From the NCBI GenBank assembly GCA_964396715.1, contig CAYNFQ010000001.1, forward strand, positions 21,037 through 85,036: DNA of 64,000 bases. Reading direction: 5' to 3'. The notes below the pieces were generated by a model, which had not been told where the DNA came from, did no database searches, and saw only the letters and a program-made list of their open reading frames with translations. This document shows, piece by piece, positions 1 through 64,000 of the stretch (within the stretch, counting starts at the first letter, position 1; each line of letters begins with the position of its first letter). The DNA comes from an uncultured Gammaproteobacteria bacterium (GTDB lineage Bacteria > Patescibacteriota > Microgenomatia > Daviesbacterales > UBA10151). A program made the position numbers and the translations under genes.

Positions 1-570
1 TATGGAGTATTTCCCAGACTGGTTATTAGAGGAGATTCTGTAGTATATTCATCCAGGGCATTTACAGCAGCTCATGAAGGGCAAGGTTTGGGAACTAATG
101 CTTTAGATCAAGTGATTAAGATACATAATGACGAACTTAGGAGATTACATCAAAAGCCTCTAGCTTATGGTGCGTTATATACTGGGAGTCCGGTATCATT
201 GGCTTCAATCGTAAGATCTGAAAATACTGATAATGTCCGCCCCCTCTTTAGACGTGAAGGTCTTAAAGGAGGTGGTCGTTATGTAATGCTTTCAGGGCCT
301 CAACGAGTAGTTAAAGAAATACATTCTCTTTTTCTGCCAAATACAACATCCCTTAATAATCTCACAGGTGTTTGTAGAGGTGAATTACGGGACATAGGGC
401 CAAATCAGAGCTATATACCTGGCCGAAGTGTTCTAGCTGATCAGATTTATGGTGAAATGATTAGTACTTATCCTGATGGTTTGGATATGAACATACCTCA
501 GGGTGATGTAGTGATTGTGGTTTATGACATTAAAGCAGGCGACCCTGTTGTATCTAGAGTTGCTGCATAA
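1..570 (+). CDS. hypothetical protein, 5'-truncated by the window edge; the frame is open from nt 1
   Basis: Frame 1 is open from position 1 to the TAA at 568-570. I recognise no family. Local GC is slightly above the window average. Confidence 0.4.
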   Translation, partial: YGVFPRLVIRGDSVVYSSRAFTAAHEGQGLGTNALDQVIKIHNDELRRLHQKPLAYGALYTGSPVSLASIVRSENTDNVRPLFRREGLKGGGRYVMLSGPQRVVKEIHSLFLPNTTSLNNLTGVCRGELRDIGPNQSYIPGRSVLADQIYGEMISTYPDGLDMNIPQGDVVIVVYDIKAGDPVVSRVAA

Positions 571-636
571 TTACGTGCAGTTGAACCAGTCTAATTTCTT
601 CTTTTAAAAAATATTAGCTTCAGGTATACTTTACAC

Positions 637-2145
637 ATGGCTTTAGAGGATTTACAAAAGGAAAGATTAAAGAAGTTAAAAAATATTCAAAGGTTGGGGA
701 TTAATCCTTATCCTTCAAAATCCAATCGTAAGCATACAATTTCCATTGCCCGGAAAATGATGGGTAAAAAGGTCACTGTTGCAGGCAGGATTAGATCACT
801 TCGTCCTCATGGAAAAATCACCTTTGCAGATATTGAAGATGCAACAGGCAAAATTCAACTATTTTTTTCTCAGGAAGAATTAACTGGTGAAAAATATGAG
901 TTTTTAACAAATTTGGATTTGGGGGATTTTATAGAATGTAGCGGTGAAATTTTTAAAACCCAAGCAGGAGAAATCTCTGTCAGAGTTTCTGATTTTAAAT
1001 TGCTCACAAAAAGTTTAAGGCCTTTGCCATCCAGCTGGTATGGATTAAAAGATGTGGAGGAAAGATACAGAAGAAGATATGTAGATCTTTTAATGAATCC
1101 TGTTGTTAAAGAAACCTTTATTAAGAGAACAAAAATTATCACTGCTGTGAGAGGATTTTTAGACCAAAGAGATTTTTTAGAAGTTGAGACCCCAACTTTA
1201 CAAGAAGTTTATGGAGGAGCAAATGCCAGACCATTTAAAACTCGCCATAATACTCTAGGTTATGATTTTTTTCTCAAAATTTCTGATGAACTATACTTAA
1301 AAAGATTAATTATAGGAGGATTCGAAAAGGTTTATGAAATAGATAAGGATTTCCGCAATGAAGGTATTGATAAATCTCATAATCCCGAGTTTACTATGAT
1401 GGAATGTTATTGGGCTTATGCAGATTATCAAGATATGATGAAATTGACAGAAGATCTTTATCAGGAAGTGGCTTCAAAAGTTTTAGGTACTACTAAAATC
1501 ACTTTTGGTAGTCATAAGATTGATCTAAAAGCGCCTTGGAAAAGAATTACCATGAAAGAAGCTATTAAAAAATATGCGGGTGTAGATATAGATAAATTAA
1601 CAGATCAAGAGATTAGGGCTTTGCTGAAAAAAAATAATCTGGAACTAGAGGATAAACCAACTTTGACTGGTGTGGCAGCAGGATTTAATAGAGGAGTGGC
1701 TATTGCTACTCTTTTTGAATTGGTTGAACCAAATCTTATTCAACCTACCTTTGTTTATGATTTTCCCAAAGAAACCACTGCTCTTTGTAAACAAAAAGAG
1801 TCACAACCCGATTTAATTGAAAGATTTGAGCCATATATTGCTGGATTTGAGGTAGGTAATGCCTACTCTGAGTTAAATGATCCAATTGTCCAAAAAGAAT
1901 TTTTTGAGGAGCAATTAAAAGCTGCCAAATCAGGAGATGAAGAAGCTCATCCTATGGATAAAGCTTATTTGGAAGCCATGGAATATGGCATACCCCCAAC
2001 AGGAGGTTTAGGATTGGGAATTGATAGAATGGTAATGCTACTGACTAATAACCCAAGTATTGCTGAAGTTATTTTATTTCCAACCCTCCGTCCGTCCCAT
2101 CCCGCAAGCGGGAAAGAAAAGAAAAGGAGAGTAATTACTGAATAA
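637..2145 (+). CDS. lysS: lysyl-tRNA synthetase, class II
   Basis: 502 aa with an N-terminal OB anticodon-binding domain and a class II core (FRNEG motif, GGLGLGIDRMVMLLT motif 3). A short C-terminal extension is encoded by a GC-rich palindromic segment. Confidence 0.95.
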   Translation: MALEDLQKERLKKLKNIQRLGINPYPSKSNRKHTISIARKMMGKKVTVAGRIRSLRPHGKITFADIEDATGKIQLFFSQEELTGEKYEFLTNLDLGDFIECSGEIFKTQAGEISVRVSDFKLLTKSLRPLPSSWYGLKDVEERYRRRYVDLLMNPVVKETFIKRTKIITAVRGFLDQRDFLEVETPTLQEVYGGANARPFKTRHNTLGYDFFLKISDELYLKRLIIGGFEKVYEIDKDFRNEGIDKSHNPEFTMMECYWAYADYQDMMKLTEDLYQEVASKVLGTTKITFGSHKIDLKAPWKRITMKEAIKKYAGVDIDKLTDQEIRALLKKNNLELEDKPTLTGVAAGFNRGVAIATLFELVEPNLIQPTFVYDFPKETTALCKQKESQPDLIERFEPYIAGFEVGNAYSELNDPIVQKEFFEEQLKAAKSGDEEAHPMDKAYLEAMEYGIPPTGGLGLGIDRMVMLLTNNPSIAEVILFPTLRPSHPASGKEKKRRVITE

Positions 2146-2185
2146 CAATTTATAGTACGTGCGACAAATTGTTATCATAAATATT

Positions 2186-2818
2186 ATGACTAGAGATGAA
2201 GCTTACAAATTAATGACAGAAATGCTTAAGAGCAAAAACTTGCAAAAGCATGGATTGGCTGTGGAAGCAGTAATGAGAGCGCTTTGTAAATATCTACATG
2301 ATCGTCATCCCCGACCCGATCGGGGATCCATAAATAATATGGATTCCCGTATTCGCGGGAATGACAATATGGAAGAATTTAATGAGGATGAGTGGGCAAT
2401 TGTGGGGTTACTTCATGATGCAGATTATGAATTGGTGGAAAAAGACCCAACTCGTCATACTTTAGTTACTGCAGAAAAATTAAGACCACTTGGAGTATCG
2501 GAGAGAATTATTGAAGGTATAAAAGCTCATCATGATGGAATAAAAGAAACCAGAGATAATTTAATGGAAAAAAGTGTATATGCAGCGGATGAATTATCTG
2601 GGCTGATTACAGCGGTGGCACTGGTGAGACCGGACAAAAAGTTAGCATCAGTTACTGTGGAATCAGTTATGAAAAAGTTTGACCAGAAAAGCTTTGCAGC
2701 TGGTGCAAAAAGAGAGCAGATAAAAGCTTGCGAGAAAGAGCTAAATATTCCTTTGGAAGAATTTGTGGGAATTGCTCTTAAAGCAATGCAGGGAATATCT
2801 GATGAATTGGGATTATGA
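2186..2818 (+). CDS. HD-superfamily metal-dependent phosphohydrolase (COG2316-like)
   Basis: Carries H..HD ... GLLHDADYE ... KAHH motifs typical of small archaeal/Thermotoga-type HD hydrolases. The ATG at 2186 (MTRDEAYKL) is preferred over the GTG at 2159. A 22-aa GC-rich insertion sits between the HD and LLHD motifs. Confidence 0.7.
   Translation: MTRDEAYKLMTEMLKSKNLQKHGLAVEAVMRALCKYLHDRHPRPDRGSINNMDSRIRGNDNMEEFNEDEWAIVGLLHDADYELVEKDPTRHTLVTAEKLRPLGVSERIIEGIKAHHDGIKETRDNLMEKSVYAADELSGLITAVALVRPDKKLASVTVESVMKKFDQKSFAAGAKREQIKACEKELNIPLEEFVGIALKAMQGISDELGL
2305..2362. repeat. GC-rich palindromic in-frame insertion (CCCGATCGGG and TCCCG-N6-CGGGA hairpins) inside the HD hydrolase gene
   Basis: Local GC is far above the surroundings. 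Two or three short hairpins encode a 22-aa loop insertion between the conserved HD and LLHD motifs. Confidence 0.55.
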
Positions 2819-3405
2819 AATTAAATGACCTTAAAAAAATATTAAAGGTTTTTTTAACGCTGCAATGGGCAAAGGAATTACCCCGTCAGGGTTTTATTGC
2901 CATGGGGTTTAAAAGAAATGAGGCGGATTCGGTGGCCGCACATTCTTTTTCCACTGCCCTTCTCTCTTATTTTCTGGCCAAGCAACTGAAGAAAGAAGGG
3001 CAGAAGGTAGATTGCGAAAAAGTTTTGAAAATGGCCTTGGTACATGATATTGGGGAGACAATAGTTGGGGATGTGGGGACTTTTGTTAAAGGTATGGCCG
3101 GAGGTGTTTTTAAAAATATTGAAGAAGAGGGAGTTAAAGCTTTGGTTTCCGGACTAGACTCTAAAGAAGAGATTATAAAATTGGTTGAAGAATATAATGA
3201 CAGAAAAACAATAGAAGCCAGAGTAGTTAAAGCAGCTGATAATTTAGATGCTTTGGCTCAAGCCAAAGGTGTACCCGGAGCGCAAGATGCGCTAAAATAT
3301 TTTAAACAGGTGTATCATATTACAAAATTTGATTGGCATAAAAAAGCAGTGGATCTAATTTTGTCAGGAGAGATAGAACCGGCCAGAGATTGGCAGGATC
3401 ACTAA
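2815..3405 (+). CDS. HD-domain 5'-deoxynucleotidase, YfbR-like
   Basis: HSFSTALL ... LVHDIGE ... AADNLDAL motifs match the YfbR/HD_3 family. A 4-bp overlap couples it to the upstream HD gene. Confidence 0.75.
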   Translation: MKLNDLKKILKVFLTLQWAKELPRQGFIAMGFKRNEADSVAAHSFSTALLSYFLAKQLKKEGQKVDCEKVLKMALVHDIGETIVGDVGTFVKGMAGGVFKNIEEEGVKALVSGLDSKEEIIKLVEEYNDRKTIEARVVKAADNLDALAQAKGVPGAQDALKYFKQVYHITKFDWHKKAVDLILSGEIEPARDWQDH

Positions 3406-3407
3406 CT

Positions 3408-4640
3408 ATGTTAGACATTAATTTCATAAGAGAAAATAAAGATAAGGTTAAAAAGTCTGTGGAGGCCAGAAAAGCTAACATAGATTTGGATAAATTACTC
3501 CAGTTGGATAGCCAAAGAAGAGAACTTATACAAAAGGTTGATGATTTAAGAGCCAAGAGAAATCAAGCTGCCCAAGCCAAAGATATAGAAACTGGTAAGA
3601 AAATAAAAGAAGAGTTGGGAGGATTAGAAAAAGAATTGGAGAATGTGGAAAAAGAGTGGAATATACTCATGCTTCAAGTTCCCAATATTCTAATGGATGA
3701 GGTGCCAATCGGAGATGCATCTAAAAACAAAGTTATCAGAAAAGAAGGCAGTCCGCCTAAATTTCCTTTTAAAATAAAAGACCATATCGCATTGGGAAAA
3801 AGTCTGGATATTATAGATTTTGACAGGGGAGTAAAGGTGGGAGGATTTAGGGGTTACTTCTTAAAAAACGAGGGAGCCAGGCTGCATTGGGCTGTATTAA
3901 ATTTTGCTTTGGATATAATTGGCCAAAAAGGTTTTCGAGTTATAGTTCCTCCTATTGTAAATAAAAGTTTGGCACTTTTAGGAGGAGGACAATTTCCCTG
4001 GTATGAGGAAGATACATACAAGTTAGGCGATGATGAATATTTGGTGGGAACAGCAGAAATTCCTTTGATGGCATTACATGCAGATGAGACTTTTGATATA
4101 AAAGATTTGCCTAAAAAATATGTAGCGCTCTCTGCTTGTTTCAGAACAGAGATTGGTTCTTATGGAAAGGATACGAAGGGACTGTATAGGGTACATGAGT
4201 TTTATAAAGTAGAACAAGTAATTTTATGTGAGGCTGATGAAAAGGAATCCTTAGGCTTTTTTGAAGATTTACAAGATAATGCAGAAGGGATTTTGCAAGA
4301 GCTTGGCCTTGCCTATCAAGTAGTTTGTTTGTCGTCACAAGATACCGGTAAAAAATCCGCTCTAACTTATGATATTGAAACTTGGATGCCGTCAAGAGAA
4401 AACTACGGTGAGACTCATTCCAATTCATATGTAGCGGATTTTCAAACCAGAAGATTAAAGATTAAATATCGCGATACAGATGGGCAAACTAAATTTTGTC
4501 ATGCCTTAAATAATACTGCCATTGCCTCTCCCAGGATTTTAATTGCCCTGCTGGAGAACTTCCAACTTGAGGATGGCTCCATCAAAATCCCGGAAGTTTT
4601 ACAAAAATATACCGGATTCTCCGAAATTAAACCCAAATAA
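3408..4640 (+). CDS. serS: seryl-tRNA synthetase
   Basis: N-terminal coiled-coil arm, then a class II core (FRTE, GLYRVHEF, SNSYVADFQTRRL). The ATG at 3408 is preferred over the TTG at 3390. Confidence 0.95.
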   Translation: MLDINFIRENKDKVKKSVEARKANIDLDKLLQLDSQRRELIQKVDDLRAKRNQAAQAKDIETGKKIKEELGGLEKELENVEKEWNILMLQVPNILMDEVPIGDASKNKVIRKEGSPPKFPFKIKDHIALGKSLDIIDFDRGVKVGGFRGYFLKNEGARLHWAVLNFALDIIGQKGFRVIVPPIVNKSLALLGGGQFPWYEEDTYKLGDDEYLVGTAEIPLMALHADETFDIKDLPKKYVALSACFRTEIGSYGKDTKGLYRVHEFYKVEQVILCEADEKESLGFFEDLQDNAEGILQELGLAYQVVCLSSQDTGKKSALTYDIETWMPSRENYGETHSNSYVADFQTRRLKIKYRDTDGQTKFCHALNNTAIASPRILIALLENFQLEDGSIKIPEVLQKYTGFSEIKPK

Positions 4641-4910
4641 ATGGCCACAATTGCTGATTTAGAAAAAGAGATAGAACTTATCAAACAAAGAAATAAGAGA
4701 GTAGAAACTGAAAAGGAATGGGAAACCAGTTGGACCAGAAGGATAATGGTGGTACTTTTCACCTATCTGGTTATAGCCTTATTCTTTTTATTTGCCGGTA
4801 TATCGAAACCATTTATTAATGCCATTGTACCTGCCATAGCATTTGTCTTATCCACCCTATCAGTTCCACTATTTAGAAATCTTTGGTTAAAATATATCCA
4901 CAAAACTTAA
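4641..4910 (+). CDS. small membrane protein, 2 TM
   Basis: 89 aa with two hydrophobic helices. Abuts the serS stop. Confidence 0.45.
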   Translation: MATIADLEKEIELIKQRNKRVETEKEWETSWTRRIMVVLFTYLVIALFFLFAGISKPFINAIVPAIAFVLSTLSVPLFRNLWLKYIHKT

Positions 4911-4911
4911 A

Positions 4912-6033
4912 TTAAGGGGTAGTTTGCTGCTGTTGTCTTTGTCTGATCAAATCTGCTGCTGAGGTGGCTTGTTGTGTTCCCTCCAGCTGGCCAAAGTTGG
5001 CAGAATCTGTTTCGGCTGCCGGTGTGGCCTGAGGAAGTGGAGTTGCAACAGGTGGAGGAGGTTTAATTTGAGAAGTTTGAGTCTGAGTTGTGGCCGGCAC
5101 AGATGAGGTTTGAGGGGTCTGGCCTAACCCTAAGATAAAGTAGGCAGACGCCCCTGCCACCAGAATCAAAAGTCCAATGCCAATCCCAATCAGCCATTTT
5201 GGTATGCCTTTTCTTTCCTCGGTCGGAAGACTGGGAATTTCCGCTGAAGCAGTATTGGGGACAATTAAAGTTTCTGCAGTGGGTGGTTGTCCTGCTTCTG
5301 AGGGAGTTTGCTCCAAAGAGCCGTTATTGGATATCAGATGGGACAGATCCGTTGGTACGCCTTGAGCCGTCTCTTGAGCGGGTTGAGGTGATGGTGACCA
5401 TTCAGGCGGACCTGCCTGAATGGGATCATCGATAGCGGGAGGTTGCATAGGCGCGCCCAAGGGATTATCCAAAGGAGAAAGATGAGGCTGGAGGGGTGGT
5501 GTAAAGGTTGGAGTAGGTTCTGAGGGGGTTGGCTCTGATTGAGGAGGAGTTGGGGGTGGAACACTCCATGTTGAGGTATCCTGGGGAAAGCTTGTGGATT
5601 CTGGTTGAGCTGTAGCCGGCTGGGGCCAAGTCTGACTTGGCTGGGGGGAGGTCGGGAAAACAGGATTTTGCGGGTACATTTGAGGATTGGCTGATAAATC
5701 CGGTTGCTCTCTTGACAGTGGGGTTGGTTCCGATTGAAAAGGAGTTGGTTCCGGTGCCGGGGGAATAGGCGAAGTTTGTGGTACAGTCCAGGGAGATAGT
5801 GGGGTTGGGTTAGTTTGAGGCTGTTCCCAAGCTGAGGAGGGTTGGGATGGAGAAGGTTGGGCGCTTTGAGTAGGCCAAGCCGGCTGAGGATTTGGCATAG
5901 GAGGTGTAAAAATAGGCTGTGCTGGTGTGGATGTAAACGGATTGGTATCTTGTGGAGCTGGAGGAACGCTACCTGGAACAGGCGCTCTATTTTGCGGATC
6001 AGTGGGATTATTTGGACTGTTTGAATTATCCAT
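4912..6033 (-). CDS. proline/threonine/glutamine-rich bitopic membrane protein
   Basis: 373 aa. About 280 aa of low-complexity P/S/T/Q-rich sequence, one TM helix ([22 protein letters not shown]), and a T/Q/P-rich C-terminal tail. Divergent from secA. Confidence 0.55.
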
Positions 6034-6121
6034 TTGGGCAAGGCTTTTAAACTATTGTTAGTGTATAAGAGCAGCTTAGAAATGTCAATGAGACAGGAGA
6101 AATTGTATAATATTACAAACT

Positions 6122-8836
6122 ATGTTAGGGATATTGGGTAAACTTTTGGATTCAAACGAGAGAGAGATTAATAAACTTAAACCTTTGGTTGAAAGTATTA
6201 ATAGTCTGGAAAAAAAGACTGCCACTCTTTCGGATAAACAGTTAAAAGGAAAATTTGCAGAGCTTAAGGCTTTGCACGAAAGAGGCAAAAGTCTGGATGA
6301 GTTGTTGCCGGAAGCCTTTGCTCTGGTTCGAGAGGTAGCAAGGCGCAATATAAAACAGCGCCATTTTGATGTACAAATGATGTCGGCAATTGTACTGCAT
6401 CAGGGTAAGATAGCCGAACAAAAAACCGGAGAGGGAAAAACTTTGTCTGCAACTCCGGCAATGTTTTTAAATGCAATTTCCTCAAAAGGGGTGCATTTGG
6501 TGACAGTTAATGATTATTTGGCTATGAGGGACTGCGGTTGGATGGGACCTGTTTTTGACGCCTTGGGCGCAACTTGCGCCACTATTGTCCATGAGGCCGC
6601 ATATATTTACGACCCCAAATATAAAAATACCTCCCATGATGACAAAAGATTACTACACCTTCGTCCGATTACCAGAAAAGAGGCATATGGGGCGGATATT
6701 ACTTATGGCACCAACAATGAATTTGGGTTTGATTATCTGCGGGACAATATGGTTTTTAAATTGTCAGATCAAGTGCAAAGAGGACATTTTTTCGCAATTG
6801 TTGATGAGGTGGATTCAATTTTAATAGATGAGGCAAGAACCCCTTTAATTATTTCCCAACCTGCCCAAGAAGCAACGGAAAAATACTTTGAATTTGCCAA
6901 AATTATCAATTCGCTTACAAGCTCCGATTATGTTGTTGATGAAAAATTAAAAACCGCGCATTTAACAGAACACGGAACCTTAAAAATAGAAAAAATGCTC
7001 GGGGTGGATAATTTATATGAAAAAGATTTCTCTACCCTTCATCATCTGGAACAAGCTTTAAAAGCCAAAACACTTTTTGAAAAAGATAAAGATTATGTGG
7101 TGAAAGATGGGGAAGTAATAATTGTTGATGAGTTTACCGGAAGGTTGATGTTGGGAAGGAGATATTCGGAAGGTTTGCACCAGGCAATTGAAGCTAAAGA
7201 GGGAGTTTCCATCCAGCAGGAGTCCCAAACCATGGCCACAATCTCTTTCCAAAATTATTTCAGGATGTATGCAAAACTTTCAGGTATGACAGGTACTGCC
7301 GCAACTGAGGCAGAGGAGTTTAACAAAATTTATAAACTGGAAGTGATAGTTATTCCCACCAATAAGCAAATGATAAGAAAAGATCATCCAGATACTATTT
7401 ATAAAACTCAGTCTGCCAAATACACCGCTGTTGCCAATTTAATTGAGGAGACCAACAAAAAAGGTCAGCCAGTCTTGGTTGGAACAACCTCTATTGAGAA
7501 AAATGAGTTCTTATCAGCGCTTTTAAAAAGAAAAGGCATCTCACATGCCTTACTTAATGCCAAAAATCACGAAAAAGAAGCGGAAATTATTGCCAAAGCT
7601 GGAGAAAAAGGAGCTGTTACCGTTGCAACTAACATGGCGGGAAGGGGAGTGGATATTATTTTGGGCAAAGGGGTGGATAAATCGGGAGGATTGTATGTAG
7701 TTGGTACGGAACGGCACGAGTCAAGAAGAATTGACAACCAGCTAAGAGGTCGATCAGGTCGCCAGGGAGATCTCGGGGAGACCAGGTTTTTTGTGTCACT
7801 GGAAGATGATTTAATGAGGATTTTTGGAGGGGAACAGGTTTCCAAGGTGATGGATTTTCTGAAAATGGATGAAAATATGCCAATTGAGCATGGTTTGGTT
7901 TCCAAGGCAATTGAAGGGGCACAGAAAAAAGTGGAGGGTCACAATTTTGATATCAGAAAACATACTGTTGAATATGATGACGTGATGAATCAGCAAAGAC
8001 AGATTATTTATGAGGTTAGAAAGAAGGTTTTAGAAACTGCGGAAAGTAAGGATTTAACTTTAAGAGGTGAAATTTTGGAAAAGGTGGAAAAAGAGATATC
8101 CAATCTTGTCACAATATATTCCGAGGAGGGCATTAATCATCAAAAAATTATTGAAGAGTTTGTGACAATCATTCCCCTTGATTTGGAGAGCCAAAAGCAA
8201 ATAGGAAAACAACTAACCGGTCTGTCAAATACGGATGAGGTTATCAAGTTTTTATCAGATCTGACAAGACACTTTTATGAAGAAAGAGAAAAGCAGGTGG
8301 GTGAGGATCTGGCAAGACAAATGGAGGTGTTTGTGTACCTTAATACCATAGATACTCTTTGGGTTGAGCATCTGGATACTATGGATGATTTAAGATCAGG
8401 TATAGGACTCCGAGGTTATGCCCAAAGAGATCCTTTAATTGAGTATAAAAGGGAAGGGTTTGAGTTATTTGAAAAACTGATGGTGGAAATAGATTATGAA
8501 ATAGTTCATCGGATCTTTAAAGTTGCAGTACAAGGGCAGGCACCAATAGTTCAGTCTCAACCAATAGCAGTGGAAGAAAAACATCCGGAAATAGAGGTTG
8601 GTGTTGAAACTGAAAAAGAGGAGATTAAAGGAGTGGCTGAGGGAAAGCCCTTGGATCAGATTCTGGGAGAAGAAGGCGGAGTCACCAAAGTTACAATTGA
8701 AAGAGATGGGATAGTATCTGAACAAGTGTATGGCAACCAGGGACAATTAACCAAGCCTCATGGGAAAGTAGGCAGAAATGATCCATGTTGGTGTGGATCT
8801 GGCAAAAAATACAAGCGCTGTCACTATCCAAATTAA
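6122..8836 (+). CDS. secA: preprotein translocase ATPase SecA
   Basis: 904 aa with DEAD-like motor motifs and a C-terminal CWCGSGKKYKRCH zinc-finger tail. A TATAAT box lies 9 nt upstream of the ATG. Confidence 0.97.
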   Translation: MLGILGKLLDSNEREINKLKPLVESINSLEKKTATLSDKQLKGKFAELKALHERGKSLDELLPEAFALVREVARRNIKQRHFDVQMMSAIVLHQGKIAEQKTGEGKTLSATPAMFLNAISSKGVHLVTVNDYLAMRDCGWMGPVFDALGATCATIVHEAAYIYDPKYKNTSHDDKRLLHLRPITRKEAYGADITYGTNNEFGFDYLRDNMVFKLSDQVQRGHFFAIVDEVDSILIDEARTPLIISQPAQEATEKYFEFAKIINSLTSSDYVVDEKLKTAHLTEHGTLKIEKMLGVDNLYEKDFSTLHHLEQALKAKTLFEKDKDYVVKDGEVIIVDEFTGRLMLGRRYSEGLHQAIEAKEGVSIQQESQTMATISFQNYFRMYAKLSGMTGTAATEAEEFNKIYKLEVIVIPTNKQMIRKDHPDTIYKTQSAKYTAVANLIEETNKKGQPVLVGTTSIEKNEFLSALLKRKGISHALLNAKNHEKEAEIIAKAGEKGAVTVATNMAGRGVDIILGKGVDKSGGLYVVGTERHESRRIDNQLRGRSGRQGDLGETRFFVSLEDDLMRIFGGEQVSKVMDFLKMDENMPIEHGLVSKAIEGAQKKVEGHNFDIRKHTVEYDDVMNQQRQIIYEVRKKVLETAESKDLTLRGEILEKVEKEISNLVTIYSEEGINHQKIIEEFVTIIPLDLESQKQIGKQLTGLSNTDEVIKFLSDLTRHFYEEREKQVGEDLARQMEVFVYLNTIDTLWVEHLDTMDDLRSGIGLRGYAQRDPLIEYKREGFELFEKLMVEIDYEIVHRIFKVAVQGQAPIVQSQPIAVEEKHPEIEVGVETEKEEIKGVAEGKPLDQILGEEGGVTKVTIERDGIVSEQVYGNQGQLTKPHGKVGRNDPCWCGSGKKYKRCHYPN

Positions 8837-8845
8837 GGTTAAAAT

Positions 8846-9070
8846 ATGATCCAAATGTTTAATGAGCTTAATGCTGATCAGCTTGATGGGCTGGCTAAGC
8901 TTTCTTTTGACTTAGCCAGAGCAGCATTTATTTTGGCTATATTACCCTCACCAAGCATACCTGATAATCCTGGAACTGGATTATTTAAAATCTTACTAGG
9001 TTTATTTTGGGGACTTGTCTGTACATACATGGCTTTGGTATTATTAAGGGCGAAAGAGAGGCTACGATGA
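8846..9070 (+). CDS. small hydrophobic protein
   Basis: 74 aa with two predicted TM helices. No recognisable family. Confidence 0.35.
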   Translation: MIQMFNELNADQLDGLAKLSFDLARAAFILAILPSPSIPDNPGTGLFKILLGLFWGLVCTYMALVLLRAKERLR

Positions 9071-9192
9071 CATTTTCAGATATTTTGCTGCAACTTTATA
9101 ACACTGGAATTTTAGCTATAGCCATTATGGTTTTAGCTATAGCTATTATTACCTATCCCACGCTTCGTAGCCGTTCCCAAAAGAGAAGATAA
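9067..9192 (+). CDS. small hydrophobic peptide
   Basis: About 41 aa, single TM (AIAIMVLAIAII). Its ATGA overlaps the upstream ORF. Weak call. Confidence 0.25.
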   Translation: MTFSDILLQLYNTGILAIAIMVLAIAIITYPTLRSRSQKRR

Positions 9193-9232
9193 CTTTGCTT
9201 AAAATAACACCCGGTGTGTTTTAATATATATA

Positions 9233-10090
9233 ATGCTTAAAGCTGAAAAGTTAACTAAAGAATGGGTGGCTAATAAGTTACCTAAAAGGCCAAAAGATGC
9301 AAATAAGGGGACATTTGGCAAAGTTTTAGTAATTGCCGGGTCAGAAAATTATCCTGGAGCAGCATATTTATCCTGTGCAGCTGCATACAGAGTGGGTGGC
9401 GGACTGGTAAGCTTGGTAACTGATGAGGTTGTAAAAATCATAGTGTCCAAAAAATTACCAGAGGTGACATTTTTAGATTATGGTGAAGTGTTTGAAAAAA
9501 TAAGAGACTTTAATGTTTTACTTTTAGGCCCAGGTTTAGGGCAAAGCGAGCAAACTACCAAATTTGTGGAACAACTTTTAGAAAGAGAATTACCACCTGC
9601 TGTAATTGATGGGGATGGGTTAAACATATTATCCAAAATAGATCAGTGGTGGAAGAGATTAAATGCTAATGTCATATTAACTCCTCATCCAGGCGAGATG
9701 GCCAGATTAACTGGTAAAAGTTTAGATCAGATCCAATCTGACAGAGTGAATGTTGCCCAGACTTTTGCCAAAAAATGGAATCAGGCAGTGGTTTTAAAAG
9801 GAGCAAATACTATTATTGCCTCCCCTGGCGGGGAAGTAGGTTTAAGTCCTTTTGCAAATCCGGCACTTGCTACTGCCGGAACAGGAGATGTTTTGTCAGG
9901 AGTGATTGCAGGATTTTTAGCCCAAGGATTAAATAATTTTGATGCAGCTTGTGTGGGGGTTTATATCCATGGTTTGACAGGTGAGATATTAAAAGAAAAA
10001 ATAGGTAACGCGGGAAGTTTGGCGTCAGATTTGCTGTCGCTTCTTCCAAAAGCAATACTTACTCTACATAACCAAATAGGGGGTCAGTAA
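9233..10090 (+). CDS. ADP-dependent NAD(P)H-hydrate dehydratase (YjeF C-terminal carbohydrate-kinase-like domain)
   Basis: GKVLVIAGS..YPGAA and a C-terminal GTGDVLSGVIAG motif, as in the Nnr dehydratase. Confidence 0.8.
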   Translation: MLKAEKLTKEWVANKLPKRPKDANKGTFGKVLVIAGSENYPGAAYLSCAAAYRVGGGLVSLVTDEVVKIIVSKKLPEVTFLDYGEVFEKIRDFNVLLLGPGLGQSEQTTKFVEQLLERELPPAVIDGDGLNILSKIDQWWKRLNANVILTPHPGEMARLTGKSLDQIQSDRVNVAQTFAKKWNQAVVLKGANTIIASPGGEVGLSPFANPALATAGTGDVLSGVIAGFLAQGLNNFDAACVGVYIHGLTGEILKEKIGNAGSLASDLLSLLPKAILTLHNQIGGQ

Positions 10091-11531
10091 TATTGGTATT
10101 TGCTCCTGAGCAGGCATCTTTCATTAACTCATGCGAGGGGATTTCTTGAGGCGTAATTACTCCGATGTGGCCAAACTTAACTTTTACCTCCGCTTTTGCA
10201 TATTCATCAGGGATTACTATGGAATAAACCGGACTGCCTCTGCCCGCAACGGCAATATGGGCGTTTTTTAAATAGAAAAAGTAGCGAAAACCCGTATTCT
10301 CCCCAAAAGAGGTAATATAATTTATGGAAAAGCAGGGGAATTTTTTAACCCTTGCATCATCAACAATAAAGTCAACAACACTTTTTTTCTCCAGATAACC
10401 CTTGTTGTAATAGTTTTGTGTTGTAAGAAAATAAAAATTTTTAAGAGGTATTAACAAAAGTAACGCCAATACCAAAATTTCTTTTTTAAATCGTCTCAAC
10501 AGATAATAAAACGCCAGAGCAATACCTGCAATAAACATTACGTTTGTATTGGTAAAATAATATTCCGAAACAGGAGCAGAAGACAGGGAAAAAAATAAAA
10601 TGGGGCCAATGATCCAGGCATAAAGGGAAACTGTTTCTTTAAAAGAGATTAATTTTGTTTTTATTAACAATATTCCCGATAATAAAAATGCTGCTGTAAA
10701 TAATAAATTGTTTGTTAAATTGAAGGAATTTGGCGCAAAAAGCAGCTGATTGATATTTTTAGTAATCATTCCCAAAACAAGCTGGATTCTATAAAATCCG
10801 GTTGGTCCGCCTTCTTGGCGGAAAGTAAAATTTTCAATTAAGCTCAAGGTTTGAATAAAGTTATGTTTGAATTCAAATAAAATTAAAGGTATGGATGTTA
10901 TAAAAAGAGAAATCAAAAATATTGATATTTGTTTAAAATTCGGAATTTTTCTGGATAAAAATATTGCGGCAGGGACTGCCAAAAGGGTGGGGATTAAGGC
11001 AATATGAATATGCCAGATAAGTCCAATTAAAATCCCCAGCAACCAAAATATGTAAAATTTTCCGCGGGAGAGCATGATAAGTGTATAAAAATACCAGACA
11101 GCCCAAAGTGATGTTGTGATGGTTGGGACAACCCAGCGGTCTGAACCAACTGAAGTCAGAAGCACTGCGTATAAGAATGCCCCTATTAAGCCCACTCCTT
11201 TTTTAAAAATTCTGGAAAAAACCCAGTAGTAACTTATTGTTGTTGTCAAACCTAGTAAAATTGCGAATAAAGCTGCCCCAATAGGATCCATGCGGGTTAT
11301 CATAAAAAAGGGGATTAATAAATAATAAAAGATGGGTCCGATATAAATTCCCGGGGCAGAAGTCAGCTGACCAATCAGTCTGGGGTGGTGATTTATTACT
11401 ATATCCTTAACAATCCAGGAATACAAATCTCCATCATGGGCAAATTCAAACCGCTCCACCACCTGATAAGTTCTGAAAAAAAATGATAAAAGAAGGATGA
11501 AACCCAAAAGTAAAATTTGAGATCGTATCAT
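10059..11531 (-). CDS. GT-C fold polytopic membrane glycosyltransferase-like protein ('DxxD/RD...GPxYYY' paralog family)
   Basis: 490 aa, 10 or more TM helices. The first extracytoplasmic loop reads FAHDGDLY...IGQLTSAPGIYIGPIFYYLL, and the C-terminal extracytoplasmic domain resembles that of the 13278, 15529 and 17012 genes. Confidence 0.6.
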   Translation of the reverse strand: MIRSQILLLGFILLLSFFFRTYQVVERFEFAHDGDLYSWIVKDIVINHHPRLIGQLTSAPGIYIGPIFYYLLIPFFMITRMDPIGAALFAILLGLTTTISYYWVFSRIFKKGVGLIGAFLYAVLLTSVGSDRWVVPTITTSLWAVWYFYTLIMLSRGKFYIFWLLGILIGLIWHIHIALIPTLLAVPAAIFLSRKIPNFKQISIFLISLFITSIPLILFEFKHNFIQTLSLIENFTFRQEGGPTGFYRIQLVLGMITKNINQLLFAPNSFNLTNNLLFTAAFLLSGILLIKTKLISFKETVSLYAWIIGPILFFSLSSAPVSEYYFTNTNVMFIAGIALAFYYLLRRFKKEILVLALLLLIPLKNFYFLTTQNYYNKGYLEKKSVVDFIVDDARVKKFPCFSINYITSFGENTGFRYFFYLKNAHIAVAGRGSPVYSIVIPDEYAKAEVKVKFGHIGVITPQEIPSHELMKDACSGANTNITDPLFGYVE

Positions 11532-11553
11532 ACAGATGTTAAACTATCACACC

Positions 11554-12306
11554 ATGACAGTTCGCGCAATCAAAACAAGAAAATTCTTGCCACCCAAGGA
11601 TCATCTTTGGGATCTCCTGGATTGTATAAAATCATTAAAAGAAGATTCTGTGGTTGCCGTAACCAGTAAAGTTGTCTCAATCGGGGAAGGCAGATGTATT
11701 CCATTTGCAGATTCGACCAAAGATGAGCTGGCAATAAAAGAAGCTGATAGATATATCCCAAGAGCAAAGTCTCCTGGTGGTCATATACTGCATACAATTA
11801 AAAATAATATGCTGATTGCCTCATCCGGAGTTGATGAAAGTAATGGTGATAAATTTTTTATCCTTTGGCCGAAAGATCCGGCAAATTCAGCAAAAAAAAT
11901 ATGGCAATTTTTAAAGAATAAATTTAAGCTAAATTATTTAGGGGTTATCATTACTGACTCAAGGCTTGTACCCCTAAGACGGGGAGTTGTTGGAATTTCA
12001 ATCGGCTACTTTGGTTTTAAGCCATTAAAAGATTATAGAGGGAAAGTAGATTTATTTGGCAGAGAGTTTAAGATGGAGACATCCAATATGCCGGACAGTC
12101 TGGCAACAGTTGCTGTTTTGGAAATGGGGGAAGGTTCGGAAAGCCAACCGATTGCAATTATTGAAGATATTCCCGACATTGAATTTATTCAGAGAGAGTA
12201 TAAGCCAAAATCCCCTGATGACGGTTTTGAAATTGATGAAAAAGAAGATATGTTTTATCCATTTTTATCCTCTGTTAAATGGAGAAAAGGCGGGAGCGGA
12301 AAATAA
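11554..12306 (+). CDS. CofE-like F420-0:gamma-glutamyl ligase family protein
   Basis: VVAVTSKVVSIGEGR and LGVIITDSRLVPLRRGVVGISIGYFGF match the CofE/FbiB N-domain fold. The ATG at 11554 is preferred over the one at 11536. Confidence 0.55.
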   Translation: MTVRAIKTRKFLPPKDHLWDLLDCIKSLKEDSVVAVTSKVVSIGEGRCIPFADSTKDELAIKEADRYIPRAKSPGGHILHTIKNNMLIASSGVDESNGDKFFILWPKDPANSAKKIWQFLKNKFKLNYLGVIITDSRLVPLRRGVVGISIGYFGFKPLKDYRGKVDLFGREFKMETSNMPDSLATVAVLEMGEGSESQPIAIIEDIPDIEFIQREYKPKSPDDGFEIDEKEDMFYPFLSSVKWRKGGSGK

Positions 12307-12317
12307 GGGTATAGCGT

Positions 12318-13244
12318 TTAGGGTATAGGGTTTAGTTTTTTAAAAAAATCAATTGTTCTTTTCAATCCTTCCTCCAGACCTACTTTTGCCTCCCAACCTA
12401 ACTCTGTTTTTAATTTTTGGGCAGATGCAACTAATTCTGGTACATCTCCTTTTCTATCTCCTTTATCCTCAATTGGAACTTCATACCGGACAATTTCAAA
12501 AATCTTTTTTACAACATCGGCAACTTTGGAGCCGGTTTCAGTTCCTACATTATATATCTGAAGACCTGACTGATTCAGAGGTAAAACGTGGGCTTGAGCC
12601 AGGTCATCAATATAAATAAAATCTCTCACTTGCTCTCCTTTCCAAAAAAGTGGAATTGGTTGTTTGGTGAGCGTAGCCCTCACAAAATTCGGAATGGCGT
12701 GTGTTTCCGGAATATGTTCCTCCCCAGGGCCGTAAGGGTTAAAATAACGCAAAATAGTTACATCAAATCCGAAAAGTCTGTGGTACAAAATACAAAACTG
12801 CTCCATTGTCACTTTAGTGATGCCGTAGGGATTTTCCTGCTCTCCTAAAGGGTCATCTTCTGTGATAGGTAATTTTTTGGGAGTACCGTAAACACAGGCG
12901 CTTGAGGAAAAGATCATCTTTTTCACCCCTGTTTTTTTCATTACTTCCAAAAGTTTTACGGTTCCCAGAATATTATTTTCAGTAAACTCAACAGGTCTTT
13001 TGACAGATTCACCTACCTCTATTAAAGAGGCCATATGGATAACCGCATCATGTCCTGTTAAAATTTCCTCAAGTTTGGCTTGGGCGGAGAGATCTACCTG
13101 GTGAAAAGTTGCTCTTGGATCAACGGAGTCTTTGTTGCTATGAGAAAGATTATCAACAATGCTGACAATATGACCCTGCTCCAAAAGCATTTTGGCAACA
13201 TGAGAGCCAATAAATCCGGCACCACCAGTCAGAAGTATCTTCAT
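12318..13244 (-). CDS. galE: NAD-dependent sugar epimerase, UDP-glucose 4-epimerase-like
   Basis: GGAGFIGSH Rossmann motif and a YxxxK catalytic region. 308 aa, GalE-like. Confidence 0.75.
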   Translation of the reverse strand: MKILLTGGAGFIGSHVAKMLLEQGHIVSIVDNLSHSNKDSVDPRATFHQVDLSAQAKLEEILTGHDAVIHMASLIEVGESVKRPVEFTENNILGTVKLLEVMKKTGVKKMIFSSSACVYGTPKKLPITEDDPLGEQENPYGITKVTMEQFCILYHRLFGFDVTILRYFNPYGPGEEHIPETHAIPNFVRATLTKQPIPLFWKGEQVRDFIYIDDLAQAHVLPLNQSGLQIYNVGTETGSKVADVVKKIFEIVRYEVPIEDKGDRKGDVPELVASAQKLKTELGWEAKVGLEEGLKRTIDFFKKLNPIP

Positions 13245-13277
13245 TCTAAGGATTTTATTTTAGCATATAATAAAAAT

Positions 13278-14816
13278 ATGTTTGTAATAAATAGACAAAG
13301 ATTAATTATTCTGTTAACACTTTCGCTAATTTTTACATTTGGAGTTTTCTTAAGATATAAAAATATTGCAGGCTACAATATAGTATTTGATTATGACCAA
13401 ATCGAAGACCAACTTTATACCTATACTATTGCTTTGGATCGGAATTTAGCAATTATCGGACGGGCTGTTTACGGTGATCCCCACCTTCATCACGGAGTAT
13501 TTTATTATTACTATAATCTGATTCCATTCTTACTTTCCTCTGGAAACTTCTTAATCAGTGTTTATTGGAACATTTTTTTTAATGCATCAAGCGCTCTGAT
13601 TCTTTTTATTTTTGCAAAACTGATTTTTAAGAAAAGTCTGCCCGCACTTCTGGCTGCAATTATTGCCGCCTCATCCTTTGAATTTATTAAATTTTCCAAT
13701 TGGTTAACAATTGATACGGTGGCAATAATTTTGGTGCCTCTTTTTTTCCTTGGACTTTGGAATTATTACGAGCACAAAAAATGGGGCCTAATTTTATCTG
13801 CCGTAACTGGGGGACTATCCATACAGACTGATCTATCATTTTTATATCTCATACTAATTTTAATAATTTATTGGTTCGTTTTCAGACCGAAAATTCCAGA
13901 CTTAAAATTACTTCTTTTATCAGCCTTAAGCTTTTTAGTTGTAATTTCAACATTAATTCTTACAGAGATTAAACTGAATTTTGCAGGAGTAAAAACTTTA
14001 CTTAACTTTTCCAATATTTCTGAAGCAACCAGTTTATCTTATACAGAAAGATTACATTTATTCTTTGAGGATTTTTTAACAAACTTTACTAATAATTTAT
14101 TTCCACAAAAACCGGAGCTTGGTATTTTTTTGGCTGGTGCTGTTATTTTAACTCTTGCTTACTTCTTATTTTCAAATAAAACCCCAAGACAAGAAAAAAA
14201 GGGGATCTACTTCTTACTGATATACCTTTTTGCCCCGGCAACTACATTGCTCATTGGATATCATGATAAACCATGGTTTTTAATCGGGTTACCGCCGGCC
14301 ATAGCTTTAATTTCCGGATATGCTATTTCAAAATTGAATAATCTATACCTGATAATACCAATAATATTTCTGATTATTGGCAGCAACACCAATATAATTT
14401 TGCAAAGACCGAACGAAGCTTATAAATTATTTGACAATATTTACGACTCAACCTCATATCTTAAATACCAACTACAAGTTGTTGACTATACCTATTTGGC
14501 ATCAGGAGGACAACCGTTTGCCATCAATGCGGTTACCTACCCTCTTTATTACAATGGCATGTGGGCATATCTTTATTCATGGTATGGGAAGAGTCGTTAT
14601 CAATATCTACCTGGATGGCTTGGTGGGGATCAACTCCATCCTTATGACCTTCTCCCTAAAGTTAATGAGGAAAAAATCTTTTATATGATTATTAGTGAAA
14701 CTGCAAGGATACCAGATATCTATAAAAATCAGGGGAAATTTTGGGCTCTTAAGAGAGGAAAATTAATTGAGGAAAAAATCTTTACCGGCTTTACAGTATT
14801 GAAAATGGAAAAATAG
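13278..14816 (+). CDS. GT-C fold membrane glycosyltransferase-like protein (paralog family A)
   Basis: Polytopic. Loop motif DYDQIEDQLY...GDPHLHHGVFYYYYNLIP, and a C-terminal domain GGQPFAINAVTYPLYYNGMWAYLYSWYGKSRYQYLPGW shared with the 15529 and 17012 genes. The ATG at 13278 is chosen because the 13080 start would overlap galE. Confidence 0.6.
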   Translation: MFVINRQRLIILLTLSLIFTFGVFLRYKNIAGYNIVFDYDQIEDQLYTYTIALDRNLAIIGRAVYGDPHLHHGVFYYYYNLIPFLLSSGNFLISVYWNIFFNASSALILFIFAKLIFKKSLPALLAAIIAASSFEFIKFSNWLTIDTVAIILVPLFFLGLWNYYEHKKWGLILSAVTGGLSIQTDLSFLYLILILIIYWFVFRPKIPDLKLLLLSALSFLVVISTLILTEIKLNFAGVKTLLNFSNISEATSLSYTERLHLFFEDFLTNFTNNLFPQKPELGIFLAGAVILTLAYFLFSNKTPRQEKKGIYFLLIYLFAPATTLLIGYHDKPWFLIGLPPAIALISGYAISKLNNLYLIIPIIFLIIGSNTNIILQRPNEAYKLFDNIYDSTSYLKYQLQVVDYTYLASGGQPFAINAVTYPLYYNGMWAYLYSWYGKSRYQYLPGWLGGDQLHPYDLLPKVNEEKIFYMIISETARIPDIYKNQGKFWALKRGKLIEEKIFTGFTVLKMEK

Positions 14817-15473
14817 ATGAGTCAATCGAGTAAGTTAAGAAACCATAAGCTATATCAGATTTGGAGTCAGGTGCCGGTGACCTACTATCAGCAGGGTGTG
14901 GAAAATAATCTTTTCCAAAAACTTTGGCATTCCCATAAAATTAATCTTGCCAAAAATATACTGAACAACCTCAATTTTAAAAATTGTCTTGATGTTGGCT
15001 GCGCCAGCGGCTTTATGATTTCAGAAATAGCTGCAACATTTCCTAAGGCAAACTATTTCGGTATTGATATTTATGATGAGGCGATTAAATATGCCAGGAA
15101 AACCTACCCCTCTATAGAATTTAAAGTTGCTTCCGCTGCAAAGCTACCTTTTAAAAATAATTACTTTGATCTGATCTTATTTTATGAAACGATTGAGCAT
15201 GTAGAAAACCCTAAGGAATGTTTAAGGGAAATTAAAAGAGTTTTAAAAAAAGATGGAATTTTGATTCTGACGATGGATTCCGGTAGTTTACTGTTTAGAC
15301 TAGTTTGGTTTATTTGGGAAAAGTCAAAAGGCAAAATTTGGAAAGGGGCTCATTTGCACCCTTTTCATCATAAAGCACTTGAGCAGATTATAGGAGATGC
15401 CGGTTTTAAAATAAGAGATAAGATATTTTCTTTTCTGGGGATGGAGGTTACCTTTGTATTAAGCAAACAATAG
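14817..15473 (+). CDS. class I SAM-dependent methyltransferase
   Basis: LDVGCASG motif I and a Methyltransf_11-like layout. Its ATG overlaps the upstream stop. Confidence 0.8.
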   Translation: MSQSSKLRNHKLYQIWSQVPVTYYQQGVENNLFQKLWHSHKINLAKNILNNLNFKNCLDVGCASGFMISEIAATFPKANYFGIDIYDEAIKYARKTYPSIEFKVASAAKLPFKNNYFDLILFYETIEHVENPKECLREIKRVLKKDGILILTMDSGSLLFRLVWFIWEKSKGKIWKGAHLHPFHHKALEQIIGDAGFKIRDKIFSFLGMEVTFVLSKQ

Positions 15474-15528
15474 TCAGCAGAGTGTTGCAAGTTGCATTTT
15501 CCAATACGATTAGTATATCTTGATTGCG

Positions 15529-17019
15529 ATGTTCAAAATTACAATTTTACTGCTAATAATTTTATCCTTTATCTTAAGAACCCTTTTTATCCCCCAGGGG
15601 TCAGTTTCTTTTCACTACGATATGGCCAGAGATGCATTTTTGGCTTTGCAGATTTGGAACAACTTTGATTTAAAAATCATCGGGCCGCCAACATCCACCC
15701 CCGGTCTGTTTCACGGCCCTTTATATTATTATCTTTTAGCTCCCCTTTATGGTTTGGGAAAGGGTGACCCGAGAGTTGCTGCCTTTTTCTTGTCATTTTT
15801 AAATTCCTTAGCTGTTATTCCGATCATGCTGCTGGCAAAAGATTTGTTTAAAAATTTAAAACTTGTCATTTTGGCAGGAGCTCTTTTTGCCCTGTCCTTT
15901 GAGGCAACTCAATATGGCCCTTGGCTGTCAAATCCCTCACCTGCTGTTTTAACGGTTGTCTTATTTTTTTATTTTTTAAGAATTTGGCAAAAGGGTAAAT
16001 TGTCAGGTTTGTATTTTGCCGCATTAATGGCTGTTTTTTCTTTTCAATTCCAATTTTTCCTTATTTATCTTTTATTGCTGATACCCTTATTTGGATATAT
16101 TTTTAAAATCAAACTAAACCTTAGACAAATATTTATTTCATTACTGATTATTTTTTTGGGACTGGGCACATTTATTATTTCAGCTGTTAAATTTAAAACA
16201 GTACAATCCATTTTTTCGGGTTTTTTAAATATTACCACGTCTTCGCAGATTGATTTCAGGTCTCAATTTAGTGATCTTTTATTAAACTATATAGATAGAT
16301 TTACGGAAATTTTTATTTATAATTTTTTCCCGACTAATGTATTTTTAGGAGGGTTGTTGGCAATTTTAGTGCTACTCTTTTTAAGAAAGGGAAAGTTCAT
16401 ACTTTTCATTTTATTTTCAAATCTGCCAATTTTTATTTTCGGGGGACACAGCAATACTTACGTCAATGTGGGGCTTTTATCTGGTGCAATTTTAGCTGTA
16501 ATTAATTTAATAAAACTTACTGCTAAATGGAGTAAATTATTTCCCGCTATCTTAATAGGAGTAATTTTTTCTTCAAATCTGTACGCTTTCTTTAAAAATG
16601 CCCCCCTAGGACAGATTATTTTAGTAATACCTAATGATATGGTTTTAAAAAATCAAATGAAATTAATAGACTTTACTTATGAAAAGGCCGAAGGCCAGTC
16701 TTTTTCAATCAATACCCTAACACTGCCTCTTTGGACTAATACTACATGGGCCTATTTATATTCCTGGTATGGTCAGAAAAAATTTGGATATTTGCCAAAA
16801 TTTTATGGACATGATCAAATAGGGCTTTTAGGAAATAAAGTTTTGGAAAAAGTAGATAAACCCCTTGATAAAACCTTCTTTATTATAGAGCCTCATGTTG
16901 GCATCCCGGATAATATTTATCATCTGGAAATTGGATCCGAAGATAGCAAAAGTGAGTTAATTTCTGAGGAAAAATTTGGAGATTTAAGAGTTCAGGAAAG
17001 AAAGCCAATAAATGAATAA
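15529..17019 (+). CDS. GT-C fold membrane glycosyltransferase-like protein (paralog family A)
   Basis: HYDMARDAFLAL...IGPPTSTPGLFHGPLYYYLL, plus a C-terminal AEGQSFSINTLTLPLWTNTTWAYLYSWYGQKKFGYLPKFYGHDQ domain. Confidence 0.65.
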   Translation: MFKITILLLIILSFILRTLFIPQGSVSFHYDMARDAFLALQIWNNFDLKIIGPPTSTPGLFHGPLYYYLLAPLYGLGKGDPRVAAFFLSFLNSLAVIPIMLLAKDLFKNLKLVILAGALFALSFEATQYGPWLSNPSPAVLTVVLFFYFLRIWQKGKLSGLYFAALMAVFSFQFQFFLIYLLLLIPLFGYIFKIKLNLRQIFISLLIIFLGLGTFIISAVKFKTVQSIFSGFLNITTSSQIDFRSQFSDLLLNYIDRFTEIFIYNFFPTNVFLGGLLAILVLLFLRKGKFILFILFSNLPIFIFGGHSNTYVNVGLLSGAILAVINLIKLTAKWSKLFPAILIGVIFSSNLYAFFKNAPLGQIILVIPNDMVLKNQMKLIDFTYEKAEGQSFSINTLTLPLWTNTTWAYLYSWYGQKKFGYLPKFYGHDQIGLLGNKVLEKVDKPLDKTFFIIEPHVGIPDNIYHLEIGSEDSKSELISEEKFGDLRVQERKPINE

Positions 17020-18508
17020 ATTGATTATTCTTATTTTAATATTGGGAACTATCTATAAACTTTTAATGACTTGGCATGGAAACTTTCTTTTTAATATGGA
17101 TAACGCACGGGATATGGTAGATGTAAGGGAGATGGTGGTTTTGGGTAAGTTAAGGTTGATAGGTCCGACTTCGGCAATTGAAGGTTTGTATAATGGCCCG
17201 GCCTGGTATTACCTTTTAACAATACCCTTCATAGTTTCAGGAGGAGATCCTTATGCCTCAATTATGATGGAGATAATTTTATGGGCAATCGGGGGATTTT
17301 TTCTTTTAAAAATTATCTCCCAATGGTCAAAATGGCTGATTATACCAATAGGTTTTGTGTGGATTGCATCTGACTATATTGGTCTTACCACCCAGTATGC
17401 TTTTAACCCGAATCCCGTACCTCTTCTCAGCCCGCTTTTCATATACCTGCTTTATAAATATTTACAAACAAATAAATTGGTCTTAATCTCATCAGCCTTT
17501 TTTCTGGGCGGATTATTTTTTAATTTTGAGATGAATTTCGGGTTATTTATTCCTCCAATAATTTTTATAACTACTTTAATAACTAAAAGAAATCTTTTAA
17601 AAACTCAAAATTTCTGGCTGGGTTCCTTATTCTTTCTACTTTGTTTATTGCCACAAGTCCTGTTTGAAGTTAGACACAATTTTTTTATGACAAACGCCAT
17701 AATAAATTATCTAAGAAATATAGATGGAAGTTATAATTTGATTCTTCGCTCACAGTCTCTTTTTGAAAGTTTCTTAGGTGTATTTTCTGCAACTTTGATG
17801 AATCATAAAACTTTTACTCTGTTAATATTAATTTTTCTAATTCCCGCTACTGTTAATGCTTTTAAAAAGAAAGAGCTGTTAATAGTAGTCTCCGCAGTCT
17901 ATATTCTCCTTCCTTTTCTCTTTTACCTTTTTTTGCCGGTGAGTGTAAATGCCTGGCACTTGGGAGCAGAAGCAGCGGCTTTGGTGATTTTAATCGGTTT
18001 TTTAATTAAGACACTTTGGGATTTAAGCCTTAAAGGAAAATTAATAGCCATGATAGTTGCCATTATTTTAATTATTTATTCCCTGTCAAATATTTCTAAC
18101 TTTTTATTTAGAGACAGATTTAGGGAAAACAGTGACCCGTCTTTGTATAAAAATGAATTGGGGGCAATAGATTATGTTTACCAATATGCAAATGGACAAA
18201 ACTTTAAAGTTTATACATACCTGCCTTCAGTTTATGATTATCCATACCAATACCTTTTTTGGTGGTATGGCAATAAAAAGTACGGGTTTATTCCGGCAGA
18301 ATATGTTTATTCCCCTAATAAACCAAGATATATACCTTCCCAGGAAAAGTTTCAAGGCAAAAAAGAAAATATATCCGGCTTGGTTTTTTTAATTAAAGAA
18401 CCGGACAGAATAAAAATGAGACAGGCCTGGGAAAATGATTTTAAGGATATGGAATTTATTTCCAAAGAGTGGGTTGGTCCGCTGGAGGTGGAAATTAGAA
18501 AAGAATAA
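17012..18508 (+). CDS. GT-C fold membrane glycosyltransferase-like protein (paralog family A)
   Basis: NMDNARDMVDVRE...IGPTSAIEGLYNGPAWYYLL, plus a C-terminal ANGQNFKVYTYLP...WWYGNKKYGFIP domain. An 8-bp overlap couples it to the upstream paralog. Confidence 0.65.
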   Translation: MNKLIILILILGTIYKLLMTWHGNFLFNMDNARDMVDVREMVVLGKLRLIGPTSAIEGLYNGPAWYYLLTIPFIVSGGDPYASIMMEIILWAIGGFFLLKIISQWSKWLIIPIGFVWIASDYIGLTTQYAFNPNPVPLLSPLFIYLLYKYLQTNKLVLISSAFFLGGLFFNFEMNFGLFIPPIIFITTLITKRNLLKTQNFWLGSLFFLLCLLPQVLFEVRHNFFMTNAIINYLRNIDGSYNLILRSQSLFESFLGVFSATLMNHKTFTLLILIFLIPATVNAFKKKELLIVVSAVYILLPFLFYLFLPVSVNAWHLGAEAAALVILIGFLIKTLWDLSLKGKLIAMIVAIILIIYSLSNISNFLFRDRFRENSDPSLYKNELGAIDYVYQYANGQNFKVYTYLPSVYDYPYQYLFWWYGNKKYGFIPAEYVYSPNKPRYIPSQEKFQGKKENISGLVFLIKEPDRIKMRQAWENDFKDMEFISKEWVGPLEVEIRKE

Positions 18509-18530
18509 ATTGATATAATGATTTAAATCA

Positions 18531-18998
18531 TTAAAGCGAGCCATGAAGTGTAATTTTTCTGGTAGTAGTATTAACCACTTTCAGATAGATTTTAATAACC
18601 TCTTTCGGTAATAAATTTTTGATTTTATCTGCCCACTCTATTAAGACAATATTTTTGGGGTCTGACCATATTTCTTCCAGCCCCAGTTGTTTTAAGTCTT
18701 TCATATTATTTAGGCGATACAAATCAACATGAAAAAGAACCTTGTTATTATCTGGGATTTTATGCTGGCGGATTAAGACAAAAGTGGGGGAGATAATTTT
18801 TTCTTTAATCCCCAAACCCTTTGCAAATCCCTGGACAAAAGTAGTTTTTCCGGCACCCAACTCTCCTGTTAAAGCCACAATATTACCATGGTGAGCCACT
18901 CGGCCCTGAGCTCGTGGCCGAAGGGATTGTTGCATCCATTTTGCCAAACTTTCAGCTACTTTCTTTGTTTCTTTTTCCGAATTTGTTATATATTGCAT
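18531..18998 (-). CDS. tsaE: tRNA t6A37 threonylcarbamoyladenosine biosynthesis ATPase TsaE
   Basis: GELGAGKTTFVQGFAKGLGI Walker A, then SPTFVL ... HVDLYRL, diagnostic of the TsaE/YjeE family. Confidence 0.85.
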   Translation of the reverse strand: MQYITNSEKETKKVAESLAKWMQQSLRPRAQGRVAHHGNIVALTGELGAGKTTFVQGFAKGLGIKEKIISPTFVLIRQHKIPDNNKVLFHVDLYRLNNMKDLKQLGLEEIWSDPKNIVLIEWADKIKNLLPKEVIKIYLKVVNTTTRKITLHGSL

Positions 18999-20085
18999 AA
19001 GTTATGGGAATGATACCAATTATAACAAGAATACTGCCTATGATGGATAAAAAATTTATTTGTTGTGGAGATTTAACTAATTTTTCAGGTGTTGATGATG
19101 GAGTAGTAGACGTAGTGGCAGCAGCCACAGTTGCACTATGATAGACTAGTGTATCATAACTTTTTGACTTATTGGCAGCAGTTTTACTTTTAGCTGATTG
19201 TTCCAATTGCGGTGAGGATAATGGGGTAGTAGTGGATGATGAGTTATCGGGTGATATGCCGCCCTGGTTAGTATTTTCAACAGCGGTAATTTTAATACCT
19301 GATTCATTACTCCAGGTGGGACCTGAACCAGCAGAGGTATATCTTGCCACTTTAAAAATATAATCACCAGTGCCTGTAAAACCAGAGTCCTCACTGTCTG
19401 GTTGAATCTCCAAGTTACCTGACCAATTTCCGGAAGAGTCTGTATTTATAGAGTATTGGCTGGAATAATTACCGCCATTCTTTACCCAGTTTCCAGAAAC
19501 TTTCGTCTGACCAAAATAATTGGTACTATCAGCTTTTTTAAAAGCTCCTTTAAGGTAAAAAGTGTTATTGGGATTATTTGGTAAAGATAAATTAATTAAT
19601 ACACTAAATTGTTGACCAGAGTTTATTTGTGAAGGAATATTTGAAATTAAAAAAGATGAGGTTGAAGAATTTGTAGGTAAAGGGGTAGAAGTGGCAGTAG
19701 GAGTGGGTGAAGAAGTAGGAGCAGGGGTTGGGTTTGCTTCAATTAAATTAAATGACCAAGTATTGCTCCAGCTACTCCATGTACCAGTTGAATCTCTTGC
19801 TTCTATCCGCCAATACCAAGTTCCTGGGTATAGAGCAGGAGTATAAGTAGTAGCTGTTTTATAACTGTCTCTATAAATACTTGAGACAGGAGAAAAACTG
19901 GGATCAATATGAATTTGTACTCTGTACGGATTAGAGGAATAAAGTGAATAAGATGGAGCCTGCCAGTTTAAAGATGAAGACGAAACTGTTGAGCCATTCT
20001 CGGGGCCCATTTGAGTTGGTGGTTCGCCAGCAAATACTGGTTTTACAAATAATAACCCTAGCAAGAGAAAGAGGATTGCCAGCAC
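18952..20085 (-). CDS. secreted, C-terminally membrane-anchored surface protein with Fn3/Ig-like domains and Ser/Thr/Pro-rich linkers
   Basis: N-terminal signal peptide, a beta-rich domain (WYWRIEARDSTGTWSSWS), a PTPAPTSSPTPTATSTPLPT linker, a second domain, an S/T-rich stalk and a C-terminal TM helix followed by basic residues. Confidence 0.5.
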   Translation of the reverse strand: MLAILFLLLGLLFVKPVFAGEPPTQMGPENGSTVSSSSLNWQAPSYSLYSSNPYRVQIHIDPSFSPVSSIYRDSYKTATTYTPALYPGTWYWRIEARDSTGTWSSWSNTWSFNLIEANPTPAPTSSPTPTATSTPLPTNSSTSSFLISNIPSQINSGQQFSVLINLSLPNNPNNTFYLKGAFKKADSTNYFGQTKVSGNWVKNGGNYSSQYSINTDSSGNWSGNLEIQPDSEDSGFTGTGDYIFKVARYTSAGSGPTWSNESGIKITAVENTNQGGISPDNSSSTTTPLSSPQLEQSAKSKTAANKSKSYDTLVYHSATVAAATTSTTPSSTPEKLVKSPQQINFLSIIGSILVIIGIIPITYAIYNKFGKRNKESS

Positions 20086-20100
20086 ATCTTTATACTAACA

Positions 20101-21291
20101 CTAGAGGATATGCCAGTACAAAGTAACTAGGCCGTTTTGGTGGTCAATTACCACTCCTTTACCCACAGGTGACCCTCCGGAAATATTGTAATTACAGGGA
20201 GCTTGGGTGGAATAAGCGATGCCGCCCTCTGCAGCTAAAATAGGTCTGCCTAACCCGCCGCCTCCCTGGGGGGCAATATCCAAACCTGTGTGTGAAGATG
20301 GAAACCCGAAAACTTTATAAACTTCCCCATATTCTGTAGTAATCACCCACCCCCCACCCGGAAATCCTGACACAGGGGAACCTAATTTTCCATTATCCAG
20401 AAAATTATGGGGATTAACACGATTCCCCAAAACCTTTCCTCCTTCCACCTTGGCATTTTCAAAAACTTCAAAATGCAAATGCGGGCCTGTTGAGCAGCCG
20501 GTTGAACCCATAGCAGCTATTACTTCACCTTTTGAAACTGGGCCTATCTTTGCCCCGACATTGGAAATAGCCTGGGCAATGGAGGTAATTTCCGCCTGCA
20601 GTTGGGCAATTATGCCCTGATAGCGGGCTTCATCGTTTTTGGTAACCCGCAGCAGTTCATCTTTATCTTTTTTTTGTTGCTCAAGCTGTTTTTTATACGC
20701 CTCAAGTTCATTATTTAATTTTTCCGCCTCAAACTGCCTTGTTTCCTTATCTTCTTTTTGGTCATTGTAGGCTAGTTTAGTGGCCTGCAGTTCATATAAC
20801 TTTTTCTTATCATAGGCTTGTGCTACCTGGATGTATTTAAGCCGTTCAATTAAATCGGCAAAGCCGTGAGAGGAAAAAAGCAGGTCAAATGTGGATAAGG
20901 CATTGCTGTATTTATATGTCTGGACAATTCTTCGCAGTAAAAGCTCTGAAAGCGTGTCCAAACTGGCACCAATCCTGTTAATTCTTCCCGATAAATCGGA
21001 GATCTCTCTTTTTAGTTTTTCTATTTTTAAATTGGTTTCCTCAATTTTTAAGGTGGTAATTTTTGATTGTCCGTCAATGATTGCCAGTTGAGATTTTAAG
21101 GTTTTTTCCTGATTTTGGACACCGTGAAGTTGATCCTCGCATTTACTCAATACCTCGCTCACACAGATCAGATGTTTTCCCGGATCAGAATCCGTACATG
21201 AGGATGAATCACAAGCTGTTTGAGCAAAAGTAGGATTGGGGGTTAGGGAGGCAGAACTAAATAGTAACAGTAATAGTAATAACTTTTTCAT
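20101..21291 (-). CDS. M23/LytM-family metallopeptidase with an N-terminal coiled coil (EnvC-like)
   Basis: Signal peptide and a long coiled-coil region. The C-terminal M23 domain carries GSTGCSTGPHLHFEV. Sits directly downstream of ftsE-ftsX. Confidence 0.85.
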   Translation of the reverse strand: MKKLLLLLLLFSSASLTPNPTFAQTACDSSSCTDSDPGKHLICVSEVLSKCEDQLHGVQNQEKTLKSQLAIIDGQSKITTLKIEETNLKIEKLKREISDLSGRINRIGASLDTLSELLLRRIVQTYKYSNALSTFDLLFSSHGFADLIERLKYIQVAQAYDKKKLYELQATKLAYNDQKEDKETRQFEAEKLNNELEAYKKQLEQQKKDKDELLRVTKNDEARYQGIIAQLQAEITSIAQAISNVGAKIGPVSKGEVIAAMGSTGCSTGPHLHFEVFENAKVEGGKVLGNRVNPHNFLDNGKLGSPVSGFPGGGWVITTEYGEVYKVFGFPSSHTGLDIAPQGGGGLGRPILAAEGGIAYSTQAPCNYNISGGSPVGKGVVIDHQNGLVTLYWHIL

Positions 21292-21299
21292 TCATCTCT

Positions 21300-22172
21300 C
21301 TAGATTTTTAAATAACGTCTGACAGCAAAAAGCGAACCAATTCCACCCACCAGACAGGCAGTCAATAAACTGGTTAGCAGAAGAGCTAACATAAAGAGGG
21401 GATTAACTGGTAACAGTTGGATTTCCCCCAAATACCCCTGCAAAAAAGGAGTAAAGTACCAAAGCAGGGCATAGGATAAAATCCAAGCCAGCATTGCTCC
21501 GCAAACCCCGTAAAACATCCCTTCCAAAATAAACGGGTTTCTGACAAATGATGAGGAGGCACCCAAAAGCCGCATAATTTCTATCTCGCCTCTTTTAAGC
21601 CTGATTTTAAATCCGATAATCATCACAATAACCAATGTGGCAAATATCATCAAAAACAAAACAGTTGCCCCACCCACCATTCTGATGATTGAGGTGACGG
21701 CAGTTAAAGTTTGTATCACATCCTCCGGCACAATCACTTCCGACACCACAGGTTCTCTTTTTAAAATTTCCGCAATCGGGGCCAAATCCTCCGGGTTTTG
21801 GGTTGATACTTCCAAAGAAGCAGGTAAAATATTGGCAGTGACTAATTCCAAAAGGGCTGGATCAGACTTATTTTTCTCCTGGTAAATTTGCAAAGCTTCT
21901 TCTTTGGAAACGAATTTTGTTTTAGTCACCCGGCTTTCTTCAAGCAGGGCATTTTCTATGGCAGAAACATCCTGGGAAGTAGTTCCTTCCTTAAAAAAAA
22001 CAATTACCTGAGGCTTACTTTCAAAATAGCGCAAGGTGGCTTGTGAACCAAGAGCTAAAATCAAAAAAGTAAGTAGCGCGAAAAATGTCAGAAACATTAT
22101 CATTGAGGCAGCCAGCGCCTGAAACGGAGTTCTTCTGATATTTCTTTTGGCATATTCAAATGATCTACTCAT
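21300..22172 (-). CDS. ftsX: cell-division ABC transporter permease FtsX
   Basis: 4-TM topology with a large periplasmic loop after TM1, typical of FtsX. Overlaps ftsE by 8 bp. Confidence 0.85.
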   Translation of the reverse strand: MSRSFEYAKRNIRRTPFQALAASMIMFLTFFALLTFLILALGSQATLRYFESKPQVIVFFKEGTTSQDVSAIENALLEESRVTKTKFVSKEEALQIYQEKNKSDPALLELVTANILPASLEVSTQNPEDLAPIAEILKREPVVSEVIVPEDVIQTLTAVTSIIRMVGGATVLFLMIFATLVIVMIIGFKIRLKRGEIEIMRLLGASSSFVRNPFILEGMFYGVCGAMLAWILSYALLWYFTPFLQGYLGEIQLLPVNPLFMLALLLTSLLTACLVGGIGSLFAVRRYLKI

Positions 22173-22839
22173 ATTTACCTTCTTTGGAATCAGATGTAAT
22201 TTTTCCTTTTTTTAAAGTAATAACCCTTTTTTTTAAAGAATTGACAATTTCCTGGTTGTGGGTTGCCATAATCACAATTGTTCCCCAGGAGTTGATTTCA
22301 TTTAAAAGTTGTATGACCCCCCAGGCGGTTTTTTGATCCAAATCCCCTGTTGGTTCATCAGCCAGCAGTATGTCAGGTTTTCCTACAATGGCCCGGGCAA
22401 TGGCGGTTCTTTGTGCCTCCCCACCGGAAAGCTGTCTTGGGAAAAGATTCCGTTTATCCCAAATCTCCACCAGCTTCAAGATGTGTTCAACCATTTTGGC
22501 AATCTCTCCCTCATTTTTTCCTAAAACCTCCAAAGTTAAGGCCACGTTTTCAAAGACAGTCCGATCATCCAACAATTTGAAATCCTGAAATACTACTCCC
22601 ACTTTTCGGCGAAGAGAGGGAATATCCTGATCTTTAATTTTGGTAATATCCTGATTCCCAATCATTACTTTGCCGTTTGTGGGTGAAACTTCTTTGGTTA
22701 AAATACGAAGCAAAGTGGATTTACCGGCGCCAGAAGGCCCCACCGCAAAAACAAACTCACCCTGTTTAATTTCCAGTGAAATATCGTCTAAAGCTATGGT
22801 TGAGCCGTATTTTTTTGAAACAGAATCGAAACGTATCAT
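22165..22839 (-). CDS. ftsE: cell-division ABC transporter ATP-binding protein FtsE
   Basis: Walker A GPSGAGKST, signature LSGGEAQR and Walker B ILLADEPTG. 224 aa. Confidence 0.9.
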   Translation of the reverse strand: MIRFDSVSKKYGSTIALDDISLEIKQGEFVFAVGPSGAGKSTLLRILTKEVSPTNGKVMIGNQDITKIKDQDIPSLRRKVGVVFQDFKLLDDRTVFENVALTLEVLGKNEGEIAKMVEHILKLVEIWDKRNLFPRQLSGGEAQRTAIARAIVGKPDILLADEPTGDLDQKTAWGVIQLLNEINSWGTIVIMATHNQEIVNSLKKRVITLKKGKITSDSKEGKYE

Positions 22840-22842
22840 TCA

Positions 22843-23292
22843 TTAATTAATTTCTTCTACTTTACCTACATCCATCAGCCAGCCTTCTTTTAAGGCTTTT
22901 TGTGTTTCGCCAAAAACCTTAACATTTTTGCCTTCATAAAGGGAGAGGTCTACAACAGAGGAAGTTAAGGCAACAGGAACAGCGCCTTCTCTTTCCAGAT
23001 TATGAGTTCCTTCGGTATAGGCGGTTGGATCTTTGGGTTGCGGCTTTGCCTTAATGGTGCCTTCTGCAAAGTCTCTGAAGGTGCGGGTGTCTGCCTGTGG
23101 AGTGTTTGGAGTACCGGCAGTACTCAAATTGTCCCCCGTAGCGTCTTTTGTTGCCAGCAGAAAACCTGAGACTGCTCCTAAAACAATTGATGAAATAACA
23201 ACTATTAAAAGCATTTTCTTGGGATTGTCTGAGTCAACAAAGTGCCTGGTGATATTTTCACTTATTGTTGTTTTAGGAGCTACGGGTTCCAT
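22843..23292 (-). CDS. hypothetical membrane-anchored protein
   Basis: 149 aa with one N-proximal TM helix and a C-terminal soluble domain. No family recognised. Confidence 0.4.
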   Translation of the reverse strand: MEPVAPKTTISENITRHFVDSDNPKKMLLIVVISSIVLGAVSGFLLATKDATGDNLSTAGTPNTPQADTRTFRDFAEGTIKAKPQPKDPTAYTEGTHNLEREGAVPVALTSSVVDLSLYEGKNVKVFGETQKALKEGWLMDVGKVEEIN

Positions 23293-23336
23293 ATATGTAA
23301 CTTATATTAACAGTAAATTGAGTAATTTGTCTACCC

Positions 23337-24431
23337 TTATTTTTGCAACATTCTCAATTCTGATTCTATAAATTGATCCAAGTTTCCGTCCAAAACGCCG
23401 TCAGTATCTGAAGTTTCAATATTAGTCCTTAAATCTTTAACCATATGATAAGGATGCAATACATATGATCTAATTTGGGTCCCCCATGAGGCTTGAGTAT
23501 TTTCACCTTTTAGCTCTTTTTTCAGTTTTTCACCCTGAGCTTGTCGAAGGGCCCAAAGTTTGGCCAAAAGCAGTTTCATGGCATTTTCTCTGTTTTGGAG
23601 TTGGGATCTCTCTGTTTGGGCAGTGACTGTAATGCCTGTGGGAATATGCTTTACCCTCACTGCTGTTGAAACTTTATTTACATTTTGCCCTCCGGCCCCT
23701 CCGGATCTGAAGGCCTCAAATTCTATGTCTGCTTCATTTATCTCAACCTCACTGGGATTAATTACAGGTAAAACTTCAACTAAGGCAAAGGATGTCTGTC
23801 TTAGTTTATCTGCATTAAAAGGGGATTGTCTGACTAACCTGTGGGTGCCTCGCTCACCTTTTAAATAACCAAAGGCATATGGTTCGTGGATAATCATGGA
23901 AAAAGTTTTATATCCTGCCTCCTCTCCTGGCATCTCATCTGTTACTTCATATTCCCAGCCCTTTTTCTCAACATACCGTTGATACATTCTGGCAAGCATA
24001 GCAGTCCAATCCATGGCCTCAACTCCGCCTGTGCCTGAGTGAACAGATAAAATAGCGTCTGCCCCATCATGAGGATTAGATAAAAAGAGTTTAAGTTCTA
24101 TTGAATTCATTTGCTCTTGAATCTTATCAGCTTCCTTGTTGATCTCCAAAAGCATTGATTGTGCCTCCAAGGCGTCCCCCTGTAGGCTCGACAGCTCAAT
24201 GGCCTCATCCATTCTTTTTTTAAGAGTCTCTAAAGTTTCCAAATTTTTTTGTTTGTTTGCCAGATTTTGTGTAATCTTCCTTGCTTCTTCATGATTATTC
24301 CAAAACCCTGCCGTCATAGTATCAGCCTCAAGCTCCCTAATTTCTCTTCTTAGCTGATCTTGATCAATTTGAGTAGAGATCTTTTGGAATCTTTCCTTTA
24401 AATTTTTTAATTTATCCTGTAAATCTTGCAT
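23337..24431 (-). CDS. prfB: peptide chain release factor 2
   Basis: GGQ motif ([11 protein letters not shown]) and the SPF tripeptide that specifies RF2. The ATG at 24431 (MQDLQDKL) gives about 365 aa. The ORF is continuous, so there is no programmed +1 frameshift. Confidence 0.9.
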
Positions 24432-24449
24432 GTAGGAATTATATCCTAC

Positions 24450-24488
24450 TTGACAATAAATATACAAGTTATATACAATACTTGTATA
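24450..24488 (+). promoter_or_regulatory. promoter (TTGACA-N16-TATACAAT) overlapped by a perfect 9-bp inverted-repeat operator, upstream of the RHH antitoxin
   Basis: TTGACA at 24450-24455. Inverted-repeat arms TATACAAGT (24461-24469) and ACTTGTATA (24480-24488) with a 10-nt spacer. The right arm overlaps the ATG at 24488. Confidence 0.5.
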
Positions 24489-24736
24489 TGCAAACACAAA
24501 CTTTTAATATAGCTTTGCCTAAAGATCTAGTCAAAAAAGTAGATCAACAAGCTAAAGAAGAATACAAAAATAGATCAGAACTTATCCGTGAGGCCTTGAG
24601 AATTTATCTAAAGAGAAGAGAAGATTGGAATCAAATATTCAAAGCAGGAAGGGAAGCAGCTAGGAAAATGGGCATTACAAGCGAAAAGCAAATAAATGAT
24701 ATTGTTTATGAATTCCGTCACGGACGAAAACCTTAA
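24482..24736 (+). CDS. ribbon-helix-helix (CopG/Arc-like) antitoxin
   Basis: An N-terminal beta-strand then two helices ([36 protein letters not shown]). Its 3' end overlaps the PIN gene. The likely ATG is at 24488. Confidence 0.6.
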
Positions 24737-25130
24737 AGTAGTTTTAGATACTAATATTCTAATATCCGCTATAGCTTTCGGGGGTAAACCAGAGGAAGTA
24801 TTAAATCTAGTATTAGATGAAAAGATTATTGCAGTTACCTCCCCTATTCTTTTAGCAGAATTTCAAGAAGTATATAATAAAAACTTCCCTTTAAAATTTG
24901 TGGATTTTGAGTTAACACTGGAAAAGATTGAAGAAATTTTCAAAATAGTAAAACCTAAGAGATCTCTTAAAATAGTTAGGGATGAAGATGATAATAGAGT
25001 CCTGGAGGCAGCTGCGGAAGGGTCTTGTAAGTTTATCATTACAGGGGATAAAGATTTACTTGATTTAGCAAATTATCAAAATATAAAAATTGTGACTGCT
25101 GAGCAATTTTTGTCCGAATTTCTTATATGA
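24696..25130 (+). CDS. PIN-domain toxin (TIGR00305/PIN_3-like)
   Basis: VVLDTNILISA and the C-terminal DDNRVLEAAAEG...IITGDKDLL are characteristic of the putative-toxin PIN family. The start may be the ATG at 24708. Confidence 0.75.
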   Translation: MILFMNSVTDENLKVVLDTNILISAIAFGGKPEEVLNLVLDEKIIAVTSPILLAEFQEVYNKNFPLKFVDFELTLEKIEEIFKIVKPKRSLKIVRDEDDNRVLEAAAEGSCKFIITGDKDLLDLANYQNIKIVTAEQFLSEFLI

Positions 25131-25429
25131 TTTTGTATATTGATACCAGAGATAGTAAAAAAATAATTGTGTTTTTGAAAAAAGAGGGGAAAGTGATGGC
25201 AGAATTATCTAAACAAAATGAATATGGTTCACAGGTTTTGCTGCCATTGATTTTAAGATTACTGAAAACTGTAAACTGTAACCTGAAAACTCTCAAAGGA
25301 ATTGAAGTAGAAACTGGGCCTGGGTCTTTTACTGGACTTCGGGTTGGAGTATCAGTTGCTAATGCTTTAGCCTACTCATTAAATATTCCTGTTAATGGTA
25401 AGAAAATAGAAGCAGATTTGGTATACTGA
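25127..25429 (+). CDS. tsaB: TsaB-like protein, N-terminal domain only
   Basis: TGPGSFTGLRVGVSVANALAYSLNIPV is the conserved TsaB/YeaZ N-domain. The ORF stops after about 100 aa, whereas TsaB is normally about 230 aa. Confidence 0.55.
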   Translation: MILYIDTRDSKKIIVFLKKEGKVMAELSKQNEYGSQVLLPLILRLLKTVNCNLKTLKGIEVETGPGSFTGLRVGVSVANALAYSLNIPVNGKKIEADLVY

Positions 25430-25433
25430 ATAC

Positions 25434-26318
25434 ATGTTCTGGCATAAGATCCATCACTGGTTCATTCCACATCAAGAGACACACCAGAAAGCCCACCTGA
25501 TTTCCTGGGAAGGGCTTTTAATATATATTCTGTTTTTTATTTTTTTGCAGGTGGGATTTTCCGCGATAGGGTATTCCAAACCCGGGATTTTGGGGATTTC
25601 TGCCAATTTAGACCAACAAGTTTTGATTGAATTGACCAATAAAGAACGGCAAAAGTTAGGTTTGCCGCCTGTTTCGGAAAACGAGGCTTTGGATAAGGCT
25701 GCGGAGCTAAAAGCCCAAAATATGTTTGCGGAAAACTACTGGTCGCACTTTGCCCCTTCCGGCAAAACACCCTGGGATTTTATCTTGGGTTCAGGATATA
25801 AATTTACCTATGCGGGGGAAAATTTGGCCAAAAATTTTTACAGTTCTTCAGATGTGGTGTCTGCCTGGATGGCATCTCAAACCCACCGGGATAACCTTTT
25901 AAACCCCAAGTATCAGGATATTGGGATTGCTGTGGTGGAAGGAGTTTTAAATGGACAAAAAACTACCCTGGTGGTGCAGGAATTCGGCAGCACTCAAATG
26001 ATAGCGGGAAATCCTTCAGTTAATGTCCAGGGAAAACAGATTCAAATTCCCAAGGAAGAGTATGCTGCAAAAGGGGAGCTTTTGCTGGCTGCATCCAAAA
26101 CAATCACCGGCATAAAACCCTTGCTTAATCCCTATTCATTTATCAAGTTCGCCTCTTTTTCCGTAATTTTGTTGATCGCTACCCTGCTGATAGTTGATAT
26201 TTGGGTTTTGAGGAGGCGGGGAGTGTTCAGAATTTCTTCACACCATATAGCTCATATGGCGTTGCTTTCTCTAACAGCAGGCAGTCTCTTTTTGGCAAAT
26301 CCAGGAGCAATTCTATGA
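25434..26318 (+). CDS. CAP/SCP (PR-1-like) domain membrane protein
   Basis: N-terminal TM helix, a CAP-domain signature (NKERQKLGLPPVSENEAL...AENYWSH...GENL...HRDNLLNP..IGIAVV) and a C-terminal TM helix. Confidence 0.7.
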   Translation: MFWHKIHHWFIPHQETHQKAHLISWEGLLIYILFFIFLQVGFSAIGYSKPGILGISANLDQQVLIELTNKERQKLGLPPVSENEALDKAAELKAQNMFAENYWSHFAPSGKTPWDFILGSGYKFTYAGENLAKNFYSSSDVVSAWMASQTHRDNLLNPKYQDIGIAVVEGVLNGQKTTLVVQEFGSTQMIAGNPSVNVQGKQIQIPKEEYAAKGELLLAASKTITGIKPLLNPYSFIKFASFSVILLIATLLIVDIWVLRRRGVFRISSHHIAHMALLSLTAGSLFLANPGAIL

Positions 26319-26473
26319 CACCTTTAAAAATTTTACTGATCGGTATACTGATTTATTTGGCTTGGGCCTTTATTTTCCACAAACGTGATAAAAGTTTGAC
26401 TTGGCCCATTTTTTTGGAGTATGTTTTAACTGCTGTTTTAGTTTTGATACTTCTTTTGGGAGTTTTAGTATAA
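26315..26473 (+). CDS. small 2-TM membrane peptide
   Basis: 52 aa (MTPLKILLIGILIYLAWAF...). Its ATGA overlaps the CAP-gene stop. Weak call. Confidence 0.3.
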   Translation: MTPLKILLIGILIYLAWAFIFHKRDKSLTWPIFLEYVLTAVLVLILLLGVLV

Positions 26474-26480
26474 TTAAACT

Positions 26481-27212
26481 ATGAAAGGTGTCATATTGGC
26501 AGGAGGATTGGGAACCCGTCTTTATCCTCTGACTAAAGTTACAAATAAACACTTATTGCCGGTTTACAACAAACCGATGATTTTTTATCCGATAGATACA
26601 TTGGTCAAAGCAGGCATTACTGATATTTTGGTGGTGACAGGAGGACCTCACTGCGGCCACTTTATGTCTATTTTAAAAAATGGACAGGAGTTGGGAATTA
26701 AACATTTAGAATATGCTTATCAGGAGGATGAAGGTGGTATTGCTCACGCTTTATCCTTGGCTGAAAATTTTGCCGAAGGAGACAGTATTGCGGTAATTTT
26801 GGGTGATAATACTTCTGATTCCGATATTTCGGAGGCTGTTAGTAACTTCAAAGAAGGAGCATTGATATTTTTAAAAGAAGTTCCCGACCCCGAGCGTTTC
26901 GGCATTGCCACTTTTGACCCAAAAGATTCTTCAAAAATAATCAAAATAACGGAAAAGCCAAAAAACCCTGATTCTAAAATGGCAGTGACGGGAGTTTATA
27001 TTTATGATAACAAGGTTTTCGATTTTATCAGAGAAATAAAACCATCGGACAGAGGGGAACTGGAGATTACCGATGTTAATAATAAATATGTAGAAAAGGG
27101 TCAGCTTTCTTGGAGCGAACTGAAAGGTTACTGGTGGGATGCCGGCACCTTTGATACTTTGCTTGAGGCCCAAAACTTTTGGGCAAAGAAGGTAAAGGAG
27201 CAGAGTCAATAA
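26481..27212 (+). CDS. sugar-1-phosphate nucleotidyltransferase, short-form glucose-1-phosphate thymidylyltransferase-like
   Basis: GGLGTRLYPLT G-x-G-T-R motif. 243 aa, lacking the long C-terminal domain. Immediately upstream of rmlB and rmlC. Confidence 0.8.
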   Translation: MKGVILAGGLGTRLYPLTKVTNKHLLPVYNKPMIFYPIDTLVKAGITDILVVTGGPHCGHFMSILKNGQELGIKHLEYAYQEDEGGIAHALSLAENFAEGDSIAVILGDNTSDSDISEAVSNFKEGALIFLKEVPDPERFGIATFDPKDSSKIIKITEKPKNPDSKMAVTGVYIYDNKVFDFIREIKPSDRGELEITDVNNKYVEKGQLSWSELKGYWWDAGTFDTLLEAQNFWAKKVKEQSQ

Positions 27213-28217
27213 ATGAAGCTTTTAGTTACGGGAGGAGCAGGGTTCATAGGCAGTAACTTCATTCATTACTGGATTCAAAATCACCCGGAGGATCAGATTA
27301 TTAATTTTGATGCGCTAACTTATGCAGGTCATTTAGAAAGTCTTAAAGATGTGGCTGATAATCCCAATTATGAGTTTATAAAAGGAGATATAACAAACCC
27401 CGAAGATATTAACAAGGCGATGGAGGGGGTTGGTGTTGTTGTTCATTTTGCTGCAGAGTCCCATGTAGACCGTTCCATAATGAACCCTTCGGTATTTGTC
27501 AGCACAAATGTGCTAGGAACTGCCACACTGCTTAATGCAGCGCTAGAGTTTAAAGTAGATCGATTTCATCATGTGTCAACAGATGAGGTATATGGAGACC
27601 TTGGTCCAAATGATCCTCCTTTTACAGAAGAGTCTCCTTATGCTCCGAGAACTTCTTATGCTGCTTCCAAAGCCGGGTCTGATCATTTAGTCAGAGCGTA
27701 TTTTGAAACTTATGGTTTACCTATAACTATCACAAATTGTGCAAATAACTACGGCCCGTATCATGATCCGGAAAAGTTAATCCCGCGTTTTATTACAAAT
27801 TTGCTAGAGGGCAAAAAGGTTCCTTTAATGGGAAAAGGTGAAAATATCAGGGAATGGCTTCATGTAGATGATCATGCTAGTGCAATTGATCTGGTTTTAC
27901 AAAAAGGCAATGCGGGGGAAATATATCTTATCCAGGGTGAGGAAAAAACCAATTACGAAATAACTCAAATGATTTTAAAAATCTTGGGAATGGATGAGTC
28001 GATGATAGAATATGTTGGTCACAGATTAGGTCATGATTTCCGTTATGCAATTGATGGCAGCAAAATAAAGGCATTGGGTTGGAAAAGAAAACATACTCTT
28101 TTGGAGGATTTACCTAAAGTAATTGAGTGGTATAAAGAAAATGAGTGGTGGTGGAAACCACTTAAAAGTGACAGGCCAAATGTGGATAGAGTAGCCCAAA
28201 AATCTTATGGAAACTAA
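27213..28217 (+). CDS. rfbB: dTDP-glucose 4,6-dehydratase
   Basis: GGAGFIGSNF, a TDEVYG catalytic region and a YAASKA (YxxxK) motif. RmlB-like, 334 aa. Confidence 0.9.
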   Translation: MKLLVTGGAGFIGSNFIHYWIQNHPEDQIINFDALTYAGHLESLKDVADNPNYEFIKGDITNPEDINKAMEGVGVVVHFAAESHVDRSIMNPSVFVSTNVLGTATLLNAALEFKVDRFHHVSTDEVYGDLGPNDPPFTEESPYAPRTSYAASKAGSDHLVRAYFETYGLPITITNCANNYGPYHDPEKLIPRFITNLLEGKKVPLMGKGENIREWLHVDDHASAIDLVLQKGNAGEIYLIQGEEKTNYEITQMILKILGMDESMIEYVGHRLGHDFRYAIDGSKIKALGWKRKHTLLEDLPKVIEWYKENEWWWKPLKSDRPNVDRVAQKSYGN

Positions 28218-28758
28218 ATATATAAAGACTACATCAATCCTGGGACTTTTAATTTTGGAAAGGCCGATTTTCAAAGATGAAAGAGGTTTTTTCAGGGAGC
28301 TTTTTCACCTGGATGAGCTGGAAAAGCTAAGTGGGGTTAAATTTGAGACCATACAAATGAACCACTCACATTCTCTGCCCGGGGTTTTACGGGGGATTCA
28401 TGCCGAGGAGTGGAATAAAATTATTTATCCGGTTTCAGGAGATGTATTTATAGCAATAGTTGATGTAAGAGTTGATTCCCAAACTTTCGGTAAAGTTGAG
28501 ACTTTCAATATTGATAACAATAACAGAGTCGGGCTTTTTATACCCAACGGGCTGGCAAACTCACTTTGTGTTAGCGGAGATACTCCTGCCGATTATATCT
28601 ATCTGGTGGATGCTTACTGGGATGGTACTGACACCAGGGCTATTGCTTTTGATGACCCTGATTTGAAAATTGACTGGCCTGTTATAAATCCGGTTGTTTC
28701 CCAAAGGGACAGCAACAACCCGACACTGCGCCAACTTTTTCCGGATAAATTCAGATAA
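28207..28758 (+). CDS. rfbC: dTDP-4-dehydrorhamnose 3,5-epimerase
   Basis: Cupin fold with RGIHAEEW and FETIQMNHSHS, RmlC-like. An 11-bp overlap couples it to rmlB. Confidence 0.85.
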   Translation: METKYIKTTSILGLLILERPIFKDERGFFRELFHLDELEKLSGVKFETIQMNHSHSLPGVLRGIHAEEWNKIIYPVSGDVFIAIVDVRVDSQTFGKVETFNIDNNNRVGLFIPNGLANSLCVSGDTPADYIYLVDAYWDGTDTRAIAFDDPDLKIDWPVINPVVSQRDSNNPTLRQLFPDKFR

Positions 28759-28762
28759 TTAT

Positions 28763-28791
28763 TGACGCGGAGGCAGCACTCATATATAGTA
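28763..28791 (+). promoter_or_regulatory. sigma70-like promoter TTGACG-N17-TATAGT for gmd, implying a leaderless transcript
   Basis: Hexamers are separated by exactly 17 nt. The -10 box ends 8 nt before the gmd ATG at 28800. Confidence 0.5.
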
Positions 28792-28799
28792 AACAAAAT

Positions 28800-29816
28800 A
28801 TGGCGACTAAAAAAAGAGCGTTTATCACAGGTATAACCGGTCAGGACGGTTCTTATTTAACGGAATTTCTTTTGGACAAAGGTTATGAGGTGGCAGGTTT
28901 GGTAAGGAGAAATGCCGCCCAGGATTTGGGCAACATTAACGATATCAGGGATGAGGTCAGGATTTATTACGGAGATTTGCAATCCCCGGAATCGATTGCT
29001 TTGGCGCTTTTAGATTTTCAGCCTGATGAAATTTACAATATGGCTTCGATGTCTTCCCCTTTAGGGTCTTTCACGGACAAATTAACCTCTATCATGGTGA
29101 CAGGAGTGGGAGCTTTGCATGTATTTGAGCGGGCAAAACAGATTGTCCCGGAGGCAAACATCTATCAGGCTTCAACATCTGAGATGTTTGGGGCACCAAA
29201 GCAGGTGCCGCAAAATGAAGATACGCCTTTTGCTCCGGTCAATCCCTATGCGGCTGCCAAGGAGTTTGCCCACAGGATGGCGCTAATTTCCAGGAAAGAT
29301 AAAAAACAGCCGCAATTTATCTCCTGCGGCATTTTGTTTAACCATGAAAGCCCCAGGCGCGGTTTAAATTTTGTCACCAGAAAAATTACCGCCGCTGTTG
29401 CCTGTATCAAAAACGGCAAAAAAGAAGGAATTCCTTTAAATGAGATTGGAGAGCCGGTTGTCCAAAACGGAAAATTGAAACTGGGAGATTTAGATGCCAA
29501 AAGAGATTGGGGGTATGCGCCTGATTATGTTGAAGCTATGTGGCTGATTTTACAACAGAGTAAGGCAGATGATTTTGTGGTGGCAACCGGAGAGATCCAT
29601 ACGGTTCGTGAATTCGCACAGGAAGCATTTGCGGTAGTGGGTTTAGACTTTGAGGATTATGTTATATCAGATCCGCATTTTATTCCTCCTGTCCAAACAG
29701 GCCCTCTTTGCGGTGACGCCACCAAGGCCAAAAAGGTACTGGGCTGGCAGCCGAAAACCAAATTTAAGGATCTGGTCAGAATTATGGTTCATGCCGATCT
29801 TGCCAAATTTTCTTAA
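28800..29816 (+). CDS. gmd: GDP-mannose 4,6-dehydratase
   Basis: ITGITGQDGSYLTEFLL N-terminus and GMD-type SDR-extended motifs. A TTGACG-N17-TATAGT promoter ends 8 nt before the ATG. Confidence 0.85.
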   Translation: MATKKRAFITGITGQDGSYLTEFLLDKGYEVAGLVRRNAAQDLGNINDIRDEVRIYYGDLQSPESIALALLDFQPDEIYNMASMSSPLGSFTDKLTSIMVTGVGALHVFERAKQIVPEANIYQASTSEMFGAPKQVPQNEDTPFAPVNPYAAAKEFAHRMALISRKDKKQPQFISCGILFNHESPRRGLNFVTRKITAAVACIKNGKKEGIPLNEIGEPVVQNGKLKLGDLDAKRDWGYAPDYVEAMWLILQQSKADDFVVATGEIHTVREFAQEAFAVVGLDFEDYVISDPHFIPPVQTGPLCGDATKAKKVLGWQPKTKFKDLVRIMVHADLAKFS

Positions 29817-31000
29817 TGAAAAAGGTATCAGTTGTTCTTCCCACCTATAACGAAAAAGCCAATATAGAAAAAACCGTTGAAAAAGTGTTTGAGCAGCAGA
29901 AAAATTTACCCGGTTGGCAGATGCACATCATCATTGCCGATGATGTCAGATCTTCTGACGGGACGGAAAAAATTGCCCGAAATTTAGTCAAGAAAAATAA
30001 CAGAATCCATTTTTTAAAGGCTGACCCTGGACTTGGAGTAGGGTTGATTTTGGGGCATCAATATGCAATAGAGAAATTACACCCTGATGTTTTGACCCAA
30101 CTGGATGCAGACGGTCAGGTTGTTTCGGATGTTTTAGTCAGACTGGTTGAAACAATTGAGCAGGGTTATGATCTTGCGATTGGTTCACGTTTTGTGGAGG
30201 GAGGGAAAAATCAGTTAAGTCTTGGCAGGAGACTTTTTACTTACGGTGCTTCTATATTTTTTCGCCTGATGGTGGGGCCCTGGGATATTGGGGAAGTGAC
30301 CAATTCAGCCAGGGCTTTTACGCCTGATCTTTTTGGGAAAATTAATCTTAAAAGATTACCCTGGAGAGAGCCCACTTTTATAGTCCAGCCGGCTTTTTTG
30401 CATGAGGCAATACTAACCGGAGCAAGGTATAAAGAGGTCCCGTTAATTTTTAAAAACAGATTGGAGGGATATTCCAAAAATAAAGTGTTCAACTACACTT
30501 ATGATGTGATTTCATACTGTTTGGATATCAAGCTCCATCAGATGGGAGTCAATATCCCGCTTTTCCGTTTGTCCAGGCGGGCAAAAACACCCGTTAAATT
30601 TGGACTGGTTGGATTTATTGGAACGATCGTTGATTTTTTCTTCTACAAAATATTTATTAATTCCCTGGGTTTGCCGCCGGCTACCTCAAAAGGCATTTCC
30701 ACAGAGATTGCCATTATCAACAATTTTATTTTGAATAATTACTGGACTTTCCGCTACAGAAAAACCAGGACCAACCTTTGGCAAAAATTGGGCATTTTTA
30801 ACCTGGTTTCCTTAGGAGGGTTGGTGATCGGGGTTTTGATAGTCAAATATTTGCATTTATCTTTTGGAGATGGGTTTATTACGGTTTTCGGACGACCCGT
30901 TGCCTACAATAACTTCTACTTTTTTGCCACCATCCCGCCAGTGATGACTTGGAATTTTATGATGAATCATTTGATTACTTGGAAACATCAAGAGGATTAG
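29816..31000 (+). CDS. GT2 polyprenyl-phosphate sugar synthase-like glycosyltransferase (DPM1/GtrB-like) fused to a C-terminal GtrA-like membrane domain
   Basis: VVLPTYNE..N ... ADD ... DADGQ GT-A motifs, then four TM helices with a GtrA-type signature (NNFILNNYWTFRY). Confidence 0.8.
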   Translation: MKKVSVVLPTYNEKANIEKTVEKVFEQQKNLPGWQMHIIIADDVRSSDGTEKIARNLVKKNNRIHFLKADPGLGVGLILGHQYAIEKLHPDVLTQLDADGQVVSDVLVRLVETIEQGYDLAIGSRFVEGGKNQLSLGRRLFTYGASIFFRLMVGPWDIGEVTNSARAFTPDLFGKINLKRLPWREPTFIVQPAFLHEAILTGARYKEVPLIFKNRLEGYSKNKVFNYTYDVISYCLDIKLHQMGVNIPLFRLSRRAKTPVKFGLVGFIGTIVDFFFYKIFINSLGLPPATSKGISTEIAIINNFILNNYWTFRYRKTRTNLWQKLGIFNLVSLGGLVIGVLIVKYLHLSFGDGFITVFGRPVAYNNFYFFATIPPVMTWNFMMNHLITWKHQED

Positions 31001-32187
31001 TTGAAAGGTGCTAGATTTGGTATGGGGGCCGCATTTTGCAGAATAAAATTTTGAGCATAAAGATAAATTGCTAAAAATATCAGGGGTGAAATTATTTTAA
31101 ATTCTTTAGAAGTTAAGACTTTTTCAAATGCAATTAAGACAAATGGGGTGACGGGTAGAACATATCTTGATATATCCCTGTGTGCAACAAAGATTGCGGC
31201 AGCAAGAAAGGTAACCACAAAAAAGGCCATAGGGTATAATTTCTGTTTTATCAGCAGTACTCCACCCAAAAAACCTAAAATAAAAATATAGACTATATCT
31301 TCCAGCCAGGCCTCCCCCACCCAAAATTGGTGTTTGTTAAAAACCTGAAATGGGGGAAAAGTTAGATGAATATTATCTCCGCTTTTAAAATAGGCAAAAA
31401 AGTCTTGGTAAGTGAGTGAATACCAGAAAAATACGGTAAGCAAAGCAAGCGGTATGAGTATAAGTGGTGAGTATGTAACAATTATTCGCATAAGCGAAAC
31501 AAATTGCCCCGCCTTTTGTGCAATGACTTTCCAAATTAAGAAGCAACCTATGGCAATAAACAATAAAATTCCGGGTGGTCTGGTCAGTTGCGCCAAAGCT
31601 CCCATCCCTCCTGCCAAAAGTATATATGAAAACTTACTTGATTGCTCAAATTTCATAAAAAAATAAATGGCAGATAGAGTAAACAGAATAAAGGTTGGTT
31701 CGGAGGATCCTACAGAATGGACAATTAACCACCTGGCAGGCAAGATGAGAAATAATAATGATAAAAACAATGGATGTGAACTAAGCCTGAAGTTGTAAAC
31801 CAGCAGGTAAAATACCCAAGTAGCCAGTATTGTGGAAATTATTGCAACAATCAGCATGGATTTTAAGTAGCCAAAAAATGGGGCCAGAAGGGAGATGAGT
31901 AGAGAGTAACCAGGGAAATGCGAGGCAAAATAATTGGCAGAAAGTCCCATGGGCAAACTGTTTAGAATATCAGGATTATAAAAAGATTTAGCAATTGCAA
32001 TATATTCCAAGCCATCATAGTTTCTATCAATTGTTGAGAATCCTTCTTTGAAGGATAGCCCCCAAAAGTTAGGTAAGGCTAAAATATGCGGAAGCCAGAC
32101 TGCCAAGGTTAAAGTTACCGTACAGACGGCAAGCATAATCAGATCTTTGAATTTATTACTCACTAGTCTATTATATACATTATCCAT
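30997..32187 (-). CDS. polytopic membrane protein, probable GT-C/DUF2029-like glycosyltransferase
   Basis: About 396 aa from the ATG at 32187 (MDNVYNRL), with 10 or more TM helices. Its start codon lies back-to-back with the divergent 32189 gene. The family assignment is tentative. Confidence 0.4.
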   Translation of the reverse strand: MDNVYNRLVSNKFKDLIMLAVCTVTLTLAVWLPHILALPNFWGLSFKEGFSTIDRNYDGLEYIAIAKSFYNPDILNSLPMGLSANYFASHFPGYSLLISLLAPFFGYLKSMLIVAIISTILATWVFYLLVYNFRLSSHPLFLSLLFLILPARWLIVHSVGSSEPTFILFTLSAIYFFMKFEQSSKFSYILLAGGMGALAQLTRPPGILLFIAIGCFLIWKVIAQKAGQFVSLMRIIVTYSPLILIPLALLTVFFWYSLTYQDFFAYFKSGDNIHLTFPPFQVFNKHQFWVGEAWLEDIVYIFILGFLGGVLLIKQKLYPMAFFVVTFLAAAIFVAHRDISRYVLPVTPFVLIAFEKVLTSKEFKIISPLIFLAIYLYAQNFILQNAAPIPNLAPFN

Positions 32188-32188
32188 A

Positions 32189-34345
32189 ATGATTAAAAAT
32201 TTGTCCGTGTTTTTCCCACTATTTAACGAAGCAGGTAATGTGGAAACAACTGTCAAAAAAGCAGTTGAAGTTTTACAAAAATTAAAGCTCGGGTATGAAA
32301 TTATTCTAATTAATGACGGTTCTAAAGATGGGACAAAAAGAGTAGCAGAAGGCCTCTCTAAAGAAAATCCCAGCATTAGGGTTATAAACCATGAGAAAAA
32401 TTTAGGTTATGGTGAGGCGCTCAAGTCGGGTTTTTACAATGCCAAATATGACACGATTGTTTATACGGACGGAGACGGGCAGTTTGATTTCTCCGAAGTG
32501 ACAAAGTTCCTGGATAAGATAGATGATTATGATTTGCTGATCGGATACCGGATCAAAAGGCAAGACCCCTTTTTTAGAATACTTTTTAAAAAAGGCTGGA
32601 CTTTTGCTCTTTGGACCATGTTTGGTTTGACTTTAAAAGACGTAGATTGCGGTTTCAAAATGATAAAAAGAGAAGTCTTGGAAGCAATTCCCCATTTAGA
32701 GTCACAAAGAGGGGCAATGATCAATGCCGAGCTGGCAATTAAGGCCAAAAAAAATGGATTTAGGGTGGGACAAATAGGAGTGGATCACTACCCAAGGTTG
32801 TCCGGAAGGCCAACAGGAGCTAGTTTAAATGTGATTATTAGATCTTTTACTGATTTATTTAAACTATGGTGGAAGCTGAAAGAGCAAAAGTTTCTTTTCA
32901 TTTTGCTGGCAGGGATTTTACTTTTGGCTGCATTTTTGCGATTTTACAAAATTGATCAGTATATGCTTTTTTTGGGGGATGAAGGCAGGGATGCTTTAAT
33001 TGTGAAAGAGATTGTTGAAGGTCGGCATTTTCCCTTAATCGGCCCGCCCACATCGGTGGGAAATATTTACCTGGGCCCTCTATATTACTATATGATGGCA
33101 ATCCCCATGTTTATATTTAATTTAAATCCGGTTTCTGCAGCCGGAATGAATGCAGCAATTGGAGTTTTAACAGTATTTCTGGTTTATATCTTAGGGAAAC
33201 TATGGTTTGGCAGGGAGGCGGGCCTGATCTCTTCTTTGTTATATGCAGTCTCTCCGGTTACTATAAACTATTCCAACTTTTCCTGGAATCCCAACCCTAC
33301 CCCCTTTTTTGCCTTGCTGGTCATACTTTCTCTTGACAAATTTCATAAGTTAGGAAATTACAAATGGCTGATTTTAACAGCAGCATCAGCAGCAGCTGCT
33401 TTGCAAATGCATTATCTGGCCCTGATTTTACTGCCGGTCTTAGTGGTTGGTTGGCTTAAAGAATTATTGGCAAAAAAAAGCCCCCTTTTTTGGGGAGGAA
33501 CAATTTTAGCGCTGCTTACTTTTTTTCTTTTCATGTCGCCTCTTTTATTGTTTGATTTAAGGCACAATTTTTTAAATTTTAAAGCCATAACTGCGCTTTT
33601 TTTTGGTCAAGATACATCAGTTGGATTTAATATTGTCGATTCTTTACAAAGAATTCCTCAAATTTTTAGTCAAAGTCTCATCGGCAGATATTTAACAGCA
33701 GAAAACCCGGTTTTAACTTTTATTGTTTCAATACTTATACTAATACCGCTAATTTATACCGGTTACCTGATGTATCAAAAAAGGTCGTTTAACTACGGGT
33801 TCTGGATATTAAATAACTGGCTTTTAATAGGTATTTTGGGATTGTCATTTTATAAACAGCAAATCTTTGATCATTATTTAAACTTTCTAAATCCGGCGCC
33901 TTTTTTACTTTTTGGCTCTTTGGTAAAACTTAAGAAAATATTTTTGGCGCCAGTTTTGGTTTTAGTTGTTGTTTTAACATTTGTAAATTTAGCTAAAAAC
34001 CCCCTAAACTTGCCTCCGAATAAACAACTGGAAAGAAGCCAGCAGGTTGCCAAGTTTGTGATTGAAAAAAGTCATAGAGAGGATTTTAATTTTGCCCTGC
34101 TTGCGGAAAATAATTATGACTCAGCTTATATTTTTTATCTGGAAAAATATGGCCACAAGCCAAAAATAGTGCCGCAGGAAAAAACTACCCAGCTTTTTGT
34201 AGTTTGTGAGGATCAAATTTGTGATCCCACTCACAGCGCAAAGTACGAAGTGGCCGCATTCGGTATGTCCAAAATTGACTGGATGGAAGAATATTTTGGA
34301 GTTAAAATATACAGATTGATTCCTAATCCGTCAGGAAGACCATGA
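32189..34345 (+). CDS. fusion protein: N-terminal GT2 (Dol-P/Und-P sugar synthase-like) plus C-terminal GT-C membrane glycosyltransferase domain (paralog family A)
   Basis: N-terminus FPLFNEAGNVE...INDGSKDGT...TDGDGQ (GT-A). After about 230 aa comes a polytopic domain with the loop motif LGDEGRDALIVKE...IGPPTSVGNIYLGPLYYYMM shared with the 10059, 15529 and 17012 genes. The ATG at 32189 is preferred. Confidence 0.7.
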   Translation: MIKNLSVFFPLFNEAGNVETTVKKAVEVLQKLKLGYEIILINDGSKDGTKRVAEGLSKENPSIRVINHEKNLGYGEALKSGFYNAKYDTIVYTDGDGQFDFSEVTKFLDKIDDYDLLIGYRIKRQDPFFRILFKKGWTFALWTMFGLTLKDVDCGFKMIKREVLEAIPHLESQRGAMINAELAIKAKKNGFRVGQIGVDHYPRLSGRPTGASLNVIIRSFTDLFKLWWKLKEQKFLFILLAGILLLAAFLRFYKIDQYMLFLGDEGRDALIVKEIVEGRHFPLIGPPTSVGNIYLGPLYYYMMAIPMFIFNLNPVSAAGMNAAIGVLTVFLVYILGKLWFGREAGLISSLLYAVSPVTINYSNFSWNPNPTPFFALLVILSLDKFHKLGNYKWLILTAASAAAALQMHYLALILLPVLVVGWLKELLAKKSPLFWGGTILALLTFFLFMSPLLLFDLRHNFLNFKAITALFFGQDTSVGFNIVDSLQRIPQIFSQSLIGRYLTAENPVLTFIVSILILIPLIYTGYLMYQKRSFNYGFWILNNWLLIGILGLSFYKQQIFDHYLNFLNPAPFLLFGSLVKLKKIFLAPVLVLVVVLTFVNLAKNPLNLPPNKQLERSQQVAKFVIEKSHREDFNFALLAENNYDSAYIFYLEKYGHKPKIVPQEKTTQLFVVCEDQICDPTHSAKYEVAAFGMSKIDWMEEYFGVKIYRLIPNPSGRP

Positions 34346-35100
34346 AGAAATTATCTGTTGTCATACCTGCATATAATGAGGAAAGAAACCTTAAAAGGGG
34401 AGTGTTGGATGCTGTTGAAGATTTTTTGGAAAAAAGCGGACTGGAATATGAGGTGATGGTAGTGGATGATGGTTCAACAGATGCCACACGCGAGGTTGTG
34501 AAGGGGTATGTTGCAAAAAACAACAACTTCAGACTGATTGAAAATTCTCACGGAGGAAAAGCCATGGCTGTCATGACCGGCATGCTTAAGGCTAAAGGTG
34601 AGATAGTTTTATTTACAGATATGGATCAGGCCACCCCAATTGATCAGTGGAATAAATTTCTGCCAAAATTTGAGGAAGGTCTGCCTGCCGGTAGGCAGGG
34701 CTATGATGTTGTGATTGGCTCCCGATCTGGCAGGAAGGGGGCGCCTATGGTAAGACAACTGGCTGCCTGGGGGTTTTCATTTTTGCGGGGGATAATTTTA
34801 GGACTGCCTTTTTCCGATACCCAATGCGGTTTTAAGGCTTTTAATAGAGAAGCAATTGAAAAAATTATTCCCAAAATAAAAAGTGAATGGGGGGTGGTGC
34901 ATTTTAAGGGAGGAGCAGTCAATGCCGGCTTTGATGTGGAATTATTATACTTGGCCAAAAAATACGGCTTTAAGATTGCAGAGGTGGAGGTGGTATGGAA
35001 TTATGTGGATACGGAAAGAGTACAGGTCATAAAAGACGCCCTGGCAGCAATTTATGACATGTTAAGAATTAGAATTAATGATTTAAAGGGGAAATATTAA
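34342..35100 (+). CDS. GT2 glycosyltransferase, Dol-P-glucose/mannose synthase-like (soluble)
   Basis: VVIPAYNEERN ... VVDDGSTD ... TDMDQ motifs. 252 aa with no TM domain. A 4-bp overlap couples it to the upstream fusion gene. Confidence 0.8.
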   Translation: MKKLSVVIPAYNEERNLKRGVLDAVEDFLEKSGLEYEVMVVDDGSTDATREVVKGYVAKNNNFRLIENSHGGKAMAVMTGMLKAKGEIVLFTDMDQATPIDQWNKFLPKFEEGLPAGRQGYDVVIGSRSGRKGAPMVRQLAAWGFSFLRGIILGLPFSDTQCGFKAFNREAIEKIIPKIKSEWGVVHFKGGAVNAGFDVELLYLAKKYGFKIAEVEVVWNYVDTERVQVIKDALAAIYDMLRIRINDLKGKY

Positions 35101-35150
35101 TTCTTCGCAAGAGCTATATTTTAAGATAAATTTATGGCAAAATAGGATGT

Positions 35151-36344
35151 ATGTATGATAATCTGATTGCACAAAAAATTGCTCAACAATACCAACAGAA
35201 TCCCTTGACGGATTTTGCGAGTGTAATATCAACAACGCCATTAAACGCATTAAATTTAAATTGGCGAGAGAGAGATTTGCCTGAAATAATAAGAACCAAA
35301 CATGTTCATCGCCTGCATCCCTATCTTGGCAAGTTTATTCCACAATTGGTAGAGATTTTTTTGCGGAAATATAAACCAGGGCTTGTTTATGATCCATTTG
35401 TGGGTAGTGGTACAACAATCGTTGAAGCAAATACTCTAGGAATAGATTCTATCGGGACAGATGTTTCTGCTTTTAATGTTCTTCTTTCGAAGGTAAAAAC
35501 TGCGAAATATGATATTTCTCTTCTAGAAAAAGAAATTTATGACATCCTTGATCGCTTAAATACATATAAAAATAAATTTTATAAAGATGAAAAAGTAAAT
35601 AAGTTATTTACCATCAATAATGAGTATTTAAATGGCTGGTTCGCCCCGCAAACCCTAAAAGAACTTCTTTGTTACCTACGTTTAATCAAAGATTATACAT
35701 ATCAAGATTTACTAAAAATTATCTTATCTCGCTCGGCTCGTTCAGCACGCCTGGTTACTCATTATGATCTGGATTTCCCCAAAAAACCACAAAGAGGACA
35801 ATATTTTTGCTATAAACACAACCGAACATGCCAACCAGTGGGCGAAGCATATAAATTTTTATCACGCTATACAATTGACACGCTTAATAGAATTAAAGAA
35901 TTTTCAAAAATTAGAACACAAGCAAAAGTTGTCGTGAATCATGCTGATTCCCGAGAGGTAAAATTGCCAACAGGTATTGATATGGTTTTCACCTCACCGC
36001 CCTATATTGGTCTCATTGACTATCATGATCAACATAAGTATGCATATGAACTATTAGGATTACAAAATAATGAAACACGAGAGATAGGCGCTGCAAAAAG
36101 GGGTCAATCTGACCAAGCGAAGAAAGAATATATAAAAGGGGTAAACGAAGTACTACTCCATACTAGAGATTATATGACTAAAAATGGAATAGTTTTAATT
36201 GTAATAAATGATAGATATAATTTATATAAACCAGAAAGCGTAGGTTTCAAATCAATCGGAAAAGTTGACCGTCATGTAAATCGTCGTACAGGCCGTCGAG
36301 AAAGTGCATTTTATGAAAGCATTTTAATTTGGCAAAAAATATGA
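35151..36344 (+). CDS. DNA amino-methyltransferase (N6-adenine or N4-cytosine), alpha-class architecture
   Basis: Motif I DPFVGSGTT near aa 80 and motif IV FTSPPY near aa 285, with a target-recognition-like region between them. AT-rich codon usage. Confidence 0.85.
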   Translation: MYDNLIAQKIAQQYQQNPLTDFASVISTTPLNALNLNWRERDLPEIIRTKHVHRLHPYLGKFIPQLVEIFLRKYKPGLVYDPFVGSGTTIVEANTLGIDSIGTDVSAFNVLLSKVKTAKYDISLLEKEIYDILDRLNTYKNKFYKDEKVNKLFTINNEYLNGWFAPQTLKELLCYLRLIKDYTYQDLLKIILSRSARSARLVTHYDLDFPKKPQRGQYFCYKHNRTCQPVGEAYKFLSRYTIDTLNRIKEFSKIRTQAKVVVNHADSREVKLPTGIDMVFTSPPYIGLIDYHDQHKYAYELLGLQNNETREIGAAKRGQSDQAKKEYIKGVNEVLLHTRDYMTKNGIVLIVINDRYNLYKPESVGFKSIGKVDRHVNRRTGRRESAFYESILIWQKI

Positions 36345-37177
36345 CTGACGCACAAGAGATGAAAAAAGCAATTCAATCTGTCATTAAGTTAATGATGGAT
36401 AGAGTTATGCAGAATGTTTTGGTTATAGATCCCTTTATTAAGGAAAATCATAAAGCTAAGAAACCATTGTATGCTGCCCTGGTACCAGACGAAATATTTA
36501 AGGGCTCACATTTTGAAAGGAAGTTTGTTACTCCTTTTGGTAAAGCTTGGCAAAAACTAGCAATTGTAGCAGCTGATAAGGGTTTAGGACACGGTGTTAA
36601 TGAATATAGCATAGTAGGTAAAATAAACGCTGAGCGACTGCGTCGGATACAACAAGTGTTAAATTTACTTGAGTATTCTGAAAAAGGAAAGAAAAGAATA
36701 AAACCTAATTGGAAGAAAGAGTTGAAGTATATTTTAGAGGGAAAAAGTAAAGAATTAATCCCCACAACTGTTATTTGTGATGTTTATGTTGAGGATAAGA
36801 AGAGCGGTAAAAAGTACGCCTTTGAATTAAAAGCGCCATTACCAAATAGCGATCAAACTAAAGTAAGCAAAGAAAAGTTACTAAAATTATATAGCATGGA
36901 TCCTGTTCAAATTAATGGAGCTTATTATGCTTTGCCGTATAATCCATATGGTAAAAGAATGAATTATTCGTGGAGTTTTCCGGCTCGATGGTTCGATATG
37001 AAAAATGATGAGGTTGTTTTGATCGGAGATGAGTTTTGGGAAAAAATTGGAGGCGTAGGAACATATAAAGCCTTTATCAATGCGGTAAATGAAATTGGAA
37101 AAGAATATAAGGATCGAATATATAGAGAATTTTTAGGTATCGAACCACCAACTAATTTAGATGAGGGTAAGCTCTAG
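36341..37177 (+). CDS. candidate Type II restriction endonuclease (PD-(D/E)xK-like)
   Basis: Its ATGA start overlaps the methyltransferase stop. A PD-(D/E)xK-like arrangement (ICDVYVEDKK...FELKAP) is present. No other family is recognised. Its position directly after a solitary-looking methyltransferase is typical of a cognate nuclease. Confidence 0.45.
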   Translation: MTDAQEMKKAIQSVIKLMMDRVMQNVLVIDPFIKENHKAKKPLYAALVPDEIFKGSHFERKFVTPFGKAWQKLAIVAADKGLGHGVNEYSIVGKINAERLRRIQQVLNLLEYSEKGKKRIKPNWKKELKYILEGKSKELIPTTVICDVYVEDKKSGKKYAFELKAPLPNSDQTKVSKEKLLKLYSMDPVQINGAYYALPYNPYGKRMNYSWSFPARWFDMKNDEVVLIGDEFWEKIGGVGTYKAFINAVNEIGKEYKDRIYREFLGIEPPTNLDEGKL

Positions 37178-37198
37178 TAAAACTATAGGGGTAAAAAT

Positions 37199-37384
37199 AT
37201 GAGTAAAACAATCAAAAAATTGAATAAGCTAAATAACCTCGAAAGTTTTATCCAAATTGATACTATTAAGGGGTTCAAATATATAGATCGTGCGGGGGAA
37301 ATAGTCAACACATATTACAAAAAAATACTCCACTGTATTTACCATGGGGCTAAATGGTCTAGTAATAGAGCAACCAAAAAATAA
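37199..37384 (+). CDS. small hypothetical protein, possibly part of a degraded hsdS
   Basis: 61 aa, preceded by an AGGGG ribosome-binding site. No motif recognised. Confidence 0.3.
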   Translation: MSKTIKKLNKLNNLESFIQIDTIKGFKYIDRAGEIVNTYYKKILHCIYHGAKWSSNRATKK

Positions 37385-37515
37385 AATTGAACAACAAAAA
37401 ATTGCGGAGTTGGTGAGAAAATCTCACGAAGCCAGAAAGACATCAAAAGAGCTTTTGGAAGAAGCCAAAAGAAAGGTTGAAAAAATGATAGAAAATGGTG
37501 ATAAAATAGAAACTT
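37344..37515 (+). pseudogene. HsdS-like (Type I restriction-modification specificity subunit) conserved-region remnant
   Basis: A different frame from the 37199 ORF encodes ...IEQQKIAELVRKSHEARKTSKELLEEAKRKVEKMIE, resembling the conserved EQQKIA coiled-coil spacer of HsdS. Only about 57 codons remain. Confidence 0.35.
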
Positions 37516-38073
37516 ATGGCTGAATCTTCTTCGATGCTTCCTCTGGGGACAAGCTTACCGCAGTTTTCTTTAACTGATGTGGTTTCCGGGCAGATTATTT
37601 CTTCAACTGATTTTTCCGGCAAACCGCTCTTGGTAATGTTTATCTGCAGGCATTGTCCGTATGTAAAACATGTTGAAAATGAACTGGCAAAATTGGGTAA
37701 AGATTATCAAGGCAAAATTGGCATTGTGGCCATATCCTCAAATGACATAACAGCTTATCCGGAGGATGCGCCGGAGTCTTTGAAGGAGCAGGCAGAAGAA
37801 GTAGGTTTTAGTTTTCCTTATCTTTATGATGAAAGCCAGGATGTAGCTAAAAGTTTTAGGGCTGCCTGTACGCCGGATTTATTTCTCTTTGATAAAGAAG
37901 GAAAGTTGGTTTATCGAGGTCAATTGGACGGGAGCAGACCGGATAGCGGTATTCCGGTGACCGGAAAAGATGTTCGAGCAGCCATTGATACTTTGCTTTT
38001 CGGCCAACCCATCAGCCCTGACCAAAAACCCAGCATAGGATGTGGAATTAAGTGGAAATCTGTGATAACCTAA
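37516..38073 (+). CDS. thioredoxin-fold protein (TlpA/AhpC-TSA-like, CxxC)
   Basis: CRHCPY active-site-like motif in a thioredoxin-like fold, with a redoxin-type layout. Confidence 0.65.
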   Translation: MAESSSMLPLGTSLPQFSLTDVVSGQIISSTDFSGKPLLVMFICRHCPYVKHVENELAKLGKDYQGKIGIVAISSNDITAYPEDAPESLKEQAEEVGFSFPYLYDESQDVAKSFRAACTPDLFLFDKEGKLVYRGQLDGSRPDSGIPVTGKDVRAAIDTLLFGQPISPDQKPSIGCGIKWKSVIT

Positions 38074-38077
38074 ATTT

Positions 38078-38326
38078 ATGTCCAAAAAAGCGTTTGTGGT
38101 TATTTTAGTCTTAAGTGTGGTGGTAACTTATGGAATGGCATTTGTAGATGATGTAATTAATCCTACTAAGAATCCAACCGGTTTACCTTTTAGTTTTGCA
38201 TCTTTTAATTTTCTAGGTGGATCAAATGATAATCTTATGCTAGTTTTAGATATAACCTTTTGGTTTGTGGTTATTTGGGGAATCTGGAAAGCTATCTCTT
38301 ATTTCTCTGGTCGTGGGGGACGATAA
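38078..38326 (+). CDS. small membrane protein
   Basis: 82 aa with two hydrophobic helices. Confidence 0.35.
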   Translation: MSKKAFVVILVLSVVVTYGMAFVDDVINPTKNPTGLPFSFASFNFLGGSNDNLMLVLDITFWFVVIWGIWKAISYFSGRGGR

Positions 38327-40835
38327 CTTCAAAACTGGATAAAGAGGTATTTCCTGCTAAGTCCGTAGCAAATATTTTTATTATGTATTTTCTCCCATCT
38401 TTATCATCACCTTTTCTTGATGCCTCCAGTTTAATAGCTTGATTTATATTTGTTTGGCTTCCAAGTGTTACAGAAGATTCAATCAAGTCATATTCGTCTT
38501 CCACGATAATTTTTGTTAGATACGGATTATCATCAGCGATAGTACCTGTAATATTCACATCAACCATTTTATTATTCGGTGGCCAGATACTCTTTGGACT
38601 AACATCTAATGAAATTGTCGGGGGAGTGTAATCATAATTTGCATTTCCTTCCAAAATGCTGAACTTTTCAACATTGGCATCTATGGTTCCATTCCCGTCT
38701 TCATCCAGTTTAATAACCGGCGATTGGTCTGAATTTGTATCAAAAGTAGTCTCCGCTTTAGTATTTTCTGTCAAAGGAATTTCTTTATAAAGGATAGTTT
38801 TCGAATTTTCATCATTTTCAAATTTCCTGATTTTAAAATCAAAACTGCCCTGATTTGTTGCTTCAAATTTAACATCATAAACTCCATTTATGGGAAGATA
38901 GATAAATTTAGCATCACCCAAAGTATCATAAGAGCTTCCGGGAATATTAGTTTCAAATCCATCCGTTGTTGGGCCTGTATGATTGCCGCTTGAGTCATAA
39001 ACATGGATATCAACAGGAGAGTGAACAGACAGAGTATTGCCTGCAAGTTTGAAAGGTTGAGTGGAAACTCCGCCAGGCAACTGATTATTACTATCTAAAA
39101 TATTTTTAACTAAATTTAATGCAGGTCCATTGGTAACTAAATTGCCGTGTTTCTGATTAGTGTAAAGGGTTTGTTGAGAACCAAAGGAGGCGCTAAGTAG
39201 CGGTACTGTTTCATCGCCATTTATTATACGCATATCTTTATGAATTCCTGCTATTCCAAATAAAGAAGTGTCTTTAATTTCAATAATTTGTCCTAAGGTA
39301 GGTTGTCCTGACCCAGCGATAACCACAACGTCCACACCATTTGTAGTAGATAACGTAGAATCTATTGAATGAAAAGTTTCACTTGGGTTAAATAAAGCAG
39401 TATTATGTCCAACAATTGTTAAGAGATTCTTAATCTGATTATAATTCAGGGCTCCGTTTTCTGTTCTATATGGATAGGGATGTTGAGCATCCTCATTTGA
39501 GTAAAAGTTAAAATAAGATTGACTTGGGGCCAATTGAAAACCACTGATCATATTTTGAATAACATCATTCATTTCAGATGGAGCTAAGGATAAACAATAA
39601 GGACCAAATGGGTATTTAAGACAGCCGCCATACCTTAGTACTTTTAAAAATTCTGTAGCTCCCAAATGTGGAGTTCCCAGGGTAAATAATTTTCTGACAT
39701 TCTGGGCGCGGTTTACATCAGCTATGTAGTTTCTGGCAACCAGGCCTCCCATGGAGTGGGCTACAATATCTACTTTCGTACTGCCTGTTTGACTCTTAAT
39801 CTGGTTAATTTTATTATCAAGCTCGGTTTTAGTTGTACTAATATCTTTTCTCCAATCATACGGAAACACAAAAAGATCCTCATTAAGGATATATCCATTG
39901 GCAGTGAAAAAATCTATGGCACCTTGATATGCCCTTGCCAGCAAATTGTTTGTTAACCCTATGTGTGCTTCACTGGTTATGCCATCATCTCTCATCCGTA
40001 ATACATCAAAATAATCATCATTCCCGGGATTTGCAGCTTCATCTTCATTTACCCAAACTTTTTCTCCTGATGGATAAATATGGTTAAAAGTCCCTCCATG
40101 CCCGTCCGTAGCATTCCAGATAGTATCCTCTTCAACTTTAAGTTCCGACCCTCCAATTCCGGGAATTAAAATTAAGGGAGTTTTGAGAGAAGGTGGGGGA
40201 GCAAGAGCTGTTAGCTTGATATTATCAAATCTGACATAAATATTACTGATATCCCCTGTCCAGTAACTTAAAGTCAGAACCCCTTTTTTAACTAAAGTTT
40301 CAGAATCTGTAATATCAAAAATTAAAGTGTCCCCTATCCAAGCTTTGATATTTTCATCTTTTAGCTCAACTTTTAGCTGATACCATTTTTGATTAATTAG
40401 AGGATAAGAGTGGGTATCAAAAAGCGTAGTAACTATCCCGCTTTGATTTTTTCTTAAAATAATCTCCGGGGTATTATATAAACCGGTTCCATGTCTAAAA
40501 TTAATCTCATAAGAATCACCATCAGGAGTATATCTGAACCCTACTCCATGATCTATACCGGATTGAGCATTAAAGTCTAGCTCAATTCTGTAGTTATCCC
40601 ATTGTGAAGACCCATTACTTATTCTTCCTCCAAAAGCCCTGCCTGATTTTGATCCGACTAGATTGCCATTGTTGATATACCAGTTTCCAGACTGTATTGT
40701 CCAGCCATCCAAGTTCCCATCACTAAAATCATCAAAAAGAAGGATGTCTCCTTCTGCAGCCAAAGCAGGCAGGCTAAAGAGTGAAATCAGGATAAACAAT
40801 AAGGCTGCTTTTAAAAATTTAAATAATCTGGGCAT
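38292..40835 (-). CDS. secreted multidomain protein: N-terminal DUF1080/LamG-like lectin domain, LCAT/PGAP1-like alpha/beta-hydrolase lipase domain, and C-terminal Ig-like beta domains
   Basis: Signal peptide, then a WTIQSGNWYINNGNLVG...YRIELDF beta-sandwich, then PGIGGSEL ... FPYDWRKD ... AHSMGG (nucleophile elbow) ... GTPHLG. These are diagnostic of the LCAT-like lipase/acyltransferase family. Confidence 0.7.
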   Translation of the reverse strand: MPRLFKFLKAALLFILISLFSLPALAAEGDILLFDDFSDGNLDGWTIQSGNWYINNGNLVGSKSGRAFGGRISNGSSQWDNYRIELDFNAQSGIDHGVGFRYTPDGDSYEINFRHGTGLYNTPEIILRKNQSGIVTTLFDTHSYPLINQKWYQLKVELKDENIKAWIGDTLIFDITDSETLVKKGVLTLSYWTGDISNIYVRFDNIKLTALAPPPSLKTPLILIPGIGGSELKVEEDTIWNATDGHGGTFNHIYPSGEKVWVNEDEAANPGNDDYFDVLRMRDDGITSEAHIGLTNNLLARAYQGAIDFFTANGYILNEDLFVFPYDWRKDISTTKTELDNKINQIKSQTGSTKVDIVAHSMGGLVARNYIADVNRAQNVRKLFTLGTPHLGATEFLKVLRYGGCLKYPFGPYCLSLAPSEMNDVIQNMISGFQLAPSQSYFNFYSNEDAQHPYPYRTENGALNYNQIKNLLTIVGHNTALFNPSETFHSIDSTLSTTNGVDVVVIAGSGQPTLGQIIEIKDTSLFGIAGIHKDMRIINGDETVPLLSASFGSQQTLYTNQKHGNLVTNGPALNLVKNILDSNNQLPGGVSTQPFKLAGNTLSVHSPVDIHVYDSSGNHTGPTTDGFETNIPGSSYDTLGDAKFIYLPINGVYDVKFEATNQGSFDFKIRKFENDENSKTILYKEIPLTENTKAETTFDTNSDQSPVIKLDEDGNGTIDANVEKFSILEGNANYDYTPPTISLDVSPKSIWPPNNKMVDVNITGTIADDNPYLTKIIVEDEYDLIESSVTLGSQTNINQAIKLEASRKGDDKDGRKYIIKIFATDLAGNTSLSSFEVIVPHDQRNKR

Positions 40836-40898
40836 TGATTAAATGATAATCCCAAGGTTGTAATTATGCAAACAGTAATCTTGAGCTGATATAATAGT

Positions 40899-42407
40899 AT
40901 GGTGAATTTAGCCCTTAAATACAAAAAAGAGATTTTCATAATTCTTATTCTTTTTGCCTTTTATTTTCTCTTTAGGCTTCCAAATTTAACTTTGCAGCCT
41001 ATTTTTGCGGATGAGGCCATTTATATCAGATGGGCCCAGGTGATGAGATCAGAACCAACCTTGCGCTTTTTACCTTTATCCGATGGCAAAACACCTCTGT
41101 TCATGTGGGCTATGATCCCCCTTTTTAAAATATTTGAAGACCCTCTTTTTGCAGGAAGATTTTTATCTGTTATGAGCGGGTTTGTCACTTTGATAGGCGT
41201 GTTGGCATTAGCATGGAGAGTGTTTGGCATAAAAACTGCCCTGTGGGCATCTTTTATTTATGTAGTGGTGCCCTACACTGTTTTTTTTGACAGAATGGCT
41301 TTGGTTGATGCTATGCTTTCAGCCTTTACTGTTTGGGCTTTATTTTTTGCAACACTTCTTGCTCAAAAAGTCAGGTTGGATTTGGCCATGATCTTGGGAT
41401 TTATTCTCGGAGGAGCATGGCTCACCAAAACTCCGGCTGTTTTAAATCTTTTTCTTTTGCCAGCATCCATACTTGCTTTTAAAAAATCAAAAGAAGATAA
41501 ATACTCATCTTTAAAACTGTTTTTCTTTTGGCTGATTGCCATATTTATTGCTCTTTTGATGTATAACGCCTTAAGATTGGGGCCTAATTTTCACCTTTTA
41601 TCTTCCAGAAATGCTGATTATGTGTTTTCTCCGGTTGAACTTTTAGGCAGGCCCCTGGATCCTTTTATTCCGCATTTTCGGGATATTTCAGACTGGTTTC
41701 CCAAACTTTTGACTTGGCCTGTTTTAATTTTAGGGGGGACAGGGGTAATTTGGGTGATTAAGGAAAAGAATAAATTAGGGTTTGTTGTTTTGCTTTGGGC
41801 TTTGATACCGCTACTTTTGGAAATGGCTTTCCTTCGTACATTTACCGCCAGATATTTGTTGCCTTCCATACCTTTGATTTTAATTTTTGCAGGATATGGT
41901 ATAAGTAAAATTTCAAATTTCAAATTTCAAATTTCAAATAATTTTTTAATACTAATTCTTTCAATAGTTTTAACCGTTCCGGCGCTTCATTTTAATTATC
42001 AGCTTTTAACCAGCTCTCCGCCCGATTCTTTACCAAAAGAAGAAAGAAAAGGTTATTTTGAAGGGTGGACTGCAGGATATGGTTTAAAAGAAATAGCTCA
42101 ATTTTTAACAGAACAAAACAAAACTCAAAAAGTGGTGGTGGGTACTGAGGGGTTTTTCGGCACCCTGCCTGACGGCTTGTATATTTACCTTGATAAAGCG
42201 GGAATTTCCATAATAGGTTCTCATGCCACAATTTCAGCCCAAATAAGAAATGCCGCCAAAGACAATCTGACTTTTTTTGTTGGTAATAAAAATAATTTAG
42301 AGGGAGCGATAGATAATGTTAGACTAATCAAAGAATATCCCAAGGCAAAAGCAGTTGATGGTAAACAAGATTCAACTGTTTTGTACCAAGTTTTACCAAA
42401 AGATTAA
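40899..42407 (+). CDS. PMT/ArnT-like GT-C glycosyltransferase (GT39/GT83-like, PMT_2)
   Basis: First-loop FADEAIYIRWAQ (DE motif), 11 or more TM helices and a C-terminal soluble domain. Contains an in-frame 4x heptanucleotide repeat. Confidence 0.7.
   Translation: MVNLALKYKKEIFIILILFAFYFLFRLPNLTLQPIFADEAIYIRWAQVMRSEPTLRFLPLSDGKTPLFMWAMIPLFKIFEDPLFAGRFLSVMSGFVTLIGVLALAWRVFGIKTALWASFIYVVVPYTVFFDRMALVDAMLSAFTVWALFFATLLAQKVRLDLAMILGFILGGAWLTKTPAVLNLFLLPASILAFKKSKEDKYSSLKLFFFWLIAIFIALLMYNALRLGPNFHLLSSRNADYVFSPVELLGRPLDPFIPHFRDISDWFPKLLTWPVLILGGTGVIWVIKEKNKLGFVVLLWALIPLLLEMAFLRTFTARYLLPSIPLILIFAGYGISKISNFKFQISNNFLILILSIVLTVPALHFNYQLLTSSPPDSLPKEERKGYFEGWTAGYGLKEIAQFLTEQNKTQKVVVGTEGFFGTLPDGLYIYLDKAGISIIGSHATISAQIRNAAKDNLTFFVGNKNNLEGAIDNVRLIKEYPKAKAVDGKQDSTVLYQVLPKD
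41921..41948. repeat. perfect tandem heptanucleotide repeat (TTTCAAA) x4 inside a GT-C gene
   Basis: 28 bp, four exact 7-bp units, read directly from the sequence. It encodes SNFKFQISN within a predicted TM/loop region. Confidence 0.8.
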
Positions 42408-42413
42408 TGATTT

Positions 42414-44063
42414 ATGAAAAAAACTCTAATTACTCTATTAGTTTTATTTTTGATCACCCTTCCCACATTAATACCCTTCTTTAATAGTCAGTTTTTTTAC
42501 ACCCAAGATCATATTTTTATAGCAAGACTGCATCAGATGACAACAGCCTTAGCAGATGGTCATTTTCCGGTCAGATGGTCTCCTGATTTAAGATTTGGCG
42601 AACCACTTTTTAATTTTTATGCCCCCCTGCCTTATTATTTGGGAGCAATTATTAAATTGTCTCCTTTAAATTATATTTGGGTTGCTAAAATACTCTTTAT
42701 CTTAAGCAGTTTTTTATCAGCTTTAACTATGTATCTTTTTATCAAACATTTGTTTGGTAACAAAGCTGCTTTTTTGGCAACAGTACTTTATACATATGCC
42801 CCATACAGGGCAGTGGATTTATATGTCAGGGGTGCTTTATCAGAAGCCTGGGCTTTTGTCTTTTTTCCTCTGATCTTTTATGTCTCAACTTTAATTTCAG
42901 AAAAAGTAAGTCTTCAAAGAATAGCCTTACTCTCACTATCTTTAGCCGGACTTTTCTTAACACATAATGTAACTACTTTAATGTTTTTGCCATTTTTAGG
43001 ATTTTGGTGGTTATATCTGATTTTCAGGCAAAAAAATTGGAGGGTAATTTTTCCTTTGTTCTTATCTTCTATTTTAGCTCTGGGGTTATCGGCATTTTTC
43101 TTATTGCCTGCTCTTTATGAGCGGCAATTTATTCAAACCCAATATTTACTGGTAGGTTATTTTGATTTCAGGGCTCATTTTGTGGCTTTTTATCAATTCT
43201 TTTCCACTTTTTGGGGATACGGTTCATCCCTTTGGGGGTCTAAGGATGATATGTCATTTCAAATAGGCTTGGTTCATTGGGCAACTTTGGTTTTGGCAGT
43301 CATCTTGGGATTTGTTTTTAGAAAGGATAAAAAGTTTCTAGGGCTGTTAGGGTTTTTGGGGGGTTGTTTTCTGCTATCTGTATTTTTGCAGCACAACAAA
43401 TCGGCCTTTGTTTGGGAAGCAATTCCTTTGATGGCTTTTATTCAATTTCCCTGGAGGTTTTTAGCCATCTCCATTTTTTTGGTAAGTTTAACCGGAGGGC
43501 TGGTTGCCAATTATTTGCAAAATAAATTTAAAATTATTTATTTTATTTTAACTTTAGCCCTGATTTTTGTTAATCTCCCTTATTTTAAACCAAGAAACTT
43601 TGTGGAAGATTCTTTTTTTGAAAAGTTTTTAAATAAAGAAAAGATGCACCAGGGAATAGATTTAACCAAGGATTATTTCCCCGTCTGGGTTAAAAATGAT
43701 CGGGTGGAGTATTTTGGCAGTCCCAGAGCAGTGGAGGGGAAAATTGCAGTGTTCGACTTTGAGAAAAAAACAGCTAAAGCTTTTGGCAGAATAGATGTTT
43801 TGTCTGATAGTTTGATTGAGATGCCAATTACCTATTTTCCTGGATGGGAAGTTAGAGCAAATGGTAAGGTTTTAAGTGTATCAGAGCCTTCAATACAAGG
43901 ACTGATTACTTTTGAACTACCCAAAGGCGAGTACAAAATTGATTTGGAATTGAAAGACACTCCTGTTAGAATGATGGGAAATTCAGTAAGTCTGGTAAGT
44001 TTTCTTTTGCTTCTTACCTGCTTAAGTTATAAAAAATTTAGATATGAATTTTATCAGAAGTAA
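42414..44063 (+). CDS. polytopic membrane protein with C-terminal extracytoplasmic beta domain (paralog family B; GT-C/YfhO-like candidate)
   Basis: RWSPDLRFGEPLFNFYAPLPYYLGAII near the N-terminus. A clear paralog of the next gene. Confidence 0.5.
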   Translation: MKKTLITLLVLFLITLPTLIPFFNSQFFYTQDHIFIARLHQMTTALADGHFPVRWSPDLRFGEPLFNFYAPLPYYLGAIIKLSPLNYIWVAKILFILSSFLSALTMYLFIKHLFGNKAAFLATVLYTYAPYRAVDLYVRGALSEAWAFVFFPLIFYVSTLISEKVSLQRIALLSLSLAGLFLTHNVTTLMFLPFLGFWWLYLIFRQKNWRVIFPLFLSSILALGLSAFFLLPALYERQFIQTQYLLVGYFDFRAHFVAFYQFFSTFWGYGSSLWGSKDDMSFQIGLVHWATLVLAVILGFVFRKDKKFLGLLGFLGGCFLLSVFLQHNKSAFVWEAIPLMAFIQFPWRFLAISIFLVSLTGGLVANYLQNKFKIIYFILTLALIFVNLPYFKPRNFVEDSFFEKFLNKEKMHQGIDLTKDYFPVWVKNDRVEYFGSPRAVEGKIAVFDFEKKTAKAFGRIDVLSDSLIEMPITYFPGWEVRANGKVLSVSEPSIQGLITFELPKGEYKIDLELKDTPVRMMGNSVSLVSFLLLLTCLSYKKFRYEFYQK

Positions 44064-45756
44064 CAAAGAATTTATTATCGGTTTAATCCTTACCTTAAGC
44101 CTTTTGTGGCCCCTTGTTTGGGCTCCCTATTTCACCCACCATGATGATGTGCAGGTGATAAGACTGTATGAGATGGACAAATGTTTTAAGGATGGACAAA
44201 CCCCCTGCCGCTGGGTTCCTGATTTGGGAGGTTTATATGGTTATCCGCTTTTCAACTATTATGCGCCTTTGCCATATTATTTTGGAGAAATCATCTACTT
44301 AATATCACAAAGTCTAATCTTGTCAGTCAAGTTGATGTTCGCAATTTCCTTTTTGGGATCTTATTTTTTTATGTATCTTTTGGCGCGAAAATTTTGGGGA
44401 AACTTGGGAGGGAGTTTGTCTGCAATTTTTTACAGTTTCGCACCATACCACGCCTTGGATTTTTATATAAGAGGAGCAATGGGTGAGATGTGGGCAATGA
44501 TGTTTTTCCCTGCTATTTTTTGGGCTCTAACCAAATTAGAAGAGCGAATAAATTTGGCTAATCTTTTAATGCTTGCTGCTTTTTTGGCTGGACTTTTTAC
44601 TTCCCACAATCTTTCTGTCATGATCTTTGCCCCATTTGTAATTATTTTTTGGCTGTTTTCATTTTTGAAGAAAAAAAGGATGAAATTTTTATTGTTTAGT
44701 TTAACATCTTTAGTATTTGGGCTGGCACTTTCCTCTTTTTATCTAATACCGATGCTTTTGGAGAAAAATTTAGTTCATGTTGAGACCACTACATATGGTT
44801 ATTTTGGTTACACAGAACACTTTAAAGGGTTTAAGAAATTATTTTTGGAAAGAAAGTGGGGGTATGGGTCATCAATTAGGGAAGTACCGGAAGCGGAGAA
44901 AGAAAAAATTTCATTTCAGATCGGCTGGATTCATCTGTTTGGGTGGTTGTTGGCCTTAATTGTCGCCAAACTGCTAATTAAGAAAAACAGAATGGTCAGT
45001 TATCTGATTTTGATTTGTACATTTTTGACACTTTTTGCAATTTTTCTGATTAACCCCAGATCAGAATTTATCTGGAGAGCAATTCAGCCCTTAAAGTATC
45101 TACAATTTCCCTGGCGATTGATGATGATGGTAATTTTCTTTACTTCCTTTATCTCAGGAAGCATTTTTCTGATTTTAGTAAATGACAGAAGAAAATATGT
45201 AATCTGGGGCGGTTTGGTCTTGGCGGTTGTGGCATTTAATTTTTCATATTTTCGCCCGGAAAAATTTTTACAAGTCAGCGATCAGGAACTTCTTTCAGGG
45301 CAGAATTGGGATAGACAGATCAAGAGATCAATTTTTGATTACTTGCCTATATATGCAAAAGAGCCGCCGGCTGAGCTGGCAACAGAAAGATATAAAATTT
45401 TAACAGGGGATAGTAGGATAGATAATTTTAAAGAAGGGACAAACTGGCTGAGTTTTGAAACTGTTACCAAATTCCACACAATTATCCGTTTATCACAATA
45501 CTATTTCCCTGAATGGAAAATTTTTGTAGATGGTGGTCAGATAAATGTGGAGTATAAAAATAACAGTTTGGGTCTGATGACGATAATTTTAGGTGAAGGG
45601 AACCACAAAGTTGAAGGAAGATTATATGATACCCCCGTAAGATCAATATCAAATGTTTTAACAGCAGGTACTGTTGCTTTAATGTTATTTTTATTTATTA
45701 CCCAACTGCCAAAGGCAAGAAAGTGGATTAGCTATTATAGAAAAAGGGTAAACTAA
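44044..45756 (+). CDS. polytopic membrane protein (paralog family B)
   Basis: RWVPDLGGLYGYPLFNYYAPLPYYFGEII and a conserved KWGYGSS block shared with the 42414 gene. A 20-bp overlap couples it to that gene. Confidence 0.5.
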   Translation: MNFIRSNKEFIIGLILTLSLLWPLVWAPYFTHHDDVQVIRLYEMDKCFKDGQTPCRWVPDLGGLYGYPLFNYYAPLPYYFGEIIYLISQSLILSVKLMFAISFLGSYFFMYLLARKFWGNLGGSLSAIFYSFAPYHALDFYIRGAMGEMWAMMFFPAIFWALTKLEERINLANLLMLAAFLAGLFTSHNLSVMIFAPFVIIFWLFSFLKKKRMKFLLFSLTSLVFGLALSSFYLIPMLLEKNLVHVETTTYGYFGYTEHFKGFKKLFLERKWGYGSSIREVPEAEKEKISFQIGWIHLFGWLLALIVAKLLIKKNRMVSYLILICTFLTLFAIFLINPRSEFIWRAIQPLKYLQFPWRLMMMVIFFTSFISGSIFLILVNDRRKYVIWGGLVLAVVAFNFSYFRPEKFLQVSDQELLSGQNWDRQIKRSIFDYLPIYAKEPPAELATERYKILTGDSRIDNFKEGTNWLSFETVTKFHTIIRLSQYYFPEWKIFVDGGQINVEYKNNSLGLMTIILGEGNHKVEGRLYDTPVRSISNVLTAGTVALMLFLFITQLPKARKWISYYRKRVN

Positions 45757-45757
45757 A

Positions 45758-47230
45758 ATGGAGTCAGTTGAACAAATTGATCCGACAGAAGAAGTTTCTG
45801 TGGAAACTGTTAAAAAAAGAGCAGTCAAGGGCGCAGTAATTCTGACAGGAAGAAATATCTTCATCCAGGGGATATCCTTTTTTGCAACAGCGCTGCTGAC
45901 GGTTTTTTTACTCCCTGCGGAATTTGGAGTTTTCTTTATTGTGTCTGCGGTGATTTCCTTTTTGGCATATTTTTCGGATATCGGTTTTGCAGCCTCTCTT
46001 ATTCAAAAAAAAGAAAATTTAGAAGATATCGAGTTAAAAACGGTCTTTACTGCCCAGCAGATACTGATAATTCTGCTTTTGGCAGTAGTCTTTTTGTTTA
46101 CCCCTCTGATACAAAATTTCTACAATCTATCAAAAGATGCAATATATCTTTTGTGGGCTCTTTCTTTTTCACTGTTTTTATCATCACTTAAAACCATCCC
46201 CACTGTTTTGATGGAAAGAAGGCTGGAATTTAACAAATGGGTGATACCGCAAATTGCCGAAACTTTAATTTTTAATATCACTGCGGTTTTTTTAGCATGG
46301 AAAGGGTACGGGGTGACAAGTTTTACCGTAGCGGTTTTATTAAGAAGTTTTACCGGACTTATCTTGACATATTTAATTAAGCCATGGATGCCGGCAATTG
46401 CTTTTTCTCAGAGTGCTTTTAAATCAATTTTAAAGTTCGGTGTTCCTTATCAGGCCAACACCTTTTTGGCCATGGTTAAAGATGACGGGATGATTTTGTT
46501 TTTAGGGTCTATTTTAGGACCCTCGGGTGTCGGGCTTTTGGGGTGGGCGCAAAAATGGGCCTATGCCCCTTTGCGTTTTTTTATGGATCAGGTAATTAAA
46601 GTTACCTTTCCGGCATTTTCCAGGTTGCAGGATAAAAGGGTGGAGCTTTCACAATCAGTCTCAAAAGCTATAATGTTTGTCTGCATTTTGGTTTTCCCCT
46701 CACTTGTGATGCTGGTGCTGGCAGCTCCAATCCTTTTGCAAATGATCCCGAAATACAGTAAATGGGAAGGGGCACTTTTTGCCTTAAGTGTTTTAAGCAT
46801 TACCTCTGCCCTGGCTGCCATCACCACTCCTTTAACAAATACCTTAAACGCCATCGGACGGATTTCTTTAACTTTTAAACTGATGGTGATGTGGACTATT
46901 CTCACCTGGATTTTGGTTCCTGTTTTGTCCATAATGTACGGTGTGAACGGAGCGGCTTTGGGGCTGACCTTGGTGGGATTAAGTTCTTTTGTGGCACTTT
47001 ATATGACTGGTAAATTTGTGGATATTGATTATCTGCAAACTGTGGGTAAACCGCTATTTGCTTCCATTCTGATGGGGGGAATGGTGTTGATGGTCAAGGG
47101 AATATTTGAAACCTCTTTTTGGCAATTGCTTGCAATGGGAATTGGCGGATTGTTTTCTTATGGCGCAACTATCATGGTACTTGAGCCGTCTTTAAAAAAC
47201 TTGCTGAAAACGCTGTTTAAAAAAGTATGA
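45758..47230 (+). CDS. wzx: oligosaccharide/polysaccharide flippase, Wzx (MOP superfamily)
   Basis: 490 aa, about 12-14 TM helices and polysacc_synt-like N-terminal motifs (VKGAVILTGRNIF...GVF). Confidence 0.75.
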   Translation: MESVEQIDPTEEVSVETVKKRAVKGAVILTGRNIFIQGISFFATALLTVFLLPAEFGVFFIVSAVISFLAYFSDIGFAASLIQKKENLEDIELKTVFTAQQILIILLLAVVFLFTPLIQNFYNLSKDAIYLLWALSFSLFLSSLKTIPTVLMERRLEFNKWVIPQIAETLIFNITAVFLAWKGYGVTSFTVAVLLRSFTGLILTYLIKPWMPAIAFSQSAFKSILKFGVPYQANTFLAMVKDDGMILFLGSILGPSGVGLLGWAQKWAYAPLRFFMDQVIKVTFPAFSRLQDKRVELSQSVSKAIMFVCILVFPSLVMLVLAAPILLQMIPKYSKWEGALFALSVLSITSALAAITTPLTNTLNAIGRISLTFKLMVMWTILTWILVPVLSIMYGVNGAALGLTLVGLSSFVALYMTGKFVDIDYLQTVGKPLFASILMGGMVLMVKGIFETSFWQLLAMGIGGLFSYGATIMVLEPSLKNLLKTLFKKV

Positions 47231-50200
47231 AAAAATTGGCAGTTTTTCTTTTTTTTCTTCTGATATCATTTCTTAACCCCAAATTGTTATTTGCCCAGAG
47301 CCCTCAATCTTTTGTTTCCGTTGTTAATCCTGTCAGGGGAGAAGATTTTTGGTCTTTGGAAAATCAAACGGTCGTAACAGCGGTAAAAGGTCAAGCAGAG
47401 ATTTTAAGAGAAGCAGATATTCCGGCCACTTGGTTAATCCGCTTTGACGCGCTGGATAAAAAAGAAATAATTGATGTATTAAGCAAACTTCTATCCCACG
47501 AGAAAGGATTGTTTTTGGAAGTGACCCCCACTTGGGCAAAAGCGGCAGGAGTTGCCTACCGAGCTTCACAAAATTGGCATGATGCCGGCAGCGCTTTTTT
47601 AACAGGATATGAAAGAGGGGAGCGGGAGAAATTGATTGACGCTGCATTTGATAGGTTTAAAGAGGTATTTGGGAGTTATCCGGTTTCTGTGGGAGCCTGG
47701 TGGATAGACAGTTACTCGCTTGATTACATGCAAGCAAAATATGGCATAACTGCTGCTTTGATTGTTTCCGATCAGTATACTACTGACAATTACCAAATTT
47801 GGGGCCAATACTTCGGAGTACCTTATTATCCTTCTAGAAAAAATGTCCTGCATCCAGCGCAAAGTCAAGATGAAAAACTGCCGGTTGTGGTAATGCAGTG
47901 GGCAGCGAGGGATCCCTTCAATGGTTATGGAGATGGGGTAGAAGAGAGCACTTATTCTGTGCAAGCCAACGATTATCTTGACTACCATAAATTAGACACC
48001 AATTATTTTTCCTCTTTGATAGACATCTACACTAAGCAGCCATTTAATAAGTTTGGTCATATAGTGGTGGGTTTAGAGAATAGTTATTCTTGGGATAAAT
48101 ATGGACAGGAATACAGAAGGCAAATAGAGGTTTTAGCGGATAAGGCAAGACAGGGTCAATTTCAGATTGTTTCCATGAAAGGTTTTACTGTTTGGTATCA
48201 AAAGTCATTTCCTGATTTTTCTTCTGAACATCTGATAATGGCGGATGATCCCCTCGGCTCTTTTAAAAAAGCTGTCTGGTTTATGAATCCTTTCTTTCGG
48301 GCCGGATTTTTTATAAATCAGGACGGGGCGGTTTTCCGGGACATCCGCCAGTACGTAGAAGGGGAGGAGGAAATTTGTTTTCAAAAAAGATGTGACTCTG
48401 TTAATTTTGCCACCTTTTCAACCAGGGTTTTGGATGAGGTGACTTACGGGCAAAAATGGGTGATTGATGAGGGGAAAATTTCCGATTTTAAAGTTTCAAA
48501 ATCAGGTGAAAAATTTATCATAGATTATTTAAATGAGGCAGGGAAGAAAAGGATTATTGAGTTTTTACCAAGGGATATTTCGGTTGATGGGAAAATTTCA
48601 TCAATTGATGGGGTCATACTTGATGCAACCAAACATACTCTCACACAAAAAGAAAAACAACCCTTTTTACAATCAGGCCCTTTTCAGTGGTCTTTGGCAA
48701 GTATTTTTTCCAAAACAGGAGCGTTTTTGGTTTTTTTGCTGATTGGTTGCATAGTGCCAGGTCTGGTATTGATTAATAAGATTTTGCAAGATAGCTCTTT
48801 TTATCAGAAGGTGACCCTTTCAACAATCTTGGGATTTGTTTTGCTGACACTGCTATTTTATTCTCTAGGTCTTTTCAAACTTCAAAAACTGGTATTTATA
48901 TATCTATTAATAAATGCTTTTCTGCTTGCCAAAAATTACAAATTATTTGCAAAACTTAAATTAAAACCGAACTGGGGAGTGTTAGGGATAATTTTTGCAG
49001 GAGTGGTTTTTCAGCAATTGCCCACTTTTAAAAACGGCCTTAGTTTTCCTTATGGATTGGGTTTTTGGGGACCAAATACCCATGACGGGTTATGGCATGT
49101 CAGCTTAATCAACCAGCTGGTAAAATCCGTTCCACCCAATAATCCGATTTTTGCCCAGGATTTATTGAAAAACTATCACTATTTTTATGATCTTTTGGTG
49201 GCTGTAACTCACTATGTTTCAGGCATTCCCATATTAGATTTGTTGTTTAGATTTTATCCGGTAATCTTCTCTGTACTTTTAGGAACAGGTAGCTATTTCC
49301 TTATTCAATCATTAACAAAACAAAAATTGGCTCAATTTTTTGGTTTATATTTGGTATATTTTGCGGGCAGTTTTGGTTGGATAGTGGAATATATAAAATT
49401 CAAACATCTGGGTGGAGAATCAGCCTTCTGGGCAAATCAGTCTATCTCGTTTAATTTAAATCCGCCGTTTGCTATCTCCATGCTTTTGATTATTGCAATT
49501 TTTCAGCTTTTGCCAAATGTTAAATTCAGGTGGTTTTCAATTAGTGTTTTAACAGTTCTTGCCGGTAGTTTGCTTGCCTTTAAAGCATATGCCGGAATTT
49601 TGATTCTCACAACCCTCTTTATAGTAGGCGTTTTAAAAAGATCTCTCTTGTATCTTGCGGTCTTTCTCACAAGCAGCATCTTATCACTCATGCTGTTTTT
49701 AACAAATTTCACAATTGGTCAAAAATTGCTAATTTTTTCGCCTTTCTGGTTTATTCATTCTATGATCGATTCGCCTGATAGAGTAGGGTGGGCAAGGCTG
49801 TCTTTGGCCAGAGTGGCAGGAGCAGAAGGGGGGAACTGGTTTAAATTCGCAGCAGCAGAATCAATAAGTTTTTTAATATTTTTAATTGGTAATTTGGGAA
49901 CAAGGGCCTTTGCCCTACTCGCCCTCCCCAAAATCACACATATTGTCCGACGTGAAGATTACTTATCTTTATTGATCTTTTCTTCTTTGGCATTTATATT
50001 GCCTGTATTTTTCATCCAGGCAGGAAACCCCTGGAATACCATTCAATTCACGTATTATTTCTTATATATTTCGGCTCTAATAGGAGGATTGGTTTTTGCA
50101 AGAATTGCCCTCATCCTTCCCAAAATATTAGCCCTGCCCCTTGTGGCAATTTTTATAGTTATCACTCCCATAAATTCCTGGGCTACGGCAAACGGTTACT

Positions 50201-50619
50201 TAACTAACCTGCCACATGCCTTTGTTGGTCAAGAAGAATTTGAAGCACTGGAATTTTTGAGAGCGCAAAATGAGGGAATAATTTTAACTTATCCTTATGA
50301 TCCGAAATTAAAAAACAAAATTCTTGAACCCTGGCCTTTATTTGTTTACGACAGCACCGCCTATGTTTCTGCCCTTGCAAACAAAGCAGTTTATTTGGAA
50401 GATGAGGGGCAAAATCAAATTCTTTTGACGGATTATAAAAAAAGGTTGGTTGCCGCTAAGGATTTTTTTGTAAGACCAGATACGGAATTTTTGAAAAACA
50501 ACAATATCAGTTATATTTATTTGCCGAAAATAGCGGACATTAAACTGGATGAAGATTCTCTTTCGGTTGTGAAGATTTTTGAAAATGATGAAGCGTTAAT
50601 TTACGAGGTAAACAGATGA
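47227..50619 (+). CDS. large membrane protein: N-terminal secreted domain of about 480 aa (possible polysaccharide-deacetylase-like fold) plus a C-terminal polytopic domain (paralog family C)
   Basis: Signal peptide. The TM domain shares blocks with the 50616 gene (HDGLWHVSL, LGGESAFWANQS, FKAYAGILIL, SPFWFIHSMIDSPDR, FLIFLIGNLGTRAF) and a conserved C-terminal soluble tail. Confidence 0.5.
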   Translation: MKKLAVFLFFLLISFLNPKLLFAQSPQSFVSVVNPVRGEDFWSLENQTVVTAVKGQAEILREADIPATWLIRFDALDKKEIIDVLSKLLSHEKGLFLEVTPTWAKAAGVAYRASQNWHDAGSAFLTGYERGEREKLIDAAFDRFKEVFGSYPVSVGAWWIDSYSLDYMQAKYGITAALIVSDQYTTDNYQIWGQYFGVPYYPSRKNVLHPAQSQDEKLPVVVMQWAARDPFNGYGDGVEESTYSVQANDYLDYHKLDTNYFSSLIDIYTKQPFNKFGHIVVGLENSYSWDKYGQEYRRQIEVLADKARQGQFQIVSMKGFTVWYQKSFPDFSSEHLIMADDPLGSFKKAVWFMNPFFRAGFFINQDGAVFRDIRQYVEGEEEICFQKRCDSVNFATFSTRVLDEVTYGQKWVIDEGKISDFKVSKSGEKFIIDYLNEAGKKRIIEFLPRDISVDGKISSIDGVILDATKHTLTQKEKQPFLQSGPFQWSLASIFSKTGAFLVFLLIGCIVPGLVLINKILQDSSFYQKVTLSTILGFVLLTLLFYSLGLFKLQKLVFIYLLINAFLLAKNYKLFAKLKLKPNWGVLGIIFAGVVFQQLPTFKNGLSFPYGLGFWGPNTHDGLWHVSLINQLVKSVPPNNPIFAQDLLKNYHYFYDLLVAVTHYVSGIPILDLLFRFYPVIFSVLLGTGSYFLIQSLTKQKLAQFFGLYLVYFAGSFGWIVEYIKFKHLGGESAFWANQSISFNLNPPFAISMLLIIAIFQLLPNVKFRWFSISVLTVLAGSLLAFKAYAGILILTTLFIVGVLKRSLLYLAVFLTSSILSLMLFLTNFTIGQKLLIFSPFWFIHSMIDSPDRVGWARLSLARVAGAEGGNWFKFAAAESISFLIFLIGNLGTRAFALLALPKITHIVRREDYLSLLIFSSLAFILPVFFIQAGNPWNTIQFTYYFLYISALIGGLVFARIALILPKILALPLVAIFIVITPINSWATANGYLTNLPHAFVGQEEFEALEFLRAQNEGIILTYPYDPKLKNKILEPWPLFVYDSTAYVSALANKAVYLEDEGQNQILLTDYKKRLVAAKDFFVRPDTEFLKNNNISYIYLPKIADIKLDEDSLSVVKIFENDEALIYEVNR

Positions 50620-52601
50620 TCATCCTTCAGCAAATTTTCCTGGGAATATTTTTTTTAATTGCTTCGATCTTGATGTTTACACTTCCCGCCTCTTATTTAC
50701 TGGAGAAAGTGAGACATGGTTTAGATGATAACTTGGATAAATTTGTTATTTTTACGGTTTTTGGCTTGGTTGTTTTTACACTTTCCGCTTATGTTTTGGC
50801 TGCGCTTCAGTTAAGCTTTATAATGTATATCTTCCCGGTTTTAGGGTTTTGGTCTGTTTTTAAATTTAGGCAAAATATTCTGCAAAGTCAGTTTAAAATT
50901 AAGCGGAAATTTATCTTTCTGGCTGTGCTAATAGTGGGAATAATGGGGATGGTGGCAGTCAATGCGCCTTCAGGCTTTCCCTACAAAGAGGGAATTTATT
51001 TCTACAGTTCACATGGTCATGACGGAGTTTGGCATTTAAGCTTAATGGAAGAAATGAAAAAAGACACTTTCCCCTTTCAAAACCCGGAACTCTCAGGCAC
51101 AAAATTACAAAATTATCATTTTTTCTCTGACCTTTTAATGTCGGAATTTTCAAGGATGTTTGTTTTTTCAAACCTCGATATTTATTTCCGCTTTATGCCG
51201 ACAGTTTTCGCTGCTCTTTTAGGGTTATCCGTTTTTATTTTTGTCAGGGCTTGGAGTAAATCTGAAGTAGCCGGAATTTGGGCGATGATTTTTACATATT
51301 TTTCCGGAAGCTTTGGTTACCTTCTTTACATACCGACACACAAAAGTTTAGGCGGTGAATCCATATTCTGGGTCTCACAGACCCAATCGGTTTTAGGCAA
51401 TCCCCCTCATGCTGCCGCTTTTATTATAGTGACTACATTTTTATTTTGTTTGTTTAAATACTTGAATTCCAAAAATATGTTTTTCTTTTTGTTATGCGCA
51501 ATTTTAGGAGGAGCTGTGATTGGGTTTAAAGTATATGCCGGAGTTTTAATTTTAGGAGGACTTTTGGGGTTGGGAATTTTCGAATTCCTTTTTAAAAAAA
51601 TTTACAAAAGCCTGTTTCTTTTTCTTACTACCCTGCTTATTGCTCTGGGAATTTATTTGCCAAACAGCGCAAATTCGCAGGATTTTTTAATCTGGCAGCC
51701 ATGGTGGTTTATCAGGACAATGGTGGTGGCGCCAGACCGTCTTAACTGGATAGACTTGGAACTGAGAAGACAAACATATATTGCTGAAAACAACTGGAAA
51801 AGGGTTATACAGCTGGAAGCGACAGCCTTTTTAATATTTTTAATAGGCAATTTGGGGATGAGAGTTTTGGGATTTTGGACGGTATATAAAAAGATCAGGG
51901 AAAATATATTTGGTAATTCTTTTAATTTATTTTTCTTGATGATTACAACTGTATCATTTTTTATTCCGGTATTTTTCCTACAAAAAGGGGTGGCTTGGAA
52001 TGTGATTCAATTTAACCAATATTTCCTACTTCTATTCGGTTTTTTGTCAGCGGTTGCTGTAGCGGAAATTATGAAAAAAATGAGATCCGGCTATTTAAGA
52101 TTAATTTTATCCGCGCTGATAATTTTTCTGGCAGTGCCAACACAAGCAGGACTGCTTTGGCAGTTTTATTCGAATAAGCCTCTCTCCAAAATTTCATACG
52201 ATGAAATTAAGGCATTAAATTTTTTAAAAAGACAAAAAGAAGGTATTATTTTAGTGGCCCCTTTTAACAAATACGAAAGGGATAAGTATAAAGATCCGCC
52301 AATTCCCATATACGCCTGGTATGACACGGGATATGTGGCGGCTGTTTCCGGCAAGCAAACTCTGCTTTCAGATGAGGAGCAGGTTAATATCATGGGTTAT
52401 GATGTCGCTACTGTTTTGCAAGATAGGATGGAAGCTTTTCAAACAACCGATTATAATTTAATTAACCAATTTCTTAAAAAATATAATATTGATTATGTCT
52501 ATCTTGCCTGGGATCAAAAATTTGCAACGGATTCTGCTACCATGAATATGGATCTGATTTTTGAAAATAAGGATTCTAAAGTTTTTAAGGTCAAAAGATG
52601 A
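50616..52601 (+). CDS. polytopic membrane protein (paralog family C) with a C-terminal soluble domain
   Basis: HDGVWHLSL, LGGESIFWVSQTQ, FKVYAGVLIL, QPWWFIRTMVVAPDR and FLIFLIGNLGMRV blocks. A 4-bp overlap couples it to the 47227 gene. Confidence 0.5.
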   Translation: MIILQQIFLGIFFLIASILMFTLPASYLLEKVRHGLDDNLDKFVIFTVFGLVVFTLSAYVLAALQLSFIMYIFPVLGFWSVFKFRQNILQSQFKIKRKFIFLAVLIVGIMGMVAVNAPSGFPYKEGIYFYSSHGHDGVWHLSLMEEMKKDTFPFQNPELSGTKLQNYHFFSDLLMSEFSRMFVFSNLDIYFRFMPTVFAALLGLSVFIFVRAWSKSEVAGIWAMIFTYFSGSFGYLLYIPTHKSLGGESIFWVSQTQSVLGNPPHAAAFIIVTTFLFCLFKYLNSKNMFFFLLCAILGGAVIGFKVYAGVLILGGLLGLGIFEFLFKKIYKSLFLFLTTLLIALGIYLPNSANSQDFLIWQPWWFIRTMVVAPDRLNWIDLELRRQTYIAENNWKRVIQLEATAFLIFLIGNLGMRVLGFWTVYKKIRENIFGNSFNLFFLMITTVSFFIPVFFLQKGVAWNVIQFNQYFLLLFGFLSAVAVAEIMKKMRSGYLRLILSALIIFLAVPTQAGLLWQFYSNKPLSKISYDEIKALNFLKRQKEGIILVAPFNKYERDKYKDPPIPIYAWYDTGYVAAVSGKQTLLSDEEQVNIMGYDVATVLQDRMEAFQTTDYNLINQFLKKYNIDYVYLAWDQKFATDSATMNMDLIFENKDSKVFKVKR

Positions 52602-54217
52602 GATTATCCGATAAATTTATCTTAATAATTATCTTAATTTTAGGACTGGTTCTTAGGGGTATAGATATTAATAATAATCCGCCTGCTCTTTACGGGGATG
52701 AGCTGACCATTACTTTGGATTCATATTCATTACTTAAAAGCGGCCAAGATCAGCTGGGTAACCCTTATCCTTTGACATTTCAGATGGGGGCAGGCAGGCC
52801 TGCCGGATATGTTTACGTATCCATACCATTTGTGGCAATCTTTGGTCCTGATGCATTGGGAGTTAGGATGCTCTCAATATTATCAGGGCTGGGGATTATT
52901 TTATTGCTTTACTCATTGGGCAAAAGACTATTTTCGGAAAAAGCAGGGTTGGCTGTTGCCTTTTTAACAGCTGTTTCACCTTGGGATATCTCTTTAAGCA
53001 GGGGAGGTTTTGAGGCCCATTTTGCCCTTTTTCTGGCTCTTTTGGGATTATTTTTATTGATGAAAGCTAAAGAGCACCCCCTGCTTTATATTTTTTCCGC
53101 TTTGAGTTTTGGTGCTACTTTACACACATATCCTACGTATAAGGTCAGTCTACTGTTATTTTTACCCTTAATGTTTTGGTATGAAGGTGGGATGAAAAGA
53201 ATTATTCAAAATAAATATTTCTCAGTAGCAACCGTGACGTTTATTGTCTTGAGTGCATTAGCTTTTAGTCAAACTTTCATCGGGGGGTCTGAAAAGCGGT
53301 TTTCTGATATAAATATTTTTTCACAGGGTCAGCTGAAAGATGCAATTGAGCAAAAAATAAATCTTGAAAGGACTATTACAAAAACGCCCCCAGAACTTTC
53401 CAGATATTTTCACAATAAGGGAGTTGAATATACAAAAGTATTTATTGAAAATTACCTGCAAAACTTTTCAATGGACTTTTTAGTACTGCACGGCGACAGG
53501 AATCCCCGCCACAACATGGCCACCATGGGGCAGATCTATTTTGCGGATATCATTCTGATGTTTGTGGGGCTGTTGGCTTTTTGGGGCAGATACAAAAAAG
53601 TTTTGCTTTTTTTTATTCTGTGGATAATCCTATCCCCAATTCCGACAGCAATGATTGATTTACCGCACGCCCTAAGATCCTCTTTTATGCTGCTCCCGCT
53701 TTTGCTACTTTCTGCCTTGGGGTTATTGGCAGTTCTAAACCAAAAAAAGAAGATTTTACTTTTTTTAATTTTTACAGTTTTCATAATACAATTTGCATTC
53801 TTTATACAAAAACTTTATTTTCTCTCTCCAAATGAATATAGTAATTTCTGGTCATATTCGGCGCGTATTGCATCGGAAATTGCTATAGAAAACAAAGATA
53901 AATTTAACTACATATTATTATCAGACAAAATCAATGACATAGAATTTGCTTATCCTGTTTACGGGAAAATAGATCCTCAAGCAGTTATTTCTCAAAATAA
54001 AAACAAACAACTTCTGCAAAACTTACCTTTTAAAAAATTTGATAATGTATACATTGGCTATATTCCGGATGAAGATGTTCAAAAATTTTCCGAAAGCCTG
54101 GAGGGTCCGGTTTTATATATTGGCTCACCCGATTCCTCAAAGTACCTTAAAAATTATGAGACTATCATAGGTAAAGACGGACTCCCGATTTTGGCAATTT
54201 CCAAAAAAGTAAATTAA
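52598..54217 (+). CDS. PMT/ArnT-like GT-C glycosyltransferase
   Basis: First-loop LYGDELTITLDSY DE motif, then a polytopic domain and a C-terminal soluble domain. A 4-bp overlap couples it to the upstream gene. Confidence 0.65.
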   Translation: MRLSDKFILIIILILGLVLRGIDINNNPPALYGDELTITLDSYSLLKSGQDQLGNPYPLTFQMGAGRPAGYVYVSIPFVAIFGPDALGVRMLSILSGLGIILLLYSLGKRLFSEKAGLAVAFLTAVSPWDISLSRGGFEAHFALFLALLGLFLLMKAKEHPLLYIFSALSFGATLHTYPTYKVSLLLFLPLMFWYEGGMKRIIQNKYFSVATVTFIVLSALAFSQTFIGGSEKRFSDINIFSQGQLKDAIEQKINLERTITKTPPELSRYFHNKGVEYTKVFIENYLQNFSMDFLVLHGDRNPRHNMATMGQIYFADIILMFVGLLAFWGRYKKVLLFFILWIILSPIPTAMIDLPHALRSSFMLLPLLLLSALGLLAVLNQKKKILLFLIFTVFIIQFAFFIQKLYFLSPNEYSNFWSYSARIASEIAIENKDKFNYILLSDKINDIEFAYPVYGKIDPQAVISQNKNKQLLQNLPFKKFDNVYIGYIPDEDVQKFSESLEGPVLYIGSPDSSKYLKNYETIIGKDGLPILAISKKVN

Positions 54218-56499
54218 AATTTTTGCATTTTTACCGCAGAAAGAGACATTAGGACAATTATTCCCAAAGTTGTCAGCGATATTTTTAATCCTAAATCAAA
54301 AGATTTTGGCCAATAGCTAAATATAACTTCATGCGATCCGGACGGGATTTTAACAGCTCTGAAAATTAAATTAGCCTTGCTGATTTTGGTATTTTCTCCG
54401 TCCACTTCGGCTTTCCACCCATCTTCAAATTGGTCAGCCAATATAAGTAATTCTGCTTTTGCAGTTTCGGTACGGAGTACAATTTTATTGGGGGTATAAC
54501 TTAAAATTTTAATTTTACCTTCACCGGAAACGTTCCCTATTAAAAGGTTGTCTGGTAAAAGTATTGTTTTTCTTGGGTCAAAAGATTTATCAAGCATTAT
54601 GGTTTCTTCGATTTCGCTTGTTTTTAGAATCCTTATGGAATTTGCAAAATATGCCCGTTCCTTGACATTTGGATTTTCCAAAATAACAGTAGATCCATCC
54701 TGAAAAACTGGCTTGTAGCCGGCCTCTAAAAATTTGGAATTTATAAGATTGCCCCCAATATTATTGTTTTTATCTCTTAAGATGCCGATAAAATACTTGA
54801 CATTTGCTGAGTCTATAAAAGGAGAATTATATTTTTGTGAAAGTTCGGCATAACGGCTGGAATTGCCTGATCTTAAATCTCCCCCGTTTAAATAGTCCAT
54901 AAATTTACCGTATTGGTTCAAATAGAGTGGATCATATCCCTCCAAAGACTGCAGGTTATAAGCAATCCAGGTGTTGGGAGGAAGAACTTCTGCATGTTCC
55001 CTGCCTAGTCTGAAATTCCCTGAATTTTTTTGCAAGTATTCTATGGCAGGAGTGGTGGGAAATATTAAATCTTTTGTAACAAAAGGATTAAACTTAAGAA
55101 AATATCTGCCAAGATCAAATACCAAAAAAATTAAGAGTACAATAAATATCAGACTATGTTTCTTCTTAAAAAGAAAAAAGATTATTAAATATAGTGTTAT
55201 TAATAATGTAGGTAAGATGGAATTTCTGAAAGAGATGGAAAAATTGGAAAGAGCAGTTCCTAATAAAATCCCAAAGATGGCCGCCCAAGACCAAACCACA
55301 GTTTTAAAAAATTTACCCTCTTCTTTGGCGGATATTATCTGATTAAGGGAAAGAGCGGCCAGTACTGCAGTTGAAAATATTGACATAAAGAGTATCCTGC
55401 TTGCAAAAGATGAGGTGAAAAGAGGTATTTTAAGTTGGTAAATTGATGAAGATATGGGATTATCAAAAGTTAAAATTAGTGATAAGAATAAAGTTACTAA
55501 GAAAAATATGCTTGTGCTGTTTCTTTTTAAATAGATTACGGAGAATAAAATGAGGGGTAAAGTTAATGTTCCCACAAAGGAGCTGGTTTCGGAATAATTT
55601 AAAAACCCCCAGTAGTTACCTGTTACCGGGTTTCCAAAAAAGTCAGCTAGGGAAAATTTTAAGAGTTCTTTAAGAGGAAGCAAACCAAAATTTACTTCAC
55701 TAGTATAGATTTCTGTAAGTCTGATAGATTTTCCCAGAAGATCAATACTTGGAAGTAATTGCACAGCATTTAAAAATATCGTTATTATCAAAGCTAAACT
55801 TAATGGCAGGAATTTATTTATGCAGGAATAAATTGCTACAACCGCGAAAGAATATGTAGCAACTTGAGCATTGCCTGCAAGAATCAAAAGCGTTAAGGAG
55901 ATTATTTCCAAAAATAGATATCTCAATTTTGAAGTTTGTAAATACAATTCTACTGAAAATAAAGAAAGCGGTAACCAGGCCATTGCATGAACTGCGGTAC
56001 CCAATTCCACCCAGGTTGTCATAAGTCCGCCCAAAGCAAAGATAATTGATCCGCAAAATCGGGCAATTTTTGAGCTTGTCCATAAAGATAAGAGAAGATA
56101 CATATTGATTGCGGCAAAAAGCGTTGATGAAAATACAAAGAAGCCCCAGCCTGTGTATTTGGGCAGAAGTAATAAAAGATTTAAAGGATAAAGAGCGGCC
56201 GAATGGTAGGTTGCCAAAAGCGGTGTGCCCATAAAAGAGTAAGGGTTCCAAAGAGGCCATTGTAAATTTTTGAACGCATCAATGCTTAAGTATTTCCATA
56301 AAAAGAATTGAGAAAAAACATCCGAAATTAAGGGGTTTTGTACAGGTATTTTATAGTAATCAAGCCAAGGCAGGTAGCTTCCAACCAGCAAATCTGCCGG
56401 AAAAGGAATTTTGCCAAATAAGAAAAATTTATAGTAAAGAAAAGAAATGATCACTGCCAAAAGCAGGATATAACGGTATCTGAAAAAGAATTTAGGCAT
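54214..56499 (-). CDS. YfhO-family-like polytopic membrane protein (GT-C)
   Basis: 761 aa. N-terminal LLVGSYLPWLDYY...PLWNPYSFMGTPLLA resembles the YfhO family. Confidence 0.55.
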   Translation of the reverse strand: MPKFFFRYRYILLLAVIISFLYYKFFLFGKIPFPADLLVGSYLPWLDYYKIPVQNPLISDVFSQFFLWKYLSIDAFKNLQWPLWNPYSFMGTPLLATYHSAALYPLNLLLLLPKYTGWGFFVFSSTLFAAINMYLLLSLWTSSKIARFCGSIIFALGGLMTTWVELGTAVHAMAWLPLSLFSVELYLQTSKLRYLFLEIISLTLLILAGNAQVATYSFAVVAIYSCINKFLPLSLALIITIFLNAVQLLPSIDLLGKSIRLTEIYTSEVNFGLLPLKELLKFSLADFFGNPVTGNYWGFLNYSETSSFVGTLTLPLILFSVIYLKRNSTSIFFLVTLFLSLILTFDNPISSSIYQLKIPLFTSSFASRILFMSIFSTAVLAALSLNQIISAKEEGKFFKTVVWSWAAIFGILLGTALSNFSISFRNSILPTLLITLYLIIFFLFKKKHSLIFIVLLIFLVFDLGRYFLKFNPFVTKDLIFPTTPAIEYLQKNSGNFRLGREHAEVLPPNTWIAYNLQSLEGYDPLYLNQYGKFMDYLNGGDLRSGNSSRYAELSQKYNSPFIDSANVKYFIGILRDKNNNIGGNLINSKFLEAGYKPVFQDGSTVILENPNVKERAYFANSIRILKTSEIEETIMLDKSFDPRKTILLPDNLLIGNVSGEGKIKILSYTPNKIVLRTETAKAELLILADQFEDGWKAEVDGENTKISKANLIFRAVKIPSGSHEVIFSYWPKSFDLGLKISLTTLGIIVLMSLSAVKMQKF

Positions 56500-56563
56500 A
56501 AGTTCAACTTCCAGTATAGCAAAAGCATTTTACTTATTTGGTTGATCTTGGTACCATTTAAAC

Positions 56564-57454
56564 ATGGTCAAGATTTCGGTGGTTATCAATACCCTAAATG
56601 AAGAAAAAAATATTCAAAGGGCTATTGGATCTGTTGGGTGGGCGGATGAAATTGTTGTTTGTGATATGGACTCTGAAGATCAAACACGGGAAATTGCAGA
56701 AAAATCGGGTGCGAAGGTTTTTTTATGCAAAAGGCAAGGTTTTGTTGAACCAGCCAGAAATTTTGCCATATCAAAAGCCACAGGGAATTGGATACTAATT
56801 CTAGATGCCGATGAAGAAATCCCAGAAAGTTTAGCCAAAAGATTAAAAGAGTTGGTATCTAAGCAAATAACTTCAGATTATATAGAAATTCCCAGAAAAA
56901 ATATTATTTTCAGCAGGTGGATGAGCGCATCAGGTTGGTGGCCGGATTATCAGATTAGATTTTTCAAAAAAGGTGCTGTTGTCTGGAATAGCAAAATTCA
57001 TAGCAAGCCTAAGTTTAAAGGCATGGGCCTAAAACTTCCTGCAGAGGAAAAATTGGCTATCGTTCATCATAATTATCAAACTATTTGGCAATTTATTGAA
57101 AGGATGAATCGCTATACAACAATTGAGGCGGAACAGTTATTAAAAGATGGATATCAATTTAAGTGGACAGATTTATTTCAAAAACCTCTTGATGAATTTT
57201 TATCCAGATTTTTTGCCAACAAAGGATATCAGGATAGTTTACATGGTTTTGCATTAAGCTTGCTGCAGGCATTTGCATTTTTTACTACTTATCTAAAAGT
57301 ATGGCAGTTTCAGGGGTTTCAAGAAAACAAAATCACACTTTCAGAAGTAGAGCAGGAAAAGAAAAAAGGAGGGTATGCAATTGATTACTGGATGAAACAG
57401 GTTAAAAAATCGACAAATCCGTTTAAAGGTTTTTTTAAGAATTTGATCCATTGA
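56564..57454 (+). CDS. GT2 glycosyltransferase, WaaE/KdtX-like subfamily
   Basis: ISVVINTLNEEKN ... WADEIVVCDMDS ... LDADE motifs. Confidence 0.8.
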   Translation: MVKISVVINTLNEEKNIQRAIGSVGWADEIVVCDMDSEDQTREIAEKSGAKVFLCKRQGFVEPARNFAISKATGNWILILDADEEIPESLAKRLKELVSKQITSDYIEIPRKNIIFSRWMSASGWWPDYQIRFFKKGAVVWNSKIHSKPKFKGMGLKLPAEEKLAIVHHNYQTIWQFIERMNRYTTIEAEQLLKDGYQFKWTDLFQKPLDEFLSRFFANKGYQDSLHGFALSLLQAFAFFTTYLKVWQFQGFQENKITLSEVEQEKKKGGYAIDYWMKQVKKSTNPFKGFFKNLIH

Positions 57455-57473
57455 TTTAAATCATTAAAACAAA

Positions 57474-58274
57474 ATGTTAAGTGTAATAGTTATCACCAAA
57501 AACGAACAAGACAGAATAAGGGTTTGCCTGGAATCTGTTAAATGGGCTGATGAAATTGTTGTTGTGGATAATGGCTCAGTTGATAAAACGCTAGATTTGG
57601 CCAAAAAATACACGGATAAAATTTTTACATTTGATGATTTGGATTTTGCCTCACTTAGAAATAGGGGAATGGAGAAGGCGAGGGGAGATTGGGTATTGTA
57701 TGTTGATTCTGATGAAAGAGTACTGGCCTCGCTCAAAGAAGAAATTGAAAGTTTAATGCAAAAAGATCAATTCAGCGCCTATGCAATATCCAGAAAAAAT
57801 GTGATTTTAGGAGAGGAAGTAAGTTATGGTCCCTACAAAAAAGATTGGGTTGTCAGGCTTTTTCAAAAAAAGAATTTTGAGCTCTGGAGCGGTCAAGTGC
57901 ATGAATCCGCCCATTTCAAAGGAAAACTTGGATACACGAAGAATCTTCTTCTTCATTTAACTCATCGTGATATTGACCAGATAGTTTTAAAAAGTCTGGA
58001 GTGGTCCAAAATTGACGCAAAGTTAAGACATGATAGTAATCACCCAAAAATGTCCGGTTGGAGATTTTTAAGGATTCTGCTTAGTGAGTTTTTTAATCAG
58101 GGAATTAAAAGGGGTGGCTTTTTCAATGGAACAGTTGGGATTGTAGATTCAACGTTACAAGTCTTCAGTTTATTTATTACCTTTGTCAGGCTTTGGCAAA
58201 TGCAGCAGGAGAAACCGATGGATAAAATTTATGAGGAAATTGATAACAATTTGATAGAAAACGGATTCAAATGA
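57474..58274 (+). CDS. GT2 glycosyltransferase, WaaE/KdtX-like subfamily (paralog of the 56564 gene)
   Basis: LSVIVITKNEQDR ... WADEIVVVDNGS ... VDSDE motifs. Confidence 0.8.
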   Translation: MLSVIVITKNEQDRIRVCLESVKWADEIVVVDNGSVDKTLDLAKKYTDKIFTFDDLDFASLRNRGMEKARGDWVLYVDSDERVLASLKEEIESLMQKDQFSAYAISRKNVILGEEVSYGPYKKDWVVRLFQKKNFELWSGQVHESAHFKGKLGYTKNLLLHLTHRDIDQIVLKSLEWSKIDAKLRHDSNHPKMSGWRFLRILLSEFFNQGIKRGGFFNGTVGIVDSTLQVFSLFITFVRLWQMQQEKPMDKIYEEIDNNLIENGFK

Positions 58275-59338
58275 AAATAGCAATTTACTCTCCTTATTTA
58301 GATACCCTGGGTGGGGGAGAAAGGTATATTGCAGCAATTGCTGAAATCCTGTCTAAAAAACATAGTGTAGATTTATTTTTTGATAATCACCTGCAATCTT
58401 TCGGCATAGACATTCTCAAGAAACAGCTTTCGGAGAGATTCAATTTAGACCTTTCAAAAGTTAATGCAATAAAAGCACCAATAGGGACGACTTCCAGTAT
58501 TTTTCAAAGACTACTTTTCTTAAGAAGATATGATTTATTGATTTATTTAACAGACGGGAGTCTTTTTTTATCAACTGCCAAAAAGAACATTTTACATATT
58601 CAGTCTCCCCTGCCAGGGCCTAAAAGCTTTTGGGGTAGAATAAAACTTAAGAGTTGGGATGTCATAATTTATAATTCCCAGTTTACAAAGACAAATTCTT
58701 ATAAAAATTGGCCAATTTCATCATCAATTGTTTATCCTCCGGTTGATGTCAAAAAAATTAAACCCCTGAAGAAGAAAAATTATATATTATCGGTAGGAAG
58801 GTTTTTTGGGTATTTAAAAGACAAAAAACAAGAAGTTTTGATTGAAGTTTTCAAGGACCTTTACGATACAAATGAGATAAAGAATTGGAGTTTACATTTG
58901 GCAGGAGCTGCCTCGAAGGGAGATAAACCTTACCTTAATGAGTTACAGAGTTTGGCTAAGGGTTTTCCAATTTATTTTTATCCTAATTTAGAATTTGAGG
59001 AATTAGTTAAATTATACGGGCAATCAAGTATTTACTGGCACGCTTCCGGATATAAAGAAGATGATCCCACCAGGATGGAACATTTTGGCATCAGTACGGT
59101 TGAAGCAATGGCAGGAGGTTGTGTTCCGGTCGTTATTAAAAAAGGCGGACAAGTAGAGATAGTAAGAGATGGAAAGTGTGGTTTTTTGTGGGACAGCGTA
59201 GATCAGTTAAAGGACTTTACTGTAAAATTAATTATTGATGAAAGACTGAGGGGAAAAATGGCAAATGTTGCTATTTTGGAAGCTGCTCGGTTTTCCAAAG
59301 ATAAATTCAGAGATAGTATTTTAAAAATTATCAAATAA
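58271..59338 (+). CDS. GT4 (GT-B fold, group 1) glycosyltransferase
   Basis: C-terminal EHFGISTVEAMAGGCVPVV...GG (E-x7-E region). A 4-bp overlap couples it to the upstream gene. Confidence 0.85.
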   Translation: MKIAIYSPYLDTLGGGERYIAAIAEILSKKHSVDLFFDNHLQSFGIDILKKQLSERFNLDLSKVNAIKAPIGTTSSIFQRLLFLRRYDLLIYLTDGSLFLSTAKKNILHIQSPLPGPKSFWGRIKLKSWDVIIYNSQFTKTNSYKNWPISSSIVYPPVDVKKIKPLKKKNYILSVGRFFGYLKDKKQEVLIEVFKDLYDTNEIKNWSLHLAGAASKGDKPYLNELQSLAKGFPIYFYPNLEFEELVKLYGQSSIYWHASGYKEDDPTRMEHFGISTVEAMAGGCVPVVIKKGGQVEIVRDGKCGFLWDSVDQLKDFTVKLIIDERLRGKMANVAILEAARFSKDKFRDSILKIIK

Positions 59339-59339
59339 T

Positions 59340-60458
59340 ATGAAGAAAATTTGGATAATTTTAACTGTAGCAATAGCATTGAGAATATTTTTATCCTTTG
59401 CCACACTTCATCCCGATATTGTCTCGCTCATGGAGGGAGGGAAGGTTTTAACAAGGGGGCATATTTTAGATCTGTATGATTATAGTTCGGATAAAATTGT
59501 TTTTAATTATCCACCGTCAATTTATTGGTATTTCGGCTTATTAAACTTCCTTTTCAGCTCTTTGGGGTTTTTAAAACTGCCTTATATAATTTTTGATATT
59601 GCAATAGCAACACTTCTTTCCAAAATGGCTGGTCCGAAAAAATCAATGGCCGCATTTGCATTATGGTTGTTTAATCCGGTAAGCATTTACGCAACTTACA
59701 TGATGGGACAGTTTGATATTATCCCCACTTTTTTCTCTGTACTTTCAATATATTTGGCTTTCAAAACTAGATTGAGCTGGTCTGCTTTTGCTTTAGGGAT
59801 GGGTATTGCATTTAAGCTATACCCCCTGTTTTTAGTTGTTCCTTTAATCCTTTTGGGAAAAGGTTTTTGGACTAAAGTTAAGCTGGTAATCTTTGCCCTG
59901 ATACCTTATTTAGTTTCTGTTTTGCCATACATTCAATCATCCAGTTTTAGATCACAGGCTTTATTTGCCAATCAGAGTTCAAAAAGTTTATATGCTGCAA
60001 TCCCCGTTTCAGGAGGGGAGGCTATCTTGCTGTTTCCTTTGTTTCTGCTGCTTTTTTATCTTTATATTTGGAACAGGCAAAACAGTACAATGAATTTATG
60101 GAAAGTTTTCTTAATACCATTGCTTTTATTTTTTATTCTTACACACTACCATCCACAGTGGCTAATATGGGTAATACCATTTTTAATTTTGGGTTTGGTA
60201 ATTAACAATTTTCAAAACTTATATTTATACGTTTTGATTTTGGGAAGCTGGTTTTTCTCCCTTTTCTTTTTTGATTCTTCTTTGACGTTAGGAATGCTTG
60301 CTCCTCTTTTTCCTGCCTTAAGGGAAATTCCCGATATCTGGACAATTTTGGGTATTGGCGTAGATTACAATTTGGCAAGGAGTATTTTACAAACAGTTTT
60401 TGCTTCAGCTTCTTTCTACCTTATTTATACTTATTTTCCAAAGAAAGAAAATGCTTAA
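59340..60458 (+). CDS. polytopic membrane protein, DUF2029/GT87-like candidate glycosyltransferase
   Basis: 372 aa, about 10 TM helices, WLFNPVSIYATYMMGQFDIIPTFF ... FKLYPLF blocks. Confidence 0.45.
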   Translation: MKKIWIILTVAIALRIFLSFATLHPDIVSLMEGGKVLTRGHILDLYDYSSDKIVFNYPPSIYWYFGLLNFLFSSLGFLKLPYIIFDIAIATLLSKMAGPKKSMAAFALWLFNPVSIYATYMMGQFDIIPTFFSVLSIYLAFKTRLSWSAFALGMGIAFKLYPLFLVVPLILLGKGFWTKVKLVIFALIPYLVSVLPYIQSSSFRSQALFANQSSKSLYAAIPVSGGEAILLFPLFLLLFYLYIWNRQNSTMNLWKVFLIPLLLFFILTHYHPQWLIWVIPFLILGLVINNFQNLYLYVLILGSWFFSLFFFDSSLTLGMLAPLFPALREIPDIWTILGIGVDYNLARSILQTVFASASFYLIYTYFPKKENA

Positions 60459-61881
60459 AACGGGTGTGATTTTAATTACCTTTATTATAGCTGGATGGTT
60501 TTTACTTACCTTTAAATTAACAGATGTCCCCCCGGGGATTAACGGAGATGAGGCGGCAATTGGGTTAAATGCAATATACGTTGCAAAGGATGGTTATGAT
60601 TTGAAAGGTAATTTTTTGCCGATTTTTACATCCCTTCCGGATTCTTCGGATTGGAAACAACCGATAACATTTTATTCCGAAGTATTGGCATTTAAATTTT
60701 TTGGACCATCATACTTTACTTTAAGAGCTGTAAGCGTTTTTTATGTGCTTTTATCTGCCGTATTAATTTTTTCTTTAATAAAAATGCTTTTAGGAAGGTT
60801 TTTGGCAAGCTTAGGAGTACTGCTTTTTCTAACCACTCCAATTATGGTAATCCAATCACATTTGGCAATGGAAAATATAGCACCGATTCCATTTGTTATA
60901 CTCTGGTTGATTGGAATTTTGAAATACAGCCAACAAGGAAAAGAGCGCTATCTTGTTTTGATGGGGTTAAGTTTAATTGCAGCTTTTTACTCTTATTTGG
61001 GAATGAGGCTTATGGTGCCGATTTTATTTTTGTTGTCGGCAGCACTTATTTTATATGCGAACAGGCAAAAAAAATTAAAAGTTTTGCTGCGGCAGGAAAT
61101 TATCTTCGCTGTCTTATTTATACCTTTTGCAATTTCATTATTATTTTTTAAAAATCAATATCCCGGATCTCTTTGGGGATTATACAGGCCATATATAGTT
61201 GATTCTTACCAAACCTTTTTTCTGCCATACTTTTCTAATTTTGACCCATCTTTTTTGTACATATTTGGGGATACAACTCCGTATCATTCAACCGGCAAAT
61301 ATGGCATGTTTTTGATTGCGACCCTGCCACTGTTTATTTTAGGAATCATCAAAATAGTCAAGTTGAATCAACTGATACCAAATTTTATAATACTGTCATT
61401 TTTCTTACCCCCTATTTTATTTGGATTTGGCTCCACAATTCATAGGGCAAGCAGGCTTTTAGGTTTAGTGCCAGTGTATGTGATTATTTGTTGTTACGGG
61501 CTAATTTTTCTACTTGAGTATAAAAGGATTTTTAAAGTACCAATTTTATTTGTCGGAGTTTTGCTTATTTTTTTAAATTTTTCGGATTTTATTAAAGACT
61601 ACTGGTTTGAGTATCCCAAAAGAGTGCAATCAGAATTTGCCAGGCCTTATCATTTAGGATTTGAAAAATTATATGAGGAATCAAAAAAACATAATTTGAT
61701 ACCTTTGGTGCAAAATGATCTGCATATGCAAAATTCTACAGCATTTAGTTTTTTTGAGCTTACTTTTTTCCCGCAACCTGTAAAAAAATGGTCTAACCTG
61801 GAAAAAATCCCTCCAAGGAGTGCGATACTGATAGGAAGTGGCAGTGATTTTCGTATTATGATTAATAAAAATGACAGATGA
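60451..61881 (+). CDS. PMT/ArnT-like GT-C glycosyltransferase
   Basis: The ATG at 60451 overlaps the upstream stop. First-loop GINGDEAAIGLNAIY DE motif. Polytopic. Confidence 0.65.
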   Translation: MLKTGVILITFIIAGWFLLTFKLTDVPPGINGDEAAIGLNAIYVAKDGYDLKGNFLPIFTSLPDSSDWKQPITFYSEVLAFKFFGPSYFTLRAVSVFYVLLSAVLIFSLIKMLLGRFLASLGVLLFLTTPIMVIQSHLAMENIAPIPFVILWLIGILKYSQQGKERYLVLMGLSLIAAFYSYLGMRLMVPILFLLSAALILYANRQKKLKVLLRQEIIFAVLFIPFAISLLFFKNQYPGSLWGLYRPYIVDSYQTFFLPYFSNFDPSFLYIFGDTTPYHSTGKYGMFLIATLPLFILGIIKIVKLNQLIPNFIILSFFLPPILFGFGSTIHRASRLLGLVPVYVIICCYGLIFLLEYKRIFKVPILFVGVLLIFLNFSDFIKDYWFEYPKRVQSEFARPYHLGFEKLYEESKKHNLIPLVQNDLHMQNSTAFSFFELTFFPQPVKKWSNLEKIPPRSAILIGSGSDFRIMINKNDR

Positions 61882-63494
61882 AACCTAAGATATGGCTGAT
61901 CGGTTTATTGTTTATTGCAGCGCTTTTTATAAGATTGGTTCCCATAAATTACCCTTTTTTTAGCGAAGAAGAAACAAGAATTGCCTACAGGGGTTATACG
62001 CTCTCTATCTTTGGCACTGATGAGCTGGGCCGTAAATTTCCCTTTATTTTTAATTCCTCGTCCGATTATCAGTTACCGGTAGCCTCCTATACTACAGCTT
62101 TGGGCACTGCTATATTTGGAAAAACAGATTTTGGGGCAAGAATAATGTTTGTTCTTATCGGCACTCTGGTAGTATTTTTAACTTATAAAGTAGCTCCCCT
62201 GTTTTCCTTTGGGAAACAATATGCTTTTTTTAGCGCATTAATTGTTGCTTTTTCTCCGGTACTGATCTTTTTTTCCAAAATACCCAATGAATTTATCATT
62301 CTGATACTTTTAATCCTCGTCTTACTATACCTCCTTTCCAGAAAGAAAATAAATTATTTTTTTGTTTTTGGCAGTATTTTTTTTGTTTTACTGACATCCA
62401 AACTTGCCTGGTTTATTTTGCCCCCCTTTATTACACTGACTGTTTTTTCATTTGATCTTAATTTATCCAGAAAGCAAAAAGTTAAATTTTCTATTTTCAG
62501 CCTCTTTTTATCTTTCATTATGATTATTGTATTTTTACAAATTCCCCAAGGACAAAGGAGTTTTTTGGAAAATAATTTTTATACTTTGCAGGGTGGCACT
62601 ATTAAAAATGCAATAGAAACTTTAAGAGGGCAGGGTTTGGAATCTCGCTGGCCTAATCTTTTGGAAAAGTTTTTGTTTAATAAAGGAGAATATTTTTTTG
62701 TCGGGACAATGCATTGGTTATTGCATCTTCAGCCAAGCGTCTTGTTTGGTCAATTTGACAACAGTAGCAAATATAGTTTTATAAGCATGGGGGCATACCC
62801 TAAAATTCTGATAATCCCTTTTATTTTAGGTCTGGTTTCACTTATCAAGAAAAGTTCGGATATCAAAACTAGAACACTCTTTATTTATCCGCTTATTTTA
62901 ACTTACCCTTTAAGTTTTATTTATCCGCTGCAAAATCCCCAAATTGTTATATTAATTTTACCGTTTTTATCTTTCGTCTGTGCTTTTGGTTTAATAAATT
63001 TAACTAAACCCATAAAGAGTTTAATTGTCATCCTGGCTATCTTAGAATTATTAATCAATTCATTTAATCCTTCTTTTGATTCGAAAGTTGCAAATAGTTT
63101 CCGTCCGAATTGGATTAAAAATATTGTAAATGAAGGATATGTTTTATCAAAAGACGCCAATGTGGCAATTTCTGACGATATTACCTCAGATATCACCCCC
63201 TTTTTGCAATGGCATACATTTGTTGGTATTGAAAATGCTGCCGTAGGCCAATTTCCTTATAAATTTCACCAGACACAACTTCAAAATATTAAAATTATTG
63301 GCTCAGACGACATTTTTTATAATTGTGGTTTTGATAAACCCACCTTTATTATTGCCAGCAAGCGCGATTATAAAGAAATTAAAAGGTGGTTAAATATAAC
63401 TACTGATGAGAAATTGACAAAGGTATATAAAGATAACCTGGAACAGGAGGTAGCAAATCTTTTGGAGCCAACCATATGCGTACGCAAATCTTAA
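61878..63494 (+). CDS. PMT/ArnT-like GT-C glycosyltransferase
   Basis: First-loop FFSEEETRIAYRGY acidic motif. Polytopic with a C-terminal soluble domain. A 4-bp overlap couples it to the upstream gene. Confidence 0.6.
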   Translation: MKPKIWLIGLLFIAALFIRLVPINYPFFSEEETRIAYRGYTLSIFGTDELGRKFPFIFNSSSDYQLPVASYTTALGTAIFGKTDFGARIMFVLIGTLVVFLTYKVAPLFSFGKQYAFFSALIVAFSPVLIFFSKIPNEFIILILLILVLLYLLSRKKINYFFVFGSIFFVLLTSKLAWFILPPFITLTVFSFDLNLSRKQKVKFSIFSLFLSFIMIIVFLQIPQGQRSFLENNFYTLQGGTIKNAIETLRGQGLESRWPNLLEKFLFNKGEYFFVGTMHWLLHLQPSVLFGQFDNSSKYSFISMGAYPKILIIPFILGLVSLIKKSSDIKTRTLFIYPLILTYPLSFIYPLQNPQIVILILPFLSFVCAFGLINLTKPIKSLIVILAILELLINSFNPSFDSKVANSFRPNWIKNIVNEGYVLSKDANVAISDDITSDITPFLQWHTFVGIENAAVGQFPYKFHQTQLQNIKIIGSDDIFYNCGFDKPTFIIASKRDYKEIKRWLNITTDEKLTKVYKDNLEQEVANLLEPTICVRKS

Positions 63495-64000
63495 GTAAAT
63501 ATACATACATAATAATCATCATTTTAATTGGGGCCTTTTTGCGGTTTTATAAATTATCCGAATTTCCCCCTCAGTTAAACCATGATGAAATATCCCAACT
63601 ATATGACGCTATCTCTATTGCACAAACAGGAAAAGATGTTTATGGTAATTTCCTCCCCGTAGTATTTCAATCAACAGGAGATTATAAACCGGCCCAATAT
63701 ACCTATCTTTCCACCATACCCTATTTATTTTGGGGCGATCAGGAAATAACTATCAGGATTACTGCGGCATTTTTTGGGACATTAACTATTGGAGCTGTTT
63801 TTTTGTTTATGAATGCATTAACTAAAAATTTTAACTTAGCCCTTCTTTGCAGTGCAATGATTGCCATTACTCCTTCGGAGATTTTCTATTCCAGAAAAAG
63901 TTTTGAAAGTGTTATTGGAGTCACTCTTTACTTTTTTGGCTTATTTTGTTTACTAAATCTTTTAGAAAAGACCAAAGTAAAAATTTGGGGATATTTGGCA
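63476..64000 (+). CDS. PMT/ArnT-like GT-C glycosyltransferase, 3'-truncated by the window edge
   Basis: The ATG at 63476 overlaps the upstream stop. QLNHDEISQLYDAI DE motif. The frame stays open to the window end. Confidence 0.55.
   Translation, partial: MRTQILSKYTYIIIIILIGAFLRFYKLSEFPPQLNHDEISQLYDAISIAQTGKDVYGNFLPVVFQSTGDYKPAQYTYLSTIPYLFWGDQEITIRITAAFFGTLTIGAVFLFMNALTKNFNLALLCSAMIAITPSEIFYSRKSFESVIGVTLYFFGLFCLLNLLEKTKVKIWGYLA

Follow-up and report, generated by a model that had tools for sequence, protein, structure and literature searches.

An in-frame inverted pair of SRM-type hairpins in the HD-domain phosphohydrolase gene of a Daviesbacteria contig, and hairpin elements at the same site in its relatives

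Background

What placed two GC-rich palindromic segments within the reading frames of two neighbouring housekeeping genes, lysS and an HD-domain phosphohydrolase gene, and do both segments have the same origin? The locus lies near the start of the window, by which is meant the whole stretch of 64,000 nucleotides (64 kb) analysed here. In the original prediction, both segments were read as selfish repeats resembling the Rickettsia palindromic elements (RPE), which propagate into coding sequences without breaking the frame.

RPE-1 (Ogata et al. 2000) is said to be selfish palindromic DNA lying in frame in housekeeping genes, at surface-exposed tolerant positions, and decaying later; it reportedly measures 100-150 bp, lacks GTCAT-tagged short hairpins and is confined to Rickettsia, and it has no sequence relationship to the window element. 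The partner of GTAG REPs and BIMEs, RAYT, is an IS200-like Y1 transposase. These repeats have in common with the window hairpins a short GC-rich form, a conserved unpaired tetranucleotide and inverted dimers, and with the system of the Ssn-related motifs (SRM) an enzyme gene placed between its own hairpins and action on single-stranded DNA, but no GTAG stands beside either window hairpin, and SRM have a GIY-YIG nuclease as their partner in place of a Y1 transposase.

The CGTC REPs (Di Nocera et al. 2013, BMC Genomics 14:522; PMC3733652) include Neisseria dRS3 and Rickettsia RPE-4 and RPE-6, the latter two being equated with CGTC-4 and CGTC-1. They are defined by a CGTC tag (or TGTC/CCTC), a stem of 8-9 bp starting from AT, a loop of 4-5 nt and a 3-nt tail near CCA; they stand mostly as inverted dimers, of which the in-frame intragenic ones encode 20-30 aa, and no associated enzyme or dedicated transposase was found for them (PMC3733652). 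The SRM, another name for the CGTC-tagged REPs and known as NTS in Neisseria, were described together with the GIY-YIG single-strand nuclease SsnA by Chenal et al. 2025 (Nat Commun 16:2388; PMC11893778), who remarked on the IS-like architecture of the SRM unit. The hairpins are bound by Ssn in single-stranded form only, and the cut lies a few nucleotides upstream; cleavage needs three conserved nucleotides 5' of the palindrome and binding needs a C directly after it (PMC11893778). Membership also calls for a cd10448-type single-domain GIY-YIG (ssn) gene in the same genome, typically SRM-flanked.

Results

Features of the locus

The three strings on which the original prediction was built were all recovered (TCCCGCAAGCGGGAA at 2100-2114, TCCCGTATTCGCGGGAA at 2345-2361 and CCCGATCGGG at 2315-2324), and GC content is indeed above background, at 0.63 (2080-2119) and 0.50 (2300-2339) against a window mean of 0.37. 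The proposed hairpin search (TCCCG-N2-8-CGGGA, over the 64 kb) returned these two places only, with a shuffle mean of 0.06 and none of 100 shuffles reaching 2. The features were delimited as follows:

637..2145, + strand: lysS, class II lysyl-tRNA synthetase of 502 aa; Pfam tRNA-synt_2 (4.8e-96) and OB anticodon domain
2095..2115, + strand: 21-nt in-frame insertion in the C-terminal tail of lysS, codons SHPASGK; edges ambiguous by a few nt
2100..2113, no strand assigned: GC hairpin TCCCGC-AA-GCGGGA within the lysS insertion; SRM-like core without the GTCAT tag
2186..2818, + strand: HD-domain phosphohydrolase gene, 210 aa from the ATG at 2186; Pfam HD 2.8e-06
2303..2366, no strand assigned: in-frame HD-gene element, SRM / CGTC-REP hairpin pair, inverted, tags outward; encodes (R)HPRPDRGSINNMDSRIRGND
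2303..2331, + strand: left SRM monomer CGTC-ATCCCCGA-cccga-TCGGGGAT-CCAT; matches the published SRM degenerate sequence
2328..2342, no strand assigned: central spacer palindrome CCATA-AATAA-TATGG, built from the tails of both monomers; middle hairpin of the predicted three-way junction
2339..2366, - strand: right SRM monomer TGTC-ATTCCCG-cgaata-CGGGAAT-CCAT; matches the SRM search sequence

Architecture and fold of the HD-gene element

The element measures 62-64 nt, or about 21 codons, and codes in frame for about 20 extra residues. In its first hairpin the canonical stem is formed by ATCCCCGA (2307-2314) and TCGGGGAT (2320-2327) around the loop CCCGA; the CCCGATCGGG palindrome singled out by the first reading is present, but as an alternative pairing inside this stem. 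The outer ends pair as well, GTCAT (2304-2308) with ATGAC (2361-2365), and the sequences GTCATCCCCG... and ...CGGGAATGAC that terminate the element are inverted and match at 9 of 12 positions. The check by folding that had been proposed for both segments gave a strong result for the HD-gene element, for which 66 nt taken as single-stranded DNA are predicted to form a three-way junction (-17.9 kcal/mol, z = -4.1), but a weak one for the lysS hairpin alone (-4.4 kcal/mol, z = -1.8). The flanks (GATC on the left, AATA on the right) contain no direct repeat and no visible target-site duplication. An identical element was found in six assemblies (one from NCBI and five independent Logan runs), and an assembly error is therefore unlikely.

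Homologs of the HD protein numbered 2690 at E<=1e-10, and NCBIfam has no specific family for it. A scan of the contig collection with the HD alignment gave matches of which those listed were mostly from distant phyla, with three close relatives, and a metagenome scan returned 19 loci. Most HD orthologs lack the element, and most of the close ones have 194 aa, in agreement with the expectation that alignment would show a lineage-specific insert. On one side of the insertion is the conserved His of ...QKHGLAVE..., on the other the LLHD motif. An in-frame insertion before LLHD, as originally described, was thus confirmed, but its size of 22 aa was recast as a net gain of 16 aa relative to the commonest 194-aa ortholog; relative to the homologs of about 183 aa in other phyla, the gain is about 27 aa. 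At the DNA level, an element of 62-64 nt lengthens the gene by a net 48 nt relative to the 194-aa form, and about 14 nt must therefore correspond to old loop lost or to overlapping ends; the exact insertion event at this loop cannot be reconstructed. The K/R-H-P-E-L loop of the 194-aa orthologs was considered as a possible remnant of an old element, but this idea was unsupported and was rejected because its codons (CAC CCG GAA TTA, CAT CCT GAG CTA, CAT CCA GAG ATG) vary synonymously, like ordinary coding sequence. The CATCC of these codons resembles the element end.

In the AlphaFold2 model of the HD protein (mean pLDDT 85.8), residues 41-60, which belong to the insert, are predicted as coil with a pLDDT of about 50, flanked by helices 17-40 and 61-76. 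The model thus places the element in a disordered surface loop between two helices.

Assignment of the HD hairpins to a repeat family

The published SRM search sequence, HGTCWYN(0-2)YYVSBRHN(0-5)WNVSBRGN(0-2)RNCYNB (PMC11893778), has two matches only in the 64-kb window, at 2303-2331 (+) and 2339-2366 (-), against a dinucleotide-shuffle mean of 0.07. When 13 monomers from the window and its relatives were aligned, the GTC before the stem and the C after it were invariant, both window monomers included; 99% of the stem cells pair, with compensatory changes at 4 of the 8 pairs, a value reached in none of 500 shuffles. The left monomer fits the CGTC-REP definition (CGTC tag, 8-bp stem starting AT, 5-nt loop, tail CCA), and the right one lies slightly beyond its ranges (TGTC tag, 7-bp stem starting AT, 6-nt loop, tail CCA). 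The right monomer also contains, at 2343-2362 and with 0 mismatches, the exact dRS3 consensus ATTCCC-N8-GGGAAT; since the dRS3 family proper is a Neisseria one, this is considered as a shared motif and not as membership of the Neisseria repeat population.

Both monomers recur elsewhere. The variant of the left monomer was found in 15 other stretches of the viral_contigs collection, with several copies per contig and mostly the same CCAT tail, and the right-monomer form GATTCCCG-N4-8-CGGGAATGAC in at least 120; the unrelated contigs L091, L121 and L243 have the same dimer architecture as the HD-gene element. On these sequence criteria, the two HD hairpins can be assigned to the SRM family, and the element is an inverted dimer of a known selfish hairpin family lying in frame in a housekeeping gene.

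The lysS segment

The lysS protein is identical to that of GCA_016192255.1 (Candidatus Daviesbacteria). The 16-aa C-terminal extension first proposed for it had to be replaced by an insertion of 21 nt (7 aa), and the Lys-rich tail that follows (EKK...) is ancestral, orthologs ending P-E-K-K-K. Alignment found S[HR]PASGK in two of 120 LysRS orthologs (P0121, that of the window, and P0122); by DNA comparison, L089 and L212 are without the insertion and L211 has the same one with 1 difference. This insertion, 250 nt upstream of the HD element, is an older event, common to one sister genome.

The hairpin within it did not match the SRM search sequence and has no tag. The RPE-like reading therefore divides between the two genes: it is borne out in the HD gene by a lineage-specific SRM / CGTC-REP dimer in a predicted disordered loop, but not in lysS, where the claim of a same element is unproven and the origin unsettled because the pattern failed and the tag is absent. 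The lysS insertion probably represents one hairpin of the SRM kind in a decayed state. The exact insert GTCCCRTCCCGCAAGCGGGAAA has no match in viral_contigs. The hairpin unit is of the TCCCGCAAGCGGGA type.

Copies in this genome and elements in its relatives

In about 73 kb, made up of the 64-kb window and 9.4 kb upstream of it, neither a further copy of either hairpin variant nor any GIY-YIG ORF was found, and the propagation within this genome that had been supposed is not borne out by these sequences. One dimer (2 monomers) in about 73 kb is short of the many-copies-per-genome criterion for SRM. The evidence for mobility comes from the relatives and not from this genome, in which neither a multi-copy state nor mobility is demonstrated.

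At least 8 different hairpin elements occupy the same HD site in orthologs that are 75-88% identical. Different elements stand at the same codon in L087, L212, L090, L088, L213, L214 and L216, those of L087 and L212 having the same dimer architecture as the window element. Empty sites are exemplified by L218 and L223. L213 has a 99-nt in-frame copy composed of the left end, about 45 nt (40/43 identical), and the right end of a 393-nt unit which carries a GIY-YIG ORF and directly follows the HD stop codon. The copy in L090 is 56 nt long and agrees with the two ends of a 408-nt GIY-YIG unit at 23/24 and 24/26 nt. In both contigs the in-frame copy, judged by these shared ends, is an ORF-less derivative of the nearby GIY-YIG (Ssn-like) unit. 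Elsewhere, GIY-YIG ORFs flanked by canonical NTS-like hairpins were found in L140, L204 and L093, and the nuclease of L213, an Ssn-like protein encoded at 1900-2190 of that contig, is 34% identical to that of L204 (E = 5e-22). The GIY-YIG proteins of the relatives were assigned by Pfam PF01541 alone, NCBIfam having no specific family for them and their PDB relatives being UPF0213 structural-genomics entries only; the nuclease family is abundant in Patescibacteria. A partial and HD-biased sample of about 205 kb from Daviesbacteria-type loci has hardly any tagged hairpins outside the HD gene and its 3' end. L215 contains a Y1_Tnp gene, with no tagged hairpin adjoining it.

Discussion

Likeness to known systems

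The likeness of the window element to SRM and NTS extends to its right monomer, in which 4 of 28 positions depart from the NTS consensus CGTCATTCCCGCGMAVGCGGGAATCYRG (hand alignment), and contigs related to the window have the SRM-GIY-YIG-SRM arrangement. The element differs in belonging to a Candidate Phyla Radiation (CPR) bacterium and lying within coding sequence, in having another stem in its left monomer (ATCCCCGA), and in an apparently low copy number, 73 kb containing 2 monomers where genomes of Neisseria, Rickettsia and Wolbachia have hundreds. With the CGTC REPs it shares the tag, the stem starting from AT, a loop of about 5 nt, the CCA tail, the dimer form and the in-frame intragenic copy; these were described in Proteobacteria, Chlorobi, Bacteroidetes, Spirochaetes and Thermotogae, not in Patescibacteria (PMC3733652), to which the window belongs. 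The likeness to RPE is that of a palindromic element in frame in a protein gene and absent from orthologs, with a link to RPE-4 and RPE-6 through their description as CGTC REPs (PMC3733652).

Origin of the element

The segment at 2303-2366 is, in our judgement, likely to be a non-autonomous, MITE-like copy of an SRM-ssn-SRM unit, without the nuclease gene between the hairpins. Full-length units carry a GIY-YIG nuclease of about 95 aa, and these units and their ORF-less derivatives would be copied to new sites via single-strand intermediates, with Ssn as the putative mobilising enzyme. The survivors would be insertions that keep the frame, away from the frame that reads TGA in the ATGAC end, and that fall at tolerant places. 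Here the tolerant place would be the disordered loop between two helices, and the element may therefore now add some 20 residues to the translated protein. Repeated strikes on this loop, or exchanges of its contents, have probably taken place in different Daviesbacteria lineages. To our knowledge, transposition of an SRM unit has never been demonstrated by experiment.

Three other explanations were weighed. It is unlikely that all elements at the HD site descend vertically from one ancient insertion in the ancestor of the clade, modified by compensatory substitutions and partial deletions with no recurrence. At least 3 fully compensated stem pairs differ between orthologs that are only 12-21% divergent (protein), and some orthologs contain elements wholly different in length and sequence (62, 99 and 107 nt); the closest relatives (P0006, P0010, P0011) are without a tagged hairpin, fresh ORF-bearing copies stand beside the HD gene, and the ancestral K/R-H-P-E-L codons behave as ordinary coding sequence. 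Such a history would nevertheless resemble the 'proliferation and deterioration' of RPE, and it is consistent with a left end at the same codon (C followed by GTCAT, read as Arg-His) in the window, L087, L212, L090 and L214, with right halves standing alone (L088, L216) and what may be decayed ends (L217), both of which look like deterioration products, and with a clade-wide loop about 11 aa longer than in L230.

Palindromes could also be made on the spot, by template-switching or slippage in a fragile or tolerant HD loop and lysS tail, with no mobile element. Untagged palindromes do exist in the HD loop, a perfect one (TATACCACGGCCGTGGTATA) in L211, the closest relative with DNA, and others of the GCCTTGCAAGGC type in L215, L222 and L224; the lysS hairpin, itself untagged and without another copy, adjoins a CGTC/CCGT duplication, an unrelated GC hairpin stands at the same lysS position in L009, and the left arm of the L212 hairpin coincides with ancestral H-P-E-L codons. 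We regard this origin as quite unlikely: the window monomers match multi-copy families in unrelated contigs, loop and tail included, and show the unvarying GTC and C that Ssn requires; in-frame copies have ORF-bearing units with matching ends beside them; and neither nearby nor elsewhere in the window was a template (10-mers or longer, looked for on both strands) found for the lysS hairpin.

A host regulatory feature of the lysS-HD operon RNA (attenuator, stabiliser or translational pause) instead of selfish DNA is very improbable, since the strong predicted fold (z = -4.1), the compensatory changes that keep the stems, one terminator-like match on the minus strand (2362-2343) and the presence of two hairpins within 250 nt round the gene junction are opposed by the absence of hairpins from most orthologs and their replacement by unrelated sequences in others, by a coding strand without a T-run after either hairpin, by the lack of an Rfam match (chance-level matches only at a permissive threshold over 1900-2600), and by a repeat family dispersed in many phyla whose partner protein binds single-stranded DNA, not RNA.

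Significance

The repeat family and its in-frame insertions were already described, and the finding itself is therefore not new biology. What the locus adds is the presence of the SRM / CGTC-REP family, together with its GIY-YIG partner, in CPR bacteria, whose genomes are small and tightly packed. The comparative series is unusually clean, with at least 8 hairpin elements at one codon of a housekeeping gene in close relatives, and in two related contigs a short in-frame copy stands side by side with its nuclease-bearing parent. The HD locus makes the spread of SRM hairpins testable, in existing metagenomes and by a single-stranded DNA cleavage assay.

The recurrent insertions at the same site are the most interesting part of the HD-gene case. 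The HD loop and the few hundred bases round the lysS-HD junction may be a place where, in Daviesbacteria, SRM-ssn-SRM units and their ORF-less derivatives preferentially land or replace what is there, a reading that we put forward tentatively and hold to be possible rather than probable. If it were true, the varied elements, with nuclease-bearing copies beside the gene, would be natural insertion polymorphisms, and Ssn/SRM units would be active, site-selective mobile (or homing-like) elements. The 'missing transposase' of the CGTC REPs would then be supplied, and the RPE-like entry of such repeats into coding sequences would be explained.

Structure of the element in the HD hydrolase gene

Around the element the genes are ordered as follows (positions are those of the window):

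637-2145: lysS, encoding a class II LysRS
2186-2818: HD-domain phosphohydrolase, after lysS
2815-3405: HD_3/YfbR-like protein, after the HD phosphohydrolase
after the HD_3/YfbR-like gene: serS

Two GC-rich palindromes, in lysS and in the HD gene, were read by the original prediction as selfish repeats of the Rickettsia palindromic element (RPE) type. The three strings on which it was based were all found in place, and the proposed search for TCCCG-N2-8-CGGGA returned matches at 2100 and 2345 only in 64 kb (0.06 expected), with a G + C content above the local background at the two segments (0.63 and 0.50, versus a window mean of 0.37). The HD element (2303-2366) has the same sequence in six of six assemblies and is therefore no assembly artefact. 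It reads C-GTCAT-CCCCGA-cccga-TCGGGG-AT-CCA-t-aaataata-TGG-AT-TCCCG-tattcg-CGGGA-AT-GAC-A, and consists of two oppositely oriented hairpins, each having on its own strand (C/T)GTC before and CCA after the stem. A third small palindrome is built from both hairpin tails, and the terminal GTCAT pairs with ATGAC. The fold predicted for the element as single-stranded DNA is a three-way junction (-17.9 kcal/mol, z = -4.1).

A LysRS protein identical to that of the window is encoded on JACPUL010000012.1 (236,765 bp; GCA_016192255.1) and also on five Logan contigs from independent assemblies; its close homologs are named Candidatus Daviesbacteria (CPR/Patescibacteria) by their sources.

The element was inserted in frame into a disordered loop and is specific to the lineage. 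The HD protein is 194 aa long in most of 120 close orthologs (70-88% identical), and about 183 aa long in homologs from some twenty other phyla. The sole variable region among the close orthologs extends from ...YLK to EF... (20-55 residues). In an AlphaFold2 model (mean pLDDT 85.8), residues 41-60 of the window protein are coil (pLDDT ~50), placed between helix 17-40 and helices 61-76, with the conserved His on one side and the HD motif on the other. The gene gained 48 nt net, versus 62-64 nt for the element itself, and no target duplication was found at the element.

Assignment to the SRM family

CGTC-tagged REPs are characterized by a CGTC, TGTC or CCTC tag, an 8-9-bp stem that begins with AT, a 4-5-nt loop and a tail approximating CCA, and occur mostly as dimers; they correspond to dRS3 in Neisseria and to RPE-6 and RPE-4 in Rickettsia conorii, in-frame intragenic dimers coding for 20-30 aa have been reported, and no dedicated transposase was found (Di Nocera et al. 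2013, PMC3733652). Ssn, a GIY-YIG nuclease of 94 aa with a single domain, has its binding sites in these hairpins (called NTS in Neisseria and, in general, SRM, for Ssn-related motif); it binds and cuts single-stranded DNA only, a few nt upstream of the hairpin; SRMs typically flank ssn genes, in an SRM-ssn-SRM architecture that is insertion-sequence-like (Chenal et al. 2025, PMC11893778).

The hairpins of the HD element are members of this family. The published degenerate SRM sequence matches the window exactly twice, at 2303-2331 (+) and 2339-2366 (-) (dinucleotide-shuffle mean 0.07), and the exact dRS3 consensus lies within the right monomer. In an alignment of 13 monomers taken from the window, from orthologs and from unrelated contigs, the GTC preceding the stem and the C following it are invariant, which are the positions critical for Ssn cleavage and binding (Chenal et al., PMC11893778); 99% of stem cells are paired and four of eight pairs show changes on both sides, a result reached by none of 500 shuffles.

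Both hairpin variants are dispersed repeats elsewhere. The pattern GATTCCCG-N4-8-CGGGAATGAC was found in at least 120 viral-contig stretches; among the matches listed, host G + C ranges from 0.32 to 0.72, a stretch holds up to 13 copies, and several copies form a two-hairpin arrangement like that of the HD element. The left variant, GTCATCCCCGA-N-TCGGGGATC, is rarer and was found in 15 viral-contig stretches, usually with the CCAT tail seen in the window. Longer elements (86-189 nt) bounded by GTCAT...ATGAC were observed near HD homologs of Terriglobia, Anaerolineae and Acidobacteriota (loci L025, 2913-3096 and 8114-8209; L031, 6833-7021; L068, 6228-6313), and L074 (7683-7934) holds a degraded GIY-YIG fragment with the end ...GGTCAGGATGAC, so that, within this sample, members of the superfamily occur across many phyla.

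Variation at the same site in relatives

Content of the HD loop in relatives' loci
L087: 61-nt dimer, stems ATTCCGCA and ATTCCCGC
L212: stems ATCCTGAA and ATTCCGAA
L214: stem ATTCTGGC
L090: long-stem type, 107 nt
L213: 99-nt type
L088, L216: solo right halves
L089, L007, L218, L220, L223, L225: no element

Close relatives thus carry different elements at one site. The left end falls at one shared codon (C followed by GTCAT, Arg-His) in five lineages, and an ...ATGAC-type end, counted by the peptide signatures ...RND, GND, QND and GDD, is present in 17-21 of 106 classified HD orthologs, in at least eight sequence types. A single ancient insertion followed by compensatory drift would account for the shared codon, but it fits neither the unrelated elements in close relatives nor the adjacent nuclease-bearing copies described below, and is considered improbable.

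The closest relative with DNA (L211; LysRS 88% and HD 86% identical) lacks a tagged hairpin in its HD loop; at the position of the window dimer it carries an unrelated, perfect, untagged palindrome, TATACCACGGCCGTGGTATA (10119-10138, GCA_964649615.1; z = -2.7 as single-stranded DNA). Palindromes of the form GCCTTGCAAGGC...GCCTTGG occupy the same position in L215, L222 and L224. These four do not fit as SRM family members. Local creation of palindromes would account for such untagged cases, and perhaps for the lysS segment, but leaves the tagged multi-copy variants unexplained; as an origin of the HD element it is improbable.

In ~205 kb of Daviesbacteria-type loci (an HD-centred and thus biased sample), tagged hairpins are nearly confined to the HD loop and the first bases past the HD stop. 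The loop, a hot spot of such elements, may be a preferred target. A minimal double-tagged unit, TGTCATCCCCGCATACGCGGGAATGAC, whose single hairpin is bracketed by GTCAT/ATGAC, was found in L228 (5668-5693) a few bases past the HD stop, and elements right past this stop codon were also observed in L090 and L213, so that the 3' end of the HD gene is a second favoured position.

Link to GIY-YIG nucleases

Pairs of ORF-less and ORF-bearing units with common ends were found. In L213, a GIY-YIG ORF (1873-2193) stands directly past the HD stop codon, inside a 393-nt unit that shares its ends with the 99-nt in-frame element on that contig (left ~45 nt, 40/43 identical, and right end). In L090, the ends of a 408-nt GIY-YIG unit match a 56-nt intergenic copy (23/24 and 24/26 nt) and resemble the ends of the in-frame copy. 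Given these shared ends, the short copies are recognized as ORF-less derivatives of nuclease-bearing units. Three loci retrieved by the hairpin pattern alone (L140, L204 and L093) have homologous GIY-YIG ORFs with near-canonical NTS hairpins on both sides (L213 versus L204 protein: 34% identical, E = 5e-22). Relatives of the L213 protein number more than 1,100, many of them assigned by name to Daviesbacteria, Curtissbacteria, Roizmanbacteria and other Patescibacteria; the solved structures closest to the L213 protein are those of UPF0213 GIY-YIG proteins. Neither a second copy of the HD element nor a nuclease gene was found in 73 kb of this genome. A Y1_Tnp gene (IS200/RAYT-like, weak Pfam hit) was observed on a related Daviesbacteria contig (L215, 4100-4747, minus strand), with no tagged hairpin adjoining it.

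The lysS segment

Compared with L089 and L212, lysS of the window has exactly 21 extra nt, TCCCATCCCGCAAGCGGGAAA (2095-2115, coding for SHPASGK), flanked by ...CGTCC(G) and GAAAAG...; the Lys-rich LysRS tail is ancestral. The insertion was found in one other of 120 LysRS orthologs (P0122, on L211), where it differs by one base; the insertion is therefore older than the split of these two lineages. Its core, TCCCGC..GCGGGAA, is NTS-stem-like; the GTCAT tag is absent from the hairpin, the SRM pattern does not match it, and the fold is weak. No exact match to the insert was found in viral contigs, nor any template for it within the window. Its position 200 nt from the HD dimer argues for a connection between the two (by a rough estimate from the 0.06 expectation, the chance of a second match so near is ~1 in 2,000). 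The segment may be a degraded SRM monomer or may have arisen locally. At the same LysRS C-terminal place, a more distant relative (L009, ~3950-3990, 3' end of lysS) has a GC-rich hairpin of unrelated sequence, TCGGCCAAAGGCCGA, which codes for RSAKGRS after ...LRPE.

Gene neighbourhood

The position directly upstream of the HD gene is occupied by a class II LysRS in the window (637-2145), L089, L211 and L215, and by a class I LysRS (PF01921) in L087 (1436-3004), L088 (1432-2997) and L090 (2-259); one class has been displaced by the other at this conserved position among Daviesbacteria relatives. LysRS-HD fusion proteins (PF00152 + PF01966, ~690 aa, with a low-complexity linker: P0217, P0227, P0230, P0236, P0237) suggest a functional link between LysRS and the HD hydrolase, one possibility being that the latter hydrolyses dinucleoside polyphosphates made by LysRS. 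A 373-aa ORF (4912-6033, minus strand) codes for a protein with an extremely high content of Pro, Thr, Gln and Ser, a single hydrophobic segment near the C-terminal third and no recorded Pfam family; a homologous ORF position is retained in relatives.

Proposed mechanism

SRM units and their derivatives would be copied via single-strand intermediates, with the lysS-HD locus as a possible preferred target, and the only copies left by selection would be those in tolerant loops that keep the frame and bring no stop codon; of the three frames of ...GAATGAC, one reads TGA. It is unlikely that the element serves the host as an RNA regulator, because most orthologs lack it, its coding strand shows no terminator features and Rfam gave no match.

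For the HD gene, the RPE-like reading was thus right in substance, the element belonging to an already described repeat family. Both this family and its partner nuclease are known; what is new here is a family member in a new lineage (CPR). The recurrence of elements at the same site of the HD loop is noteworthy, and could be used to test the mobility of Ssn units.

Follow-up and report, generated by a model that had tools for sequence, protein, structure and literature searches.

The window, the whole stretch of 64,000 nucleotides that was analysed, corresponds to NCBI contig JACPUL010000012.1 of Candidatus Daviesbacteria, a CPR bacterium from groundwater with a genome of ~1 Mb, in agreement with the CPR-like host suggested in an earlier note on this DNA. 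Positions 10059-64000 encode 17 GT-C membrane glycosyltransferases (at least 16 had been proposed). Five GT2 enzymes accompany them, three of which resemble polyprenyl-phosphate-sugar synthases, along with a GT4, a Wzx flippase and homologues of the nucleotide-sugar enzymes GalE, RmlA/B/C and Gmd (Table 1). Glycosylation genes occupy 72.6% of the bases in these 53.9 kb, and GT-C genes 52%. The accessory genes named in the earlier note (GT4, Wzx, galE, rmlA/B/C, gmd and a SAM methyltransferase) were all found by Pfam or NCBIfam scores. NCBIfam did not confirm the WaaE-like label given there to two GT2s. No RmlD follows RmlC in the window; it is present at that place in a relative (L086).

Table 1. 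Features of the glycosylation region and its surroundings. Scores are profile matches; genes are named in the text by their first coordinate.
Feature	Positions	Strand	Characteristics
Ser/Thr/Pro-rich secreted or anchored protein	4912-6033	-	sequence composition
GT-C family A, paralog 1	10059-11531	-	490 aa, ~10 TM, loop-1 HDGD; PMT_2 17 bits, below threshold
UDP-glucose 4-epimerase GalE	12318-13244	-	Epimerase 225.6 bits; TIGR01179 262.4, cutoff 262.3
GT-C family A, paralog 2	13278-14816	+	512 aa; BLAST to 15529 E 1e-33
SAM-dependent methyltransferase	14817-15473	+	Methyltransf_11 88 bits; 0-bp gap to 13278
GT-C family A, paralog 3	15529-17019	+	ARD...IIGPPTS...GPLYYY; PMT_2 17.2 bits, below threshold
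GT-C family A, paralog 4	17012-18508	+	PMT_2 22.9 bits, below threshold
tsaE, M23 peptidase, ftsEX, release factor, PIN protein, CAP protein	18531-26318		interrupts cluster
Ser/Thr/Pro-rich secreted or anchored protein	18952-20085	-	sequence composition
RmlA-like glucose-1-phosphate thymidylyltransferase	26481-27212	+	NTP_transferase 197 bits; TIGR01207 243.6, below cutoff 360.65
dTDP-glucose 4,6-dehydratase RmlB	27213-28217	+	TIGR01181 448.8 bits, cutoff 365.1
RmlC, dTDP-4-dehydrorhamnose 3,5-epimerase-like	28207-28758	+	dTDP_sugar_isom 146 bits
Gmd, GDP-mannose 4,6-dehydratase-like	28800-29816	+	GDP_Man_Dehyd 321.5 bits; TIGR01472 312.5, below cutoff 415
Archaeal-DPMS-type polyprenyl-phosphate hexose synthase	29816-31000	+	Glycos_transf_2 72.7 bits, GtrA_DPMS_TM 76.4 bits
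GT-C, PMT_2-type	30997-32163	-	388 aa per NCBI record; PMT_2 28.6 bits, cutoff 26.1
Fusion of GtrB/ArnC-like GT2 (TM hairpin) and family A GT-C module	32189-34345	+	Glycos_transf_2 95.8 bits, PMT_2 40.8 bits
Soluble GT2, ArnC/GtrB/DPMS class	34342-35100	+	Glycos_transf_2 99.6 bits; 4-bp overlap with 32189
Restriction-modification pair, peroxiredoxin-like gene, large lipase-like protein	35151-40835		interrupts cluster
GT-C, PMT_2-type	40899-42407	+	loop-1 DE (FADEAIY); PMT_2 44.8 bits
GT-C family B (PTPS_related), paralog 1	42414-44063	+	PF10131 27.1 bits, cutoff 26.4
GT-C family B (PTPS_related), paralog 2	44044-45756	+	PF10131 39.9 bits
Wzx-type (MOP family) lipid-linked glycan flippase	45758-47230	+	Polysacc_synt_3 172.7 bits; ~13 TM
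Family C, long form	47227-50619	+	signal/anchor helix, ectodomain, GT-C module
Family C, short form	50616-52601	+	661 aa; GT-C without family model
GT-C, PMT_2-type	52598-54217	+	loop-1 DE (YGDELT); PMT_2 38.9 bits
GT-C, YfhO family	54214-56499	-	761 aa; YfhO 61.3 bits, cutoff 28.5
GT2, soluble	56564-57454	+	Glycos_transf_2 65.1 bits; NCBIfam likeness generic only
GT2	57474-58274	+	Glycos_transf_2 73.5 bits
GT4 (GT-B fold)	58271-59338	+	Glycos_transf_1 85.1 bits
GT-C, GT87 (formerly DUF2029)/PIG-U-like	59340-60458	+	GT87 27.5 bits, cutoff 25; PIG-U 24 bits
GT-C, PMT_2-type	60451-61881	+	loop-1 DE (NGDEAA); PMT_2 35.3 bits
GT-C, PMT_2-type	61878-63494	+	loop-1 EEE, not DE; PMT_2 32.9 bits
GT-C, PMT-type	63476-64000	+	cut by window end, 544 aa complete; PMT 25.8 bits, cutoff 22.7

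The region had been described as a 54-kb island in which most genes are coupled by 4-bp overlaps. The coupling was overstated, as just seven junctions between genes on the same strand have an overlap of exactly 4 bp. The region is also discontinuous, being broken up by housekeeping genes and by a restriction-modification insertion, and other Daviesbacteria are syntenic. The term island is misleading: this is a chromosomal supercluster of three blocks that has been conserved, rather than an island that is mobile or was acquired horizontally. Its GC content is 0.32-0.42 vs 0.36-0.45 in the flank, and no mobility genes were found by Pfam.

A 90-kb contig assembled independently from run SRR12113425 has a gene order identical to that of the window, and synteny was also found in three other Daviesbacteria genomes. 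Directly beyond the window end the contig carries four more GT-C genes, so that window and continuation together hold at least 21 over ~63 kb. Among the genes following 63476 are a second Wzx, a GT2, a GT4 and, as GT-Cs, three further PMT-like genes and a Mannosyl_trans2 gene. The comparison also covered environmental loci, each at least 15 kb long and carrying a homologue of family C (described below), with flanks limited to 10 kb. All 40 are equally rich in GT-C genes (mean 8.4 per ~20 kb, range 3-13), and 34 contain at least two family C genes. Within these limited flanks Wzx is present in 24 loci and missing from 16. Genes for PTPS_related, GT2, GT2, GT4, GT87 and PMT_2 proteins are recurrent.

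Eleven of the 17 GT-C proteins reach Pfam gathering scores (PMT_2, PMT, PTPS_related, YfhO or GT87); the PMT_2 score is reached by 30997, the 32189 fusion, 40899, 52598, 60451 and 61878. The genes 40899, 52598, 60451, 61878 and 63476 are PMT/ArnT-like as proposed, except that the loop-1 DE motif ascribed to all five is replaced by EEE in 61878. The gene call of 60451, which opens a tandem run of PMT-like genes, agrees with the independent contig. The family previously recognized by its RD...IGPPTS...GPLYYY motif (family A) was borne out by BLAST links of 10059, 13278, 15529 and 17012 to one another and to the PMT_2 domain of 32189 (E 1e-15 for 10059). 13278 has no Pfam or NCBIfam match. It is included in the alignment behind the family A profile, which hhalign pairs with the PMT_2 group at 98% probability (E 2e-13), the acidic motifs of loop 1 being in register. 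The two family B proteins are 33% identical, and their profile matches the PMT_2 group (96.3%) and family A (95.5%).

Family C appears to be a previously unclassified, oligosaccharyltransferase-shaped GT-C pair. Neither 50616 nor the C-terminal part of 47227 has a sequence match in Pfam, NCBIfam or PDB, including any STT3 Pfam signal. In a confident AlphaFold model the nearest folds are STT3, AglB and PglB, with the C-terminal domain included, and oligosaccharyltransferases rank first in two independent searches. Enzymes of this shape glycosylate proteins in archaea and eukaryotes. In the loop HGHDGxWH of 50616, D136 is invariant. The signature motif WWDYG is approximated in 50616 and its Daviesbacteria orthologues (WYDTG); neither the paralog 47227 nor the wider family conserves it, which makes oligosaccharyltransferase activity hypothetical. 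In 47227 the GT-C module (residues ~500-1130) follows a predicted extracytoplasmic ectodomain (residues ~28-460) with a DUF3863-type glycoside-hydrolase/deacetylase fold, resembling DUF3863 (3lm3, the closest), CE4 deacetylases and ArnD. The predicted fold of family C and this ectodomain go beyond the earlier note. Overlaps of 4 bp chain Wzx (45758) to 47227, 47227 to 50616 and 50616 to 52598.

The three GT2s previously assigned as polyprenyl-phosphate-sugar synthases do have polyprenyl-phosphate glycosyltransferases as their nearest solved structures. The protein 29816, a GT2 catalytic domain with a GtrA/DPMS 4-TM domain, aligns with P. furiosus Dol-P-Man synthase (5mlz) along almost the entire protein (residues 3-351, E 3.8e-24). 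The N-domain of 32189 (residues 4-308, TM hairpin included) matches ArnC (9hwj, E 6e-16) and GtrB (5eke, E 7e-16). Its fusion architecture is common to the best 120 matches listed, all at least 61% identical, and the named organisms among them are Daviesbacteria or Patescibacteria. PDB entries of ArnC, GtrB and DPMS match 34342 with E-values of 1e-13 to 6e-12, and its nearest NCBIfam model is PgfS, far under cutoff.

Judged from sequence, the region is most likely a lineage-wide, lipid-carrier-dependent machinery for surface glycans. That it serves extracytoplasmic glycosylation on lipid carriers, as the earlier note held, is very probable, and each testable part of that reading held. Sugars would be added mostly on the membrane's outer face. 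By homology, the GalE, RmlA/B/C and Gmd enzymes would supply nucleotide sugars, and 29816, the N-domain of 32189 and 34342 would charge polyprenyl phosphate with single sugars for the 17 GT-C enzymes, which have conserved acidic loop-1 residues. After flipping, each of the diverged GT-C paralogs (20-35% identical to one another) may be specific for a single sugar and a single linkage, taking the sugar from its polyprenyl-phosphate donor and adding it to surface proteins or to a glycan under construction. In the 32189 fusion, donor synthesis would be coupled directly to donor use. The soluble GT2, GT2 and GT4 (56564-59338) could build a lipid-linked oligosaccharide in the cytoplasm, to be flipped by Wzx 45758, consumed by the family C pair and handed over to the final acceptor, with the 47227 ectodomain editing the glycan. 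Family C is the best candidate transferase because it is translationally coupled to wzx and its fold is closest to STT3/AglB/PglB. Nearby genes encode surface proteins rich in Ser, Thr and Pro, and these are plausible as acceptors. That one or several complex glycoconjugates of the cell surface are built by the supercluster, with polyprenyl phosphate as the carrier, is rather probable; the combination of Wzx with GT-C elongation has an even chance, and en bloc transfer by family C is proposed only tentatively. Pfam found no initiating phosphoglycosyltransferase, Wzy polymerase, WaaL ligase or LCP protein in the window, and none was recurrent in the 40 related loci, where the 14 largest families of unassigned ORFs were judged by sequence reading. 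The Wzx-dependent branch is thus incomplete as seen. Wzx-type proteins such as GacK also flip C55-P-monosaccharides (PMC8035078), in which case an en bloc transferase would not be needed.

An artefact (transporters unrelated to GT-Cs, a chimeric assembly or a mobile island gained recently) is extremely improbable. Six of the 17 GT-C genes (families A and C) lack a Pfam match above threshold and the source is a metagenome-assembled genome. However, profile-profile and fold evidence places every family in GT-C rather than among transporters, as previously claimed, and the chimera considered in the earlier note is contradicted by the gene order shared with the independent contig and the three Daviesbacteria genomes. 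Together with the synteny in the 40 environmental loci, the GC content, the lack of mobility genes and the interspersed core genes (ftsEX, release factor, tsaE), this effectively refutes the artefact reading. It is possible, if rather unlikely, that the region comprises independent Gtr-type three-component modules, each a GT2 synthase with at least one GT-C, that decorate pre-existing polymers (teichoic-acid-like, wall polysaccharide or peptidoglycan) with single side-chain sugars. Wzx would then be a GacK-like polyprenyl-P-monosaccharide flippase and family C another single-sugar GT-C. GT-A/GT-C pairs with a GtrA- or Wzx-type flippase are an established pattern, and both B. subtilis and L. 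lactis have three such pairs in one genome (PMC8035078). The three synthase-like GT2s, the unconserved WWDYG and the failure to find an initiating transferase or polymerase fit such modules, but three synthases for at least 21 GT-Cs allow no simple pairing. The soluble GT2, GT2, GT4 and Wzx genes also recur jointly across loci, suggesting a cytoplasmically assembled oligosaccharide, and the fold ranking of family C argues the same way against single-sugar modules.

Two readings centred on particular acceptors were weighed against the proposed Wzx and GT-C scheme. Mainly protein O-glycosylation, with PMT/PMT_2 paralogs of differing substrate or sugar specificity acting on disordered, Ser/Thr-rich parts of surface proteins, as in actinobacterial Pmt, streptococcal GtrB/PgtC2 and Pgf, is unlikely. 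Ser/Thr-rich regions are glycosylated in streptococci via GtrB and a GT-C enzyme (PMC11092751). Ten PMT/PMT_2-type genes lie inside or beside the window, most with loop-1 DE, and the PgfS-like 34342, a GalE gene as in the pgf operon and the two Ser/Thr/Pro-rich proteins point in the same direction. Yet PMT_2 is broad enough to cover ArnT-like glycosyltransferases of lipids and polymers, and a match therefore leaves the acceptor unspecified; the NCBIfam scores are far under cutoffs, and the GT87, PTPS_related and YfhO genes and the Wzx/GT4 components are left unexplained. A mycobacterial-style lipoglycan or wall heteropolysaccharide (compare LM/LAM and arabinogalactan), whose synthesis by successive GT-Cs with polyprenyl-P-mannose or similar donors would lie almost entirely outside the membrane, is improbable. 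It would suit the DPMS/Ppm1-like synthase, the GDP-mannose pool implied by Gmd, and the GT87, Mannosyl_trans2 and many PMT_2-type GT-Cs. Among bacteria, comparable GT-C gene numbers are known only from Mycobacteriales, where they serve lipoglycans and wall polymers. Against it, Pfam gave no Emb- or Aft-type matches (Arabinose_trans, DUF3367) in the window, and there is no sign of a lipid anchor pathway.

Among known systems, STT3/AglB/PglB, from the lipid-linked-oligosaccharide pathways of the ER, archaea and Campylobacter, appear to share their fold and C-terminal domain with family C, which sits directly downstream of Wzx. The ER pathway has similar parts: a flippase and a Dol-P-Man-synthase-like GT2, with GT4/GT2 enzymes in the cytoplasm and many GT-Cs on the far side of the membrane. 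Unlike these oligosaccharyltransferases, family C has no sequence-level match to STT3 models, approximates WWDYG only in 50616 and its Daviesbacteria orthologues, has three extra N-terminal TM helices and includes a copy fused to the deacetylase/hydrolase-like ectodomain. The ArnC/ArnD/ArnT lipid A pathway differs in that ArnA and ArnB homologues are absent from the cluster, the 47227 domain is nearer DUF3863 than ArnD, and lipid A is not known in CPR bacteria of this group.

Gtr-type three-component systems (GtrB/CsbB/GtlA, GtrA/GtcA or a Wzx-type flippase, and GtrC/YfhO/GtlB/GacL; PMC8035078) have a similar parts list: membrane-linked GT2 synthases (29816, 32189 N-domain, 34342), a GtrA-type TM domain, a Wzx-type flippase and PMT_2- and YfhO-type GT-Cs. 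The scale differs, with at least 21 GT-Cs in ~63 kb vs 1-3 GT-A/GT-C pairs in the Firmicutes reviewed (PMC8035078), as do the sharing of three synthases by all GT-Cs, the 32189 fusion, the oligosaccharyltransferase-like family and the CPR host. Streptococcal O-glycosylation (GtrB/PgtC2; Pgf: PgfS, PgfM1, PgfM2, PgfE; PMC11092751) likewise combines a GT2 synthase, a GT-C and a UDP-sugar 4-epimerase; the likeness extends to PgfS and the nearby surface proteins, but the family scores are low and the GT-C paralogs here are far more numerous. The mycobacterial and corynebacterial enzymes (Emb, Aft, Mpt, PimE and Pmt with Ppm1) also comprise many diverged GT-Cs, GT87- and PMT-type members included, with a polyprenyl-P-sugar synthase and glycans made outside, although the Daviesbacteria cluster is without Emb/Aft-type families and belongs to an unrelated phylum. 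In Mycobacteriales a similar number of GT-C genes is scattered over a ~4 Mb genome, whereas here they form one supercluster in ~1 Mb. About half of a 54-kb stretch in a CPR bacterium with a tiny genome thus appears to be devoted to 17 membrane sugar-transfer enzymes.

Every ORF in the window was translated and scanned against Pfam. Eleven of the 17 GT-C candidates score at or above the gathering score of a GT-C family (see table; genes are named by their start coordinates). The remaining six fall below the cutoff or lack a Pfam model and are backed by hhalign profile comparisons (98% and 90.6%), in family C also by fold. In family A (10059, 13278, 15529, 17012 and the GT-C module of 32189), the genes 10059, 15529 and 17012 match PMT_2 at 17-23 bits, under the cutoff of 26.1, and 13278 has no Pfam match at all; NCBIfam has no model for this family. 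No GT-C family model in Pfam matched 13278 or the two family C genes, 47227 and 50616. Family A members are related to each other and to the PMT_2 domain of 32189 (BLAST, E 1e-33 to 3e-5). A five-sequence family A profile aligned with four PMT_2-type paralogs over its N-terminal 190 columns (hhalign 98%, E 2e-13), and the acidic motifs of the first extracytoplasmic loop (loop 1) coincide in this alignment. The earlier note had proposed these genes as a GT-C family on the pattern RD...IGPPTS...GPLYYY, and the proposal is borne out, via BLAST and hhalign rather than Pfam cutoffs. The PTPS_related pair (family B) aligned with the PMT_2 group at 96.3% and with family A at 95.5%. The YfhO, GT87 and 30997 proteins, compared as single sequences with a small PMT_2 alignment, gave 0.7-23% in what is an underpowered comparison, so their GT-C status relies on the Pfam scores.

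The 17 GT-C genes counted by Pfam, BLAST, hhalign and fold agree with the proposed minimum of 16. They occupy 28.1 kb, or 52% of 10059-64000, and the 29 glycosylation-related genes together occupy 72.6% of it. Each candidate with a complete gene has 6-11 transmembrane segments in a hydropathy scan, and the GT-C three-dimensional fold is present. A loop-1 DE motif, which the earlier note gave for all five PMT/ArnT-like genes, was found in 40899, 52598, 60451 and 63476; in 61878 it is replaced by EE (the sequence reads EEE). The corresponding acidic motif is D..RD or DGD in family A and D/HDD in family B. Pairwise identities between the paralogs are 20-35% (BLAST), by which they are judged to be anciently diverged.

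Coordinates of the GT-C matches in Pfam, the blocks and gaps of the cluster, and its continuation
Feature	Location	Strand	Content
PMT_2 match	30997	-	Pfam gathering score
PMT_2 match	32189		C-terminal half; Pfam gathering score
PMT_2 match	40899		Pfam gathering score
PMT_2 match	52598		Pfam gathering score
PMT_2 match	60451		Pfam gathering score
PMT_2 match	61878		Pfam gathering score
PMT match	63476		Pfam gathering score; gene cut by window end
PTPS_related match	42414		Pfam gathering score
PTPS_related match	44044		Pfam gathering score
YfhO match	54214	-	Pfam gathering score
GT87 (former DUF2029) match	59340		Pfam gathering score
Glycosylation block 1	10059-18508
Gap 1	18531-26318		tsaE, Ser/Thr-rich surface protein, M23 peptidase, ftsX, ftsE, release factor, PIN protein, short TsaB-like ORF, CAP-domain protein
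Glycosylation block 2	26481-35100
Gap 2	35151-40835		DNA methylase, TdeIII/HinfI-type endonuclease, peroxiredoxin-like protein, 847-aa secreted lipase-like protein
Gap 2, type II restriction-modification pair	35151-37177	+	N6_N4 DNA methylase and TdeIII/HinfI-type endonuclease
Gap 2, further gene	37516-38073	+	peroxiredoxin-like
Gap 2, further gene	38292-40835	-	847-aa secreted protein
Glycosylation block 3	40899 onward
Continuation past 64000	L085 (contig from SRR12113425) 11599-21617		rest of 63476, three more PMT/PMT_2, GT2, GT4, Mannosyl_trans2/PIG-V-like GT-C, second Wzx

The initial 10 kb of the window carry housekeeping genes (LysRS, two HD-domain proteins, SerRS, SecA, NAD(P)HX dehydratase). 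What follows had been described as one continuous cluster of 54 kb; it is instead three blocks separated by two gaps. Blocks 2 and 3 directly adjoin each other in a second Daviesbacteria genome (L086; GCA_900217965.1), and gap 2 therefore looks like a strain-specific local insertion in the present genome. Its 847-aa secreted protein combines a LamG-like 3-keto-disaccharide-hydrolase domain with an LCAT/lipase alpha/beta-hydrolase domain. Overlaps of exactly 4 bp, which the earlier note ascribed to most genes, occur at only 7 same-strand junctions; several further junctions overlap by 1-20 bp or abut, and an operon organisation of the cluster is plausible. Scans for tRNA genes and Rfam families gave no match in the window.

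Two small features of this stretch are recorded here. Within block 1, a CofE-like gene (11536-12306, +; F420-0:gamma-glutamyl ligase family, 112 bits) lies 4 bp from the divergent GT-C gene 10059; to our knowledge, F420 metabolism would be unexpected in CPR bacteria. In gap 1, a 100-aa ORF (25127-25429, +) aligns to the TsaD/TsaB Pfam model over positions 30-84 only and overlaps the PIN-domain gene by 4 bp. A 106-aa counterpart exists in L086 (208-528), so the ORF appears to be a genuine short protein and not a broken gene.

The cluster does not end with the window. From 50616 onward the gene order is the same on an independent 90-kb contig (SRR12113425), which extends the cluster by at least 8 kb and adds four GT-C genes. 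With the continuation, the GT-C count rises to at least 21 over about 63 kb, including seven PMT-like genes in tandem; the second Wzx past the window end suggests a second flipped substrate. As this contig was assembled independently, an assembly chimera, named in the earlier note as a possible objection, is not what the data indicate. The identical 61878 protein was found on 12 assembled contigs. The closest relatives of the window proteins are named Daviesbacteria, in agreement with the CPR-like, reduced-genome organism that had been supposed, and in relatives these genes lie on contigs of 1.02 and 1.15 Mb, pointing to a genome size near 1 Mb.

Two other Daviesbacteria assemblies, with family C orthologues of 70% and 55% identity, share the locus order (two to three PTPS_related genes, Wzx, a protein of ~1150 aa, a protein of ~665 aa, PMT_2, GT2s, GT4 and a variable number of PMT genes) and differ locally in copy number. 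When metagenomes were scanned with the family C alignment, 80 loci with 37-70% identity came back and were annotated by phmmer with window proteins as queries; the counts cover the 40 loci of at least 15 kb. All 40 are rich in GT-C genes, with a mean of 8.4 recognisable ones (range 3-13), or 4.2 per 10 kb. This mean is an undercount: more PMT-like families turned up among the unmatched ORFs of those loci. PTPS_related, two GT2, GT4, GT87 and PMT_2 genes recur across the 40 loci, Wzx is present in 24 and at least two family C genes in 34. By its predicted gene content, the GT-C-rich cluster is a conserved trait of the lineage with variable copy number.

The region had also been called an island. 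The flank-like GC and the synteny in other Daviesbacteria and in the 40 environmental loci speak against horizontal acquisition. GC runs at 0.32-0.45 over the whole window with no break in composition at the cluster edges, and no window gene matched an integrase or transposase in Pfam. Only gap 2 resembles a local insertion.

Content and copy number also vary between Daviesbacteria genomes (L082 7565-9924; L084 2113-3378 and 16322-17800; L086 14820-21471), with two to four PTPS_related paralogs, extra GT2s and extra PMT_2 genes between both family C genes. Such copy-number variation is typical of surface-glycan loci under diversifying selection. In 19 of the 40 environmental loci a family C gene adjoins a gene for a ~200-aa protein that combines a beta-rich domain with a single TM helix at its N-terminus, usually located between the family C and GT87 genes (e.g. 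L147 10787-11464 (-), and loci L121, L122, L124 and L104). The protein may be an accessory or acceptor-recognition subunit. It is absent from the window, where tblastn gave no match below E 1.6.

Family C consists of a short form, 50616 (661 aa), and the C-terminal part of a long form, 47227, which also carries a deacetylase/hydrolase-like ectodomain; the identity between 50616 and the last 630 residues of 47227 is 31.6%. Scans of Pfam and NCBIfam and a phmmer search of PDB found no sequence match, and at E<=10 none was found for 24 members against Pfam or for the 24-sequence family profile against PDB sequences. In a profile search of 1.84 billion cluster representatives (50% identity clusters) the family comprised 1773 clusters at E<=1e-3, of which 938 pass E<=1e-30, with short forms of ~550-670 aa and long forms of ~1000-1170 aa. 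The profile matches that of family A from residue 98 (hhalign 90.6%, E 1.3e-6), and in many members the sequence begins near profile position 95. Helices 1-3 of 50616 are accordingly read as an N-terminal extension before a canonical GT-C module of ~13 TM helices. Seven residues (D136, Y167, H168, K305, P362, G411, Q465) are invariant among 51 diverse members; D136, in HGHDGxWH, lies in the region aligned with the loop-1 acidic motif of family A.

The AlphaFold2 model of 50616, built from 24 sequences, is confident (pLDDT 85.5, pTM 0.89) and has about 16 TM helices, about 13 of them after the N-terminal extension. A low-confidence loop (351-393) contains WW[FY]IRTM, the most conserved stretch of the family. 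In Foldseek the 16 best matches were all STT3, PglB, AglB or the C-mannosyltransferase DPY19 (E 7e-9 to 1e-6), with the next GT-C classes far weaker (AftA 2e-4, ArnT 1e-3). The predicted structure is thus most similar to the oligosaccharyltransferase TM domain, and the model also has a C-terminal extracytoplasmic globular domain of the oligosaccharyltransferase type.

The fold ranking, the C-terminal domain and the position beside Wzx (Wzx, 47227, 50616 and 52598 are linked in series by 4-bp overlaps) were counted in favour of an oligosaccharyltransferase. The defining motif of these enzymes is WWDYG. In 50616 and its Daviesbacteria orthologues AWYDTGY, followed by K-x-T-L-x-x-D (K-Q-T-L-L-S-D), aligns without gaps with WWDYGY...R-T-T-L-V-D of STT3. 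The paralog 47227 reads FVYDSTAY at this position, and among the 51 diverse members the W and D are not conserved, T571 and Y573 being the only majority residues. A WWDYG-like motif was therefore rejected as a feature of the family. An initial guess for a DK motif in 50616, D586xxQ589xxxM593, was also dropped, as D586 aligns better with the Asp of STT3 TLVD. The invariant Y167, H168 and K305, the near-invariant R416 and WW[FY]IRTM are candidates, from conservation, for the second DxD/DxE, the EL5 TIxE/SVSE, DK/MI and the pyrophosphate-binding Arg.

Since WWDYG is absent and only the architecture is alike, family C is filed, on its predicted model, as a new GT-C family with oligosaccharyltransferase-like architecture and not as a member of the STT3/AglB/PglB family. 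That it is instead a deeply diverged branch of the latter, and that Daviesbacteria and related Microgenomates run an ER/archaeal-like lipid-linked-oligosaccharide pathway, is considered unlikely. In such a pathway GT2 and GT4 enzymes would assemble the oligosaccharide in the cytoplasm and Wzx would flip it; GT-C enzymes would elongate it outside with polyprenyl-P-sugars from the DPMS-type synthase, the fused deacetylase/hydrolase domain would edit it, and transfer to surface proteins would be en bloc. If true, this would mean general protein glycosylation in CPR bacteria by a family of enzymes not yet recognised in any database.

Among the nucleotide-sugar enzymes, RmlB clears the NCBIfam equivalog cutoff well and GalE just clears it; RmlA-, RmlC- and Gmd-like proteins have strong Pfam scores and are under the equivalog cutoffs. 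Between rmlC and gmd (28758-28800) there is no RmlD (dTDP-4-dehydrorhamnose reductase), which L086 has at that place (3915-4805). Within the window the dTDP-rhamnose pathway is thus incomplete, unless a different SDR enzyme takes over this step or RmlD is encoded in another part of the genome.

Three GT2 proteins had been proposed as polyprenyl-phosphate-sugar-synthase-like, and among solved structures they are indeed closest in sequence to that class. Residues 3-351 of 29816 align with the dolichol-phosphate mannose synthase of Pyrococcus furiosus (5mlz, E 3.8e-24), and 29816 also carries a GtrA_DPMS_TM domain (76.4 bits, Pfam). For 32189, the first 300 residues match ArnC and Synechocystis GtrB, TM hairpin included (E ~6e-16), and 34342 consists of a soluble catalytic domain from this ArnC/GtrB/DPMS class. 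The architecture of 32189, a GtrB-like synthase fused to a GT-C module, is kept in all 120 best matches listed, each at least 61% identical, and the named organisms among these are Daviesbacteria or Patescibacteria. The other two GT2s, 56564 and 57474, are generic, leaving the label "WaaE-like" of the earlier note without confirmation; 58271 is a GT4 (Pfam) and 45758 a Wzx-type MOP flippase (Polysacc_synt_3, 172.7 bits). The window contains predicted membrane-linked C55-P-sugar synthases of GT-A fold and predicted GtrA-type and Wzx-type flippases. The predicted GT-C enzymes would use polyprenyl-(pyro)phosphate-linked sugar donors on the outside, in keeping with the co-located synthase-like GT2 genes.

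In multi-component transmembrane glycosylation a GT-A enzyme loads C55-P, a GtrA- or Wzx-type protein flips the product and a GT-C enzyme transfers the sugar outside (PMC8035078). By analogy, the predicted parts of the cluster fit this logic. GT-C transferases are present; a Gtr-type system in the strict sense also has a defined acceptor polymer. The cytoplasmic GT2/GT2/GT4 set together with Wzx would imply a lipid-linked oligosaccharide, and the oligosaccharyltransferase-like family C pair would then sit at the place expected for its consumer. Bac_transf, Glycos_transf_4, Wzy_C and LCP have no matches in any window gene (Pfam), and no initiating phosphoglycosyltransferase, Wzy, WaaL or LCP was evident when sequences of the 14 largest unassigned-ORF families of the 40 loci were read by eye. 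Of the Wzx/Wzy-dependent pathway the window contains Wzx only, and its partners may be encoded in another part of the genome. For GacK and other Wzx-type proteins, flipping of C55-P-monosaccharides has been proposed (PMC8035078). With these enzymes missing and flipping of the GacK type a precedent, the en bloc branch of the scheme is the least secure.

Two proteins encoded nearby are plausible glycoprotein substrates of the machinery, judging by their composition. One (18952-20085, -; 377 aa) has a C-terminal TM anchor, Ser/Thr/Pro-rich low-complexity linkers and many N-x-S/T sites; the other (4912-6033, -; 373 aa) is a Pro/Thr/Ser/Gln-rich membrane protein with long low-complexity linkers. 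Streptococci O-glycosylate such Ser/Thr-rich regions via GtrB and a GT-C enzyme (PMC11092751).

All single enzyme classes of the cluster are already known, and the genes bear generic annotations in public records. What appears to be undescribed is how densely GT-C genes are packed in a CPR genome of ~1 Mb and how well they are conserved, the oligosaccharyltransferase-like family C without a family model, and the two fusion architectures (GtrB-like with GT-C, deacetylase-like with GT-C). No report of GT-C enzymes or glycosylation in CPR, Patescibacteria, Microgenomates or Daviesbacteria was found in the open-access literature, which does not prove that the subject is unpublished. All of this is read from sequence and predicted structure.

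CPR bacteria are extremely small, most of them have not been cultured, and they probably live attached to other cells; almost nothing is known of their surface chemistry. A genome of ~1 Mb that devotes more than 60 kb to at least 21 GT-C enzymes and the genes that supply them, in an arrangement repeated in every related locus examined, has made a large and conserved investment. Its size and conservation suggest an elaborate surface glycan with a central part in the biology of the lineage, perhaps in attachment to a host, in defence against phages or in keeping the envelope intact. Family C is sizeable (1773 clusters), has no Pfam or NCBIfam model and is structurally nearest to oligosaccharyltransferases. 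Together with the fusions, it provides concrete targets for enzymology and glyco-engineering and bears on how far oligosaccharyltransferase-like chemistry has spread among bacteria.

Compared with known systems, family C resembles STT3/AglB/PglB in fold ranking and in the type of its C-terminal domain, and differs from them in lacking any sequence match to their family models or solved sequences. The Firmicutes reviewed have about three GT-A/GT-C pairs (PMC8035078). From multi-component (Gtr-type) systems the cluster differs in scale and combination, with three synthases for at least 21 diverged GT-C enzymes. The proposed scheme would be closer to the ER N-glycan pathway and to the building of mycobacterial lipoglycans than to a simple side-chain decoration system.

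Follow-up and report, generated by a model that had tools for sequence, protein, structure and literature searches.

Three-component glycosylation systems, such as GtrB/GtrA/GtrC, CsbB/GtcA/YfhO, YkcC/YkcB, ArnC/ArnE-F/ArnT, and PgfS/PgfM, use a cytoplasmic GT2 polyprenyl-phosphate sugar synthase and a GT-C enzyme on the outside. The reviews and papers searched on these systems mentioned no fused, bifunctional, or single-polypeptide synthase/GT-C. A description of a natural GT2-GT-C fusion was likewise not found in the open-access full-text literature on GT-C/GT2 fusions and Patescibacteria GT-C enzymes, in which the matches on fusions were engineered tags or GacJ-GacI. In Haloarcula hispanica, Agl22 and Agl23 are separate proteins, both reportedly tied, in the title of the paper on them, to how lipid-linked intermediates are made and used. 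Agl23 is reported to be a flippase: in proteoliposomes, the purified protein translocated a lipid-linked oligosaccharide, and Agl23 also rescued yeast deleted for rft1 (PMC11182771). Ppm1 of Mycobacterium tuberculosis (Rv2051c) is a bi-domain protein of Lnt and polyprenol-P-mannose synthase, which are encoded by adjacent separate genes in other species (PMC3460810). The TM-less GacI and WpsA each require a small membrane partner, GacJ and WpsB, respectively, and GacJ-GacI also occurs as a natural fusion (PMC10821137).

Herein, we analyzed a fusion gene located in a 64-kb window (the whole stretch of DNA under analysis). As in the three-component systems, the encoded protein is predicted to combine a cytoplasmic GT2 polyprenyl-phosphate sugar synthase with a GT-C enzyme acting outside, with the same fold classes and motifs, and a GtrA-type domain is encoded in the locus. 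Unlike in those systems, one polypeptide contains both the synthase and the GT-C, the synthase lacks its own TM helices, and the sole nearby GtrA domain is part of a fusion with a different GT2. The protein resembles Ppm1 in that a TM-less DPM1-type catalytic domain is joined to a polytopic membrane protein, fused or split depending on the species. However, the membrane partner in Ppm1 is an N-terminal N-acyltransferase, whereas here it is a GT-C predicted to be able to use the product. GacI/GacJ and WpsA/WpsB also pair a TM-less synthase with a membrane partner, and natural fusions are known, but their partner is a small noncatalytic membrane protein with three TM helices. The fusion is an undescribed domain-architecture variant of a known glycosylation pathway, not a new biochemical principle.

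Gene and domain structure of the fusion

The ORF listing of the window revealed a single ORF of 718 aa on the forward strand at 32189..34345. Its product matched exactly a protein in NCBI nr, MBI3103924.1 from a Candidatus Daviesbacteria MAG, which is named merely 'glycosyltransferase'. The longest ORF at the locus runs from a TTG at 32048 to 34345. We preferred the ATG at 32189 and ruled out the TTG because the homologues begin at the ATG-equivalent position, with the N-terminal consensus MxIxNLSVFFP. Pfam detected PF00535 (Glycos_transf_2) at aa 6-166 (E 3.2e-27, 95.9 bits, cut-off 23.3) and PF13231 (PMT_2) at aa 297-445 (E 3.1e-10, 40.9 bits, gathering score 26.1), and both matches are well above chance. 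AlphaFold2 gave a confident model of the whole protein (pLDDT 85.3, pTM 0.81), in which the helix at aa 213-230 continues into TM1. The domain border lies at aa ~231-233, corresponding to nt ~32880. A preliminary description of this DNA had proposed a one-polypeptide GT2/GT-C fusion at 32189-34345 with a junction near 32880. The ORF, the domain scan with both domains above cut-off, and the model bore this out.

The N-terminal part (aa 1-232, 32189..32884, +) is a predicted cytoplasmic GT-A (GT2) domain. The best PDB sequence matches were ArnC (9hwj, 6e-16) and GtrB (5eke, 7e-16), and the first 25 Foldseek matches of the AlphaFold2 model were ArnC, GtrB, and DPMS, including the Pyrococcus DPMS 5mlz. 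The nearest NCBIfam models (ArnC, PgfS, Dol-P-hexose transferase, AglJ, and PpgS) all describe polyprenyl-P sugar synthases. None of their equivalog cut-offs was reached, the best scores being 42-67 bits versus 325-529, and the fusion protein belongs to no named equivalog. Sequence and predicted fold support assignment to the polyprenyl-phosphate glycosyltransferase class, and by homology the domain would charge a polyprenyl phosphate with a sugar. This agrees with the earlier description of the first ~230 aa as a DPM1/GtrB-type GT-A domain. The motifs quoted there were located at aa 9-19 (FPLFNEAGNVE), 43-49 (DGSKDGT), and 94-98 (DGDGQ).

The ligand residues of GtrB are D94, D96, R122, and R200 (PMC4728340). 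They aligned to D94, D96, R121, and R203 of the fusion, all four of which were invariant in an alignment of 38 homologues. D94 and D96 form the DxD motif (D94-G-D96, 32468..32476, +), and R121 and R203, the counterparts of the arginines for the acceptor phosphate, are predicted to play the same role here. The catalytic acid of GtrB, D157, stood opposite G155 in the HMMER alignment, with D151 and D153 of the invariant motif D151-V-D153-C-G-F-K two to four residues off.

The model contained two juxtamembrane helices, aa 128-145 and 213-230. The latter (32825..32878, +) is strongly amphipathic, with a hydrophobic moment of 0.67, resembles JM2 of GtrB, and is followed by TM1 (aa 234-252), a segment of the GT-C domain. 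Like GtrB (Synechocystis sll0501) and ArnC, the protein thus has a GT-A domain with a DxD motif, R122/R200-equivalent arginines, and two juxtamembrane helices, although identity is ~20-25% and the equivalog cut-offs are unreached. Unlike GtrB, it has neither a two-helix TM stalk nor a C-terminal beta-hairpin, the elements from which the GtrB tetramer is built, and its JM2-like helix leads into TM1 of the GT-C.

The remainder of the chain (aa 233-718) comprises a predicted polytopic GT-C membrane domain (aa 233-602, 32885..33994, +) and a C-terminal alpha/beta domain (aa 613-712, 34025..34324, +). In the model, the former is a helical bundle. The best Foldseek GT-C match of the model was ArnT (5EZM/5F15; E ~3e-8, probability 1.0), with a TM-score of 0.54-0.56 normalised to ArnT over ~582 aligned columns at 13% identity, followed by AglB and STT3. 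The resemblance to ArnT and other PMT_2/GT39-GT83-like GT-C enzymes lies in the predicted fold, the PMT_2 domain, the acidic motif after TM1, and the soluble C-terminal domain. At the level of sequence, the domain matched no solved GT-C, not even by profile: when a profile of 42 GT-C relatives was searched against all PDB sequences, no GT-C matched at E <= 1, and chance matches such as TRPM2 were returned.

The putative catalytic motif G263-D264-E265-G266-R267-D268 (32975..32992, +) lies in the loop 11 residues past TM1. Its G, D, G, R, and D were invariant both in the fused family and in the 42 stand-alone GT-C relatives, and the E was nearly invariant in the former and the consensus residue in the latter. 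The C673/C678 pair of the alpha/beta domain was invariant in the fused family and nearly so in the 42 relatives. Judging from the ArnT-like fold, the alpha/beta domain is probably extracytoplasmic, and the conserved cysteine pair is consistent with an outside location. The GT-C domain would then use a polyprenyl-phosphate-linked sugar outside, with the loop and the C-terminal domain on that side, and the position of the GT2 before TM1 is compatible with the cytoplasmic N-terminus predicted for the GT-C. A crude hydropathy scan of the fusion gave seven strongly hydrophobic segments, which is too coarse to fix the TM count.

The nearest NCBIfam model of the membrane domain was TIGR03663, the model of the Agl23 family ('flippase activity-associated protein Agl23'; aa 241-409, 37.8 bits), which also matched 36 of the 42 stand-alone relatives. 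Membership of that family was not reached, as the scores of 37.8-39.7 bits compare with a cut-off of 126.25 and covered model positions 5-164 of 435 only. The claim that the C-terminal ~480 aa form a GT-C domain stood, on the basis of the PMT_2 match, the ArnT fold match, and the invariant acidic motif. Its placement in a 'paralog family A' found only loose support, with the nearest in-window GT-C paralogs scoring 42-88 bits against the HMM of the domain.

Gene neighborhood and fused or split orthologues

The next gene (34342..35100, +) encodes a second PI-GT-like GT2 of 252 aa without TM segments (MBI3103923.1), 34% identical to the GT2 domain of the fusion. Its ATG overlaps the TGA of the fusion by 4 bp as ATGA, confirming the soluble GT2 and the overlap noted before. 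This gene follows directly in 37 of the 39 fused loci described below, and a second GT-C intervenes in the other two.

On the other side, a GT2 + GtrA/DPMS_TM fusion of 394 aa (29816..31000, +; MBI3103926.1, by Pfam) lies 1.2 kb upstream. A scan of all window ORFs with the GtrA HMM found the sole GtrA-like domain there, fused to another GT2, and no stand-alone GtrA in the 64 kb. Of the 39 fused loci, 36 have this GT2-GtrA gene upstream, as do loci L001-L003. Between it and the fusion, a stand-alone GT-C of 388 aa is divergently transcribed (30997..32187, −; PMT_2, 30.2 bits), named 'glycosyltransferase family 39 protein' by NCBI; the syntenic position in L001 holds a gene of 392 aa with no Pfam domain listed. 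NCBIfam further pointed to nucleotide-sugar genes (rmlA-like, rmlB, rmlC-like, and gmd-like) at 26481..29816 (+), of which only rmlB exceeded its cut-off (TIGR01181, 448.8 bits). This cluster is also present in L001-L003. At least 10 further GT-C-like genes occur in the window.

The fusion is not peculiar to the source genome. At least 120 homologues of 689-740 aa carried both Pfam domains at 61-77% identity, with PF13231 annotated in all of those listed. In addition, 79 loci from species-representative genomes were retrieved by patterns inside the GT2 domain alone. One unbroken ORF with both domains at full length was present in 39 of them, each from a different species-level genome, and wherever both domains were fully readable in a Daviesbacteria-like genome (39 genomes), they were fused in this form. 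In 11 more distant Microgenomates genomes, including three Woesebacteria and one Shapirobacteria, the orthologues were two adjacent genes cut exactly at the domain border, and the GT2 gene stopped immediately past the juxtamembrane helix. Start and stop overlapped in nine of these 11 pairs, either as ATGA or through an ATG placed 4-20 nt before the stop. One split pair, in L043, occupies 6001-6696 and 6693-8231. A one-base frame change in such a short overlap of a translationally coupled GT2/GT-C pair is the probable origin of the fusion.

Taken together, all 50 informative loci had the GT2 and GT-C orthologues either fused or next to each other. Among the 79 loci, no sufficiently long one had a close GT2 orthologue clearly without the GT-C, and L058 was unreadable either way. 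Other module orders were found with a related GT2 module. Two Ktedonobacteria loci (L070 and L079) encoded GtrA-GT2-GT-C as a single ORF, protein P0248 had the order GT2-GtrA-GT-C, and P0231 had the reversed order GT-C-GT2. The cultured Ktedonobacter racemifer and Dictyobacter likewise carry related modules. The GT2 of P0231 as a counterpart of the downstream GT2 paralog was ruled out, since its identity to that paralog was 30% versus 37% to the GT2 of the fusion. The fused and split orthologues and the GtrA-containing fusions support the earlier proposal that the two domains are functionally linked.

Proposed mechanism and alternative readings

We lean slightly towards the reading that the protein is a bifunctional membrane glycosyltransferase, with two of the three parts of a GtrB/GtrA/GT-C system on one chain. 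By homology, the cytoplasmic GT2 domain would use a nucleotide sugar to load a monosaccharide onto polyprenyl phosphate. TM1 of the GT-C may substitute for the TM stalk of GtrB, DPM3, or GacJ as the anchor of the synthase, because the GT2 has no TM segment of its own and the JM2-like helix enters TM1 directly. The polyprenyl-P-sugar would then be flipped, for which the neighboring GT2-GtrA protein, another factor, and the fusion itself are candidates. Finally, the ArnT-like GT-C would pass the sugar to an extracytoplasmic acceptor, by means of D264/E265 in the invariant loop motif and of the C-terminal domain on the outside. In this reading, the GT-C domain would consume what its own GT2 domain makes. 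Since the two active sites would lie on opposite membrane faces, direct channelling would be impossible without a flip, and there is no stand-alone GtrA in the 64-kb window. Further points against the bifunctional reading are that no solved structure is related to the GT-C domain at a level detectable by sequence, that its nearest NCBIfam model, though far below cut-off, is the reported flippase Agl23, that the other GT-C-like genes of the window could equally use the donor, and that in M. tuberculosis Ppm1 the membrane protein joined to the synthase does not use what the synthase makes. An improbable extension is a self-sufficient single chain, in which the GT-C-like domain or the interdomain interface also carries the polyprenyl-P-sugar across, like Agl23.

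An assembly or frameshift artefact that merged two separate genes was considered because split orthologues with overlapping frames exist in other lineages, and a one-base error could join them. It can be practically excluded because the fusion is conserved: the same in-frame junction (consensus WWKLKDQKxLF) recurs in at least 120 protein clusters and in the 39 species-level assemblies, which are independent of one another. It is highly improbable that the GT2 domain, rather than being a polyprenyl-phosphate sugar synthase, works as an ordinary GT2 whose acceptor is not a lipid or already carries a sugar. The equivalog scores, all far under their cut-offs, would allow it, and generic GT2 enzymes do appear further down the sequence and fold match lists. 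However, the best matches in both were exclusively polyprenyl-P glycosyltransferases, and the phosphate-binding arginines and juxtamembrane helices typical of the class are conserved.

The role of the membrane domain leaves more room for other readings. It may be a flippase that translocates the polyprenyl-P-sugar outward, not (or not only) a transferase, and may feed the nearby stand-alone GT-C enzymes. The TIGR03663 match here and in the stand-alone relatives, the translocation and rft1 rescue reported for Agl23 (PMC11182771), and the lack of a stand-alone GtrA in a window with at least 10 other GT-C-like genes speak for this, as do the GT2-GtrA (GT2-flippase-type) fusions, which are common and one of which lies just upstream. 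We nevertheless regard it as unlikely, as the score is far below 126 bits with just the N-terminal conserved GT-C module matched, the invariant acidic motif and the conserved C-terminal cysteine pair fit a catalytic GT-C better, and among solved structures it is a transferase, ArnT, that matches best. In addition, the triple fusions with both GtrA and GT-C suggest different jobs for the two membrane modules. Somewhat less doubtful, but still not probable, is a purely physical or regulatory link in which the GT-C anchors and activates the TM-less GT2 but is an independent transferase whose donor need not come from that GT2, with no relay of substrate. Ppm1 joins a synthase to Lnt, no consumer of its product; GacI and WpsA depend on unrelated small membrane partners; the GT2 module occurs fused to several different membrane domains; and a second TM-less GT2 lies directly downstream. 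But independent lineages have joined the GT2 to a GT-C, in several module orders and at times with GtrA as well, and the constant adjacency or fusion of the two orthologues is the pattern expected of consecutive steps in one pathway.

Significance for polyprenyl-phosphate-dependent glycosylation

Monosaccharide-charged lipid carriers, among them Und-P-sugars, Dol-P-Man, and Dol-P-Glc, must cross the membrane on their way from the synthase to the GT-C enzymes that consume them, and how they do so is poorly understood. In the natural single-chain GT2-GT-C, GtrA-GT2-GT-C, and GT2-GtrA-GT-C proteins, the components have a fixed stoichiometry and are held close together, which makes these proteins convenient for cryo-EM and liposome reconstitution. 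If the two-domain protein alone glycosylates an acceptor on the far side, a separate flippase would be dispensable; if it cannot, the triple fusions would reveal the required addition. Should the chain prove self-sufficient, synthesis, translocation, and transfer would proceed without a GtrA-type flippase, and the GtrA-GT2-GT-C proteins of Ktedonobacteria would be the other way to build a single chain, one in which the flippase is an explicit module. The pattern of fused and split genes is genomic evidence that TM-less synthases pair with particular GT-C enzymes, and such pairing could aid donor assignment in the very large uncharacterised GT-C repertoires of Patescibacteria.

The fusion gene and its homologues

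The longest ORF, at 32048-34345 (+), contains the fusion gene (32189-34345, +), which encodes 718 aa from the ATG at 32189, the position with which the starts of the homologues align. G+C in the window is ~36%. The product is identical to MBI3103924.1 from a Candidatus Daviesbacteria MAG (Microgenomates, Patescibacteria/CPR), named only 'glycosyltransferase' at NCBI. Pfam analysis placed Glycos_transf_2 at aa 6-166 (E 3.2e-27) and PMT_2 at aa 297-445 (E 3.1e-10), both above the gathering score. The preliminary description had read the gene as one polypeptide joining a GT2 to a GT-C domain; all the GT2 motifs it quoted were found in the protein, and the domain junction, which it put near 32880, was placed at aa ~231-233 (nt ~32880).

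Among the matches listed from a search of 5.8 billion proteins, there were at least 120 homologues of 689-740 aa with 61-77% identity, and PF00535 and PF13231 were present in all 120 listed. Genomes, one per GTDB species, were then scanned with two peptide patterns, both lying within the GT2 half only, and the ORFs of the resulting loci were analysed with HMMs of the GT2 half and the GT-C half. This revealed the same fusion in related genomes, with both halves full-length in one ORF at 39 loci. The junction consensus ...DLxRLWWKLKDQKxLF... was kept across the fused homologues. An assembly or frameshift artefact was ruled out by the 39 single-ORF loci together with the conserved junction.

One fusion copy (64% identity), on the 1827-nt contig L040 labelled Candidatus Buchananbacteria, was broken in the GT2 domain at ~aa 160, probably through a frameshift error on a short, possibly mis-binned contig. 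Many loci titled 'uncultured Gammaproteobacteria bacterium' (L004, L007, L008, L011, L017, and others) were of the Daviesbacteria type, with 56-66% identity and the same synteny; as taxonomic labels, these titles are clearly generic or mistaken.

Structure and conservation of the two halves

The NCBIfam models nearest the GT2 half were ArnC, PgfS, Dol-P-hexose transferase, AglJ, and PpgS, all of them polyprenyl-phosphate sugar synthases, with scores far below the equivalog cut-offs. The GT2 half passed the broad tests for the polyisoprenyl-phosphate glycosyltransferase (PI-GT) class and the membrane half those for the GT-C class, while the fusion fell below every NCBIfam cut-off for a named equivalog. 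Strong PDB sequence matches of the GT2 half were limited to ArnC (6e-16) and GtrB sll0501 (7e-16). The AlphaFold2 model of the fused chain, built with 38 homologues, was confident (mean pLDDT 85.3, pTM 0.81, no segment with pLDDT <50), and ArnC, GtrB, and Pyrococcus DPMS occupied ranks 1-25 in Foldseek against the PDB.

The GtrB structure paper singles out D94, D96, R122, D157, and R200 (PMC4728340). In the HMMER alignment, D94, D96, R122, and R200 corresponded to D94, D96, R121, and R203 of the fusion, all invariant in the family, and D157 fell at a distance of 2-4 residues from D151-V-D153-C-G-F-K, which is invariant. In the model, a helix (aa 128-145) occupies the position of the juxtamembrane helix JM1 of GtrB, and a strongly amphipathic helix (aa 213-230, hydrophobic moment 0.67) runs into TM1 at aa 234-252, much as JM2 of GtrB is said to extend its TM1 on the N-terminal side. 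Unlike GtrB, the fusion lacks the two-helix stalk and C-terminal hairpin, and the GT-C TM1 stands in their place.

For the GT-C half, no solved GT-C was found by sequence with a profile of 42 relatives; at this level the half is remote. With the predicted model as query, ArnT (5EZM/5F15) was the best solved match (Foldseek E ~3e-8, probability 1.0, TM-score 0.54-0.56 normalised to ArnT, ~582 aligned columns), bearing out the GT-C similarity proposed earlier, followed by archaeal AglB and the OST complex (catalytic subunit STT3). The motif G263-D264-E265-G266-R267-D268 sits 11 residues past TM1, the place of the acidic first-loop motif in GT-C enzymes, and its G, D, G, R, and D were invariant in the fused family and 42 stand-alone relatives (32-57% identity). 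At the C-terminus, an alpha/beta domain spans aa 613-712; its conserved Cys pair (C673/C678) fits an extracytoplasmic location. Homology, the model, and conservation together show a predicted cytoplasmic PI-GT-type domain whose JM2-like helix tethers it to the first TM segment of an ArnT-like GT-C with the first-loop acidic motif intact.

Gene neighbourhood in the window

Upstream of the fusion lie rmlA-like, rmlB, rmlC-like, and gmd-like genes, a GT2-GtrA fusion (29816-31000), and a divergent GT39-like GT-C gene (30997-32187, -). Downstream, the second GT2 (34342-35100, +; 252 aa), 34% identical to the GT2 of the fusion with the same motifs kept, shares ATGA with the fusion TGA, which is the 4-bp overlap already described. 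This gene order was kept in the genome of L001-L003, whose fusion is 61% identical. The GT2-GtrA gene was upstream in 36 of the 39 fused loci, and the second GT2 was directly downstream in 37; in the remaining two, an additional GT-C lies in between. A GT-C paralog between the fusion (or split GT-C) and the downstream GT2 was seen at L038, L039, L043, and L057, and, with spacers, at L048, L049, and L051; the order GT2a, GT-Ca, GT-Cb, GT2b hints at a separate GT-C partner for the second GT2.

The start codons of the fusion (32189, +) and the GT39-like gene (32187, -) are 1 nt apart, or ~25 nt with the 388-aa NCBI call of the latter (start 32163, -), so that under either start the promoters of both genes must lie within neighbouring coding sequence. 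The corresponding gap at L001 is 31 nt. The syntenic locus also has an rmlD-like gene (296 aa, L001:1915-2805) between rmlC and the gmd-like gene; none was found at the equivalent window position (28758-28800), and the dTDP-rhamnose pathway in the window may be incomplete or rmlD may be elsewhere. An epimerase-family gene (12318-13244, -) showed a weak RmlD_sub_bind match.

Besides the fusion, the window has at least 10 genes for GT-C-like proteins, belonging to the PMT_2, PTPS_related, YfhO, and GT87 types (10059-11531 (-), 15520-18508, 40899-45756, 52598-56499, and 59340-64000), compared with only three PI-GT-like GT2 genes; the sole GtrA-like domain of the 64 kb is the one fused to GT2 at 29816-31000. 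Directly after the second GT2, overlapping genes for an N6/N4 DNA methylase and a TdeIII-type restriction endonuclease (35151-37177) give the appearance of a restriction-modification cassette that was inserted here; at this position, L001 carries a DUF3175 gene followed by additional GT-C genes. Inside the glycosylation island, two overlapping ORFs (47227-50619, 1130 aa; 50616-52601, 661 aa) had no Pfam match at E <= 0.001. An 847-aa protein (38292-40835, -) combines 3-keto-disaccharide-hydrolase-like and LCAT/PGAP1-like lipase domains with an N-terminal hydrophobic, signal-peptide-like segment, and 11536-12306 (+) encodes a member of the F420-0:gamma-glutamyl ligase family (PF01996, E 3e-32) in a small Patescibacteria genome.

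Fused and split forms and proposed function

In a search of 1.84 billion cluster representatives, both stand-alone GT-C proteins (~490-530 aa, up to 57% identity) and stand-alone GT2 proteins (~230-250 aa without a TM segment, up to 59% identity) were common, and full-length fusions were found down to 33-42% identity in Beckwithbacteria and other Microgenomates, named 'hypothetical' or 'glycosyltransferase' only. The genome scan revealed 11 more distant Microgenomates loci (three titled Woesebacteria and one Shapirobacteria) in which the orthologues are two separate genes, with the split falling precisely on the border between the domains. The split GT2 genes stop directly past the amphipathic helix (...DLFKLWxKL(R/K)*). 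The pair overlaps by ATGA in 4/11 loci, and in 5/11 the GT-C gene starts, in another frame, at an ATG 4-20 nt ahead of the GT2 stop; the remaining two do not overlap, with the ATG immediately after the stop (L042) or ~30 nt downstream (L055). The corresponding out-of-frame ATG persists in the window within the Leu-Trp codons and opens a dead 33-codon frame, so that shifting the frame by one base in the overlap is enough to turn either form, fused or split, into the other. GT2 and the orthologous GT-C were fused or adjacent in all 50 informative loci, which excluded L044 and L045 (fusions cut by the contig end), L056 (ending just after GT2), and L058 (ambiguous). Since the loci were retrieved via the GT2 half alone, the constant presence of GT-C is an unbiased result.

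Other arrangements were also found. In two Ktedonobacteria MAGs, single ORFs of 1145-1149 aa (L070:456-3890 and L079:5338-8784) join GtrA, GT2, PMT_2, and YkcB_C and, by their domain matches, unite all three parts of a three-component glycosylation system in a single chain; their relatives L061, L063, and L067 have the YkcB-like GT-C as a separate adjacent gene. Among the cluster representatives, P0248 (923 aa) is GT2 + GtrA + PMT_2 and P0231 (673 aa) has the reversed order PMT_2 + GT2, while P0251, P0197, and P0268 comprise one GT2 + PMT_2/TMEM260-like protein with a long C-terminus (1032 aa) and two with GT2 + 400-550 unassigned residues. A cytoplasmic GT2 fits every one of these orders provided that the GT-C N-terminus and both GtrA ends are cytoplasmic, as is the topology of these families.

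On balance, we favour the reading of the fusion as a bifunctional enzyme in a pathway of the three-component type, proposed to work like GtrB/GtrA/GtrC, ArnC/ArnT, and YkcC/YkcB. The GT2 domain would make a polyprenyl-P-monosaccharide, which would be flipped across the membrane, and the GT-C domain would pass the sugar to an extracytoplasmic acceptor. That the membrane half is instead an Agl23-like flippase seems quite improbable. In favour of this reading, purified Agl23 shows flippase activity (PMC11182771) and TIGR03663 (Agl23 family) is the NCBIfam model nearest the GT-C half; the score was ~38-40 bits, below the family cut-off of 126. It is also unlikely that fusion only anchors the synthase, an arrangement with precedents in M. 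tuberculosis Ppm1, which combines Lnt and PPM synthase (PMC3460810), and in GacI/GacJ (PMC10821137). Conservation of the outer-face motif, presence of the C-terminal domain, and the triple fusions containing both GtrA and GT-C favour the transferase reading; each of these is also compatible with a dual role.

The GT2-GT-C architecture is visible in databases without a functional name, and no description of natural GT2-GT-C or GtrA-GT2-GT-C fusions was found in the open-access literature searched. The fusion of pathway neighbours would be no great surprise to a specialist; both the fused/split series and the proteins with three modules on one chain offer useful handles on the flipping step.
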